Origin: Callorhinchus milii
Lineage: Eukaryota
Assembly: GCF_018977255.1 (NCBI RefSeq)
Contig: NW_024704742.1
Coordinates: forward strand, 67,334,001 to 67,398,000
Reading direction: 5' to 3'
DNA: 64,000 nucleotides
Below, piece after piece: positions 1 to 64,000 of this stretch. The notes under the pieces were generated by a model. It ran no database searches. It was not told the origin of the DNA and saw only the letters and a program-made list of their open reading frames with translations. The position numbers and the translations under genes were made by a program. Numbering within the stretch: position 1 is the stretch's first letter; each line of letters starts with the position of its first letter.

Positions 1-385
1 CCCTCTACCCTACAGCTCAGCTAACTCAGGCTTACTGTGTGACCCACACCCTCTCCACTCCACCATCGATGGCTGAGCGATCAGTTCCTAACCTCTGGAA
101 CACTCTCTACCATTCCATATCTATCCCTCCCTTTTTGTCTTTAAGTCCAGCCTCCAATCCTACCTCTTTCCCTTCTCCCTTGTTTGGTGTCCAACCTTGT
201 CTTTGTAAAGTGTGTGATATGAAAGGCGTGATATAAATGCAAATTGTTGCTGTTGCCTTTCATTCACTACTGAACATTGGCGAAATAGTGAATTGATAAC
301 CTACGGGCCGCTCTAAAACCAACCCAACATATGCTTCACTTATTGTAGCTGTTTCTGGGAATTGAACTCACAAAGTCTAGACTCC

Positions 386-700
386 TGACTGACACTCCAG
401 TGCAGTGCTGGGGGTTGGGGAGGTGGGGCTGTGGGGGATTGCATTGACAGAGTGCCATCCTTCAGATGAGACGTTAAATCAAGGCACCATCTGCCTATCC
501 AAGTGGATGTTAAAGATCCCATGAAAAAGGAAGGACGTTTCCCCTGGTGTCCTCGCTGACGATCCCCAAGATAAAATTGGTTATTCGTTTCATGGCTGTT
601 TCATTGGGTTGCCGCATTCATCTACAAATACACAGTAAATCCTATGAAGTGCTTTGATATGCCCTCTGGATGTGCAAGGGACTATATGAAATGATTATTA
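386..700 (+). mobile_element. SINE family A (Deu-domain), 5'-truncated
   Basis: gatgagacgttaaa...gttaaagatcccatg Deu-type core and degenerate L2-like tail. Confidence 0.75.
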
Positions 701-2327
701 CTATATGATTCCGACAAGATTTGTTTCACTCCACCTGTCCACGCTGGAGCCTCCTACCATTCCCAGCTCTGCCCGCAAACTGCTTTGATCAGCGGGCATG
801 AACCTTGCACAAAATACTCCCCCCTTTTTCTTTAATCATTCATCAAAGAGTTAAGCATGTCAAATTTGCAGCCATCCGCAAAGCTGCTAAACAAACCAGC
901 CTTCAAAGTGTTCACAGGTAACGGGGAACAATGGGGAACCTTCAGCTCAGGGAGAAATACAGTCCACAGGAAAGCCTGCTCACCTCAAGATACTGCCGTC
1001 TCCTTAGGAACCCACTGAGCCCCCCCACAGCGCAATAAGCTGCCTGCTCCTTTATTCACCTGCTGACTTACTGGCTACATCCTTCACTCGTTCTGTTTCG
1101 CAGACGAAAAGCAAAGATAACCGCGGGAGGCTAAGTATTCTCAGCATGGGAACAGCAACCAGCCATCCATCAGCTAACTGGTGAAATAGCAACTGTTCAA
1201 AATAACTCAGTACAAATATCTGATTTACTAGCCTTTTGGGTTCAACAATACCAGGAGGGAGTGGAGAGTGGGGGAAGCAACCTTCACTGGTCTGAACATG
1301 AATCACCTAGTTTAAGGCTAGGATATTGAATGGGCCATTATTATGGAGACTGTGGATACAATTTTACCTGCACTGTGCTATCAGTGGTATCGCTGGTGTT
1401 TAGAGTTGTCTTGTTTGGTAATGATAAAAGCTACCATGGTTTCATAGTTTGAGCCCCTTTTAACAGACTGAACCTCGCTGCCCCTCTCTGAAACCTTCTT
1501 CAGATGACATGTTAACAACAACTTGCATTTATATAACGCCCTCCACGCAATACAATACAAAATTAAATTTTTATAGCGCCTTTCACGTCGGGAGGACGTC
1601 CAAAAGCACTGAACAGTCAGGGAGTTGGCTATTAGGTATATGTTGGCAAGAGCCAAGGCTTGGAGATCCCAGAGTGTGGTTTGGGATACTGCTGGAGTCT
1701 AACCAGCTAAACCTGCTTAGCTTGCCATTGAGAGCACTGTCTGGCAAGATCCTGTGGCTTATCCAGCCAGGACCACTCAACTCTTTAGGGCTTGGCTTGC
1801 TGGGTTATCCTGTCCATGAGAGCGAGAGTAATTTAAGAATCACAGTCGCGGCAATACCCAAAAGGCAAACCAACGCATGAGTAAAAAGAGGAAGGAGGAG
1901 AGGGAGGGCAGATTGGGTCAGCAGATCGAAGAGGGAATTTGATAGCTATTTGGGTGAGGAAATCAACAGAGAGTTAAGTATGAGAGGTAGAGCAGTTTTG
2001 TACAATTTTAATCTTGTTTTACTTTAGGATCAACCAGATGGGCTGCAATGGTCACTTTTCCCCCTTCTCTACATTCCTATGTTCCCATGAACTTCCATCC
2101 TGAACTTTCTGTGTTTTGATAGAATTTGCACTCTTAAGCAGATGGGAAGTTTCCCTGACGTGTTCCCTAAATCCAAATGCAATGAGAGGTGTCTCTTTCC
2201 TCGCCTTTGGTCTTTGTGCATCTTCCCATCCCACCCCTTGGCACCCACCCTTCCCAAATCCAACCCCCAGCATCAGTGCAAACCCTTGACTGTCCAGCAC
2301 CTTGAGTCATCCTCCCAACATCAATGG

Positions 2328-2683
2328 TAATAATAATAATAATCTTGCATTTGACAAAGCGCCTTATCATGTCGTTGAGATGTCTCAAAGCACAGGATAT
2401 ACTGAATTGACTGTATTTTGTGAGCGAAATGTGGTAGCCAATTGCACACAACAGTGTCCCACAAATAGTCGTGGATTGAGTGACCACATTATTATTTTTT
2501 TTTGAAAGGATTATTATCGCCGGAAACTAATCTGTCAATCGATTAACAACCAGGTTCCTACTTACTGCTAGGAAACTAGAAGCATGTGGAGTAAGAAAAT
2601 CTGCCTAAGGTTTTACCCCACCCGGAAAACAAACCCAAGCCGCTTGCGAGGTGAGTGCTCTACTCAGTATATTACAGGACTCT
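2328..2683 (-). mobile_element. SINE family B (tRNA head, CORE-like middle, Deu 3' part, L2 tail)
   Basis: Reverse complement runs from gagtcctgta (head) through gtttgtgggacactgttgtgtgcaattggct to an (ATT)n tail. Confidence 0.85.
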
Positions 2684-3093
2684 GCATAGATGCTATATAA
2701 ATGCAAATTGTTGTCATTGTCCCCTTGTCTTGCTCTGCTCAATGGGTTAAAGGCAATCTATACCTATAACCAACTGTGTATCTGGTGCCAATGGGTAGCA
2801 CTTTGTGATTTCAGCAGGAAGGGGAAATTTTGCACAATAGCTGACAACACAAGCCTTGGCTCTTGCCAACCTGCACCTAAACTCTCCAGGATTAAGTAAC
2901 CAAGCTGCTTCCAGGGAGAGAGTGTTCACTCCAGACACAGAAACCGTACGATGCATGGAGCTCTCAGTAGTTTAGTTTGGAGATTCTTAAGTATCTTTCT
3001 ATGGGTTTCATCCCATCAATATCAAATTCTAGCCAATGTGACCAAAGGAATGCAACAGATCATCAAAATACCTCAGAGAGATTCCAATAAGGT

Positions 3094-3546
3094 TGTCCGC
3101 CCGGCTCAGTTGGTAGCATAGCACTCTTGTCACTCAGTCAGAGGTTGTTGGCTCAAGCCCCAGTTTGGGACTTTGAGCTCACAATCTAGGCTGACACTCC
3201 AATGCCGTGTTTGGGGATGTGTTACATTGCTAGAGGTGCCATCTTCAGATGAGACATTAGACTGAGGTCCTGTGTACCTATTCAGGTGAATGTTAAAAGA
3301 TTCCATGGCCCTATTCGAAAAGTGAAGGGAGTTTGTCCTGGTGTTCTGGCCAACAATCCCTCCAGATAAAACTGGTCACTCACTCCATGGCTGTTTGTGG
3401 GACATTGCTGTGTGCTAATTGGCTGCTGCATTCGCCCATAGAAACACAGTCACCCCACTTTACAGTATATCCTGTGAAGGACTTTTGGACATCTTCACGA
3501 TGTGAAAGTAATGTGAAATGTAAGGATTATTTATTATTATTATTAT
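3094..3546 (+). mobile_element. SINE family A (SacSINE1/AmnSINE1-like DeuSINE), near full length
   Basis: A box ggctcagttgg, B box ggctcaagcc, Deu core gaggtgccatcttcagatgagacatta...ggctgtttgtgggacattgctgtgtgctaattggctgc, (ATT)n tail. Confidence 0.85.
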
Positions 3547-3687
3547 CTTGTGATTTGAGTTCATAATCCCATCATGGAGTTCAGAACCCACAATTTTTTT
3601 AATAATAACAATAATCCTTCATTTGATATAGCGACTTATCAGGTCTTTGAGACATTTCAAAGCACTTCATAGAATATACTGTAAAGT

Positions 3688-3784
3688 TCTGACTAAAGGT
3701 CATTGACCTGAAACGTTAATTCACTTTCCTCTCTCCAAAGGTGCTGCTTAACCTACTGAGTGTTCCCAGCAACTTCTGTTTTTG
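3688..3784 (+). mobile_element. Short Penelope-like insert with minimal hammerhead-ribozyme-like motif, nested in a SINE
   Basis: 11-bp TSD tactgtaaagt (3677-3687 and 3785-3795); CTGACTA-aaggtcattgacct-GAAACGTT motif; similar to 35347-35445. Confidence 0.75.
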
Positions 3785-4269
3785 TACTGTAAAGTGAATT
3801 GACTGTATATTTTGTAGACTAAACATAGGCGTGAGACCTACCAACTGAGCCCTTGTTGACAACACTGATCTCGAGGCTAAGATCAGGGGAAATTCTGGGC
3901 CTCGAGTCTTTGAATATTCAGAAACAGTAACAAAAGCACATTGAGGCTTTCTGGCACTCTGAGCTCTATCCCTCTGGGTTAGCCCTGCACACAATAGTCA
4001 AGATGTAATAGCAGCAATTAATAATGAGGTCCATTGTGAAGAAAGAGGATGATCCAGCGCATAAATTCTCCAAGCTCTGGGACACAAATTATGTCAGTCC
4101 AGTCCCTCACATCCTGCTCACTGCACATATATCTCCACACTCAATCAAGACAATTTCACTCACTGAGTGAGCACAGCTTCACGACTGATTATCTCCACAT
4201 GTTAACCTTGGCCCGAATTCTCTTCCTAATGCTCGTCTGGGTCCACAAAGGCAATATTTTTCATGGCCC

Positions 4270-4670
4270 AAGAAGATTGTGGGTTCAGTCCCCATGTGGG
4301 GACTTGGAATCATGTAGTCTAACCAGACGCTCCAAGGCAGTGCTGCGGCTGTGTTGCATTGTCGGATCTGCCGTCCTTTGGATGAGAAGTTAAACCGAGG
4401 TCCCGTCTGCCTGTCCAGATGGACATTGAAGATCCCATGATACTATTCGAAAAGAGGAGGGAGTTTCTCCCAGTGTCCTGACCAATAATCTCCAAATAAA
4501 ATTGGTCACTCATTCCAGGGTGTATGTGGGACACTGCTGTGTCCAACTGGCTGCCACGTTTCACCCACAAAATACACTGTCAAACCACTTTGCAGTATAT
4601 CTTGTGAAGTGTTTTGAGATGTCTCAACAATGTGATCAAGTGCTGTATTAAATGCAAGGATTATTATAAG
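4270..4670 (+). mobile_element. SINE family A
   Basis: Same core and tail as 3094-3546. Confidence 0.85.
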
Positions 4671-4701
4671 GGAGCGGGCAGTGAGCAGGAGAATAATGAG
4701 C

Positions 4702-5046
4702 ATAATAATAATAATAATCCTTGCATTTGATATAGCGCCTTATCACATCTTCAAGATGTCTCAAAGCTCTTTACAAAATATACGGTAAAGTGAATTGACT
4801 GTATATTTTCTGGACGAAACGGGGTAGCCAACTGTGCACAACAGTGTCCCACAACCAGTCATTTCTTTTTATTACCCCAGAAAAGAGATCTGCCAATCGA
4901 TTAACAACTGGGTTCCTACTTACTGCAAGGTAAATAGAGGCGTCTGGATTATGGAAACTTGCCTGACGTTTTGCCCTGTCCATGAATCAAACCCAGGTCC
5001 TCTCGCTTGCAAGGCGAGTGCTCTAAACAATACACTACAGGACTCC
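4702..5046 (-). mobile_element. SINE family B, full length
   Basis: (AAT)n...ccttgcatttgatatagcgcc tail through tcgcttgcaaggcgagtgctcta...ctacaggactcc head. Confidence 0.85.
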
Positions 5047-7049
5047 ACAATGCTACAGGTTTATATAGAGATAAACATGGAGAATGTAGGCAGCCTGCTT
5101 CTATGCTGTAACATTCCAGGATTCATAACGTGAAGTACGGTACCATGGAATGATTGCATTTTGGCAGATGGTTTCATTTTGTGTTGGGTTTCGGATGCTG
5201 TCGTAGGAGGACAGTGGGGTGAGTATTCTTGAAGGATGAGATCAAATGGCCTTCTTCATCCACACTTCTGTGTAGCTTTTCTGTTCAGATCAAGGTTCCA
5301 GACAGCAAACCTCAAGCTATCTTCCTCTTCCAGATCTTTGCCTTCAGTCACTCTTTGGAATTCTCTCCCCAAAATCCATTTGATTTGTGCCTTTTCGCTC
5401 TCCATCCGAAAACCTCTTCAGAATTTTCCTCTTTGACTGTGTCTTTGGTCAACACAATACCTTTGGATTCCCTCTCCTCTCTGCTCAGTGACCCCCGTAA
5501 TTCCATCAACTCTGACCTGCCTCACAACCTTCCCCCATTTCCCCGTCTCTGTCCCCGCAGAGTCCTTCTGCCCCATTACCTACAGCCGAGCTGTCAGCCT
5601 CTTTGCCCTCGCTTTCTGGAACTCTCTCTCAAAATTCCTCTGCCTCGCTCCCTCCCTCTTTGACTATGCCTTTGATCACCTCCCTTCTCACTTTTCCCAA
5701 GCTCAAACCCACTTTCTGACTTGCATCTCATCCCTTTAAAGCCCTTTTTCTTCCCCTTGTATTTGATTTAACAATTTAATACCTTATCACATCGTCAAAA
5801 GTCTTGGGTCATGAGTCTTACTAGAAAGTAAGCATGTATTTGTAGGTAAGCACTGTAGCCAATTTACACAGCAATGACCCTCAAGCAGTCATGAAGTGAA
5901 TGACTGATTTTATCTGGGGGATTTTGCGGGCAGGAAACTGGGAGGGAGAGAAACTCCCTTCTCTTTTCGAATAGTGCCATGGGATCTTTAACAACCATTT
6001 GAATCCACTTGAACAGGCAAGCACACAGTCGCAGCATTTTAGACTGTATCCTGTGAAGCACTTTCGGATGTCGTCCCAATGTGAAAAGCACAATAACAAA
6101 GTACGAATTACTGTTCTCATTATTATCATGTCATTTAGATCAAGATTCCTGGTGTAGTGTCTTCAGCCACTATGCCCGAGGCTCTGGAATTCCCTTCCTC
6201 ATTCCCTTCACCTCGCCCCCTCTCTTCCTATTTTCAGGTCTCGGCTGAAGACCTTTCTTTTCGACCACGCCTTTAGTCATCTTTCCCCCTCCCCTTGGCT
6301 CGCCCCTGGGATCCGTTACTGTAAAGCGCTCTGAGACGCCGTCCAGGGTGGAGGGCGCTATATAAATCCAAGTTGGTGTTGTTGTGGACCACAACCCTCG
6401 AACATTACTGAACCTTCTTGTTTCGCCTCCCGGTGTCGTTGACTGGTGCTGGTGAGGGCAGTTGTAATGAATACATTGCGAGGTGGCAAAAGGCAATGCA
6501 CACAGTTCTGGTGTTTGGCAATGCCTGGAAACAAAGGCTTTTGGGAAATAGTGCAGTCAGAATTTTCACACTGTTGTTCCAGTGTAAGCTCATTCCAGCC
6601 TCTGTTTTGCACATAGGCTTTGATGCACTTTTCCTAAAAACCCAGCAGTGATCATTTTTCAGTGTTATTTTGCAGGAAGCGCATTATACTTTACTTTAGG
6701 TTTTATTGCACAGTTGGGGCAGGGAAGCAGGGGTTCGGGCAGATGGCAAGAGAAAGAATGGAAGCAGTGTGGTAAAATCTTAGAAAGTTAGCCAATAGCA
6801 AAAGACATTCTGTGCTATTGAATGAGCATCAACCAAATCAAGTTCAAGAATGGAGTGAAGGAATATAAAGCCATTAAAGTGGGGCAAAGGTCAAGTTACT
6901 GTCCTTTACGCCCTGTAAGAGCCACAGATGATTGTTACTGTGAGAACGAACTGTGATAAATTGCTCATAATCATTATAACAGACGCTGGACTCATTCTGA
7001 GATGATGTCATTGGGAAACGGTAACTTTGTGCTACGGGCCAGCTGCACA

Positions 7050-7430
7050 TTAATAATAATGATGATAATAATAACCCTTGCATTTGATAAAGCACCTTAG
7101 CATTTTGTTAAGACGTCTCAAAACGCTTCACAGAATATATTGTAAAGTGTAGTAACTGTATTTTGTGTGCAAAATGTGATAGCCAATTATGCACAGCATT
7201 ATCTCACAAACAGTCGTGGAGTGAGTAACCAAAAAAAAATTTCGGAGGGATTATTACCCCCAAAAAGTGATGCACTAATTGACTTACAACCGAGTTCCTA
7301 CTTACTGCTGGGTAAATAAAGGTGTGTGGAGTAAGGAAACTTGCCTAAGGTTTTGCCAAGCCCGGGACTCAAACCTGGATCCTCTCGCTTGCAAGACAAA
7401 CAGCACTAACCACTACACTACGGGACTCCA
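7050..7430 (-). mobile_element. SINE family B, full length
   Basis: Same head, middle and tail as 4702-5046. Confidence 0.85.
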
Positions 7431-8067
7431 CAAGCACGGATTAATAGGCACAGAGACTGGAGAACAAGTGCAGTGGCACGGTTTGGGAAAGGTTCCAGGA
7501 GGTGAATTGAGTTAAGACTCAGACAGATTCCCATAGTTCAGGGAGTGAAAAAAATCTCGTAAACGTTTGTGCAGAAAGAAGATTCTCAGACACACAGAGC
7601 GATTCAAACCCACCAACCCCTTCATAGAAAATCCAGAGTGCCTTTTTTTTGTTATATATATATTTGTATGTGAAACTATTTTATCTGGGCTGTTTCAACT
7701 GTGAGGTGCAGTGTCTGGTTTATAGCAAGCCTCTTTGGTGGGAATAGCCACCCGCGGGAAGGGAGAGCCAGTACTTTGCGAGTTCTTAGGGGAGAAAAAA
7801 GTGTAGGATCGGAGGAAAAGCCAAGAGAATTGACAGGTTCTAAAAATACGGTGCTTTGAGATGGTTCATTTACATTTCAGAACATTGTTTATCCAGCAAG
7901 AGGGAAACCAAGAGGAGCAAGTAGCCTGCTCAACCTCCACGAATGAGGAACTCTAAACTAATGGGCTGCAGTACGACTGACAAAGACAGAAACACATTTT
8001 TGTGATCTGAGTTCCTTTGACTTTGATATTGCGAAAGATGCAGATTAATTCCCCCACCCCTTCTCTT

Positions 8068-8430
8068 GGAGCCTGCAGTGTTTTAGTTAGAGTGCTCGCC
8101 TGGCAAGTGAAAGGACCCGGGTTTGATTCCTGGACAGGATGAGTGAATCCTTAGGCAACTTTCCTTACTCTACATGCCTCTGCTTACCTAGCAGTAAGTA
8201 GGAACTTGTTAGTTAGTCGATTGGTGGATTTCTTTCCAGGGGTAATAATCCCTCCAAAAAAAATTAGTTACTCAATCCATAACTGTTTGTGGGTCACTGC
8301 TGTGCGCAATTGGCTGCTCTTGCATTTCACTCACAATATAAACAGTCAATTCACTTTACAGTATGTTCTGTGACGTACTTTGAGACATCTGAACAACATA
8401 TAAAGCGCTTTATCAAATCCCAAGAATTAT
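8068..8430 (+). mobile_element. SINE family B
   Basis: ggagcctgcag...gggtttgattcc...ccttaggcaactttccttactc...cactttacagta. Confidence 0.8.
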
Positions 8431-9344
8431 TCTTCTCCTCCGCTGCCCTCCCCAACACCTCCTGCAAAGCCTATGGAAGAACTTCTTGACACTAACAAGA
8501 GTTTATATGTCTCAAAGAACTTCTCAAACTAGGCTGACACTCCATTGCAGTGCTGGAGGCCGCTGTAATGCCAGAGGTGCCGTCATTCGGATGAGACTTT
8601 AAACCAAGGTCTCGTCTGTGCCTGTTCAGGTGGGACAGGTGCACTTTATGTTCCCACAGCATTGCTCAAAAAGAGAAGGGAGATTCTCCTGGTGTCATGG
8701 CCAACAAATTCCACCCCCGCGCCCCCTCCCCCCACCCCTTCCCAGATAAAACTTAGTCATTCACGACATCACTGCTTGCGGGACTTTATTGTGAGAGGTT
8801 ATGGATTAATGCCGATCATCATAATAATAATTATAATCCTTGCATTTGATATAGTACTTTATCATGTCATTGAGACGTCTCAAAGCCCTTCACAGAATAT
8901 ATTGTAAAATTAATTGACTGTGTATTTTGTGGGCGAAATGTATATTTTATTGACTGGGCATGTCAATGGTGAGGTAACCAATGTCATTGTTTGGAGAACA
9001 ATGATATACACCCATGTGAAAGATTACAAGAGCCGTCCAGTTGCTTTGTAAAATACATCTTATCTGGGAAATAAACATACCACGCTGTGAGACTAAACAA
9101 TAGTGTAGTACTGTACATAAGTTGTAGTGTGATTGTTGCTGGCACCGTTTCCACATAACTAATGAAACCATTAAAGCGGCAAAGCAAACTATCGTGGAAC
9201 AGTGCTGGCGTGCTTTGTAGACTAAAAAGCACTGCCCTTTGAAGTGTCATTTATTATTCAGGATTACAACCAGCTACTTCAAACACAGGGTTCACAACGT
9301 TCAAAACCATTTCCTGCCTGAGCGCCAAACATTTCCTCCTTCTG

Positions 9345-10215
9345 AAAATAATAATAATAGTCCTTCCATTCGATGCAGCGTTTCACCACATCGCCTCATC
9401 ACATTTCAAAGTGTTTCACGGAATGTAACTGTGTTGTGACTGTGTATTTGTAGGCGAACTTGGCAGCCAATTTGTGCACATTCAATGTCCCACAAACAGC
9501 CATGAAGCGTATGACCAATTTTATCTGAGAGACACCGAGAGAAACTCCTTACTCTTTTCATTAGTGCCAAGGGATCTTTAAGGTCTACATAAACAGACAG
9601 ACAGGACCTCGGTTTAATGTCACATCCAAAGGACAGCACCTCCAACAATGAGATGCTCCACCAACACTGCACTTAAGCGTCAGCCTAATTAGGAGTTCAA
9701 ACTGATTTGAACCCAGAAACCTCAGAATCAGGGATGAGAGTGCTGCTAACTGAGCCAGGCAGGCACTGGTTATAATGCCTTAGCTCGACTTCCAATAATC
9801 CTGCAGAATGCAGTGACTGTTTACTTAAAGATGAACAAGGCAGCCTCATGTCGGGACTTGAACTCACGTAGACTAGGCTGACACTCCTACGCAGTGCTGG
9901 GGTTATGTTGCATTGTTTGCAATGCCATCCTTCAGATGAAATGTAAAACTGAGGTCCCATTTGCCTGTTCAGGTGAACGTTAAAGATACCATGGAACTAT
10001 TCAAAAAGAGAAGGCAGTTTCTTCCATGTGTCTTGGCAGACAATCCCCAGTTACTCCCTTCATGGCTGTATGGAGGATGCTGCTGTGCACAATTTGGTTG
10101 TCGCATTTTGCGTACAAAATACACTCACTGCTCATCACAGTAAATGTTGTGAAGTGCTTTGAGATCTCCTTCCAAGGTTAAAGGCACTGTTTCAACTGTA
10201 ACTATTATTATTGAT
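9345..10215. mobile_element. Two SINE family A copies in opposite orientation (about 9345-9760 minus, 9840-10215 plus)
   Basis: Deu core readable on each strand. Confidence 0.75.
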
Positions 10216-10499
10216 TAATAAACATTTACTCAAAAGGAGAATTCTTTCTGCAGGGAGGTGAGGAAGAAGGCTTTGAGGCAGAAGAGGACCCAAAACAGGA
10301 ACTGAGCAAGGACCCAATGATCTTTTCACATTCCTATAGGAACTTAGGAATTGTGAGCCACAAAAATTCCAAGTTGCCTGCTACAATAGTAATGGAGATG
10401 TTGACTAACCATGACAACCAATCTCTATCAATTAGTCTATAGGGTGTTCACAAAGTCCTGTTCTTGCCAGGCTTCACTGGCTTCACATCCCTCAGAGAA

Positions 10500-10925
10500 T
10501 CGAGTACAAAACCCTCGCTCTCACCTTCAAAGCCCTCCATGGTCTTGCTCCCCCTACCTCTGCGACCTCCTAATCCCATATCAGCCTGCAAACTCCCTTT
10601 GCTTGGTGGACACTGGCCTGCTCCAGATCCCCCACACTTCCTGCCCCACCACTGGCTGTCGGGCATTCAGCACCTCTGCTCCCACACTATGGAACTCTTC
10701 CACAATCTCTCTGCCTCACCCCTGTCTAAAGACCTTCCACTTCAATTGTGCCTTCAGCCATTCGCCAAGCCCCCCAATCCCACCCAGCCCCCACCCACCC
10801 CCCACCATCCAGCCCTCCTGACCCCAACTCCCAACTAGGGTCCAAAAACTCCTGACTGTCCAGCACCCTGGGATGTCTTTCCAATTGAAGGGTGCTATAC
10901 AAGTGTAATTTTTTGTTGTTGTTGC
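10500..10925 (+). mobile_element. L2 LINE 3' fragment
   Basis: Remnant of ORF2 C-terminus (TFKALHGLAP.YL.DLL-like) and (GTT)n tail. Confidence 0.8.
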
Positions 10926-11874
10926 CCCTTTTTTGTCTTACAATGAATTTTTATTTTCTGTTGCAGATGAGTTGAGTGTAACAATGTCTGACACCAGTAA
11001 TTTCCTCCTCACTCACTCCATATTACCAGAAGATGTCACAATGAACATGGTGACAGATCATTATCTGCCATGAAAATGATTGCGCTCACAAACACCAATC
11101 CTCTGGACGTCTAAATACAGTTAAGCCACTGTTAAGCGCTCTGTGACGCTACCCTACATGGAGAGCACTATATAAGTGTAAGTTGTTGTTGTTGTGAACA
11201 CTTGCACTGAATACAATGAAGTGCTTCTAAATACAATTATCATCATTCTTCCACATGTTTCAGTTGTTGGTCAGTGCACTGTAGAGAAAATCATGGGGTA
11301 ACAGGACTTTGTGAACACCCTGTACAACAGACTCAGGCTTAAGGCGAGAAAAAGCAGACAGTGGTGAAAAGTTTTGGGAGCCATAGGTCCAAAGCTACCT
11401 GTTTTTACTATACAATACTTGCCATATGTCATGACTCAATATGTCATGACTATTTTAGTATCTTTTTTTTCTCTCTCTCCTCTCTCACTCAAGTTTGATA
11501 TTTGAGAAAGTAGCATATTTCTCCTGGTGTGTGCGTATTGCTCCTGGAATTGGTATGCGTGAGCGCAATCATTTTTATGGCAGATAATGATCCGTCACAT
11601 TCTTCTAGTAATATGGAGTGAGTGAGGAGGAAGTTACTAGTGTCAGACATTATTACATTCGACTCATTAAAGTTGCTATTGTCTTAACTATTTCACAGGG
11701 ACTTCCTGTCTACTGTTTGCCGTTCTTTTAAGTCACTTTCTCACCCTTTATTTGGCCACAATGAATCACAGATATAAATCAGCATTGGAGACACACTTCA
11801 AGAACGGCTCCTTCTCCTTCTGTTTCTCTCTTTTTCCTCTTCTGTCTGCTCTCACCGTCTGTGAATGTTGGAGA

Positions 11875-12210
11875 ACCCTTGTGGGTGAACCCAGTAGCCA
11901 GTTTTGCACACAGCAATGTCCCACAAACAGCCAATAGAGTGAGTGACCAATTTTGGTAGATTGTTGACAAGGATATGGGGGGAAACTCCCTTGATTTCTC
12001 TAGTATGTCATAGGATCTTTAATGTCCACGTATATAGGCAGATGGGACCTTGGTTTAACGTCTCATCTGAAGGATGTCACCTCCAACAAAGAAGTATTGC
12101 ACTGGAATATCAGCCTGGAGTACATGAGTTCCATGTACCGACATGGGGGCTTGAATGCACAACCCTCTGACTCAGAAACAAAAGTGCTGCCACTGAGCCA
12201 GGCTGACACA
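11875..12210 (-). mobile_element. SINE family A
   Basis: ggtttaacgtctcatc core and ctgagccaggctgaca head on the reverse strand. Confidence 0.8.
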
Positions 12211-13369
12211 CAAACTGGGTCTCACAGCTGTTTGGTTTGGAGGCGCTTAAGACAAAAACAAGCAAATAAGAAATGGATCCCCAGAATAAACCTACAAAGA
12301 TTTGTTACATCATGTAATATTGCAACACTTTAAGTCTATCCCAGGGGGCTGTATCACTGCAAATTGTTGTGGATGTCACTAGCTAAAACAAAATGGAATT
12401 TCCTGCCCAGTGGGTTGCAGCAATGTGCCCACTCATCAACTGCAATGCTGAACGATCGATATGGCTAAAACTGCGTGAATCTTTGAAGACAACAGCACAA
12501 GCTAAGAATATAATAATAATAATCCTTGCATTAGATATAGCACCTTATCACATCTCTGAGACGATTCAAAGCGCTTCACAGAATATACTGTGACATATAT
12601 TTTGTGGGCAACACACGGAAGCCAATTTCTCACAGCAGTGTCCCACAAACACTGCGAGGCGAGTGCTCTAACCAATACACTACAGAATTCCACAAATCTT
12701 GAAGCCATCATCGCAAACTATGTGTATATCTGCTCGCATTGTCACTGTTAATGTTTATTTGGAGCAGACTGCAAAGGAAAGATAGCAAGGCTTTTTGAAG
12801 TGTAAGGTAGGTCATTGCCAAACTTGTTAGAACTCTTGTAAAAATTTACTCCATTGCCCTTGCAATGAATAAACTTTCAGGATTTCCATTTCCACAATCG
12901 TTTGTTTGTGCGACGCGGATAAGTGGACTAATTGATTAACATTTATTGGGCAGTGGGCTCCGAGCCTAATTTGAATGAGGACTTTTTTCTCAGCACAAAA
13001 GTAAACGTTGAGGCACAAGTTTATTGTCCTTGAATGTCAAATGACGCAGGCAACAGCATGACACAAATGATAAAATACGCTGCTAATCTTTTTAAAAACA
13101 TATCACATGTATTCTGCGATTCACAAAACAAACAAGTGGACAAAGAGGCAGCTAGCAAGGAGACAATCTTGTCATTGTTCGGGAGCATGTTAAAATAGTC
13201 TAATGGTTTATGCAACCCATTGATGGATCCTCTGTAAATTGCTCAAATTAAGACTTCCTATAAATAGTTCACTTTTCAAATGAAAGTGGACTTTTGTGTT
13301 GGGTGGAGAACTCCAGTGACTAACATTTTGGTAAAACACGCTCAGTATATCAGTCTGGCTGTCCAGTCA

Positions 13370-14010
13370 CATGTCAGCCGGGCTCAGTCAATAGCATGCT
13401 TACCTCCGAGTCACAAGGTTGAGAGTTCAAGTCCCATGGTGACTTTGTCTCACATGGTCTCGGCCGATGCTCCAGTGTAGTGCTGGGGGTGGTGTGGCAT
13501 TGTCGGAGGCGCCGTCCTTTGAATGAGACGTTAAACCAAGTCCCATCTGCCTGTTCAAGTGGATGTAAAAGTTAATACTAATAATAATCCTTGCATTTGA
13601 TATAGCGCTTTTCACATCTTCTAGAAGTCTCAAAGCGCTTCACAGAATATACTGTAAAGTGAATTGACTGTATATTTGTGGGCAAAACGCAGCAGCCAAT
13701 TGCGCACAACAGCGTCCCACAATTGAAGTGACCAAATTATTTTTTTTTCTTGAGGGATTATTATTAGGCGTGATATAAGATCTCATGACACTACTCAAAA
13801 AGAGAAAGAAATCTCTCCTGGGGTCCGGCCAACAAATCCCCACATAAAACTGGTCATTCACTGCATGGCTGTTTGTGGAATGTTGCTGTGCATAATTCGG
13901 GTACTGCTCGTCTAAACAATACAATCAGTACTTTACAGTATATCCTGTAAATGTGATGTGAAATGCGCTTTATGAAATAGAAGGATTATTATTAATTATT
14001 ATTATTATTA
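13370..14010 (+). mobile_element. SINE family A interrupted by an antisense family B 3' fragment (about 13575-13770)
   Basis: Head at 13371; the Deu core breaks after ggatgtaaaag and resumes at taagatctcatg. Confidence 0.75.
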
Positions 14011-14029
14011 TTTATCATATAAAGTTTGT

Positions 14030-14640
14030 TACAACAACAACAAGATTCCATTTATAGAGCGCCTTTCACGTCGGGAGGACGTTCCAAAGCGCTGGATAGT
14101 TGGGTCAGGACCCGAGCAGGGGGGAAATGGTCAGGGTGAGGAGAGGGAAGGGAGGGAGCGAGGAGGGGGTAGAGACTTGAGAGGGGAGCTGAAGGCACGG
14201 TCAAAGAGAAAGGTCCTGAGACCGGCCTTGAAGGAGGAAAGGGAGGAAGCGGCGAAGGCACTGGGGGATGGAGTTCCAGAGCCTAAGGGCTGAGAGGCTG
14301 AAGGCCCGGCCACCGATGGTAGGGCGGTTGGGGCGGGGGATGTGGAGCAGATCGGAGCCAGAGGAATGGAGGGTACGGGCAGGTAGATAGGGGGATAGTA
14401 GGTCGGAGAGGTAGGAGGGAGCAAGGCAGTGAATGGCCTTGTAGGTGAGGATGAGGATCTTGAATTCGATCCACCGGGGGATGGGGAGCCAGTGGAGGCG
14501 AGCGAGGGTGGGAGTGATGTGGTCCCGAAGCCTGGTGCGGGACAGTACACGAGCTGCAGAGTTCTGAATGACCTGCAGCTTGTGGAGGGAGGTGCCGGGA
14601 AGGCCGGCGAGGAGAGAGTTCCCATAGTCCAGCCTTGTTA
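14030..14640 (-). mobile_element. Young L2 LINE 3' end
   Basis: RLDYGNSLLAGLP...LQVIQNSAARVL...HITPTLARLHWLPI..IEFKILILTYKA (L2 ORF2 C-terminus), 3' UTR and (GTT)n tail; CpG-rich. Confidence 0.92.
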
Positions 14641-15547
14641 GCACAGAAGGAGGCCAACAGCTATTCTATCTGGTCTTCTGTGCTTCTGTTGCTGTCCCCC
14701 CACCACCTCCATCTCCTCTAATTTCCATTTGCCTTCACATTCCCATGCTCCTTAATGGTATTTAATTTCAACCATGTGTCGAGTTCCCTTTAGAATAGTG
14801 TTGTGAGAGTCACGTGAAACAGCTCTGGGGAGTTAATATCGCACCTAATACCCTGGTCTTTCAACGATTTGTTAAAAGAAAATTACTTTTTCTGTCCCTC
14901 TCAGCGATGACAATGTAAGCTTCCATTTCTTTTTTCAAAACAAACAATCTACTGGGGACAACATTTCTTTCTACTCAGCTCCTGTTAACCCTGCAAGCCA
15001 AAGCCCTAGCAAGTAGGGTGGTCCTAGCTGGCCAAGCAGAAGTCTCAACAACATGATAAGTCACTATATAAAATGCCAGGTTTATTATTATTTATCCACA
15101 CTGATTAATATCCTTACTTACTCCTTACTCTTTAATATACTTACTTCCGAAGTATCAGCCTAATTCACTTTCAAACAACCCAATTGATTTTGTCATTCCA
15201 GCCTTCTGGGGAAGTGCATTCCACGTTATAACAATAAACAATCCTTGCATCTGATAAAGTGCCTTTCACATCAGGAGGATATCGCAAAGCATTTCATAGT
15301 AATTTACTGTAAAGTTGGTGACTGTGTACATATTATGTGAACACAACAGCCAATTTGCACACAGCAATGACCCACAAGAATAATAATAATCCTTGCATTT
15401 GATATAGATCCTTACCACATTGTCAAGACTTTCAAAGTGCTTCACAGGATAAACTGTAAAGTGAATGATTAACTTTATCTGGAGATTGTTGACTAGGACA
15501 CCGGGAGAAACGTTTTCTGATTTCACTGCTAACTATCCTACAAGAAC

Positions 15548-17060
15548 ACAACAACAACAAAACTACATTTGAAAAGAGCCTTTCACATCGGGAGGATGTC
15601 CCAAGGCGCTGGACAGATAGAGATACGGACTCGAGCTGAGGGTTGGGGTAGGGGAGGGTGAAGGGCAGGGAGGGAAGCAGGGAGATCGAAAACACGGTCG
15701 AAGAGGAGGGTCTTGAGGTGAGTCTTGAAGGTGGTGAGGGAGGGAGCAAGACGGAGGGACTGCGAGTTGGAGTTCCAGAGGGTGGGTGCAGAGTGGGACG
15801 AGCAAGGCAGGGGACGTGAAGCAGGCTGGAGCCCGCTGAGCAGAGGGAGCAAACAGGGTGGTAGGGGGTTAGGAGGTCAGAGAGGTAGGGGGGAGCAAGA
15901 CCGTGGAGGGTTTTGAAGGTGAGGACCAGGATCTTGAACTGTATCCTCTGTGTGATGGAAAGCCAGTGGAGTTGGGCGAGGATGGGGGTAATAGGGTAGC
16001 GGAGTCTGGTGCAGGAGAGGATACAGGCTGCAGAGCTCTGGATGATCTGCAGCCTGTGGGGGAAGGAGTTGGGGAGGCCGACAAGCAATGAGTTTGCATA
16101 GTCGAGCCTCAAAGTAATGAAACTCTGGTCCACGCCTTTATCACCTCAAGGCTGGACTATGGGAACTCTCTCCTCGTCGGCCTTCCTGGCACCTCCCTCC
16201 ACAAGCTGCAGGTCATTCAGAACTCTGTAGCTCATGTACTGTCCCGCACCAGGCTTCGCGACCACATTACTCCCACCCTCGCTCGCCTCCACTGGCTCCC
16301 CATCCCCCGGTGGATCGATTTCAAGATCCTCATCCTCACCTACAAGGCCATTCACGGCCTTGCTCCCTCCTACCTCTCTGACCTACTATCCCCCTACCTA
16401 CCTGCCCGTACCCTCCGTTCCTCTGGCTCCGGTCTGCTCCACATCCCCCGCCCCAACCGCCCTACCATCGGTGGCCGGGCCTTCAGCCCCTCAGCCCCTA
16501 GGCTTTGGAAGTCTATTCCCCAGTGTCTTCGCCTTGCCTCCTCCCTTTCCTCCTTCAAGGCCGGTCTCAAGATCTTTCTCTTTGACCGAGCCTTCGGCTC
16601 CCCTCTCGACTCTCTACCCTCTTCTCGCTCCCTCCCTTCCCTCCCCTCACCCTGATAATTTCCCCCCTGCTCGGGTCATGACCCAACTGTACAGCGCCTT
16701 GGGACGTCCTCCTGACGTGAAAGGCGCTTTATAAATGGAATCTTGTTGTTGTTGTTGTTGTTGTTGTATGAGGGTTTCGGCGACCTGCGGTGTGAGACAG
16801 TGTCGGAGCCGGGCGACGTTGCGGAGATGGGGGAAGGCAGAGCAGGTCATGGCGTAGATGTGGGGTAGAAGGGATAGTTGAGGGTCAAACAAGACCCCAA
16901 GATTCCAGACTGGCTTAGCAAGGTGGAGTGTGCAACCATGGATGGTGATGCTGTCAGGAGAGCCTCGGTCTTGTTGATGTTGATGTTCAACTGAAGAAAG
17001 TTAGCTCTCATCTGACAGACATTCTATCAGCACAGCAGTGGTCCTGGAGTCAAGGGTGGA
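15548..17060 (-). mobile_element. Older L2 fragment (15548-16120 plus 16766-17060) split by a younger antisense L2
   Basis: Minus-strand reading ...VAETLI stops at 16766 and resumes at FITLRLDYANSLL near 16120. Confidence 0.85.
16118..16765 (+). mobile_element. Young L2 LINE 3' end, same subfamily as 14030-14640
   Basis: ETLVHAFITSRLDYGNSLL... through gggacgtcctcctgacgtgaaaggcgc and (GTT)n. Confidence 0.92.
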
Positions 17061-17329
17061 CTAGTTCTAGTTCTAATGTTAAAATTAAGTAATAATAATA
17101 ATTATCCTTGCATTTGATATAGTATCATTGAGATGCCTCAAATCACTTCACAGAATATAATGGAAAGTGGAGCATCTGTATATTCTGTGGGCAAAACCCA
17201 GCTGCTAATTACGCACAGTTAAATAAAATAATTAAAATAAGTCTCCTTGTTTTGGATCCCTCACCCAGAGGGAAGAGTCGCCCACTATTTAGCTCACATA
17301 AAGCTATTTCCTTTTAATAATGATATAGT

Positions 17330-17706
17330 GGCATCCTGTAGCTCAGTGGCTAGAGTGCTCACCTCGCAAGCAAGAGACCTGGGTTTGATTCCCGGGCAGG
17401 GCGAAATGTTGAGCAAATTTCTTTACTCCACACGCCTCTGTTTACCTAGCAGTAAATAGGAACCTGGTTGTTAGACGATTGGCAGATCACTTTTCCAGTG
17501 ATAATAATCCTTCCAAAAAAAATAATAATTTGGTCACTCAATCGACATCTGTTTGTGGGACACTGCTGTGCGCAATTGACTGCCATGTTTCGCCCACGAA
17601 TATACAGTCAATTCACTTTACAGTATATGCTGTAAAGCACTTTGAGACATCTCGAAGATGTGAAACAGGCTATATCAAAATGCAAGGATTATTATTATTA
17701 TTATTA
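17330..17706 (+). mobile_element. SINE family B, full length
   Basis: A box tagctcagtgg, B box ggtttgattcc, CORE-like segment, Deu 3' segment, (ATT)n tail. Confidence 0.88.
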
Positions 17707-17709
17707 CAG

Positions 17710-18070
17710 CGCCTTAACATGTCAGCAAGATGTCATGAAACACCTCATAGGGTGGTGGTGACTGCAGGAGAACACAGCAGCCAATTTCACACAGCAATGT
17801 CTCACAAACAGCCATGAAGTGAATGTCCTATTTTTTTAATCTGGAAACTGTTGGCTAGTACATCGGAAGAAACTCCATTCTCTTTTCGAATCATGCCACG
17901 GGATCTTTAACGGCCACCTGAACAGCAAACAGGACCTCGGTTTAATGTCTCATCCGAAGGACAGCACCTCCAACCTAGATAATATGAATTCAAAGTCCCA
18001 ACACAGGGCTTGGAACCTGCAACCTTCTGACTCAGAGACGACAGTGCTACCAACTGAGCCAGGCTGATAC
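17710..18070 (-). mobile_element. SINE family A
   Basis: Tail-to-tail with the preceding SINE; reverse-strand head ctaccaactgagccaggctga. Confidence 0.8.
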
Positions 18071-19059
18071 ATACACTTGCATATTTCATACTCATACTCA
18101 TACTCATGGCTGACTGAATCACTTGGTTTCTTTTCATTTTAGTGAACTCTTTGCTACTGTGGCGAAAACCATAAGATATACATATGGAAGTGAAATACAG
18201 AACGGTTCAATCCTTAATTCACCTGCTCTTTAATCAGAAAGCACCAAGCCCCCTTGCTGTAGCACCATTATTCTGTAACCTGATTTATGTCATTGGGCAA
18301 TTGTGAGTTAATGAAGGGGATAAAAGGCTGGCTGGAATGCAGACATAATCAAGAAATACCACGGCCAGCACCTGGCCCACTGCCAAGAGAAAACCATAAT
18401 CCCCGTAAATTGAAGCGCATTGTCGAGAGTGAGGTGAAATGGGAGCCCAGAAGAAACAAATGACCTCATGCATTCTCCTTAAAAGGTGGTGAAATATTAA
18501 TCACTCAAAGGTGCGATTTTCCGAAGAAAATCTTTTTTATTCCTGCTCCGTGGGCTATGGGAATGTTACCGGAGTTTCTACATGAAGGAAGTTGACAGCA
18601 AGTCCATTTCCTTTTTGTGTTTGTGTGTGTGTGTGTGTATATAAAAAAAGGGCCAGAGCATACAGTTGAGCTTTGCCCTGAACTAAATGGCCCAACTATA
18701 TTCCCTTGCTCAATAGGTTACCCTATCAAGGAGGCAACTCAGAGACTTGAGAACACTCCTGAACTGTGAACTTTGTCAGTCTGTCTCAGCTGATGGCACT
18801 CTTTGTTCTGAGTCATGGAGGTTGTGGGTTCAAGCCCCTTGTCGGGTGGGAGGTGCCATCCTTCGGATTGAGAGATTAAACCGAAACTCTGTCCATCTGT
18901 TTAGGTGGATATTAACAATCCCATAGCGCTGTTTAAAAAGCGAAGGGAGTTTCTCCCTGTGTTCTCCCATGGCCAACAAATCCCTAACTAAAATTGGGCA
19001 CTCTCATCCGTCACCCCCTACCCATCTCTCCCTCACACTCCAGGCCCTATCTATTCCTC

Positions 19060-22010
19060 TGTCTAGACTTTCGAACCTGTCTCTCCATCCTCTCTCACCA
19101 CCACTATAACCTGCATGAAGCCCACCATCTACTCCCTAGACCCCATCCCTACACCTCTCCTTACTTCCCAACTCCACCTCCTCACCCCTTTACTCTCAGA
19201 CCTCGTCAACCTCTCCCTGTCAACTGGCACTGTTCCCACCCCTCTAAAAACAGCTGTCATCACCCCTATCCTAGAAAAAAATCTTAACTGGACCCACCCT
19301 GCTCACTAACTACCACCCCATCTCCAACCTCCATTTCCTTTCTAAAGTCCTGGAAAGAGCTGTTGCTTCCCAGTTTCACTCCTTCCTCTCCTGCCACTCC
19401 CTTTATGAACTCCTTCATTCGGGTTTCTGTGCCGCCCACAGCACGGAAATAGCCCTGGTCAAGGTGACAGATGACATTCTGTCCATCTATGATCAGGGCT
19501 CCCGCTGTCTCCTCATCCTCCTCGACCTTTCCAGCAAAGCTGCCTTTGACACTGTGGACCACTCTATCCTCCTCCACTGCCTCTCCTCTCACCTTAATCT
19601 TCAAGATTCTGTCCTTAAACGGTTCTTGGAGGCAAAGGACAACCCCAGGCTTCTCTTTTCCACAACAAACCATCTCCTCCGTCCACCTTCCCATGCCTCG
19701 CCCATCCTCTCCTCAAACTCCAACTGTGAGGAGATGCTGGACTTCCTCAAATCCAAAATTGAGGGGATATGTTCAGCTACCTCTGCCCCGTCCACAGCCA
19801 CCCCCACATCACCTCTCTGTCATGAACTACCCCCCACCCATCCCCCACTATACTCCTTCGACCCCATCTCTCCCTCTTCCCTCACCACGACTGTCTGCAA
19901 ACTCAAACCCACCACCTGCTCCCTCGATCCCATCCCCACCTCTCTCCTCATCTCCCAGCTCCACTTTCTATCCCTTCTCCTGTCCGATGTCATCAACCTC
20001 TCCTTGTCCACCGGTTCAGTTGCCACCCCTTTAAAAACAGCCGTCATCACCCCCATCGTGAAAAAACCTTCCCTAGACCCATTCCTTCTCTCCAGCTATA
20101 GACCCATTTCTAACTTCCCATTCCTCCCCAAGGTCCTGAAATGATTTGTCACGTCCCAGCCCCACTCCTTTCTTTCTTGCCATTCCCTCTTTGAACCCCT
20201 CCAATCCGGCTTCCATGTTGCCCATAGCACGGAAACAGCCCTGGTCAAAAACACTAATGACATTCTGAACATCTGTGATCAGAGCTCCCTCTGCCTCCTT
20301 GTCCTCCTCGACCCCTCTGCCGCCTTCAACACTGTTGACCACTCCATCCTCATACACCGACTCTCCTCTTTACTTAATCCCCCAGAGGATCGAATTCAAG
20401 ATCCTCATCTTCACCTTCAAGGCCATTCACGGCCTTGCTCACTCCTACCTCTCCGACCTACTATCCCCCTACTTACCTACCCGTACCCTCCGTTCCTCTG
20501 GCTCCGGTCTGCTCCACATCCCCCGCCCCAACCGCCCTACCATCTGTGGCTGGGCCTTCAGCCTCTTAGCCCCTAGGCTCTCGAATTCGATCCCCCAGTG
20601 CCTTCGCCTTGCTTCCTCCCTTTCCTCCTTCAAGGCCGGTCTCAAGACCTTTCTCTTTGACCGTGCCTTCAGCTCCCCTCTTGATTCTCTACCCCCTCCT
20701 CGCTCCCTCCCTTCCCTCCCCTCACCCTGACCATTTCCCCCCTGCTCAGGTCCTGACCCAACTGTCCAGCGCCTTGGGACGTCCTCCCGACGTGAAAGGC
20801 GCTCTATAAATGGAATCTTGTTGTTGTTGTTGTTAATCTTCGCGGGCCTGCCCTTGCCTGGTTTGATTCCTATCTCTCTCACTGTCTCCACTTTGTTGCC
20901 TCCAACGGTTTCTCCTCCAGCCCCCGCACTGTCACGTCTGGCATCCCCTAGTGCTCTGTCCTTGGCCATCTCCTCTTTAATATCTACATGCTCCCCCTTG
21001 GTGACATCATCCGCAGACAAGGAGCCAACTTCCATATGTACACGGATGACACCCAACTCTATCTTTCTGCCTCCACCCTCAACTCCAGGACCACTCCTGC
21101 CCTGACAGACTGCCTGTTGGACATCAAGTCCTGGATGAGGGCAAATTTCCTACAGTTGAATGTGAACAAGACTGAGGCCCTCCCGATTGGCTCACTCCAG
21201 CGCCTCAGCACCTCAGGCTCTGAAGGCATCAACCTCCATGGTTGCACACTTCAACTCACCAAGCCAGTCAGGAACCCAGGTGTCTTGTTCGACCCTCAAC
21301 TATCTTTTCTTCCCCACATCCAAGCCATGACCCGCTCTGCCTTCCCTCACCTCCATAACATCACCTGACTCTGCCACTACCCTCAGGCCGCTGAAACTCT
21401 TGTTCATGCCTTCATCACCTCCAGGCTGGACTATGCAAATGCCCTGCTTGTCAGCCTTACCAACTCCTCCCTCCACAGGCTGCAGATAATCCAGATCTCT
21501 GCAGCCCGTGTCCTCTCCCGCACCAAACTCATTGATCCCATCTCCCCCATTGTCGACTGACTCCATTGGCTTTCTATCCATCAGAGGATCCAGTTCAAGA
21601 TCCTGGTCCTCACTTACAAAGCCCTCCATGGCCTCGCCCCACCCTACCTCTGTGACCTCCTAACCCCCTACCAACCCGCCCGTTCCCTCCGCTCAGCTGG
21701 CTCTGGCCTGCTCCATGTCCCCCAACCCACCGCACCACCATTGGTGGGAGAGCCTTCAGCCACTCTGCTCCCAACCTCTGGAATTCCATTCCCCAATCAC
21801 TCCGTCTCGCCCCCTCCTTAGCTTCCTTCAAGTCCCGCCTCAAGTTCCTCCTCTTTGACCGTGTCATCAGCCACCCTCCCTTCCTCTCCTTTCCTTTCCC
21901 ACCCCAACCCCAGATCGGGTCTGAAATGCTGTACACTGTCCAGCACCTTGGGGCGTCCTCCCGACGTGAAAGGTGCTATACAAATGTAATGTTGTTGTTG
22001 TTGTTGTTCA
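19060..22010 (+). mobile_element. Composite degraded L2 reverse transcriptase region: two overlapping fragments plus a nested young copy
   Basis: KTAVITPI.KKPSLDP...YRPISN.PFL.KVL, LLDLS.AFDTVDH.ILL, HMYTDDTQLY (YADD motif), FLQLNVNKTE; multiple stops and frameshifts; L2 tail at about 21935-22008. Confidence 0.9.
20380..20832 (+). mobile_element. Young L2 3' end nested in older L2
   Basis: Near-identical to 16310-16765; flanked by ttaatc at 20374-20379 and 20833-20838; host frame resumes NLRGPALAWFDSYLS. Confidence 0.88.
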
Positions 22011-22394
22011 GATATCAAATGCAAGGATTGTTATTATTATTATATTACCTCTCACATCGGCTCCACTTTGTTTCCACAACTGACTTCTCCTTCAGCCCCC
22101 GCACGTCTCGTGCGGTGTTCCTCAGGGCCATGTCCTCGGTCCTCTCCTCTTCAATCTGGACAAGGAGTCTGTAGTTCAGTGATGAGTGCACTCGCCTTGC
22201 AAACAAGAGACCTGGGTTTGATTACCGGCAGAGTAAAATCTTGGGCAAGTTTCCTTACTTCACACGCCTGATAATAATCCCTCAAGAAAAAAAAACAATA
22301 ATAATTTGGTCATTTTCAATCCACGACTGTTTATGGTGCACTGCTCTTTGTCGTGGATTGAATGTTTCTTGGGACGTCCTCCCGACATGAAAGG

Positions 22395-23215
22395 CACTTC
22401 AGGCACTGGCAGCATCAGAATCCAAGGATGCACACTCCACCTCACCAAGCCAGTCAGGAACCTGGGCGTCTTGTTCGACCTTCAGCTGTCTTTTCTCCCC
22501 CACATCCATACCATGACCCACTCTGCCTTCCCCACCTCCACAAGATTGCTCGACTGCTCACCCCTCAGGCCATTGAAACTCTCATACATGCCTTCATTAC
22601 AACGAAGCTCGATTATGCCAACACCCTGCTTGTCGGCCTTTCCTATTCTTCTTTCCACAAGCTGCAGGTCATCCAGAACTCTGCAGCTTGTGTCCTCTCC
22701 TGCACTAGGCTCCATAACCTCATCACATTCACCCTCGCCCAGCTCCACTGGCTCCCCATCCCTCAGAGGATCGAGTTCAACATTTTTGTCCTCACCTTCA
22801 AGGCCCTCCATGGCCCTCCATGGCCTTGCCCCCACCTACCTCTCCAACCTGCTAACCCTTTATCAACTTGTCTGCTCCCTCCACTCGGCAGGCTCTAGCC
22901 TGCTCCATGTCCCCTGCACGGCCCACCCCACCATCAGCTGTTGGGCCTTTGGCCTCTCTGTCACCACACTCTGGAACTTTATCCCAAATTCCCTTTGCCT
23001 CACTCCCTCCCTTGCCTCCTTCAATGCATGCCTCAAGATCCTCCTGTTCGACCATGCCTTCGGCCGCCCTGCTACCCTCTCTGTCCTCCACCCTCCCTGA
23101 TCCCCTCCTGCACCCCCCCCACCTCCCCCCCCCACAGCTCGGGTCCTAATTCCTGACTGTTCAGCGCTTGGGACTCCTCCCGACGTGAAAGGTACTTTAC
23201 AAATGTTATTTTGTG
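22395..23215 (+). mobile_element. L2 3' fragment
   Basis: VRNLGVLFD.QLSF.PHI and ETLIHAFITTKLDYANTLL motifs; L2 tail. Confidence 0.88.
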
Positions 23216-24889
23216 TATTGTATTCTATTTGTTTCATGGCTATTTGTGGGAAATTGTTGCGTTCAAATTGGCTAATGCACTCGCCTCCTAAATAAATGGG
23301 CACTACACTCTACAGTATATTCACAGTATACCGACTGTGAATTGCTTTGAGATATCCTCCTGACATGAAATGCAGGATTTCAAATGTAAGGATTATCATT
23401 AAATTCAAGGTCTATTTGCCTGCTCTGATGACTCGAGTAGACATTTAAAGATTCCCCTGAGATTATTCTCTTCGACTGTGCATTTCGTCACCCTCCTAGC
23501 CCCATCCTCACTGCCCTCCACCCTTCCTGATCCCAACTACCAGCTCGGGTACAAATCCTTGACTGTCCAGCTATAGATGCTATACAAATGTAATTTGTTG
23601 TTGTTATTATTCTGTTTTGGAGAAGGGTGAGGGATTTCCCAGTGTCCTGGCTAATATTCCTCCCTCTTCCAAATTCTGCAAAAAAAAATCCTAAGAATAA
23701 ATTGCAGAGCATGGAAAAATGGCAGGTAAAAGGCAGCTCCTTAAAAAGAGCCAGCGCAGACACAATGGTCTTCTGTGCTGCAAATGTTTATGGTTCTTTC
23801 TAAGATTAACTGGTCATTCATCTCCTTGTTGTCTAAGTGCTCTGAGGGGCTACCCTGTGTGAAGGGCATTAAAAATGTTATCGTTGCTTACGGGCCATTG
23901 CGGTACATATTAGCTCCCATGTTTAGCTACGTAACAGCAGTCACCACACTTCAAGTAGCTCAGTCTGTAAAACATTCTGAAATGTTTGTGACATAATAAA
24001 CATTATATCAAGAATACAGGATGCAAACCCAGAACAATGCATTCAGATATATAAAGGAAGTAAATAATAAATAATAATAGTAAGCTTTAATTTGGTGTAG
24101 CATCTTTCACATCAAGAAGGCATATTAAAGTGCTTCACTGGACTTACTGTAAAGCAGAGTGACGATACAATACAAAATTACATTTGTATAACGCCTTTCA
24201 CGTTGGACCCGATCAGGGAGGGTGGAGAGCAGGAAGGTGGCCGAAGGCGCGGTCGAAGAAGAAGTCTTGAGACGTGGTTTGAAAGAGGCAAGGGAGGGAG
24301 GAAGCGAAGCAAAGGAAATGTGGGATGGAGTTCCAAAAGGTGGGAGTAGATAGGCTGAAGGCTCAACCGCTGATGGTGGGCCGGGCAGGGACACGGAGCA
24401 GGCCAGACTATGTATTGTAGACTCATTTGGACTATGACTTGCAGTGTCAGAGGGAGGTGAATGGGAAGTCTTGCCCCCAGTGAATGGTCTGCCCTTCCAA
24501 GTCCTGCCGATGAGCCAGACTGCCTGTGCTGTCATCAACAGTCCCTGTAGTACTTTGGAGCGGGATTCTAGGAAAGTGTTCCATTGAGCAGTTGTAGAAT
24601 ATCTGAAGACTTGTTCATTGATAGTGGGGTGGATTGGGCAGGGGAACATGAAGCAGGCTGCTGTTTGCTAAGCAGATAGAGTGTCTGGAACGGTAGGGTC
24701 ATAGGAGATTGGAACCATGGGGAGAGTCTGTCCCCATGTACAATGACTATCCAGCACCTTGGAATGTTGGAATGTCCTCCTGATGTGAAAGGCGCTATGC
24801 AAATGTAATTTTGTTGTTGTTGGGCGTTCCCGAAAAATGAGATTAAATGCATGAAGGATATTCCTCATCCAAACCTTTCCTGCGTTAAT

Positions 24890-25216
24890 AATATAATCCT
24901 TGCATTTGATATTGCGCCTTATCACATCGTTGAGATGTATCAAAGCACTTCACGGAATATATTGCAAAGTGAATTGACTGTATATTTTGTGGGCGAAACG
25001 CGGCAGCCAATTGCGCATAGCAGTGTCCCACAAACAGTCAAGGATTAAGTGATTATTTTTGGAAGGGATCAAATTAATTTGCCAATTGACAAACAACCAG
25101 ATTCCTATTTAATGCTAGGTAAACAGAGGCATATTAAGTAAGGAAACTTGGCTAAGGAATCAAACTCGGGTCCTCTCGCTTGCGAGGCGAGTGCTCTACC
25201 CAATGCACTACAGGAC
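24890..25216 (-). mobile_element. SINE family B
   Basis: Tail at 24890 to head ctacaggact at about 25216. Confidence 0.82.
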
Positions 25217-26669
25217 TTTATCTTGTGATCCCTCTCAGCCACAGCTCTTTCACTCCATCGAAAAAAATGCAACACACCATAAGTTCTGAACAAAGCAATG
25301 GTTTTATTTCAATTTCTTTGGTACATTACGAACTTTACAATTCATATATTTCCGATTCCAAAATAGACTGCGTGATTGAAACCTTGTTGATTTTGACAAA
25401 AACCCGAGAGAGCAGACTAGGTATTGCATGAGTTAATAATGTAAAGACTGGCTGAAAACTGGGAGCAGCGAAACTTGAGAGAAAGATGATGTCATTGACA
25501 GCAGGACTAAATAATACTTAAGCTTGTACCATGGTTTTCCAGAGTGAGGTGAACATTGGATCACAAGAAGTTATGAAACTTTGGCAGGGGGGGTTGTGGG
25601 AATGTCATGGGAGGCAGGCTTAATAATAATAGTAATATAATGCTTACATTTGATATAGCATCTATCAAGTGAGGCGGACGCCTTAAAGCGCTTCACAGGA
25701 TATACTGTAAAGTGGGTGACAGTGTATTTTGCAGGCTACACTGAAACTATAGAGATATAGGAGTTATACACAAAGCATGAGTACTTTCATCCAACAGCTT
25801 GTTATTATAGAGCACATAGGCTCTTCTCTGTATTGCAGTCCTTGGGAAAGGCCAGTTTATTATTGTTAGATACATTTGTGCAAAGAGAATGCTGGGCACA
25901 CAAAAGGAATCCTAGTGCACTGGAGGACTATAATGCTAATCTATTGATTGGAGGGTTTTGATGGAGTAGCATACTGCAGGTGTCAGGCATGTCTCAGACA
26001 CACCCCAGACATTGTACAGTACAACCTTTGAGTCACATTTGGTTTAGAAAATGGAAAATCGACTTTGTACTTCGGGATCTCAACTGAGAGAAAACTGTTG
26101 ACTTACATGTACAAAAACAACAACGTTTATCCATATTGCGCCCTTCATTTCTCCACTGCAGCCGGGCATGTTTAACACCGCAGTGTGAGGGCCTTAATTT
26201 ATTTCACACATAAAATAAGAGAGCTACTTGTGCATTCGTTGCCGCTGAACTTTTCCTTGTCTAATGTTACAAACGTGATTGTTTCATGATGTTTCCGTCC
26301 ATTAGCCTAGCTCTGTCAGTCTTTCAGTGAAGCTCTTTATCCCAGGGCTTATTGTCTCTTGTATGATTGCACTCCTGAGAGAGTGATCAGCGGGTGTCCA
26401 ACGAATGCAGAACCCCATCATCATGCTTAAGAGTATCCGAACCAAATATCCCACCTACACATGGAAATTCCAGAGATAAATTTCTGGAATAGAATGTGCA
26501 CTCTCTCCCTAGAGAGATGCATCCTGATTTCCTAATTTCTAAATGTATTAAGTGCACATTGGCAACAGACAAGTCTTGGGGACCCCAGAGTGTGTGTTGG
26601 GTTGGAGTCTAACAACAACAACTAACCAGCTAAAACTTCAGTAAGTAATAGCTTATGTTTTCTGAAAGT

Positions 26670-27230
26670 AATGACTAAATATTTTACAGGCAAACACAGC
26701 AGCCAATTTGCACACAGCACTGTTTCACAAAGTGAAGGATCAATTTTAATCGAGGGATTATTTGTCAGAACTCTGGGAGAAAATCTCTTGTTGAATAGTA
26801 TGGTGGGATTTTTAACATCCATCCGGACAGAGAGACAAGCTATTGGGTTTAACATCTCATCCAAAGGATGGCACCTACGACAATGTAGCACTCCCCCAGC
26901 ACTGCACTGGAGTGTCAGCTCAATGTCTCGATGTGGGGCTTGAACCCACAACCCCATTTGAATCATGAAGTGAATGCCAGGTTTTATCTCAGGGATTGTT
27001 GGCCAGAACAGCGGGAGAAACTCCCTTCTCTTTTCAATTAGTGCCTTGAGATCTTTATCATCAAGCAGATGGGATCTTGTCTCATCCAAAGGATGGCACC
27101 TCCAGTAGCACAGCACTCCCTGGAGCACTGCATTGGAGTGTCAGCCTCGGTTGAGTTCCAAGTCCTGGTGTGGCGCTCGAACCCACAAACTTTTGATTCA
27201 GAGGCAAGAGTGCTACCAACTGAGCCAGGA
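26670..27230 (-). mobile_element. Two tandem SINE family A fragments
   Basis: Repeated tctcatccaaaggatggcacct...cagcactgca core. Confidence 0.75.
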
Positions 27231-28049
27231 TGATACAGTATATAGTATGTCTGTGCTGCCGGACATGATATGCAGAAGTGGTCGACAGTTGCAGTTGATA
27301 TATGTTTCGCTCACAAAATACACAATCAATCCACTTTACAGTATATTCTGTGAAGCGCTTTGAGACTTCTTGACAATGTGAAAGGCGCTATATTAAATGC
27401 AAGGATTATTATTATATAAATCATCAACAAAGTATTTCTGATGATGCGGTAACAATTTTAATAGCAAATCATTAGAGTCAGCTTCCACTGCAAACCTTGA
27501 GGTACATTTTCCAGCATTTCTTAACGATTCCTTAATTAAGAAATCTGAATGGGTCTCCTTGCTTACAGTAACCGGATGCACGTCACACCATGACATGAGG
27601 GAATTTCTATTCCCGCTGAGAATAGACTGATTTGGAGCGGAGTTCCTGTGAGTTGGGGGTCACGGAATTTTACAGTTTGTAATAAAGAAATCATTGAAGA
27701 AACACAGCAAAATGATCCTTGACCATTTTAAGTATCGTGACTGTACATTTTGTAGGCAAATTTAATAAGGGAGATACTGTAGCTAATGTATATCCATTTA
27801 TCATGATCAATAATAATCTTTGCATTTGTTATGGCGTCTCATTGTGTTGTCAAGATGTCTCAAAGCGCTCTATGGGATTTTACTGCGAAGTGTGATGACT
27901 GTGTGTTTTGTAGGCAGCTGATTTGCTCACAGCAATGCCCCACAAATAGCCATGAAGTGAATGACCGATTTTTATCTGGGTGGGGGAGGCGGGGTGGATT
28001 GTTGGCCAAGAACCAATTGAATCTGGATTGGCTGTTAGCAATTGCCTTG

Positions 28050-30196
28050 AAATAACAGAAGATGGGTCAGATTAAATTCTGGAATAACAATGCCAGAACT
28101 CGCTCATAGAACGCAGTGTCACGTCAGTCTTTATGTCATAACATCACCTTTCATATGAAACAACCTGTGGTTTAAATGTAGACAAGAACATGTCATGCAT
28201 TCCAGACCTGCCTAATGGTCAAAACACACCCAGCACAAAACAAGCAAGAGTTAAATTACAGGGAGCGACTACATTGGATTCTTGATATAAAGATAACTAC
28301 AAATTTGTCTTTTGTTTAAAAGGTTTTTGTATTAAAAAAATCTTACAACCCCCACCCCCCCTCCCCCGCCTTTCCCATCCGTTTTTAATCAGGTGTTTCC
28401 TGGGACCACAAGGTCACACAACACACAAAGAATATCTGCAATGATTAATTTTCGTTTCATCAAAAATATTTATAGGATCACCTGTTTAGAGGAAAATATG
28501 ATACACTTTTTTTTCTCTCACTTAACAAAATAAATTAAAATATACATGACTTTCTGTTTAAAATCTATATAGAATTACAAAGGCTTATATCTGCGGTTAG
28601 CTTCTTTCTGACCTGCGTAGCAGGCACTGCTGAGGTCCTGTGTCCTGTAACAAGGTCACTGAAATGTGATTGTGCAGTGACAATAAGGTGATTGCGTTCT
28701 ATCTCTTTCTGGGAACAATTTCTGTTCGCCTCAAGGGACTGAGCTGTAGCCATAAGTAGCGGGGTGCTCAGGCTAGAGGGGGCTCATCCAACTCCTATCT
28801 CCAAGCACCTGTGTAAGGGGAGCAAGGAGGGGAAAGCCCTGAGCCCAGTCAGTCCTCCCAACCCACAGCCCCCTCTTGCCCTTCCCCCAACTTGCCAGCC
28901 TGCCTATTTCCAGTCCAGTGGTCTGCTCGTCAGGGCACTCTCACCTCTAATTGACCGATGGACCTGTCAGTCAGGTCTATCAGTATCTTAATGGGGACTA
29001 ACCCTTTAACTGAGTTTTACTCAGCCACCCACCCTCCAAGAATATTTTCATCCACTGCCTATGGCTGCAGCATTGATTTTTTTCCAATGGCTTAAGGGTT
29101 AACGTGCCTACATAGAGGAGGGTTAAAACAGAGATTACAGCATCAGCATTTTGTGCTGGGGAGGGGGTGAGAGGGAGAGAGGGAAAAATTAATGCCTATT
29201 CCACGTCCTGCTCTATCTCTGTTCACATCATGAAGCATTGTCCTGCTGTTCCATTCCCTCATGTTTGGCAGTGGCTTAGACATAAGATAGCAGGTTTTTG
29301 ATTTGTCGCCTTCAAGGTAAAACCTCCACGTAACATAGCAGACTATGTAACTCTGAACGTCAAGTGAGCTAAGAACCTCTGCTGTGGACAAGACAGTCAG
29401 CACTTTCGTTTGGCAGTAACCTGTGGTTAAGCTTTATTTTTTTAATCAAGAGCAGGTTTCTTGTACCTTTGAATTGAAATGCAATGAAAGTTTTCTGTTC
29501 ATGTTCTGGACAATAGTAATTTTGGGGGAAATATATATATATAATATAAATATTATTTGGTGTTGTTAAGGATAAGATATCTTGTCAAGTGAATTTAACT
29601 GCATAAAAGAACTAACCTCACAGCATTCAATTATACCTCAAGTAGTTTTCATAATTTATACATACAGAGTAATTGTTCGATACTGGGATGCAGGGGAGGA
29701 TGGGAAGGGGAAATGAGGAGGAGAGACAGGGGGCAAAGCGTCTATGTTGCCCAGAAGTCTAGTTGGATTTTTACAACGCTTCAGAAACTGGATTTGGAAG
29801 TCCGAGATGAATGAGTTGCTGTGTTTATTGGAAAATATATCTGATCTTTTGAAGTCAAATCTTTTTGGCATCCATCTCTCCGAAAGCATTACCTTGAAGC
29901 ACTCATTCTCCTCATCGTGTTCCAAGTCAACATCCTCGTGTCTCACAGGAATTTCAGGCCAACTCTAAATGTTTTCCATTAACCTCTTTCCCCAAAAGTC
30001 TTTTTATTGTTGTTTGTTTGCCTTTTCAAGCCAAGCCTTCGAATCTCACTGGCAGTGTGGACGGAGGGTGGGCTGGGGGTTGGCGGACAACGAGAAAGAA
30101 AATGCTTCGATCTTCTGCTGTGGTCTCTCTCTCTGCAGGGAATTACAGGGAAACGGGACGGGAGTAACGGGCAAAAAAAACACCATGGCCAGCCAG
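28050..30196 (-). other. FGFRL1: Probable FGFRL1 3' UTR; distal end uncertain
   Basis: About 2.1 kb without recognisable repeats directly after the stop. Minus-strand AATAAA at 30003-30008, 29824-29829 and 29433-29438, ATTAAA at 28384-28389. Confidence 0.55.
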
Positions 30197-30609
30197 CTAA
30201 CACTGATAATGGATGTGTTGATGCTGGTGTACTTTGCCCTCGACGTGCGAGTGCGTGTGCGTGTGGATGTCCGTGTAAATCTTTGGATACATTTTGGGGC
30301 CCATTTGGGGAGCCAGCGGAGGTCCTTGAGTTAGCAGGTGCTGCTGCTGAGCCACGTATTCCTCGTAATTGATGGGTGTGATGCCCTCCTTGTCCGGTAC
30401 CTGAGGCAGGCACATTCGCTCTCTCTGTTGTTGCCTGTGGGCAGCCACAGCCGAGGCTGGCGATGAGCAAGGCTTCTTCTTGGTCTGGCACAACCACAGC
30501 AGGATGGTCCCAAAGATGAAAACGGCACCGGCCGGGATGCCAATGATTACGGGCCAGGGGAGGCCGCCCGTGGAGGGAAGGGTCGTGGCTGCCTTTGGGG
30601 GCTTCGGGT
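30197..30609 (-). CDS. FGFRL1: FGFRL1 last coding exon: transmembrane helix and kinase-less cytoplasmic tail
   Basis: gtgcag acceptor, then DPKPP...[26 protein letters not shown] (TM), QHLL dileucine, [11 protein letters not shown] tandem Tyr motif, His-rich [22 protein letters not shown] and TAG at 30199-30197. Confidence 0.97.
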
Positions 30610-31189
30610 CTGCACAATTTTGGGGAGGGGGAGAGGGGGGAGGGGGCACCCAGAGGACACCAAGGAAGACAGGAGATGACAAACAAAAACAGAAAAAAAT
30701 TAAAACCAATTCACAATTGATATACAATATATGATCAGATTTACAATGATATATAAGCGTCTTTGATGTCAGCACCCCTCAAAACCATTCAGGCTCCTGG
30801 CCTGGGCTGGGGGTGGGAGCCAAGGGGACGGTGGGGAGGAGAAAGATGACTGAAAGCAAGGTCATGTAGTGTAGAATGACATCTCAGAAAGCTTCACAGT
30901 GGTGGGGTTGGACACCTGTCAGGCGGGAGGAGGAGAGGGAGGGGGAAGTTGACTGCAGGCGCCGTCAAAGAGGTAGGGTGTTGTAAAGGTCAGAGGCATA
31001 GAATTGGAAAGCTCAGCTACCACCGGTATCACCCTATCGCTACTTATTTTCTGTCGGGAAACAGAATATTGCTAACAATGCATAAATCAATTCTTACATT
31101 GTTTACACATTTTACAGCATTTGTTAATGATTAAAACAATAATGAATAATTATTAATAATTATATTATTATATTAATATTATATTGTCT

Positions 31190-32795
31190 TTCAAATATGG
31201 AGGGCGTCTCAAAGTACTTCTCAGAATTTACTATAAAGTGCAGTGTTTGTATTTTGTAGATGAATACAACAGCCAATTTGCACACAGGAAGAATAATGAT
31301 AAAATTGATAATAATCCTTGCATTTGATACAGCACCTTATCATGAATGAATGTCTCACAAACATAAAATGAATGAGCAATTTTGTTAGGGGGATTATTGG
31401 CCAGTACATCAGGAGAAACTCCATTCTCTTTCCGCCTAGTACCATGGAATCTTTAAGGTCCACGTGAACAGGCAGATGGGTTCAACATCTCATCCGAAAG
31501 ATAACAACTCCAACAATGTAACACACAACATCAGAGTGTCAGCCTGGACTATATGAGTTCAATATCCCAGCATGGGGCTTGAAACCACAAACTTCTGACT
31601 CAAAGGCAAGCGTGCTACTAACTGATTCCAAACTGATTCCTTCACAGGTGGTGTTTATATACCACATGGGCCTCCTCCATCCTAACCCCTTCTTCCTATC
31701 CACCTCCCACACCCTCTGTTCCCTTCTCCCTCCCGTCTGCAAAAAGGAAGAAAATTATAGGATGTAAGCTGTTACTCAAGATAATAATAATAATCCTTGC
31801 ATTTGACATAATGTAATAACATAACATGTAGGAGCAGGAGTAGACCATTCGGCCCTTCGAGCCTGCCCCGCCATTCAATTATGCTGATCTTCTAATCTAA
31901 CTCCAGCTAATAACATAACCCTGCCTCATCCCCATATCCCTTAAACCCTTTTACAATAAGAAATATATCTATCTCAGTCTTTAATATGTTTGATATAATC
32001 CTTGCATTTGCTATAACGTCTTATCATGTCGTTGAGACATCTCGAAGCAATTCACAGAATATTGTAAAGTGAATTGACTGTATTTTGTGGACAAAACGCA
32101 GCAGCCAATTGCGCACAGCAGTGCACCACAAAAAGTCATGGATTGAGTCACCACATTTTTGTGTCGGGGGGTGGGGGGATTATTATCCCTGGAATGCAAT
32201 CCGCTAATCGACTAACAACCAGGTTTCTAGTTACTGCTAGGTAAATAGAGGCACGTGGAGTAATGAAACTTGCCAAAAAAGGTTTTGCCCTGCACGGGAA
32301 TCGAACCCGGGATTTGGACCCATAAGCTTCTGATCCATGGGCAAGACACTGAGGTTTGGGGTGCAGTAGCTGAAGGCTTGGCCAAAAAGCTCTTAGAATT
32401 TTAGAGTTCATAACTCTGATCTGTCAGGTTTTAAGTACGTGAGGGTTTTTTGGGGGTGTCAGCCTCTTACAGAAATCCATCAACTCAAGAGTATCCAAAT
32501 CACAGTTTCACATAATAATATTTTTTCCATCCTTTGTAGCGCCTTGCATATCGGGAGGACATCCCAAAGCGCTGCACAGGATACAATATGAAGTGGAGTG
32601 ACTGTGTATTTGTGGGCAAATGCATCAGCCAATTTGTGCACAGCAATGTTCCACAAACAACCCATGAAATGAATAACCAATCTTATTTGGGGGAATGTTG
32701 GCCTGTCTTTTCAAATAGTGCCATGAGATCTTTAACATCCACCTGAACAGGCAGACAGGACCTCAGTTTAATGTCTCAACTGAAGGACGGCACCA
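31190..32795 (-). mobile_element. Cluster: SINE A (31190-31640), CR1 3' end (31825-31990), SINE B (31995-32320), SINE A (32510-32795)
   Basis: Family motifs as above; CR1 end taggagcaggagtagaccattcggccc. Confidence 0.75.
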
Positions 32796-32934
32796 GGGGG
32801 AAATTATTGTGAGCAGTCCTCTACTCTCCAGAGTCAAGTGAGAAATTGATCTCTCCTCAGTCCTTTAAAAGGTGGTAACACTGGTTCAGAGACAAGCCCT
32901 CAGGTTGTCTAATGGAGGCAGCCCACATGTGGAG

Positions 32935-33160
32935 AGAAATCCCACTTGGGTCTAGATTCACTCTGTTTATGTTGCATTTTAGAGTTTGCAAAACTTTGGG
33001 TAAATTGTTCAATTCCATCTTAGTTTTCAAGTTTTTTTTGTATTTCTTGAAGGAAAATGACATCAAAATTAAGGCTGTGATTCAGAAGTTGGCCAAGTTC
33101 TGGTCACTCTGAAATGCTATGTTAAACAGACTAAATGTAGTTCTCACTGGAATTTCTCCT
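32935..33160. mobile_element. Palindromic MITE-like element
   Basis: About 60-bp imperfect terminal inverted repeats (gaaatcccacttgggtctagattcactctgttt...gcattttagagt versus actctgaaatgc...aaacagactaaatgtag...tggaatttc) around an AT-rich core. Confidence 0.65.
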
Positions 33161-34539
33161 GGCTGGTCAGCTACAACTACTGAACAAAGGAAACAAGCTG
33201 TCAAAACTGATGAATAACGTCTTAATAAGTGCTTGAAAAGAGATGTTATCATTTGATGAGGTGATACAGCTATCAAGAAAGATTGGACAGGTTGGAGCTT
33301 TTCTCTCTGAAGTTGAGATGATTGTAATATATATATAATAATCCTTGCATTTGATAAAGCGCTTTATCATATCTTTGCGGCGTCTCAAAGAGCTTCACAG
33401 AATATACTGAAAAGTGAATTGACTGTATATATTGTGGGTGAAATGTGGCAGCAAATTGCGAACAGCAGTGTCCCACAGACAGTCATTATTATTATTATTA
33501 TTATTATTTTTGAGATTGAGGGGGGAGCTCATAGAGGGAGTTTAAGATTATGAAAGAATTTGACAAGGTGAATGTGAATAGGTTATTTCCACCTAGGGGT
33601 TGCTCATACACTTGCATTGTCCTGTTGCATTTCTTGATCAGTAAGTTGAGTCTTAGGGTGTAAAATAATACATGGAATTACATAGAACGCTGCAGCACAG
33701 AAAGAGTTTATTTGGCCCAACTAGTCAATGTCAGTGTTTATACTCCGCATGAGCCTCCACTCAGACTATTTCCCATTCCTATTCCCATTTCCCTCATGTA
33801 TGCATCACATTTCCTCTTCAATATGTTGATGTAGTTTTGTGTTGGTTCCAGTCCTCCATCAAAAAAGCATCACCTCTTTCCAGGTTATTTTTGCCTTGTG
33901 ATTTAATACATCCAGGCTTTGAGAGTAATGATTATTAGAGTAGGGAGACTATAAATTGATGACCTGCTAAGGATTTTAAGTTTTGCAATGATCAAATCTG
34001 GTCTTATTCTGCCTTGTGATCAATTTTCATTTTCTAATAGAGGAGACAGTGTAAGAGATGAAAGGTGGTATTAAGGTTTAATTTGGCAAAGTAATGAAAT
34101 GATTGTCTTCAAAGACAGGATTAGTTTAACACTCACGATAAGGGTTTTTGACTGATCCAAAGATAAACTCCTTTGTACTGCTGAGCATGCCTCTAATTTT
34201 GATGTTATGAAGATTTGCACCAAAAGTGCTGGTTGAACCTGCTCCTTACCATGTTTGAATCCAGAAGCAGAGAAAGCACTGTTCCTTAGTTATCGCTGAG
34301 GCAATGAGTGCTAGAGAAGGGAGTTTCTCTTGATGTTCTGGCCAAATGGAAAGAATCCCTGGATGCAGTATTTTAATAATAATAATAATCCTTGCATTTG
34401 ATTGAGCACCTTATTGCATCATTGAGACATCTTGACTTTTGACCAGGTTGATAGTGCTAAAGGCTAAGGAATAAGTCCAGATAGCACTTATTGTCTCTTG
34501 TTTAGGGGAAGGTAATCCAGGGCACTGAGATACTGTAAA

Positions 34540-34990
34540 CTTTCATGAAAGGAATCGATAAGGTGGCTATTCACAGTCTGTTTCTGCTTGCTGGTGAGTC
34601 AAAAATTAGACAACACAAATATAAGATTGCCAATAAATCTAATAGGGAGCTTAGGAGGAACTATACAATATATAGTTTGGGACACGACATGTCATGTGAC
34701 TGCCAGGATGGTGGAAGGCGAATTGGATGGATCTCGATCTTCTTTCGCCAAGAAACTCTTATGTTCTTAACTTTGTTTTACCATAAGCTGGTGAGAATAT
34801 GGACCTCACTGAAGTAAACTGGTTGAAGCAAATAGCATCAATGTATTTAAGAGAAAACTGGATGCATGCATGAGGAAGAGGGGAATAGAGGGGTATAGGA
34901 GAGTGGGGCGGGGGTTTGTTTGGATTGTAAGCACTGGCACAGACTAGTTAGGCCAAATGGCCTATTTCCTTGCTGTACCACTCTATGTAA
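34540..34990 (+). mobile_element. CR1-type LINE 3' fragment
   Basis: MKGIDKV...LF.LAGES..R.HKYKI remnant and ggccaaatggcct 3' UTR motif. Confidence 0.7.
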
Positions 34991-35256
34991 CTGCTCAGCA
35001 CTTGCTAGTACTGTAGTTTGATTCTGCAACTGCAGAATTGCTGGCAGGCACACAGGGGGGTGATGCATTCATTCAATTACAAATTAAATAGATATCTTTC
35101 AGATAATAATATTTTGGGGATACAGTTCATGAATAATTTGAGACATAATATATAGTAAATGTAATATGCTTGGAACATTGTGTATAATATAAAATATATG
35201 CAATTGGCTACCATGCCTCACCCATAAAATATATAGTCAAATTCACTTTACAGTAA

Positions 35257-35448
35257 CAAAACACAAAATACTGCAGATGCTGGAAATCTGAAAACAAAAA
35301 CAGAAGTCACTGGGAACATTCAGCAGATCAGGCAGCATCTATGGACAGTTCTGATGAAGGATCGTGAACCCGAAATGTTGACTCACTTTCCTTTCTCCAT
35401 AGATGCTGCCTGACCTGCTGAGTGTTCTCAGCGACTTCTGTTTATATT
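35257..35448. mobile_element. Penelope-like insert with inverted arms and minimal hammerhead-ribozyme-like motif, nested in a SINE
   Basis: 15-bp TSD ttcac(t/g)ttacagtaa (35242-35256 and 35449-35463); inverted arms ~35299-35345 and ~35396-35443; agttCTGATGA...GAAAtgttgact at 35347-35383. Confidence 0.8.
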
Positions 35449-35904
35449 TTCACGTTACAGTAAATTCTGTGAAGCGTTTTAAGATGTCTCAATGAGGCGT
35501 AATATCAAATGCAAGGATTATTATTATTGTTATTATAAAGAATCAGTCAACTTTGGATCTATACTTCCTAAAGCTTTCCACTCTGTTTTAGACTAATCCA
35601 TACAGAATTAATTTCTATCAACATCTCCATTATTGTAGCATGCGACAACCAGAATAGTGGAAGGCAAACTAGATGGACCTTGGTCTTTTTTTGTCCAGCA
35701 ATTCCTATGTTACTATGCTTTTTCCCTGTTCACACAAGACAATGTTGGTCAAATTGATGACCTTCATTGTTCTTGCTGCGGGATTGGACATTCCCTCTCT
35801 GCATGACAGAGCTCTGATCTGAAGTGTTGTGAGACGCACATCCTGTTTCAAAAGTTACATCAAAAGCTCTCTGGAAGTGGAAATTTTTGTTGTTGTTGAA
35901 GACA

Positions 35905-36140
35905 CAATCTCTCTCTCCTCTCTCGTTCCCCCATCGTCCCCCTCCTCTCTCTCCTCCTCTCTCCCCCCCTCTCCCCGCGCTCTCCCACTCTTCCCCATCT
36001 CCTTCCTCTCTTCCCCTTTATCTCTTCCCCACTCTCTCTGTCTCCCCTCTCTGTTTCCCCTCTCTCCCCACCTGCCCCCACTCTCTTTCCCCCTTCTCTC
36101 CCAACTCTTTCCCTCTCCCCCCCCCCTCCCAATCTCTCTC
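35905..36140 (+). repeat. Polypyrimidine (C/T) low-complexity tract
   Basis: About 235 nt made almost entirely of C and T. Confidence 0.9.
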
Positions 36141-36789
36141 CAAAGAGAGAGGTCACTATCTGCAGCGATAGGAGATGGTGGTTGGTTGCTAAGGATGCAG
36201 TTGGTAAGAAACGCGCTTGCCTTCTTGACAGACTGCAGTAAAGGCTTTGCGCAACTGCCGGCTCCTGCTGCTGGCTGTTGGACCACGCTGGCTTAGACTA
36301 TGTGTTTCTAAGTCTTGACGTGGGACTCAAACCCACAACCTTCCGACTCAGAGGCAACAACAACAAAATTATGTTTGTATAGTGCCTTTCACGTCGAGAG
36401 GGCGTCCCAAGTCGCTGGACAATCAGTGTTTCGCAAGAGGCAAGAGTGCTACCACTGAGCCAGGCTGACACACACATGTTTAGTTGGGTTTTGAAGGGGG
36501 GAAGGGGGCAAGCCAGGATGAAGTTCCAGAGAGCAGGGGCAGAATGACTCAAAGCTCGCCCACCGACCGAGGGGTCGAGAAGCGTAAAGCAAGCTGACGT
36601 TTGCTGAAAGGAAAGTGCAACTGGGACAAATCCCACCAATGGGACATCCCCATGTCGCAGAATTTCAGCCTGTAGAAATAATTTCTTTCCCCATAGCTTT
36701 TCAATTTGTTTGGTTTCAAGTATATATACAATTCCCTTTGGTCAACAACCTTAAAATCTCCTTTTCGATGCTGCGTTATGGCCTCTATG

Positions 36790-37945
36790 AAGTGTTTTGA
36801 GATGTTGTCTCTCCTTGAATGGTTCTACCTCTCAAATCATCTCAACTTCATCTCCACAAACAGTTTCTCCTCTAGCACCCTCCAGCATCTCGCACGGCGT
36901 TCCTCAGAGCTCTTTCCTTGGTTCCCTCCTCTTCAATCTCTATATGCTCCCTCTTGATGACATCATCCGCAGACATGGGGTCAACTTCCACATGTATGTG
37001 AATGACACCCAACTCCCTCTGCCTCCACCCTCGACTCCAGTTCCACTGCTGTGCTGATAGAATGTCTGTCAGACATCAAGTGCTGGATGAGAGCGAACTT
37101 TCTTCAGATGGATGTCAACAAGACTGAGACTCTCCTGATTGGCTCCCATCAGCGCTTCCACACCTCAGGCGCTGACAGCATCACCATCCATGGTTGCACA
37201 CTCTATCTTCCTAAGCCAGTCCAGAACCTTGGTGTCTTGTTTGATCCTCAACTATCCTTTCTACCCCACATCCCTACCATGACCCGCTCTGCCTTCCCCC
37301 ACCTCCGCAACATCACCCAGCTCCGCCACTGTCTCACAGGCCGCTGAAACCCTCATAAACGCATTCATAACATCCAGGTTTGTCTATGCAAATTCCCTGC
37401 TTGTCGGCCTCCTCAACTCCTCCCTCCGTAGGCAGCAGATCATCCGGAACTCTGCAGCCTACGTCCTCTCCTGCACCAGATTCCATGACCTTATCACCGC
37501 CATCCTCACCTGCCTCCAATGGCTTCCCATCACACAGAGGACATAGTTCAAGATCTTGGTCCACACCTTCAAAGCCCTCCATGGTTTTGCTCCCCACTAC
37601 CTCTACGACCTCCTAACCCCCTACTAACCTATTCACTCCGTCCGCTCGGAGGGTTCCGGTCTGCTTCATGTCCCCCGCCTCGCCTGTCCCACCATTGGGG
37701 CATCACTCTGCCCCCACCTCTGGAATGACATCCCATAGTCCCTCCACCTCGCCCCCTCCCTTACCTCCTTCAAGACCCATCTCAAGACCCTCCTCTTTGA
37801 CCGTGCCTTCGATCACCCTCCTTCCCCCCCTGCCCTCCACCCTCCCCAATCTCGATCCCCAGCTCGGGTCCGAAACATTGACTGTCCAGTACCTTGGGAC
37901 ATCCTCCTGACTTGAAAGGCGCAATACAAATGTCATTTTGTTGTT
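36790..37945 (+). mobile_element. L2 3' fragment (RT C-terminal half to tail)
   Basis: GVPQ.S.LG.LLFNLYMLPL.DIIRRHGVNFHMYVNDTQL, FLQMDVNKTE; L2 tail. Confidence 0.9.
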
Positions 37946-38399
37946 GACCCTACCTCAAAAAGGCTTTGTGTAAGTGCAAATTGTTGAGAATTTTAGGCTC
38001 AAGTAACCTGCCAAACTGCACAGATCTGGTCATTCAAGTTATACAAAGACCGCACACTGCGTGACCTTGAAAGTGACCCAGAAATTGGATTAATTTGGCA
38101 GCCTTGCTCAGCCTTGAGCTCAATGCTGATTACCACTATTTGAAAAGAGAATCAAGCAGCAACCTTTTTCCTGGAGATTGTCCATTATAAACCTCCAGGT
38201 TTGATTGGTTCTGGTGAATAAAACAGGGCGCAAGCTAACAATTGGCAAATGTGAACAATGCTCCAGATACACTATAAGTGATTCCATTAATCTATTTTCA
38301 GATCTTTTTTTCTGCATCCAACACACAGATGTTGACTTTAATTCCATTTCGGACATGTTAGTACTGAATTCCAGCCAGGCTCCCCCGGCTCCCTGTCAG

Positions 38400-39720
38400 C
38401 GAATGAATTGATTTCAACATCCTCACTCTCGTCTTCAAATCCCTTCATATCCTGGCACCTCCCTACCTCTCTGACCTCTTTATTCCCCAACCCACTATCC
38501 ACTGCCTCCACTCAACTGGCTCCAGCCTCCAGTTTGTCCCTCGTGCCCTCTGTTCCATCATTGGTGGCCGCGCTTTTATGCCCTGAAACTCTGGAACACT
38601 CTTTCTCTATCCTTCCACCTTGCCCTCTCTTCCCCCATCTTCAGGTCGTAGCTGAAGACCTTCCTCTTCAACCGTGCCTACAGTCACTTCCCCCTCTACC
38701 CGGCTCAGCGTCAGGCGTCAGCGTCAGTCACTGTCAAGCGCTATGGGACCCTACCCTGTGTGAGGGGCGCTATATAAATGCAAGATGTTTAATTTAATTC
38801 ATGTGCAATGTGACAGCAGTCATGCACTTAATTCTTTCATTGTGTTTTGCTGCAGAGCTGTTTGTTGAGGCATTAAAGTAGGGGTGGTCATTTACCCATT
38901 TCTTCATGCTCTTCACAAACACACAGCCTCTGCATTTTACAGTGAATCCTGCACAGCGCATTGAGAGGTCCTCCCAACGTAAAAGGAACTACACCAAATA
39001 TAAGGATTATTATCATGACTTATCAGAAAAACAGCCTGAGTTTCTTGTTCAATGATCTCAAAGCCATTCATAAAATCGTGATGAAAATGCCATGTTTATC
39101 AGCAGAATCCGTGTGAGAATTATCATTGGAACTCTTTCACGCAGGTAAACAGAAGCTCGAAATCCGTGACTTATAACAACAACAATTTGCTTTCATATAG
39201 TGCTTTTCACCTCGGGTAATGTCTTGGAGTACTTTACAAAGAAAGACTTGGACGCTGAGCAAAGAAGTGAGAGAATGGCAAGTGGGAGGTGACCGGAAGC
39301 ATGTTCAAAGAGGTAGATGTTAAGTCAGGAATTAAAGACGGATAGAAAAGAGGTGAGGCGGAAGAGTAGAGGAAGGAATTCCAGAGATTAGGAGTATAGA
39401 ATGTGAAGGGTCAGCCACCGATGGTGGTGCGGATTGGTGACGTAAGCAAGCCCAAGTTTGCTGAGTGGAGAGGCACACATAGGGAGAGATAAAGAGATGA
39501 GGGTGAGGATCTTGAAATCGACCTACTGGGAGCCACTGGAGCTAGAGGGGAGATGACCAAAGGTACAATCGAAGCACAAAGTCTTCAGCTGAGATTTGAA
39601 GGTGGGCAGAGAGGGGGTGAGACGGGAGGGATTGAGGCAAGGAGCTCCAGAGATTTGGAGCATGGCCGCCAATGTTGCAACGAAAGGGATGAGGGACGGC
39701 AGAGGACCCGAGCCAGCTGA
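38400..39720. mobile_element. Degraded L2 3' fragments (38400-38790 plus; 39175-39720 minus)
   Basis: L2 C-terminal and tail motifs. Confidence 0.65.
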
Positions 39721-39770
39721 GTGAAGTGGAAGTGTAGCGGAGTGGGTTGTGAGCAGGGGAACAGGCTTAC

Positions 39771-40124
39771 CTGGCAGCACAGTGAGGAACGCACTCCTGA
39801 AGCTGTATCCCATGGTGTTTGCTCCCAGGCAGATGTACATGCCGGCATCCTCCTCCTTGGCTCGGGATATCATCAGTTTATTTAAGTAAGAGCCATCGGG
39901 CCGGGACCACACCTCTCCGGTCGGCAGCACCACAAATTTCTGGCCACCCACATCGATGGTGGAGTTGTATTTGTTCTCACTGCCGTACTCCACTCTCTTC
40001 AGCCACTGAATGACAGGTTTGACGTCACTCCGGACCTTACACTGGAAGGAGGTCGTTCCACCGTAATCCACCGTGGTGTTCACTGGGTGGGTCCCAGTGA
40101 GGATGGGTTTAGACCTGGTTGTCT
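39771..40124 (-). CDS. FGFRL1: FGFRL1 exon, Ig-like domain 3 (354 nt, phase 1-1)
   Basis: [48 protein letters not shown]...[26 protein letters not shown]; tttcag acceptor and gtaagc donor. Confidence 0.97.
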
Positions 40125-40949
40125 CTGAAAGGTGATAAGGATTTTTAATCCACTGTTAGTTACAATAATAATAATAATGCTTGCATTTGATACAGCGCCT
40201 TATCATGCAGTTGAAATGTCTCATAGCGCTTCACGGGATATACTGTAAAGTGGATTGACTGTATTTTGTGGGCGAAACACGGCAGCTAATTGCACACAGC
40301 AATGTGCCACGCAATGTGAAGATTGTAGCTGATTTCAATTGCTTAGACTCCAGCAGTACCCCAACACACACTCTGGGGTCCCCAAACCTTGGCTCTTGCC
40401 AACCTGTGCCTGTTACATATATAAAACAAGAGTTCACAGAGGAAGGGGGTTTAAAATAATAATCCTTGCATTTGATATAGTGCCTGTTATGTCAGGAGGA
40501 TGTCTCAAAGCACATCACAGTGTTCCCTGTAAACTATAATGACTATTTTTGTAGGCAGACAGCTATATCCCACAAACAGCCAGGAGCAGTTTATTAGGGG
40601 ATTGTTGGCCAGGACACTGGGAGAAATTGAAGGGGCTTCATTGTAACATCTCAGTTGAAGTACCGCACCTCTGATGGAGCAGTGCCAGCCTAGCCCATAA
40701 TCTCAAAGTTCCAACATGGGGCTCAATCCCACAACCTTCTCATTTGGGGGCGAGAGTGCTACCAAGTGAATCATGCTGAGACCTAATGTCAACTCATGAG
40801 GTGAAATTGCCAAAGAGGGTTGTATATAGAGAGTCCTGCATGTATCTGCCTTGGGTCTCTCTGGATCTCTGCTCGAGGACCCAGTTTTGGGGTCACTGGT
40901 GCCTGTTCGGAGAATGTCACCCGGCAAAAATGTGCCCTCTATATAATGG

Positions 40950-41430
40950 TATATAATAATCCTTGCATTTGATTTAGCACCTTATCTCGTCATTAAGACA
41001 TCTCAAAGCGCTTCACAGAATATACTGTAAATAATAATAATAATAATAATCCTTGCATTTGATATAGCGCTTTTCACGTCGGGAGGACGTCCCAAAGCGC
41101 TTCACAGAACACACTGTAAAGTGAATTGACTGTATATTTGTGGGCGAAACGCGGCAGCCAATTGCGCACAGCAATAAGTGAATTGACTGTATTTTGTGGG
41201 TGAAACGCACACATACAGTCGGGAATTGAGTGACCATTTCTTTTTAAGGGATTATTACTCCCAGAACTCGATCTTCCATTTGACTAACAACCAGGTTCCG
41301 AATTACTGCTAGGTAAACAGAGGCGTGTGGTGTTAAGGAAACTTGGCTAATGTTTCGTCCTGCCTGGGAATCAAATCCGGGTTCTCTTCCCTGCAAAGCA
41401 AATGCTCTAACCAACATGCTAAAGTATCTA
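40950..41430 (-). mobile_element. SINE family B with a younger SINE 3' fragment nested at about 41031-41174
   Basis: Host breaks at tactgtaa and resumes aagtgaattg; the insert has a different tail variant (cacgtcgggaggacgtcccaaagcgc). Confidence 0.8.
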
Positions 41431-41599
41431 CAAATTCTTTTGTGAACACTGTAAATCAGGACTCTTAGGAAAATGTTACACTGGAGTTGACTTCCTGTCA
41501 GATTTACTACAGAAAAACATCTGCATCATCAACAAGATTACTGTAAAGGATTATTTCATGTGATCCATTGGAATTGGTCACTGAAAGTAGAGCAATAGG

Positions 41600-41925
41600 A
41601 TAAACATCTGGGTCTAGATGTACTCCGTTAATGCAGTATTTCAGAGTATGCAGAATTTCATTGTTGGTGAGGTGAGGTGCATAACAGATTTCTACCCACA
41701 TTTGGATAAAAATCTCACCTGGGTCGAAAAGAACTCTGTTCATGTAGCGTTTTAGAGTTCGCGGAATTTGTTGAATTAAATTTTTTTATATTGCTCTTAA
41801 AGTAAATTTACAGAAAACTTCTTTAACAAATTAAAGACCGTGTTTTAAGAATTTGACATTCTGTATGCTCTGAAAAGTTACGTCAACAGAGTGAATCTGG
41901 ACACAGGTGGGATTTTTACCCACTC
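41600..41925. mobile_element. MITE-like element (about 41708-41920) with an extra half-copy at about 41600-41665
   Basis: TIRs related to 32935-33160: aaaaatctcacctgggtc... and ...gacacaggtgggattttt. Confidence 0.6.
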
Positions 41926-42469
41926 AGGTTGGGATTTACAGTGGAAAATGAGCCAGTCTCCTCTAGACACACGTGGGCAGAGATTTTAATCAGCCCTGTA
42001 CAGAGGCTCACACCATTTCCCAATTATCAATCCACATCAACAAAGGAGCTGTACCTAACACTGACCAGAATTTCAGCCTAATTACCTATGCCTGTGCGCC
42101 TATCTTGGTTTAGTCAGCATCTAAACCATAGATGATCCTATTACTAACAAGGCATTTTTAAAGAAATTATCACTCGTGGGGATTGAACTCAAAGAGGCAC
42201 TTTTATCCCACAACCAGAAACATTAAAAACAGATTTCTGCAGATGAAGCAATGCTTCACGTATTTGTTTCAAACCTTTGGATGATTAAAATAATATGACA
42301 GCAGGAATCTAATAAGTAATAATCATACAATGTCTTTAATTATCAAATAATATTCTGTAAAATTTACCTAAAATCCTGTAAAAAACAGCTTAACAGTGAC
42401 TGCTTGGTGAATGCTGATGAAATCGGCATTCCCTTTATTATTAATATGAAAGCTGGATTATTATGCTGG

Positions 42470-42665
42470 ATCCATCCATATCTTCAAGAGTGACATTGAT
42501 AGATTTTTGGTAGGTCAGGGTATTAAGGAATATGAGGAGAAAGTGGGAAATTGGAATTGAAAGGATTAGTTGAGATACAGATCAGCCATGATCTAATTAA
42601 ATGGCAGAACAGGCTCGGAGGGCTGAATAGCCTCCTCCTGTTCCTATATTTCTATGTTCCCATGT
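42470..42665 (+). mobile_element. CR1-type LINE 3' end
   Basis: gatagatttttg...gatcagccatgatct..ttaaatggcagaacaggctcggagggctgaatagcctcctcctgttcctat. Confidence 0.8.
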
Positions 42666-43304
42666 CCCAAAGCACAATTTATTAGTGAGAATATTGAAAT
42701 TACTGCTGGGGATTTCCTAGGGGTTGGTAGGGGATTTTCCCCAACACTTTATATGTTAACAATTGCCCTGATTACTAATCTCTAAGTCGAAAGGAGAACT
42801 AGAAGTAACTGGACGTGTTAGAGGTGAAAGTTTCCTTCTGCCATCACGATGAGAAGCACTGTCAGAGGTGACCTCAGATCCGTGCTATTACTGAAATTGC
42901 TGATGTCTCACAGGATCACACAAGAGGTTTGTTTGAAAAAGTCACTATGGCCCATTTGATCTTCCCACCTTCTTTCCATCATAGCACTAAGCTGCCTCTT
43001 GCAGTCAGTGTTTGGGGCCATGATCACCCTTCCTGTTTATCTGTTCCAGCTGCTAATTACAATACTCTCTTAATTGTAAAGACACACTTCCTGGTGCCTA
43101 TACTGTAATTTCATTTAAAATCCTGAACTGCCTTTGTCTATCTAAAAGTATTGTTCTGGGGCCACTTACACAATCCCACTCTAACTCTGAAAGCCCCCCT
43201 CACCCGAGACAGAGTTACATAGATTGATATGGCATGGAAATAAGCCGTTCATCTGAGCAAGTAGAAACTATACCCCAAAGGCTTGAGTTTCTGAAATAAC
43301 ACCT

Positions 43305-45345
43305 GTCTGTCTGTCTCAGTTAGGAACACTCTCGCCTTTCAGTCAGATGGTTGTGGGTTCAAGTCCCATGTCAGGACACTGTACTCACAGTCTACGCTGA
43401 CACTCCAATGCAGTGCTGGGGGATGTGCTGCACTGTCGGAGGTGTCGTCCTTTGGCTTGATATTAATCCAAGCTCCCATCTGCCTGTACAAGTGGATGTT
43501 AAACACCCCATGATGCTACTCAAAACGAGAAGGGAGTTTCTCCTGTTGTCCTGGCCAGCAATCCCCCAGATAAAATTGGTCATTCACTTTATGGCTGCAT
43601 GTAGAACAATTTTATATGCAAAACCGGCTGCCATGTTTGCCTACAAACACATTTTATAGTAAAATCATGTGAAATGCTTTGAGATGTTTTGACAACGTAA
43701 TAAGGCACTGTATCAAATGGAAGGATTATTATCAACACTGAAACCTCAACATGAGAAGGTCCATCTAACTGATGGACAGGGGGATATCAGATTGGATTCC
43801 TGCTCCTGATTGCTCACCTTGTTGCCTAAGGTGATGCACATTCCCTTACCCACAATCTGTCACCTCAAGGTGCATACAATAATAAAGGCCTCTTGGACAT
43901 AGCTATTATGCGACATGGGTGGAAATGTATAATAATAATCCTTGCATTTGAAATAGTGCCTAATCACGTCTTCAAGATGTCTCAAAGCGCTTCATGGAAT
44001 ATACTGTAAAGTGAATTTGACAGTGTATTTTGTGGCTGAAACGTGGCAGCCAGTTGCACACAACAATGTCCCACAAACAGCCATGGAGTGAGTGACCAAT
44101 TTTATTTGGGGGATTGTTGACTAGGACACTGGGAGAAACTCCCTCCTCTTTTCAAATAATACCATGGGATCTTCAATGTCCAGTAGAAGGAAAAAGGAGA
44201 CAAACATCTAAAAATAGGAGAGAATATAAGAGGAGAAATAAAATTCAGAAAGAGATAAATCCTCCCCATCCACCACCCACAATGGAAATTCAGAAGTGTT
44301 CATGACAAGAACACATACCTAAATTTCTCTTTCGGGCGCTGGATGACCAGATTATAATAAAATAATAATAATCCTTATTATTTGCAGCTTATCACGTGGT
44401 TGAGACTTTCAAAGCACTTAATAATTAACAGAATATACTGCAAAGTGAATTGACTGTGTACGTTGTGGGTAAAACGACCTTCACATTTCCTCTGGTCATT
44501 TCGTTTTTTTATGAGATTCATTGCAAGTTTTTTTCTCTCTTCCAAATAAATTTTTTGGAACTATCAGATGTTTTGCAATAAGTCTGCTTACAAATCATAT
44601 TTAGAAGCAACTATGTTTAAAGCACTTTGAAATTTTTTTTGGGGGGGGTTAGAATTTCCATGTGGGTCGAGATTTTCTCTATTTTCTTAGCATTTCAGAG
44701 TGTCCAAATTTAGACAACTTCTTAAATACAGTCCTTAACATAGGCTATTTTCTATCAGTTGTTTTAAGGACTCAATAATTTGCCGTATTCTTCACATTCT
44801 CTGAAATGTTAGAAAATAGTCGATCTAGACTGAGGTTGAGTTTCTCCCTCTTTGGCATTACAGATACTGTATCAAATACGAGGATTAATATTACTAAATT
44901 GCATTGTATGGGTTAAAGTTGCAAAGCTCAGTCAAAAGCAATCTCTGCTCTATGTTTCTGTGGGTTCAAGCCCCATATAAGGCATTTAAGCTTACAGGCC
45001 AGGCTGAAACTCCAGTTCAGTGCTTGGGAGGCATTGCATCGTTCGTTGTCCTTCAGATTAGAAGTTAAAATGAGGTCCTGTCTGCCTGTTCAGGTGGATG
45101 CTAAAAATCCTATGGCACTATTCAAAAAGAGAAAGGAGTTTTTTCTGGTGTCCTAGCCAGCAATCTCCAAGATAAAATAAAAGTCATTCACTTCATGGCT
45201 GTTTGTACGATGTTGCTGTGTGCAAAATTCACTGCTGTGGACTCCTGCAGTCACTATGCTCTACAGTGAATACAGTGAAGCACTTTGAGACATTTCGACA
45301 AAATGATAAAGCACTATATCAAAAGCAAGAATTATTACTATTAAT
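43305..45345. mobile_element. SINE family A copies (43305-43730 plus, 43930-44180 minus, 44955-45345 plus) and a MITE-like copy (44650-44850)
   Basis: Family motifs as above. Confidence 0.75.
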
Positions 45346-46429
45346 AGCCAGAATAATTTAATGCTCCACTTTTACTGCAGAGCTTACCTGGATTTGATGC
45401 AGTAAAACTCAGTCAGAAGCAATCTCACCTCTAACTCTTTGAAGCAAGCTATGTGGTTTTAGCTGGTTAGACTCCAGCAGTTACCCCAATGTGCACTATG
45501 ACGTCCCCAAGACTTGGCTCTAGACAACCTGCGCCTAATACCTTCTGGAATTAGGTAAGCAGGATGCATCCCTCCAGGGAGAGAGTGCACATTCCATTTC
45601 AATAATCTATCTCTGGGATTATCCCGGCTGACCCCAAAAAACATTTGATGCAGTTCTACATAGAATCGACACACAGAGGGTCGTTGGAATCTTACCAATG
45701 GGCTCGGCAGCACTTTAACTTTGTTTTATTGTAGTTGATACAAAGGATAATTTTTAAGAACAGAGTTGCATATTTATACTCTTTTATCACAGCAAAAGAT
45801 CTCAAAAGTGTTCACAAGTAATTACTGTCAAGTGGAGAGAATATTTTTCTAGGCAATCACTTGTGCCAGCAAAGTCCCACAAGCAGTCATGAGATGAATG
45901 GCCAATTAATCTGGAAGATTGTTAGTCAAGACACCAGGGGAATCTCCATTTTCTTTTCAAATAGTGCCGTGGGATCTTTACCTCATCTGAACAGGCAGAC
46001 GGGAAGGTATTATTATTATTGATTAATATAATATGATACAATACCATCTGAAAGATAGGAACTCTAACAAGGCAGCACTCCCCCAGCACTGCACTGAAAT
46101 GTCGACCGAGTCTGCGAGCTCAAATCCTGACTTAAATCCAGAGAAGTATAGAACTTTACAGGACAGAAGGCCATTCGGCCCATCGTGCCTGTGCCGGCTC
46201 TTTGAAAGAGCAGTACAGTCCCATTTACCTGTCTTTTCATTATATTCCCGCCTTTCCCAGATGCATGCCAAAAGTGCAGGCAGTGATGTCAGCTGTGACC
46301 ATTTGTGCTTCCTGTGCGCTGGATTTGTGTTGTTGTTGTTGTGAGCAAGGGCAGCACACAGGAAGTGATGTCACAGCAGCCATGTTGGCAACATGCCCTG
46401 CTGTTACTTTCTGAATTGGGTTTTATGGA

Positions 46430-47680
46430 TTGATCTCTTCTCTATCCATCACAGACAATCCATCTCAAAACACTTTCTCATCTCCCTCTCCTCTCACAAC
46501 ACCCTCCCCTCCTCCAAGCCCTCCACTGCATTTTTCGCCCATGAGTCCACCCACGACGAGTCCATCACAAAAGCTCTCTCATCCTCGGACCTTCTCTCCC
46601 TCTGAGCTTCCACCTGCAGTGATTCAGAAGCAACCATCAAGCTGCTGAGCAATCACCTCTCCTTAATTTTCAATTCCCTTGTTCCCCTGAAAACCAGGTC
46701 CATCTCCAAGCCTATCCGCTTCCCCTATTACAACAGTCATCTCCACTCCCTCAAATCCCAAACCCAGTTGCTCGAGCGCAGATGGCACAAAACCGGCTTC
46801 ACGGTTCACTGATAACTGTGGCTCGAGCATTATCTTCATACCTACCGCCTCGCCCTCTCTCAAGCCAAAACTGCCTTCTATTCACAAATCATTCTCGAGG
46901 CCAAAAAACAACTCCAAAATCCTGCTCTCCACTACCACTAAAACTCCTCCACACCCCGTTTCAAGAATCTTCGACTCTCATTTCTGATGTCAAGTGCAAA
47001 GAGGTCCTGGACTTCTTTATCTCTAAGATAGATAACAATCGCTGGCTGCCTCCTCCTTCTCCCCCACCCCCAATCCCCCTTAATCACCCTCTCCTCCTAT
47101 CACAGCTCCTATCCTACACACCTTTGCCTCCATCGTTCTATCCTCCCTTTTCCCCACCATCACCCAGAAGCCCACCATTTGCTTCCTTGATCTCCTCCCC
47201 ACCCAGCTTCTGGTTACTCAACTCCTCCTCCTCTACCCACTGCTGCTGACACAATCAACCAGTCCCTCAACTCAGACTCTATCCCACTCTCCCTCAAAAC
47301 TGCTGTCATCACTCCTCTTAAAAAAAATACCCTCAATCCCTCGTTTTGGAACGCGTTGTTGCAAATCAACCTCACTCACACCTCTCCCTCCACTCCCTAC
47401 TTAAACCCCTCCAGTACGGTTTTCGCCCTGCCCACAGCACAGAGACAGAGCTCATCAAAGTAACAAATTATGTTGTCTCTCCAGGATCTCTCTGTGGCCA
47501 GGGCTCCTTCTGCCTCCTCGTCCTCCTGGATCTCTCTACTGCGTTCGACACAGTCGACCACGCCATCCTCCTCTGCTGCCTCTCCTTCCTCATCCACCTC
47601 AGTGGGACCACACTCGCATAGTTCGAGACCTACTTAACAAATTACCAACAATACATCTCGGCAAATGGTTTTTCCTTTCG
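46430..47680 (+). mobile_element. Degraded L2 ORF2 internal fragment
   Basis: LQYGFRPAHSTETELIKVTN...LVLLDLSTAFDTVDHAILL motifs. Confidence 0.85.
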
Positions 47681-47699
47681 CCCTAGTCGCCTGCCTCTA

Positions 47700-49045
47700 G
47701 TCACTGACAATGGAAACAATCTCTGACCAGGTGATCTCTCAGAATCCTTTATCATTGTAAAGACAATCAGGACTCACTTGAACCTTCCCGTTTCATTGAA
47801 AATAAGCCCGGTTCCTCCAGTTTCTGCTCATAACCAGAAGTCCCTCAACTGCTTCTGCTCGTCCCTAGTATTGTATCATCCTAGTAAATCTCCTCCGTAG
47901 CCTTTCTATGGTCCTAACTCTCTTCCTAAAGTAGGGTGACCCAAACTGGACACTGACATTAACTGAAGCCTAACTAACAATTTGTACAAATTAAGCATCA
48001 CCACTTTTGGTTTTATATTAGGACTATAAGATTACTATAAGATTATTTTTGAAAAAAAAAGATGGCCCTTGCCTCTGAAATGGGGAAAGCAGGAAGAAAA
48101 AAGACATGATGAGAAATGAAGTGAACGTTAGAAATAAATTGAGAGAGAAAATGTCAAGAGTAGGTAGAGAAGGGGTTGAATTGGAAGGAAATAGTTACAA
48201 AGAGACACAGAAACAGAAAGGATAAAAAGATGACACAGTACAGGCAAAATGTTTTAGTGCTTTATTTCTACTTCCACTCGTACTGTCTGTATTGACATGA
48301 GTTGACCTGGTTAATATTAATCCATGCAATAATAATAATCCTTGCATTTGAGACGTCTCAAAGAGCTTCACAGAATATAATGTAAAGTGAATTGACTATA
48401 TTTTGTGGGCGAAATGCAGCAGCCAACTGCACACAGCAGTGTCCCACAAACAGTCGTGGATTGAGTGACCAAAAATTATTATTATAGTTATAGTTAATAT
48501 TATAGTAATAACACTATTTCTGATGTTTGAGCAGTTTTAGCCCTTATAACATTTGCGCTTCCATACACATGTCGAGCTATCAGTGACTCAGCTTGGGTTC
48601 GATCAGTCTCCAGAGATAATGATTCAAGGGGATCTCATAGAAATGTACAACATTTTAAATGGGATTAAAAAAGTAAACCCAGATCAATACTTTAGAATGC
48701 AACAAGACAGTAGAACAAGAGGACGCAGGTTAAGAATTGTAAAGGGCAATTTCAGGACAGATACCAGGAAGATATTTTTACTAAGAGGGCAATTAACGAC
48801 TGAAACAAATTGCCAAGAAAGGTGATAGAGGCAAGGACACTGGACTAATTTTAAAAAAAATCTTGATGCTGGATAGGGGATGGCTGGGGATTGTTCTGGA
48901 GGGATAAGATCAGATTGGATAGTTAACTGAGGAAAGGGCAGATAAATGGCTCTGAAAGGGCTTGCTGTTAAAAGAGCCAGCACATGCACGATGAGCGGTA
49001 TGACCTTTTCATGTGTTGTAAATTTCTATGGTTTTATGGTTTCTA
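47700..49045. mobile_element. CR1 fragments (47700-48010 minus; 48620-49045 plus) with a SINE tail at 48325-48480
   Basis: GDLIEMYNILNG..KV...RTRG..L.I.K..FRTD.RK.F CR1 C-terminal motif. Confidence 0.75.
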
Positions 49046-50162
49046 TTGGATGGGCTGAATGGATGGGTTCATGCGAACCGATCTTGTGATCTTGTGATGC
49101 TCTTAAGGCTGATGATGGAATTCTATGTGTGTCAGACGAAAGAGTAAATAAATAATTGTGTTGAGCTTGGCAGTGTGTGCGTTGAAAATGTTTGGAATGT
49201 AGAGGAAAATAGTGCTGTGATCTACCTGGCCAGTCTCAAAGACTGGAGTTTCCTGCTCATTTTATAATATAGGGTAATTCTGTAAAAGTGTAGTGACTGT
49301 GTGTTCTGTGGATATCTGTCCACAAAACATACAATCACTAGGCTTTACCTGCAGAGTATATCCTCTATATACCTGTATATCCTGGGATGTCCTTTCGAAA
49401 TGAAAGGCACAGAACCAAATGTAAGGATTCTTACTATTATTACAATGCCAAACATTACTATCAACATCTCCATTATGGTCGATGGTGGACTAGATGGACT
49501 AGGTCTTTTATCATCTAGACATTCCTGTGTTGCTATCTGTTTCATTGTTAAAAGGTGTGTGAGCTCAGAACGTCGCTTACAGCAAGGAGAAATGACCAAC
49601 CCAGGGGAATTAATAATTCTCTGGATTTACTTTCAGTTTAAAGACTAATCAGTACCTGAAAGGGAGATTCAGTCACATTTTAGTCAAACATTAATGCAAA
49701 TCGACCTTTGAAACATCTGGGGGAAGGGGGAGGGGAAGGATGGGAAGGTTTGCAGAGAAGGAGAAAGATACCTCCAAGCAAAGGGTCTTGGGTAATGGTG
49801 AGACAAACAGAAAGTATTTGTTTGAAGCATTTGGTTTCATAATAAAACAATTTTTAAAAAGTTGCTGAACCTGCTAGAAGCCTGGGCATGTTTTTATTAT
49901 ATAAATAAACCCACCATATTTGACAGGGATGGGGAGGGGGACTTTAGATTTTTTTTGTAGGGGAGGGAGGGGAATGGAAATTTTTCTTTACATCTCTGCT
50001 CCTGTGTTAAAGATTGAAACCACATTTAGAGTCCTGCAGACAGCTGTGCCACCTTATCGCTACCAGATGTGCTTGCGCGTTGGCCAGGGGTGACTCTTCT
50101 GAGCAGTCTGCATCTCGGCCCATGTGACTGCCTGCAACCGCCTTCCAAACCAATCATTACTC

Positions 50163-50510
50163 TAATAATAGTAATAATAATAATCCTTGCAGTTGATATA
50201 GCACCTTATTACGTCATTGAGATGGCTCAAAGCGTTTCACAGAATATACTGTCAAGTGAATTTACTGTATATTTTGTGGGCAAAACGCGGTAGCCAATTG
50301 TGCACAGCAGTGTCCCACAAACAGTCGTGGATTGAGTGACCAAATTACTTTTTTTTTGAAGGGATTATTACCCCCGGAAATCAAACTGCCAATCGGCTAA
50401 CAATTGAGTTCCTAATTACTGCTAGGTAAACAGAGACATGTGGAATAAGGAAACTTGCCTAAAATTTCGCCCTGCCCGGGAATCTAAACCAGCTCCTCTC
50501 GCTTGGAGGC
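50163..50510 (-). mobile_element. SINE family B ending about 40 nt from the Ig2 exon donor
   Basis: Family B tail, middle and partial head. Confidence 0.85.
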
Positions 50511-50551
50511 AAATTATTCTTATCCCTCCTTAAATCCAGCGCAGTACTTAC

Positions 50552-50836
50552 GGATCACTTCAACCTTGTACGTCGCATTTATCTCTCCAGCTCGGTTATA
50601 CACTCGGCAGGTGTACTTTCCACTGTCTCCTGGCTTTACGTTCTTCAGGGTCAAGGTCCATTTCTTCTTCTTGGCTTCCCCTGCGTCCTGAAGGGCCAGT
50701 GGCCTGCCGTCCTTGAGCCAGGTGATATTGGGCTGTGGGTGCCCGCCCGCGGCGCACTTCAGGCGGACAGAGCTGCCCACAGGCCGGGCTATCACCCTGC
50801 GACGCATTTTGGTGGGCTGTGTAAACCTGGGTCTGA
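50552..50836 (-). CDS. FGFRL1: FGFRL1 exon, Ig-like domain 2 (285 nt, phase 1-1)
   Basis: [28 protein letters not shown]...[25 protein letters not shown]; polypyrimidine tract with ctgtag acceptor and gtaagt donor; contains the basic KMRRR motif. Confidence 0.97.
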
Positions 50837-51039
50837 CTACAGTCACCAAAGAGAGAGAAAAAAAAGGTTCACTCTGATGGTGGTGGTGTGGAGGAGGGAG
50901 ATGTGTGGGGTAGAAAGATAAAAAGGAGTCTGCACTTGCCTGTTGAGACACTCATCCTCCAAACTTATTCAATATCCTTTTGAATTCAATCCTTACCTTG
51001 TGTTCCTTACACTCCGTCTCTCGCTACACTTTATTCAAA

Positions 51040-51350
51040 CAATAATTTTGGGATGCACCAGGACAGTAGGACAAGAGGTCTTTGGTTTAAGAGTTGAGAA
51101 GGTCAATTTCAGGACAGACACCAGGAAGCTTTTAATTAATGGATAATTAACGACTGTTCCATCTCTTTGAGCAATTAAACTTGAAATTAAGAAGACAGAT
51201 ATTTGCCAGGAAAGGTGGTTGAGACCAAGAGACAGGACTCATTTCAAAAGCAGCTTGATGCTGTGATGGGTTGATGGAAGGGAGGGTACTCTGGAAGGAT
51301 GAGATCAGATGGGCCGAAGGGCCTTCTTCATCCAACCTGATCTCATGATT
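51040..51350 (+). mobile_element. CR1 3' fragment
   Basis: caatttcaggacagacaccaggaag shared with the copy near 48750; gatgggccgaagggcct tail motif. Confidence 0.7.
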
Positions 51351-53434
51351 TTGTGTTAAAATTGTTACTTTTGTATTTTAATTAACAGAGGATTGGTTTG
51401 GAGGGCAGGGTGTTTTTTCTCTCCTTTCTCCTTCGAAACATCTCAAAGCGCTTCACAGGGCTCACCCACTGCAAGCCCCACCCCTCTCCCCCACACTCCC
51501 CTTCACCTCCTCCATCCTGAGGAGCTCAGATAATTAGATAATTTCATCAGATAACGTTTAAAGATTGCACAGAATTGTGGAAAATTCTTGAATTCATTCT
51601 TACTTCAGAGGATGTTAAGTGAATGTAGCTGAACGCAGCCGCCAATGTGCATACAGCAATGCCCTAGAAACAGCATTGAAGTGAATGACCAATTTTATAA
51701 TAATAATAATCCTTACATTTGATATAATGCCTTTTCACATCATTGAGAGGTCTCAAAGCTTCACAGAATATATTGTAAAGGTATTATTAACATATTTTAT
51801 TATTATATTATTAATATATTGTAAAGTTATTATTATTATCTGGAGGGTTGTTGGCCAGAACATTATAAACAAATGCCCTTCTCTTTTTGAATAGTGCCAC
51901 GGGATCTTGAACATCCGCCTGAACAAATAGACAGGACCTCGGTTCATCGTCTCATTCAAAGAACGGCACCTCCAGCAATGCGGAGATCTCACATTACTGC
52001 TCTGGACCTTGGCTACAGGCTCAAAGCCCCAACATAGGACTCAAACCTGTGACCTTCTAACCCAGAGGTCCAAGTGCTACCAACTAAGCCAGATTCACTC
52101 CCTGTCAGATCTTACATGTTATTCACATGAGAGCCTTGACAGTGCAGAGTCTTGACACACAGGCATCCATGTCTACCCTGACTTGACTGTCAAAATTCTG
52201 CTTGGACATCAATATCAATTTCAACTTCCAGACTGCGGTCAAAGGAGGCTACTCCTGCCGGCAGGATATAGGCTCCCCAGCAGAGCTTCCAATCTACAAT
52301 TTACAAATCCTTTTGCAAATCATCGGCCAATATCTCTCTGTATATCCATCCCCATTAGTAAACCTGACCGACTGTTTCCCACAGATTTTGTTACCAAAGA
52401 CTCTAACAGAACCCTTGTGTTTTACAGAATATCCAGTCACACTTAACGTTTGTTAATTTCATAGTACATCATTAATGCCTTTCACCATTTTAAAATCTTC
52501 GATGAAAGCAAGTTCACCTCTTAATAACATAACTCTGCAAGCCAACACCCTAACAGGCAGGGTGGGTATGCAGCGGGAGGCTTGCCAGGCAGTGTTTGCA
52601 ATGTCAAACGATCTGGTTGATTAAACATTAGAAATATGTCCCAATGCATACTCTGGGGTTCCCCAATCCATTGACACTTGCCATCTTGCACTTAAACTCT
52701 CCAGGATTAGGTAACCAAGGTGCTTTCCTCTGGAGAGAGGGTTGCTGGAAGGTGTTACCTGGAGTCCAAGTTCATAAACAGATGTCTGTACATCCAGCGC
52801 CTGGAATTCACTAATTGGAGATGCGGAACTGCTTAACGTCCGCATCTCCAATTAATGAAACCATCGTTCAGTGGAAAGGGATGTGTGTCCAAGCTGTGCG
52901 CAGGAAGATGCTGGCAATGCTCTCAAGCATTCATGCTGAGCTGTACTGCCCACCAGAAAAATAGCAGGCTGTTCCTGGTACCTACCGTCCACCTAATCAG
53001 TTATCAAATGACCAACTAGTGACTATCCTACTTGGAAAGGTAATAAGTAGGGTTTCCTTGGTGCTGAACTGGCTCCAAGGTGACATGCTTGGTAACGAAA
53101 TGTCAGAATCAAGCCAACCCTCTGCGGTGGTCTTGCTAATCCAGTTCCTGAGATAACCGGGTCCGCAGTATTATGGGCACTGCTGATGACAGCACAGCCA
53201 GCCTGGCTCATCAGCAGATCCTGGAAAGGCAGACCAGTCACTGGGGGAAGGGAGTCTTCCCATTCAGCAACCATTAACCTTGCAAGCCAAAGTCCTAATG
53301 GCTAGGATGGTCTTAGCTGGACAAGCATTCGGAAAGCTTGCCAGACAGTGTTTTCAGTGCCAAGTTGGATTCCAGAAGCACACCAATACACACTCTAGAT
53401 TCTTGTCAAACTGCATTTAATACTCTCCAGTATA

Positions 53435-54420
53435 CTTGATCTCTCTCTTGCCTTCGATAACCGTTGACTACTCCATCCTCCTCCACTGCCTCTCCTCTCA
53501 CCTCAACCTTCATGGTTCTGTCCTTGAATGGTTCAGATCCTACCTCTCACACCGTCTCCACTTTGCCTCCACAAATGGCTTCTCCTCCAGGCCAAGCATA
53601 ATATCGTGTGGCATTCCTCAGGGCTCTGTCCTTGGTCCTCTCCTCTTGAACTTGTACATGCTCCTCTCTACCTCTCTGACCTGCTTACCTCCTACACATA
53701 ACCCGCTGCCTTTACTCGACCGGCTCCGGCCTTCTGCATGTCCATCATGCCCTCCGTTCCACCATTGGTGACCGTGCTTTTAGCTACAACGCCCCAAAAC
53801 TCTGGAACATTCTTCCTCTATGCCTCTGCCTTTCCACTTCCTTTCCCATCTTTAGAATGCGACTGAAGACCTTCCTATTCGACCATGCCAGCGGTCACCT
53901 CCCATTCCCCCCGGGGTCGTGCTCCACTACTGTCAAGTGGTCTGGCACGCTGCTCTGAGTGAGGGTTGCTATATAAATGCAAGTTGTTCTTGTTGTTGCT
54001 CCCTCTTAGTGACATCACCCGCAGACATGGGGTCAAATTCCACATGCATTCGGATGACACCGATCTCTATTTCTCTGCCTCCACGCTCGACTCCAGAATC
54101 ACTGCTGTCCTAACAGGATGTCTGTCAGACATCAAGTCCTAACTGAGAGCTAACTTTCTACAGTTGAATGTCAACAAGATCGAGGCTCTCCTGATTGGCT
54201 CCCGTCAGTGCCTCCTCACCTCAGACACTGTCAGCATCACCATCCACGGTTGCACACTCAACCTTACTAAGTCAGCCCAGAACTTTGGGGTCTTGTTTGA
54301 CCCTCAACTATCCTTTCTACCCAACATTTGTGCCATGACCCACTCTGCCTTCCCCACCTCCGCAACATCGGCTGGCTCCGCCACTGTCTCACACCGTAGG
54401 CAGCCAAAACCCTCATCCAT
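53435..54420 (+). mobile_element. L2 fragment with a nested L2 3' end (about 53665-53998)
   Basis: GIPQGSVLGPLLLNLYML is interrupted and resumes ctccctcttagtgacatcacccgcagacatgggg. Confidence 0.8.
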
Positions 54421-55147
54421 TTGACAAGGTTCCACATAATAATCCTTGCACATGTGAGACTTTTAAAGATTAAGGGTTACAGCTTGGGAGTGCGATCCCC
54501 GGGGCTCATTCGGAATCCAAAAATTTGAGAATTTTGATACCCCAAATCCCAGGATCCCGAATCTTACCTCGTCCAGGACGCCCATGGTCATTCTCCACAG
54601 AGTCAGGAGGTTTAAACGCCCGCTCCAACCAGATCGTCCTCATGATAATATGTGGCCAAGATCCGTCCTCCGCATCCACCCAGACTTAGCCTTTATATAT
54701 TCCCCAAATCCCGGGATTCTCCTCAATGAATCCCAGGTTTTGGGAGCACCATTATCACATAGGATCCCAGGATCCCATATTAAATGTAATTTATCCAATT
54801 GGATTAAAAAAACATTATAGTAGCAGGACCTCCTGTAGAATGTACATGTCGTCACAATCAGGGTTCAATATTGATGTTTGAACTCTTGTATTTGAGACTG
54901 CTGCAAGCTCATTCTGTATTTATATCAGTAGGAGGTTATGTTTCTCACTGCGATCAGTCCCGCTTAATCTCCATCAGTTGTTATGAGCTTCGCCTCACAA
55001 CAAACACACCATTTTAGATATCCATGTAGCCTCACAATTATCTAATTACAAAGGCCGACACGGGGACTGCAAGCCTTGGCGCATACGGCTCAGTTCTCTT
55101 TTTTCTTTAGACAACACTGCAACATTTTATAACTGAAAGTATCGTAC

Positions 55148-55237
55148 CCCATTGCTTCCCTGCAGAGTCCTCACTGGTACGTTCTCCATCAAATCCTTCA
55201 GGTAGTATTCCGCTCTCCCTTCCTGTGCTTGAATCAT
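55148..55237 (-). CDS. FGFRL1: FGFRL1 internal exon, acidic linker between Ig1 and Ig2 (90 nt, phase 1-1)
   Basis: Not in the ORF track. Minus strand reads ttccag|AT GAT TCA AGC...AAG CAA TGG G|gtacga = (D)DSSTGRESGILPEGFDGERTSEDSAGKQW(V), matching the DD..S...ED.A.QQW linker exon of vertebrate FGFRL1 and joining in frame to the Ig2 exon. Confidence 0.9.
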
Positions 55238-55324
55238 CTGGAACGATATGAAGCAATGGCCCACATTAGTGGAAAAAGACTCTCTTTTTCTTCTGGAGAC
55301 ATATTAGTTTTGCATAGACATGTT

Positions 55325-55850
55325 TAGGTTCTTAGTCGATTGGTGAATCGCTTTTCAGGGGTAGTAATCCCTCCAAAAAAAATTATAATAATTAGGTCAC
55401 TCAATCCACCACTGTGCATAATTTGCTGCTGAATTTTGCCCACAAAATGTACAGTCAATTCACTTTAATAATCCTTGCATAATCCTTGCATTTGATATAG
55501 CGCTTTTCACATCGGGAGGACGTCCCAAAGCGCTTCACAGAACACACTGTAAAGTGAATTGACTGTATATTTGTGGGCGAACGCGCAGCCAATTGCGCAC
55601 AGCAATGTTCCACAAAAAGTCATAGATTGAAAATGACCAATTTATTATTGTTTTTGTTTTTGGAGGGATTATTATTAGGCTCTGTGTGGAGTAAGGAAAC
55701 TTGCCCAAGGTTTCGCCCTGCCTGGAATTGAACTCAGGTCTCTCGCTTGCAAACCGAGTGCTCTAACCACTGAGCTACAGGACTCCACTTTACAGTATAT
55801 TCTGTGAAGGACATTGAGACATTTCAATGACATGATAAGGTGCTATATCA
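55325..55850 (+). mobile_element. SINE family B (5'-truncated) hosting an antisense family B copy at 55468-55785 that retains both head and tail
   Basis: 7-bp TSD cacttta at 55461-55467 and 55786-55792. Confidence 0.85.
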
Positions 55851-56602
55851 GATTTTAGGTGAATTTCTTTTCACACAGGCTGGACAGAGTGAGTGGGAGC
55901 CCCCCCACCCCCCACAGATGATGACACCCTCAGCCTAGCACTGAGTGGGGTTTCCCCTGCCTGGCGTCCCCCACAGTGTGAGATGAACTGACACTATGTC
56001 ACTGTGTACACTTTCCTGAGCAGTATTTTATACTCACCATGTGATGATCCTTGCATTTGATATAGCGCCTTATCATGTCATTGAGACGTTTCAAAGCGCT
56101 TCACAGAATATACTGTAAAGTGAATTGACTGTATATTTTGTTGGCGAAACACAGCAGCCAATTGCTCATTGGAGCAGAGAGGTCATAAGAGGAGCGAAAG
56201 AAGAGTTTAGGAGAATTTCTTTTCACACAGAGTTTTCTTGAGATGAGTAATGCAACTAAGGTGGTATAGGCAGAGTCCATTGTGGGTTTCAAGACGAAAG
56301 TCATCAGATATGTGAAGGATAGAGGCTTGAAGGAGTTTGGGCATAGGATAGGGCAGTGGGATTGAACGAACAGCTTGCTCTAAGAGATTATGCAGACTTG
56401 ATGGGCCGAATGGCTTCCTTCTGCTCTGTAAATTTCTATGATAGTCTGTGCCAGTACGTATGCTCCACACAAGCCTCCATCCCTCTTCATCCCCTCTCCT
56501 ATACTCTTCAATTCCTGTCTCTTTCATGTATGCATAGAAGTTATTTTAAAAACAGCAAAGTCTCGTTCTTGTCCTGATTTGACTCAGTTTGAAGTACTAT
56601 TG

Positions 56603-56962
56603 AGGAGTCCTGCAGCATAGACCTGCAGCCTTGCAAGCGAGAAGACCTGGATTCGATTCCCAGGGGGATGAAACCTTAGGCAAGTTTTTTTACACCACAA
56701 CCCTCTGTTTAAGTAGTACGTAGTAACCCAGTTGTTAGTCGATTGGCGGATCGCTTTCTGGCAGTAATAATCCATCCCCCTAAAATAATTCGGCCACTCA
56801 ATCCACAACTGTTTGTGCGACACTGTTGTGCGCAATTGGCTGTCGCGTTTCGACCATAAAATATGCAGTCAATTCACTTTACAGTATATTCTGTGAAGCA
56901 ATTTGAGATGTCTCAATGACGTGATAAGGTGCTATATCAAATGCAAGAATTATTATTATTAT
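56603..56962 (+). mobile_element. SINE family B, full length
   Basis: ggagtcctgcag...ccttgcaagcgagaagacctggattcgattccc...(ATT)n. Confidence 0.85.
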
Positions 56963-57099
56963 TGTAGCCTTGGTGTCAGGAGGTTGTGGGTTCTGAGCCC
57001 CGATCCAGTAATTGAGCTCCTAGTCTGGATTGACACTCCAGTTCCAGACTGGCATTCCCATTGACCAGCAGGAATTTGGTCTGGAAGGAGGTCAGCATG

Positions 57100-58092
57100 C
57101 TAATAATTATAATCCTTGCATTTGATATAATGCTTTTCACGTCTTCTAGACATCTCAAAGCACTTCAGAGAATATACTGTTAAGTGAATTGATTTGTTTG
57201 ACCCTCAACTGTCCTGTCTCCCCCATATCTGCCACATCTGCAACATTGCCCGACTCCACCAATGCCTGATTCCTCACACCGCCGAAACCCTCATACACGC
57301 ATTCATCACCTCAAGGTTCGACTGTGGAAACTCCCTCCTTCTCGACTTCCCCAACTCTTCCCTCCACAAGCTGCAGATCATCCAGAACTCTGCAGCTTGT
57401 CTCCTCTCCCGCACCAGGCTCTGTGACCCCATCACCCTCACCCTCGCCCAACTCCACTGGCTCCCCATCCCTTAGAGGATAGAATTCAAAATCCTCGTCT
57501 TCACTTTCAAGGCCCTCCATGGTCTTGCCCCATCCTACATCTCTGACTTGCTGAAACCCTATCAACCTGTCTGCTCCCTCCGCTCAGCAGGCTCCAGCCT
57601 GCTCCATGTCTCCCGCCCGACCCACCCTACCATCAGCGGCTGGGCTTTCAACCTCTCTGCCCCCACTCTTTGGACCTCCATCCACAATCCCTCTCTTGCT
57701 TCCTTCAAGGCATGATTCAAGACCCTACTTTTTGGCCGTGCCTTCAGCCACATTCCTACCCCTTAAGTCCTCCCTCATCCCAACCCTGTCACCCCCACGC
57801 TCGAGTTCTGATCCCTGACTGTTCATCGCCTCCTAACGTGAAAGGTACTTTACAAAAGTAATTTTGTTGATGTTGTATTTGTGGGCAAAACCCGGCAGCC
57901 AATTGTGCACAGCAGTGTCCCACAAACAGTCGTGGATTGAGAGACCAAATTATTATTTTTTTTCTTGAGGGATTATTATCAGGCATGTGCAGTAAGGAAA
58001 CTTGCCCAAGATTATGACCTGCCAGGAATGGAATCCAGGTCTCTCGCTTGTAAGGCGAGTGCTCTAACCACTCAGTGAGTTACAGGACTCCC
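57100..58092. mobile_element. SINE family B (minus) split by an L2 3' fragment (plus, about 57193-57875)
   Basis: SINE breaks after aagtgaattga and resumes tatttgtgggcaaaac; insert reads ETLIHAFITSRFDCGNSLL. Confidence 0.85.
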
Positions 58093-60088
58093 ATTAAGTG
58101 ATGTACTTAACGTACTTCCAATCTTCGGAATCAGATGCACATGTGTGACTCTGAATCCTTATCACAGTCACATTAAGAGATCCTGCAAATTAGATACCAC
58201 GAGCACTACCAACACCCCCCACCCCCCCACCCGAGCCCTTCCCCCTTCACCCTAAGTTATTCGGAAAGCAAACCTGAAAGAAACAACTTGCTGACAAAGA
58301 CGTTTGAAAAACAACTTGATCCCCTCTTGTTTCGCCCTTCGTTACCTCCGAGCACAGCACAGGCCACTGGATTCTCAATACAACACAACTTGATTTGCAG
58401 CCAATGCTTTGATGTCCTGTGAATTGACCTCGCTGCTCGCTTTGATCTTCTCCAAGAGATGCAACTTTGCTCACATTTCACTCGCGATCCAACCTCCCAT
58501 TCCACCCCCCCACCCCACTGATGAGATTGAATACAGCCATGATCTCAGCCCTTATTTACACAGGCCTCCAAGAAACTGAACAGATCATTGAGAGGTGATT
58601 AGCGCTTGATTTGATTAGGCCTGACATGATTTTGATACCCATTAAAAAACGTTATTTAATAACTGAAATGACCCATATCATGACAAAACACCGCAAACTT
58701 TTCTTTAATATTGAAATGCAGGGCCAGCCTCTTGCTCTGACTTCGCAAGGTCAGATTTGAACTGTTTGAAGTCAGGGAGCCTTGAAAGAACCCATTTCGC
58801 AGATGATCCAGCTTTGCATAAATAAACACGGGGACCTCTGAACCCTGACTGGAGACCTGAGCGCACTTCAAAGCCACGGATGAAACGATCAACATGCATC
58901 ATTAAAGCCAGCTCTGGCTCAGCAATCCTGACAAGCGAAGGTTGCTGCGTAAAAAGGGGAGGAAGGAGGAAGAACTGAGAGAAACGGTGTAATCAAGTCA
59001 GGCTTGAACAATCAGTCCGAGGTGCTTTGTGCTCTTTAACAACAACTGAATCAAGTCCTGCTAGACATCAGGCTTAGTGCAGCAATTATTTCTGACAGGT
59101 ATAGACAAGGGAAAAGCACCCAAGAAGGGAGGCAGTGTCTATTCATTTGGGGGATAATGGGCAACTGAGCAGCATTGAGTTTCTTCAGCTCCCCTTGTTA
59201 GGGCTTTAGCTTGACTGGTTCTGTTCCAATGAGGTTGCCTTGACTGCTGAAGACCTGCCTGATGTGTCTCCTTGGAGCATGTTCTTAAGCACTCCAAGAC
59301 GCTACCTCGCGTGAAGAGCGCTATATGAATGCAAGTTGTTGTTGTTCAGCTTAAACCTAATCCAACCCAACCACCTAAAGGAGACATTTTATTCACCTCA
59401 TATGGATGAACACTGAAGAGCTACAGTTGCTTTGGTTTCAGACCACTCTAACCCTGATGTCAATATCAGTCATGGAGAAAACATCTGTATGGCAGAATGA
59501 TATGGACATTTCACCCCATTTGAAGATTGAGAGGTTTCTAGGGTCAATGAGATTCTAGGGCAAAATGAATGAATCCAGCTTTGTTGTGACTGACTCTTTG
59601 GATGCCAGCTTTCCCTTGGGCTGTGTCCTCACAGGAGTCTGAACCAGACTCCAGGACTTAGACTCCAGAATCCAGACTCCAGAACTCTAGGAATCCAGAC
59701 TCCTGATTTTCAAACTCCTGAATAGCAGACTCCACGTTCAAGTGGAATTCCAGGAACAGCTTAAAAGTGTTTTGGGGATAAACCAGTTGGGCTGAGCAGT
59801 CTGTTTCCGTGACGCATCATTCTGTGTGATTATATAACTCTGCATCTTTGTTTCTGCTTCAAAACAGGCAGACCAGCTTGGTTTGGCATCGCTTCTGAAT
59901 TACAGCACCTCTGGCAATGTGGTGCTCCCCCAGCACTGCACTGGAGTGTCAGCCTGGACTATGTGAGTTCAAAGTTCTGACATATGGTTTGGACCCACAA
60001 CCTTCGAACCCAGAAGTGAGAGTGCTACTGAGTGCACAAGATTGAGGTCTTGAGACGCAGCTACCTAAATGGAATCCAGTCTTGGCAC

Positions 60089-60398
60089 GGAGTCCCGTAG
60101 CATAATGGTTAACCCGCTTGCCTCACCTGGGTTCGATTCCGGGGCGGGGCGAAACCTTAGCCAAGTTTTCTTACTCCACATGCCGGGTTGCTTTCCGGGA
60201 GTAATAATCCATCCAGGAAATAAAATTGATAATTCAATCCATGACTGTTTGTGGGACACTGCTGTGCATAATTGGCTGCCGTGTTTCGTTCACAAAATAT
60301 ATAGTTAATTCACTTTACAGTATATTCTGTGAAGCGCTTGAGATGTCTCGAAGATGTGATAAGGCGCTATATCAAATGCAAGGATTATCATATTATAA
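60089..60398 (+). mobile_element. SINE family B
   Basis: ggagtcccgtagc...gggttcgattcc...ccttagccaagttttcttactccaca...tail. Confidence 0.85.
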
Positions 60399-60954
60399 TT
60401 GTCTATATAATCTGTTCTCAATAATAGTGCGTGCCTCGGAGCCGAGTGGACCGAAAAGTGCTGAGTCCATGTTTTTGCAGCATCTGTGGGAAATTACTGT
60501 GTAAGTTTGAAATAGATTTCTTTCCAAACAATCGCACGGTCCTGGGCTATTTAATTCAGCCAATTCTGTAATGTGGTACAAGAATTATCTGGGCTTGTTT
60601 TAACTCGGCCGATTAAGATTCACAACAATGATACCAGGCTTTCAGAGGCTTAAAGTGTTTTTATCGTGATCGCATCTGTAGGAGCAGCTCAATCTTTCCA
60701 AGTGCTACAAATCATTGTCTAAACGTCCTGAAACCCTGGGATTCTTTTTGATTGTTAAAAACCTACAGCCGGTGACTATGCTTTGAACCTCTGGGCCCCC
60801 CTATAAAGGGCATGCTGCTTGGCTTGATGTCAGCTCACCATTGTTTGATTTATCTCAGCATTTCTACCTTTCCTTTAGAAACTCATTGGTGTCCAGCCTA
60901 GAATTGCTGGACAATTGGCAACCGTGAGTCATCCAGCCATGTACAGAGGAAAGA

Positions 60955-63478
60955 GTTCAAAGACCTCATCCTTGCTTTCAAATGGCTCCAGGGCTTTGCT
61001 GCTCCATACCTTTGTGACCTGCTAACTCCATATCGACCTGCCTGCTCCCTCTACTCAGAATGCTCCGGCATGCTCCATATGCCTTGACCAGCCGCCCCAC
61101 CATTGGTGGTCGGGCCTTCAGCCTTTGTGCCTTTGGAACTCCATCATCTCGTTCCCTCCCTTGCCTCCTTCAAGGTCCATCTCAAGACCCTCTTCTTCGA
61201 CTGTGCCTTCGCTCACTCTCCTCAATCCAGCTCTCCCTGCCCTTCACTCCTCCTGACCTTAACCTCCAGCTCAGGTGCAAATCCTTGCCTTGTCCAGTGC
61301 CTTGGATCATCCTCCTGATGTGAAAAGCATTATACAAATATAAGTTGTTGTTGTTGTTCAGCCATAAAGCCCTTTCTCCTCCCCACCACCAACTCCAAGA
61401 GGGTGAAAGTGTGCTAATGTCAGATAAGAACAGCCTCCAGTGTCAATGCAAGCTCTTCCACAGTCACGTGGCCAACCAGCCAACCAGAGTCTTTATGGTT
61501 TCACTTATGAAGAAAGGTCCTTCCTTTGTCAAGGCCCCTAACATGAGGACCTGGATTCAGCGACTGTTGTTGAGTTGACCTCTGGAAGATCGATGTGGCT
61601 GGCACATCCCAAGTTATAATAATAATAATAATAATTCTTGCATTTTCTGCAGTGCCTTATCACATCGTTGAGACATCTCAAAGCACTTCATAGGATACAC
61701 TGTAAAGTGCTGTGAATGTGTATATTTTGTGGGCCAATGTGGCAACCATTTTGCATATAGCAATATCCCACAAAGGAGTGAGTGACCAATTTTATCTGTG
61801 GGTTTGTTGGCCAAGTCACAGGGAGAAACTCCTTTCTCCTTCTAAATAAGGATAGAAATGTTAAAAATTGACAGCACAGAAGAAGGCCATTCAGCCCATT
61901 GGATCATAAAGTGGCACCAAGCAGCAAAGGCCTTAAAATCCGCAAGGTCTTCGTCTAAGGAGCATTTTGTCTTACAATTCAAGATCGTGCAAAAAATTGG
62001 AGAATTCTTACATGTTTTGAAAACATTTTAAATTCAGTCTTATTTTGATAAACTAATTTAGCTTTTAAAAAAAGGATCTGAATTAAAACTGAATATAAAA
62101 TGTTTCCAAAAATGCTGCACAACAATAAACCTCAAGTCAATGGTCTTAAGGCCAGGACCAGGAGAATTTCAGACCTCAGAAGACTATTAGTATTTAAATG
62201 AATCAGAGTTGTCTAGGACTCTACCTCTTTTGCCTGATTGTTAGCTTTGTGTCAGCCTGCCTCAGCCTCTAAGTCTGAAGGTTGTGGGTTCAAGCCCCAC
62301 ATTGGGACATGCAACCCATATGCAGTAGTTTGTGCTGACACTCTGATGCAGTGCTGGGAGTGTGCTGAATTGTCGGAGATACTGTCCTTTGGATGATAAG
62401 TTAAACCAAAGTCCTGTCTGGCTGTTAAAGATGTTAAAGTTCCCATTGCACTAATCAAAAAGAAGGAGTTTCTCCCAGTGTCCTGGCCAACAAATAAAAT
62501 TTGTTGCTCACTCCATCACTGTTTCTGGGACATTATTCTGCCAAAATGGCCTTGTTTGCTCACAAAAGCACGCAGTTACACCACTTTGTATTATATCTCA
62601 TAAGTGCTTTGAAACATCTCGATTATGTGATAATCAAACGCATATATCTATTAAAATTATTATTTTTATTTCTCGAGCAACTGAAAAAGCAATCCAGAAA
62701 GGAGAAATCCTTCCAGAGATTTTCTCAGAGGGCATGGAGCATCCAGTCTAGAGCACTTGGTAGAACTCCTTTCACATGAGGAGGATGTCCCAAAGGGCTT
62801 CACAGGATATACTGTGAAGTGTAGTTCCCATGTAGTTTGTAGGCGAATACTAAAGTCAATTTGCTCACAACAATGTCCCATAAACAGCCATGAAGTGAAT
62901 GACCGATTTTATTTGCTGGGTGGGGAGAAAATCTTAGGCAAGTTTCCTTACTTCACACGCCTCTGTTTACCGAGCAGTAAATAGGAATCCGGTTGTTAGT
63001 TGATTGACGGATCATGTTTCCAGTGGTAATAATCCCTCCCCACCAAAAAAATGTGGTCACTCAATCCACACACAAACAATTGGCTGCCGTGTTTCACCCA
63101 TAAAATATACAGTCAATTCACTTTCCAGTATATTCTGTAAAGTGCTTTGAGATGTTTCAACCATGTGATAAGGCACTATATCAAATGCGAGGATTACTAT
63201 TATAATTTTATTTGGGGGATTTGGTGGCCAGGACACCTTTCTCTTTTCAAATAGTGCCATGGTATCTTTTACGTCCACCTGAACAGGCAGTCGGGGCCTT
63301 GGTTTAAAGTTTCATCTGAAGCACAGCACCTCCGACAAAGCAGGGCATCCCATCAGCACTGCATTGGCATGTCAGTCTGCCCGAGACAATGTGAGTTCCA
63401 AGTCCCGACGTGGGAGCTTGAACCTACAAGCTCCTGGCTCGGAGGCGAGAGTGCTACCGACCGAGCCAGGCTGACAGC
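60955..63478. mobile_element. Cluster: L2 3' end (60955-61358 plus), SINE A (61614-61845 minus, 62250-62660 plus, 63205-63478 minus), SINE B (62925-63210 plus)
   Basis: Family motifs as above. Confidence 0.72.
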
Positions 63479-64000
63479 TTGAGAGTCCTGTGGTGAAAAC
63501 AAGGACGGCTAAAACCGCACAATGATCCATGGTGCCCACCAGTAAACCACTGCAGATGTCCGATCAGGCGCTTAACATTCCAGCTACAACAAACCATCAT
63601 GTTCCTGGCTCTCTCTGTAACATTCTGGAAACCATTTCAGCCTGTTTTACTGCAGTACTGTCTTTTTATTGGAAGGGCCATAAAGCCTTAAGCGCAGAAA
63701 TGCACAGGGGGGGAAACGACAGCACAAATAATTTCAAGACGGCAAATGGCCCAATGCAGTGATGTTTGCAGCTGTAAAAAACGTATCTCGTACCAGAGGT
63801 TCAAATAGGTAACATGTTGTCCCTGGCTCCGCGAAACACAGCTCAATCACAACTCAAGGCAAAGGGGTCCACATGATAGTCTCAAAGACTAACCTGGCTG
63901 TGAAACTGGAAGTGCCCTGATCAACTCTCACTTTGTTCTATTTCTAGGGATGCTGCTGGCCTGTGCCAATCCACAGCGAAGCCCTGGTGGTAAATGGCTG

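Follow-up and report, generated by a model that had tools for sequence, protein, structure and literature searches.

The question raised by this locus is whether so short an insert is a mobile element in its own right or the remnant of a longer one. It lies near the beginning of a 64,000-nucleotide stretch of the Callorhinchus milii genome, referred to here as the window. The first-pass annotation had taken it for a discrete, non-autonomous mini-retroelement, made by retro-insertion and bearing a minimal hammerhead of the Penelope type. The retro-insertion and the type of ribozyme are borne out by the target-site duplication, the empty sites, and the layout of the motif. The discreteness is not, as members of the family continue 5' of position 3685 and most also 3' of 3784, and a second locus has other ends and an inversion. 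The reading that we favor, with a probability of roughly 0.8, is that the insert was retro-copied, with 5' truncation, from the pseudo-LTR end of a Penelope-like element bearing an endonuclease, and that its minimal hammerhead is predicted to be inactive through a G8-to-U change. The features on which this reading is based are collected in Table 1.

Table 1. Position and strand of the features of the two insertion loci in the window
Feature	Positions	Strand	Remarks
Host SINE 3' tail, left part including left duplication copy	3601-3687	-	87.5% identical to window-majority tail, query positions 1-88
Left copy of 11-bp target-site duplication	3677-3687	+	final 3 nt double as the first bases of helix I (microhomology at the 5' junction)
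Minimal type I hammerhead	3685-3721	+	G8 to U at 3694; A-U at base of helix II; predicted cleavage after 3717
97-bp insert	3688-3784	+	hammerhead plus 67 nt past the predicted cleavage position; ends at the short (tail-less) 3' end
Right copy of 11-bp target-site duplication	3785-3795	+
Host SINE tail, right part	3785-3824	-	92.5% identical to window-majority tail; resumes at query position 78
Target-site duplication copy, second locus, 15 bp	35242-35256	-	14 bp if one T is given to the element; shares its starting position on the host with the first locus
5'-truncated arm without hammerhead	35257-35346	-	reaches 38 nt further 3' than the first insert (tail of the Penelope type)
Inverted arm	35347-35448	+	CUGAUGA core intact; G-C at base of helix II
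Other copy of 15-bp target-site duplication	35449-35463	-	1 mismatch

The first insert is framed by an exact 11-bp direct repeat and interrupts a host repeat that gives 70 BLAST matches across the 64-kb window, a density of about one host tail per 0.9 kb. At this locus the host is a minus-strand SINE with TTA repeats at its end. Some of its copies have tRNA-like heads, and the three matches that Rfam returns for the window at gathering score are all such heads. The host tail is consistent with the 3' tail that CmiSINEs and SacSINE1-CM have in common, to judge from the descriptions of these elements in PMC5499810. The majority of 25 uninterrupted host copies carries the 11-mer once (it is exact in 9 of the 25), and a joint in which contigs pass directly from 3687 to 3785, skipping 3688-3784, is found in all four sequencing runs. 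Therefore, the 11-bp repeat is a genuine target-site duplication, as had been claimed. It had also been claimed that the insert begins at the motif. The motif does stand at the start of the insert, but its first three bases fall within the left copy of the repeat. These bases constitute a 3-nt microhomology at the 5' junction, and as a result the duplication of the first locus is 8-11 bp long, depending on the side to which they are assigned. The same 3 nt also open the second copy at 35347. The segment around the target is weakly self-complementary, with antisense matches at 50238-50278 and 60289-60331.

The motif at the start of the insert can be parsed as a minimal type I hammerhead. Its helix I (5' strand 3685-3688, 3' strand 3718-3721) has three Watson-Crick pairs and one G-U pair, within the range of three or more pairs that characterizes minimal hammerheads of this kind. 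The catalytic core at 3689-3695 departs from the CUGANGA box in one base, the G8 to U change at 3694, which agrees with the single substitution that the first-pass annotation had seen. One extra base (A, 3696) lies between A9 and helix II; the second copy has it too. Helix II (3697-3701/3705-3709) has the five base pairs previously ascribed to it, all of them Watson-Crick. It opens with an A-U pair in the first insert, whereas the conserved pair elsewhere is G10.1-C11.1 and the second copy has G-C at this position. GAAA at 3710-3713 is followed by C-G, U16.1, and U17 (3717), so that the palindromic 15.2-16.2 step and an NUH cleavage site are both present and GUU is supported by the parse as the predicted cleavage triplet. 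The palindrome AACGUU had been described as helix III. It is present, but only its inner four bases, the palindrome ACGU at 3713-3716, make up helix III proper; the A and U that flank them correspond to the core A14 and the cleavage nucleotide.

Scans with hammerhead models gave a divided result. A minimal-hammerhead descriptor, with one core mismatch allowed, matches the window in one place (3689) and none of 10 Markov-1 random windows. Rfam, on the other hand, reports no hammerhead in the window at gathering score, and at E ≤ 10 it returns five weak unrelated matches and again no hammerhead. The folding energy is no better than that of shuffled sequences (z between -0.59 and 0.58). In nearest-neighbor cofolding an alternative dimer (-22.5 kcal/mol) is preferred over a double hammerhead (-5.1 kcal/mol), although these energies are weak evidence either way, as the model scores hammerhead cores as plain multiloops. 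G8 is the proposed general acid of the hammerhead (PMC6155905), and a G8C change abolished cleavage in the Penelope ribozyme of the anole (PMC11167929). A literature search found no published test of a G8U hammerhead. By analogy, the hammerhead of the first copy is predicted to be dead, in line with the earlier suggestion that this copy is probably inactive.

There is only one further locus of the family in the window, at 35242-35463. It consists of a 192-bp insert made of two head-to-head arms and flanked by a 15-bp duplication with one mismatch. The inverted arm (35347-35448) retains an intact core and has two mismatches in helix II and a CpG-type change in helix III. It differs from the first insert at 19 of 97 positions. 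The second locus lies about 4 kb downstream of an exon-like stretch on the minus strand (39526-40155) that encodes an immunoglobulin I-set domain according to Pfam, and for which the best full-length matches among solved structures are ectodomains of FGF receptors. The stretch presumably resembles FGFRL1.

The state of the family as a whole was read from sequencing contigs placed on 3662-3811 at 80% likeness. There were 3325 of these in run X1, 5437 in X5, 4139 in X10, and 808 in X11, counts which include matches to the host SINE. Runs X1 and X11 come from the organism of the window (X11 is presumed to be RNA), and X5 and X10 come from two other organisms. At 3694, G rather than U accounts for 74% of the depth in X1, 60% in X5, 57% in X10, and 76% in X11. 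At 3720, C rather than U accounts for 95%, 91%, 92%, and 97% in the same order, and helix I is thus fully Watson-Crick in the family majority. The family does not lack the CUGANGA/GAAA core, since G8 is the majority letter in all four runs and the box is intact at 35351-35357. Found in contigs from three organisms, the family is high-copy, and the dead core is a feature of this copy, not the state of the family. The CpG of helix III has decayed at 5-25% per position. The evidence for helix covariation is thin, as a single compensatory pair sets the two copies apart: the base of helix II is A-U in the first and G-C in the second. No variant of at least 5% occurs at 3697 or 3709 in the four runs, in a test biased towards the first copy. 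The first insert differs from the X1 read-majority letter at 8 of 97 positions, and for this reason the copy is considered to be old. Contig depth climbs towards the 3' end; it is a summed contig depth with edge effects and was not used as a count. The hammerhead pattern has no match in metagenome contigs and none in viral contigs. A mid-element pattern gave 47 metagenome loci and no viral ones, and these 47 were set aside as chance matches, as no alignment exceeds 35 bp and the majority of the loci have a high GC content.

The assignment to Penelope is based mainly on how the copies are inserted. Inverted 5'-truncated copies, a one-sided tail of 30-40 bp, and target-site duplications of variable length are described as hallmarks of Penelope insertion (10.1101/2021.04.23.441226; PMC3846280). 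The window holds a head-to-head inverted, 5'-truncated copy at 35257-35448, a one-sided tail of 38 nt at the second locus that is also seen in loose ends of contigs, and duplications of 11 bp at the first locus and 15 bp at the second. It is the match between the inversion, the one-sided tail, and the variable duplication on one side and these hallmarks on the other that argues for a Penelope end. Together with the microhomology, they also resemble the units of endonuclease-positive Penelope elements (Craig et al. 2021; Arkhipova et al. 2013, PMC3846280). In contrast to typical Penelope insertion units, only the last 100-140 bp are present here. The window contains no full-length copy in which the partial-tandem pseudo-LTR structure could be seen. 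No Penelope-like open reading frame was found among the 19 scanned of the 21 long reading frames in the window. The scan of these 19 gave one reverse-transcriptase fragment 16 kb away and one immunoglobulin domain. The former belongs to a decayed reverse-transcriptase region at 19275-23100 (RVT_1, E 4.6e-07), a C-rich stretch of the plus strand whose translation appears to hold a rearranged or duplicated segment of the enzyme. We take this remnant to be probably an L2-type LINE.

The ribozyme fits the same assignment. According to Cervera and De la Pena (2014, PMC4209133), minimal hammerheads of metazoan Penelope elements are for the most part found singly, in truncated copies dispersed over the genome, and on truncated Penelope ends they number thousands per genome in fish and amphibians. 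The motif described here shares with them the short helix I, CUGANGA followed by an extra base, helix II, GAAA, the palindromic C-G at 15.2-16.2, and the NUH site. It departs from their consensus in the G8U change of the first insert and in the A-U opening of helix II in place of the conserved G-C, although one published coelacanth motif also has A-U. The portion of its supplement text that was searched contains no shark or chimaera term. Titles and abstract openings on Penelope hammerheads in cartilaginous fish gave no description of this family (Repbase, Dfam, and most subscription journals lay outside this search).

A likely course of events can be outlined by analogy with the Penelope element of the anole, which in vitro has two internal start sites of reverse transcription and uses uncleaved RNA as a template (Frangieh et al. 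2024, PMC11167929). The GIY-YIG endonuclease of a Penelope element would nick the AT-rich segment of the SINE tail, and the reverse transcriptase would start at the proximal of two internal sites, 67 nt past the cleavage position of the hammerhead; a start at the distal site, 38 nt further on, would yield the 38-nt tail. The template would be uncleaved or religated element RNA, because the insert spans the predicted cleavage position. The cDNA would then stop at helix I and be joined to the target through the 3-nt microhomology, giving the duplication of 8-11 bp, and neutral decay would afterwards have taken the copy about 8% away from the family majority. The motif of the parent element likely acts as a dimer by way of the ACGU palindrome, with activity that is probably low or assisted by protein, whereas the solo copy lacks a partner and has no known function. 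The family resembles Poseidon of the green anole in having two 3' ends a tail's length apart, both downstream of an uncleaved hammerhead, and in its AT-rich targets (PMC11167929). It differs in that the open reading frame of Poseidon starts inside the hammerhead, while no link to a reading frame was found in the window, and in that the start region of reverse transcription is described as AC-rich in the anole, whereas the 3' end here is U-rich.

Both loci of the window lie in the same host tail, each with a 3' end joined to it at the same position within 1 nt. They differ in the length of the duplication, the tail, the 5' junction, and 19 of 97 bases, and they therefore represent independent insertion events. 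Taken on its own, this coincidence suggests an addition to the Penelope reading, namely that insertions of the family favor one particular site of the SINE 3' tail, where the endonuclease recognizes a sequence. If insertions were spread uniformly, the probability of a shared junction would be 0.0004-0.0025 (53 of the 70 host matches span the site), although this is a post hoc value from two loci. Of six candidate breaks across host tails, four lie within the 14-bp segment that both loci use, and this segment may be a general AT-rich hot spot. The contigs do not lend support to a preferred site either: the 3' loose ends are long, with medians of 123-255 letters that do not match the stretch; of the 15 joints listed out of 29 and the 12 listed rows with letters in between, none rejoins the target after the tail; and only one of the 32 listed pieces (out of 14055) reaches 3795, with none going further. 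It should be considered that contigs break at high-copy SINEs, and the contig test of site preference thus under-detects. We regard the preference for one site as conceivable but unlikely, and a general AT-rich hot spot combined with a loose preference of the endonuclease is the likelier reading. Titles and abstract openings gave no report of Penelope elements targeting SINE tails, with most subscription journals outside the search.

Two other insertions were observed in the same 14-bp segment of SINE tails. A tRNA-headed SINE of about 318 bp lies in opposite orientation within another SINE tail at 55467-55853 (minus strand), with a clean 7-bp duplication. At 40953-41208 one SINE tail is split by a fragment of another, about 144 bp long and in the same orientation, resulting in a double-tailed SINE whose duplication is ambiguous (2-5 nt). 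Two of the six candidates, the split host copies at 17.2 kb and 25.7 kb, were dropped for want of a convincing duplication. A bolder proposal, which we find doubtful, is that a hammerhead-bearing Penelope family of cartilaginous fish uses its GIY-YIG endonuclease to home on the SINE-tail site, present in hundreds of thousands of copies, as a renewable safe harbor, and that stalling of the reverse transcriptase at the hammerhead leaves mostly stubs of 100-140 bp.

Instead of being a truncated copy, the insert could belong to a short (about 100-140 nt) discrete and non-autonomous derivative of a Penelope end that has its own RNA and is mobilized in trans, in the manner of a monomer-type retrozyme. 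What bears on this possibility is whether copies share fixed ends. In both hammerhead-bearing arms (3685 and 35347) the beginning lies no more than 1 nt from the opening base of helix I. The loose contig ends before 3685, which number 98 in X1, 84 in X5, 43 in X10, and 27 in X11, agree poorly with their consensus (0.38-0.46), and their agreement falls off fast. Moreover, animal retrozymes are reported to be Penelope derivatives with many monomers (10.64898/2026.07.22.740005). However, all four runs have a common C-rich continuation upstream of 3685, and at the other side the 3' ends of the arms in the window differ by 38 nt and one arm has no hammerhead, and neither end is thus fixed among copies. 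Loose ends behind 3783 and 3785, respectively, number 99 and 139 contigs in X1, 115 and 225 in X5, 73 and 215 in X10, and 28 and 39 in X11, and they start with a common longer tail (among the 24 listed of 569 loose-end rows). The window holds only three arms, none in direct tandem. The inversion is the pattern described for insertions of truncated Penelope elements (10.1101/2021.04.23.441226), and joints to the opposite strand like that of the second locus make up 4 of the 15 listed among 29 joints, in the two other organisms (B and C). We therefore judge a discrete element to be improbable. The 5' ends of copies may nevertheless cluster around helix I. Reverse transcription may preferentially stop at the ribozyme fold, or the shared start of the two arms may be a coincidence.

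A comparison with non-LTR retrozymes leads to a similar view. These are defined as tandem arrays with at least two hammerhead units (Li et al. 2026, 10.64898/2026.07.22.740005). The family described here is like them in being non-coding, in its type I hammerhead, and in its kinship with Penelope pseudo-LTRs, and they are reported in one cartilaginous fish. It is unlike them in that its loci are solo or inverted, each with its own target-site duplication. Membership was rejected for the window, in which no arm stands in direct tandem with another. The family may be listed in the supplements of the same paper.

A hammerhead likeness that arose by chance in a short repeat of another kind would agree with the missing Rfam match, the unremarkable folding z-scores, and the departures from consensus in one core and one helix II position, but this is extremely improbable given the empty random windows of the descriptor search, a family majority in which precisely the catalytic G8 and the pair in helix I are restored, and a second copy with the full core.

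The insert is most likely ordinary for its kind, a truncated Penelope end with a minimal hammerhead of an already described type. As it stands it has little consequence, as such stubs are known and the first copy is predicted to be dead. Its modest value is that of a clean natural record of the chemistry of Penelope insertion: dozens of empty SINE copies reveal what the site looked like before insertion, an uncleaved ribozyme is covered by the cDNA, and ends with a short and a long tail are found next to each other, in keeping with the prediction of the in vitro model of the anole element (PMC11167929). If the shared junction reflects a real site preference, the recognition site of a Penelope endonuclease would be definable from genome data alone, and the choice of target in a poorly understood class of retroelements would become directly testable.

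Follow-up and report, generated by a model that had tools for sequence, protein, structure and literature searches.

Within a 64-kb window, the whole stretch of 64,000 nucleotides analysed here, an AT-rich patch of 15 bases in a highly abundant SINE hosts four separate insertions. The reading we think probable is that two unrelated machineries, each with a loose preference for AT-rich sequence, made four independent insertions into one AT-rich patch, with no single dedicated target. A preliminary description had reported four independent insertions at one ~15-bp SINE site, and all of the junctions were found where it placed them. Its idea of one target common to all four is not supported, since two machineries are involved, the nicks differ, both strands are used and the TSDs are 11 and 15 bp versus 7 and 2 bp. 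Nested SINE hotspots are already known, and the phenomenon in general is ordinary.

Table 1. Positions of the inserts, their hosts and duplications in the window
Feature	Position	Strand	Remarks
Host SINE 3' part, event a	3601..3687	-	consensus 284-371; ends in left TSD copy
TSD copy 1, insert a	3677..3687	.	TACTGTAAAGT, 11 bp, exact; 11/14 motif bases
PLE-like stub a	3688..3784	+	97 bp, single arm, ends at short (tail-less) 3' end; antisense to host SINE
Decayed minimal hammerhead, stub a	3689..3721	+	pattern match: core CTGACTA, 5-bp helix II GGTCA/TGACC-type stem, GAAAC-GTT
TSD copy 2, insert a	3785..3795	.	host upstream part runs on to ~3830
Host SINE upstream part, event b	35199..35256	+	consensus 239-295; ends in TSD copy 1 (35242-35256)
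Insert b, whole	35257..35448	two arms	TSD 35242-35256 and 35449-35463
PLE inverted arm, insert b	35257..35345	-	bears ~40-nt 3' tail extension (35257-35297)
PLE direct arm, insert b	35346..35448	+	decayed minimal hammerhead: core 35351-35357, GAAA 35372-35375
TSD copy 2, insert b	35449..35463	.	15 bp, 1 mismatch; host tail runs on to ~35530
Event c, young full-length tRNA-headed SINE	55468..55785	-	antisense to host (55327-55467 + 55786-55853); 2-nt tail microhomology
Event d, young 5'-truncated SINE	41032..41175	-	orientation as host (40953-41031 + 41176-41424); 2-nt tail microhomology
L2-type LINE 3' fragment	57193..57874	+	host SINE (57097-57192 + 57875-58088); 2-nt microhomology with (GTT)n-type tail
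Intact target example	56855..56895	+	imperfect inverted repeat, arms 263-274 / 292-303, centre 283; motif 56873-56886
Nested SINE, Deu-type host	13573..13772	-	outside motif, position B~151
Nested SINE tail	15379..15466	-	outside motif, consensus ~219
Nested SINE tail	31291..31349	-	outside motif, consensus ~231
(ATT)n-like filler in Deu-type SINE head	46008..46039	+	outside motif, B~117
Nested SINE tail	51699..51835	-	outside motif, consensus ~187; own 5' end stops in motif, local 20-bp duplication
Nested SINE	62916..63204	+	outside motif, consensus ~182; TSD ATTTTATTTG (10 bp), 3-nt tail microhomology

Host SINE and nested insertions

The motif comprises 14 bases (SINE consensus 281-294) and occurs 32 times in the window at up to two mismatches, versus 0.71 expected, because it is part of the SINE 3' region, which 54 of the 67 SINE copies cover. 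The profiles of the two SINE families, A and B, have only B203-396 in common. Rfam tRNA matches (55713-55784, 58014-58089 and 17335-17401) correspond to SINE heads, and the SINE tail matches the ends of L2-type pieces. The SINEs described from Callorhinchus milii, CmiSINEs (SINE2-1_CM/2B-1_CM) and SacSINE1-CM (PMC5499810), are likewise two tRNA-headed families sharing only the 3' ~160-200 bp, with an L2-like tail and very high copy number, a likeness that holds by description and not by sequence. The labels Deu-type and L2-type are our assumption, drawn from general knowledge and from that description.

Eleven nested insertions have both host sides visible: four in the motif and seven outside it, the L2 included, with two of the seven separated by 5 nt in a different AT-rich stretch. 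The seven outside insertions were not part of the set in the preliminary description. Excluded from the eleven were a local 20-bp duplication at 51767-51832 (truncated 5' end, no clean TSD), an 8-bp duplication at 23312-23330, and fragments whose second host side is not visible (5857-6136, 8519-8940, 11879, 22346, 26667-27229, 34313-34432 and 56985-57192). Adding the two duplications would favour the motif, and adding the fragments would mostly dilute its signal.

The inserts at 3688 and 35257, previously called Penelope-type, do duplicate the motif, and their TSDs of 11 and 15 bp fit an EN+ Penelope-like element (PLE). Insert b consists of two head-to-head arms with a tail of ~40 nt on one, that is, the inverted partner and the optional 30-40-nt tail of such elements; its direct arm matches the inverted arm at 88.7% identity across 53 nt and stub a at 80.4%. 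Read by pattern against the minimal hammerhead motif definition (PMC4209133), the core, helix II and GAAAC-GU are present but mutated in both copies. In stub a the conserved G8 of the core is replaced by T, and with the majority letters in public contigs helix II is fully paired. Rfam at the gathering threshold returned only tRNA heads in the window and no hammerhead, and folding of the whole strand did not recover the hammerhead fold. Neither a third PLE locus nor a PLE copy with an ORF (telomerase-like RT, GIY-YIG endonuclease) was found in the window, and the PLE is known here from stubs.

The T-rich end of insert a reads TTTTTG directly followed by tactgtaaagt, and that of insert b GTGTTTTG directly followed by ttactgtaaagt. 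As noted earlier, it adjoins (t)tactgtaaagt within one base in both PLEs. These junction letters place the presumed nicks of a and b 1 nt apart on the same strand. In a, but not in b, the arm next to the motif carries the hammerhead; the tail is confined to b.

Coinciding nick and orientation, together with hosts that are both short fragments starting near consensus 238-254, would also be expected if both PLE-containing SINEs came from one amplified SINE-PLE unit. We regard such an origin as extremely improbable, in line with the earlier view of it as unlikely. Against host a, 23 of the 37 other copies outscore host b, and against host b 11 of 37 outscore host a, so neither is the nearest relative of the other. 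Their TSDs also differ (11 versus 15), and no deletion turns either insert into the other. Weak further evidence is that no contig piece among those listed, most pieces lying beyond them, crosses a junction of either insert. An amplified composite is contradicted by host relationships, TSD lengths and insert structures, and the events are independent.

The two younger SINEs (first reported at 55468-55785 with TSD cacttta and at about 41031-41174) do lie in the motif. They are 99.2% identical over 128 nt and appear to have been primed on opposite strands. The CACTTTA duplication of c (7 bp) stands at 55461-55467 and 55786-55792; that of d is a mere 2-bp overlap (AA). The L2 piece reported near the motif at 57193 is real and lies just outside it, interrupting its host at consensus ~276, about 5 nt ahead of the motif (281-294). 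Pairing of the 3' tail with the target is a feature of L2 retroposition. Our use of it here joins this background to our own junction test, in which all five cleanly readable 3' junctions of the L2 machinery (c, d, g, i and j) extend the tail repeat by 2-3 nt; events h, k and l (degenerate tails) and m lay outside the scoring. The background for continuation of an (ATT)n tail is 22% of SINE-interior positions. The preliminary description had offered such microhomology as the simpler explanation for the SINE inserts, and it proved the better account. The accessible part of PMC4760211 deals with 5' junctions and a ~5-bp ZfL2-1 stagger, not with 3' tail pairing.

Clustering at the motif

The pooled excess of nested insertions over chance at the motif is weak. 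With the motif as a fixed window, the probability of at least four of 11 events is 0.0025 under a uniform model and 0.012 with AT weighting; this test is significant (0.0025-0.015) and speaks against our preferred explanation. When any 15-nt window is allowed (n=11), p rises to 0.062 and 0.12-0.22, respectively. For five of 11 events within 21 nt, p is 0.02-0.09, and the SINE (non-PLE) events alone are unremarkable (p=0.09-0.20). Among the four events the only real coincidence is the PLE pair, with p of about 0.004-0.009 given that both lie in SINEs and about 2-4e-4 once the 20% SINE share is counted in. On these values, plain AT content under-explains the PLE positions. The endonuclease-preferred target proposed earlier is plausible for the PLE pair and not supported for all four insertions.

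Pure coincidence would mean a general AT bias of the PLE, a position not enriched genome-wide and a pair selected from many windows. The pooled scan (p only 0.06-0.22) and the mixed PLE flanks described below suit it, but the value for the pair, the same order under a uniform or an AT model, is small even over ~200 windows, and we consider this reading unlikely.

That the imperfect palindrome forms a hairpin or cruciform and so exposes the DNA to any retroelement nuclease is considerably less probable still. The 12-bp arms do match at 11 of 12 positions and five events (a-d and g) fall inside 274-295. This region also has the top share of copies folding at z<-2 among the four SINE windows tested (12 of 39) and a mean z of -1.18, versus -0.33, -0.45 and -0.80 for the others. 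However, the energies are merely -2 to -10 kcal/mol, six of eight copies are not significant, and six of the 11 events lie outside. The PLE TSDs (284-294 and 281-295) are not centred on the dyad at 283; the cuts thus lack symmetry about it, and cruciform-symmetric cutting was rejected. The earlier suggestion of a structurally exposed target is accordingly weak.

PLE ends in public contigs and the proposed dedicated targeting

Four public sequencing runs from three organisms contain at least 342 (X9), 376 (X11), 645 (X1) and 238 (X6) loose-end contigs with the long PLE tail. Among the rows listed, these ends are observed to be flanked by an A-rich consensus (agreement 0.37-0.42) and not by the motif. 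Upper limits on the share of PLE ends at the motif site are 5-10% from the contigs that carry the SINE-side gap, 12-45% from binned depth and 1.5-1.9% when the right-hand junction type is counted; these ceilings are crude, as repeats collapse in unitigs, and bound the share without measuring it. The contig figures come from the top rows, with a further 349 joints, 1487 loose ends and 81,038 pieces beyond them. Tail-to-direct-arm joints predominate among the joints listed, and the 15 include no PLE-to-motif joint. Since an empty-site joint, which should occur, is missing from them too, this absence carries no weight. The unique flank 35000-35053 has no cover in X1 and X6, hence both are silent on insert b. 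Metagenome scans with a PLE 22-mer and a SINE 24-mer returned 0 loci.

R2/Tx1-type elements are sequence-targeted retroelements. The preliminary description proposed something similar, with the SINE used by the PLE as a safe landing site; in a variant, only a subfamily of the PLE would recognise the SINE sequence. Sequence-targeted PLEs do exist, for example the rDNA-targeting PLE-X and elements with a microsatellite bias (PMC8557442). The proposal shares with these a multicopy, harmless target, and both of the two PLE loci in the window share one nick and orientation. Against it, targeted elements insert nearly always at one sequence, whereas most PLE ends here have unrelated, mixed A-rich flanks. 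Safe-landing targeting is unsupported because hundreds of PLE 3' ends per run have other flanks and the ceilings confine the motif site to a minority (5-10% by contigs, at most 1.9% when only right-hand junctions are considered). Other nicks, moreover, serve the inserts of SINE and L2 origin. Dedicated targeting by the PLE family as a whole is thus largely refuted, targeting in any form is improbable, and there is no evidence here of a new safe-harbour targeting system.

Proposed mechanism and known systems

From the junctions we infer nick positions, strand roles and enzymes as follows. For stubs a and b we propose target-primed reverse transcription from nicks in AT-rich sequence, with AATT and TATATT standing about 14 bp apart in the host patch. 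Synthesis from the PLE 3' end would be primed at a nick in the sense strand after CAGTA(A), with a short start in a and a tailed start in b. An opposite-strand nick 11-15 bp off would set the TSD and in b also prime the second, inverted arm. The motif would then be a better-than-average PLE substrate, one among many. SINEs c and d would have been placed by the L2 machinery at nicks where two nucleotides of the target 3' end pair with the (ATT)n tail, and the same presumably happened at other AT-rich positions in those SINEs. A modest site preference at the motif is likely, because two AT-rich nickable motifs stand ~14 bp apart, and a local endonuclease preference behind the PLE pair is plausible. 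That the window's two PLE loci share a nick (+-1) and an orientation counts against our preferred explanation of loose AT preferences.

Much of this is consistent with what is known of EN+ PLEs. AT-rich two-strand cleavage and tails are already known (Frangieh 2024); PAc cuts both strands at AT-rich 5'-ATT, and its RT starts at two points separated by 30-40 nt (PMC11167929). EN+ insertions share with a and b the 5'-truncated stubs, inverted partner arm and optional 30-40-nt tail (PMC11167929, PMC3846280, PMC8557442), as well as the minimal hammerhead (PMC4209133), AT-rich targets and variable TSDs, which are 11-15 bp here versus 8-10 bp in Adineta PLE examples. Reuse of one SINE position by PLEs is not described in the accessible parts of these four papers; nor does the main text of PMC5499810, as accessible, mention "nested", "hairpin" or "Penelope". 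The accessible parts of PMC3747384 and bioRxiv 10.64898/2026.07.22.740005 contain nothing on targets, and no account of a PLE inserting into this SINE was found in the literature outside subscription papers and Repbase reports.

The closest parallel is the Alu-in-Alu hotspot, with two suboptimal nick sites 15-16 nt apart and tail pairing (Levy, Schwartz and Ast 2010, PMC2836564), the same logic as we propose for the SINE patch. In both cases an abundant repeat serves as host, and different TEs favour particular positions in it. The human study covered ~296,000 events of the L1 machinery, whereas we have 11 events in 64 kb from the L2 machinery and a PLE, and unlike those hotspots our pooled peak falls short of significance once scanning is allowed for (p 0.06-0.22, versus 0.0025-0.015 for the fixed window).

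A stronger form of the preference, in which the PLE endonuclease has a true preference for a two-nick geometry (AT-rich motifs, opposite strands, ~14 bp) and the SINE 3' core is a near-ideal copy of it, is a possibility that we hold only tentatively. A two-nick AT rule, devised post hoc with the data already seen, gives 576 sites for the window. It predicts 24 sites at this SINE position (consensus 292-297) and no fewer, 30, at 269-271, where the window has no PLE. If the preference is real, a few percent of PLE insertions would be concentrated at a single nucleotide position that recurs in hundreds of thousands of SINE copies, an excess of tens of times over the roughly 0.1% expected if insertion were uniform. 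With the pre-insertion sequence known, they would record in vivo how the PLE cleaves the first and the second strand. Knowledge of PLE nicks and RT starts has so far come mainly from one in vitro system (PMC11167929). A genome-wide PLE peak would allow the places of nicking, the geometry of the TSDs and the use of both RT start sites to be read in vivo, and would call for caution in assuming uniform insertion when these SINEs are dated by transposition-in-transposition.

A recurrent insertion patch in the SINE tail

The window is repeat-dense (44.6% GC) and contains L2-type LINE pieces along with two tRNA-headed SINE families which, in profiles built from window copies, have only the 3' ~190 positions in common. 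They fit the published description of the elephant shark CmiSINEs and SacSINE1-CM (302,861 and 218,294 copies), which have the 3' ~160 bp in common and an L2-2_CM tail (PMC5499810); the family assignment, like the terms Deu and L2, is likely, being matched by description and not by sequence. The ~15-nt AT-rich motif (SINE profile positions 281-294) matched 32 times in the window against 0.71 expected, solely because 54 of the 67 SINE copies span it. A recurrent SINE variant lacks ~60 bp after the head (55468-55785, 13575-13772, 22165-22346, 57875-58090 and 60092-60398).

The preliminary description had reported four insertions in this one patch, and every junction was confirmed where it had been placed. 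An L2 piece, said to sit about 10 nt away, is indeed close to the motif and outside it, the break in its host falling ~5 nt before it. An 8-bp direct duplication (ACAGTATA) also lies within the motif at 23312-23330 with no insert, and could reflect slippage or a repaired staggered nick.

Insertions in or beside the motif (TSD, target-site duplication; PLE, Penelope-like element)
Insert	Position	Element	Target site
a	3688-3784	PLE stub	TSD 11 bp, exact
b	35257-35448	PLE stub	TSD 15 bp, 1 mismatch
c	55468-55785	Full-length SINE, antisense to host	TSD 7 bp
d	41032-41175	Truncated SINE, sense orientation to host	2-bp overlap
L2 piece	57193-57874	L2	

Identity between inserts c and d is 99.2%, which marks a young subfamily, and 78-88% between these inserts and their own hosts. 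The T-rich ends of a and b join the host within 1 base of each other on the same strand. Both stubs gave a pattern hit to a mutated minimal hammerhead, as defined in PMC4209133. Insert b consists of two arms placed head to head, one of them extended by ~40 nt, in keeping with the inverted partners and optional 30-40-nt tail described as usual for PLEs (PMC3846280, PMC8557442), and insert a is a single arm without the extension. At the shared nick the arm carries the hammerhead in a only and the tail in b only. Other copies scored better than the partner host in 23 of 37 (host of a) and 11 of 37 cases (host of b). Since the arms differ and neither host is the closest copy of the other, the two insertions are independent, as had been proposed. 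No third PLE copy was found in the 64-kb window; relaxed hammerhead-core matches at 48927 (+) and 28933 (-) are unrelated to the PLE family and may be chance.

Chance, folding and nick spacing

Eleven nested events had both host sides visible, four in the motif and seven outside; the duplications at 51767-51832 and 23312-23330 and fragments without a visible second host side were left out. The motif makes up 5.7% of 13,075 SINE-interior sites. For at least 4 of 11 events, P was 0.0025 in the fixed window (0.012-0.015 AT-weighted) and 0.062 in any 15-nt window (0.12-0.22 AT-weighted); five of the 11 fell within 21 nt (P = 0.02-0.09), and the nine non-PLE events alone gave P = 0.09-0.20. For the PLE pair, sharing one nick and orientation, P was 0.004-0.009 given that both lie in SINEs, or about 2-4e-4 by our own arithmetic including the 20% SINE share. 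Set against the pooled values, this indicates that the signal is the PLE pair and not all four events jointly. Two of the seven outside events are separated by 5 nt in a second AT-rich stretch. This second spot (consensus 182-187) received two independent SINE insertions (62906-62915/63205-63214 and 51695-51699), as many as the motif.

Arms at 263-274 and 292-303, with a centre at 283, form an imperfect palindrome that contains the motif and could explain the site through a cruciform. Folding is weak, however (mean z -1.18, with z below -2 in 12 of 39 copies and, in another test, clear significance in 2 of 8 copies). This and the off-centre position of the PLE cuts make a cruciform unlikely. 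A simpler account would be that AATT and TATATT, ~14 bp apart in the motif region, suit two staggered AT-rich nicks. The same two-nick logic accounts for the Alu-in-Alu hotspot of Levy et al. (PMC2836564), in whose data hotspots of nested insertion at specific positions are the rule, and an anole PLE protein is reported to nick and extend both strands at AT-rich 5'-ATT sites, the tail corresponding to two reverse transcriptase (RT) start sites (PMC11167929). A post hoc two-nick rule gave 576 sites in the window, 24 at the PLE position and 30 at 269-271.

PLE targets in public contigs

Contigs from four public sequencing runs were compared with 35000-35512 at 80% likeness: X9 and X11, two of four runs containing 74-81% of sampled words from a window stretch, and X1 and X6, from other organisms with small word shares. 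Tailed PLE ends whose flank is unlike this stretch numbered at least 218+124 (X9), 231+145 (X11), 294+351 (X1) and 238 (X6), with an A-rich flank consensus (agreement 0.37-0.42 among contigs listed). A PLE at this SINE site is expected to show a 1-nt gap at 35239, found in 26-35 contigs per run among those listed, plain SINE pieces counted in. The resulting ceilings are crude, as repeats are collapsed in unitigs, clipping may affect gapped ends and figures come from the minority of rows listed: the share of tailed PLE ends at this site is at most 5-10% by contigs or 12-45% by binned depth, and the right junction is crossed at 1.5-1.9% of the depth found at 35444. Among the 15 joints listed, the expected empty-site joint was missing as well as any PLE-to-motif joint, a further limit on these ceilings.

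These ceilings exclude obligate PLE targeting to this site and are compatible with a 10-30-fold enrichment above the 0.13% expected under uniform insertion. The dedicated safe landing site proposed earlier thus finds no support, and the patch is probably a modest local hotspot of known kind. No report of nested insertion at this particular SINE site was found in literature other than subscription papers and Repbase reports. In X9 and X11 the tailed PLE ends gather at 35255 and 35257, whereas X1 and X6 have them at 35255/35258 or 35258, which suggests that organisms differ slightly in RT start point or in PLE subfamily.

Tail microhomology at SINE and L2 junctions

The L2 machinery would pair the target 3' end with the tail repeat. 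Inserts c and d differ both in the strand that was primed and in position, and the tail repeat is continued by 2-3 nt at all five readable L2-machinery 3' junctions (three unscorable, one left out), against an (ATT)n tail-match background of 22% of SINE-interior and 34% of motif positions. The five junctions support the alternative already raised for the SINE inserts, microhomology with the (ATT)n tail. The TSDs of 2-10 bp are compatible with the short, ~5-bp stagger described for ZfL2-1 (PMC4760211).

Minus-strand 5'-truncated SINE tails at 33333-33510, 48329-48510 and 51699-51835 have an opposite-orientation (ATT)n-like run at the 5' junction, as if the tail repeat had primed both target strands. 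At 51767-51832, where a nested SINE tail is truncated at its 5' end, a near-exact 20-bp duplication spans both the motif end and the AT filler. Another nested tail (15379-15478) is joined to its host at the 5' end through ~8 nt of homology that the motif region has with a similar stretch of the host, and a little of the target is deleted. A fold-back junction lies at 22310-22370, where the last ~19 nt of a SINE recur inverted behind it and lead into a tail fragment that is fused to an L2 piece.
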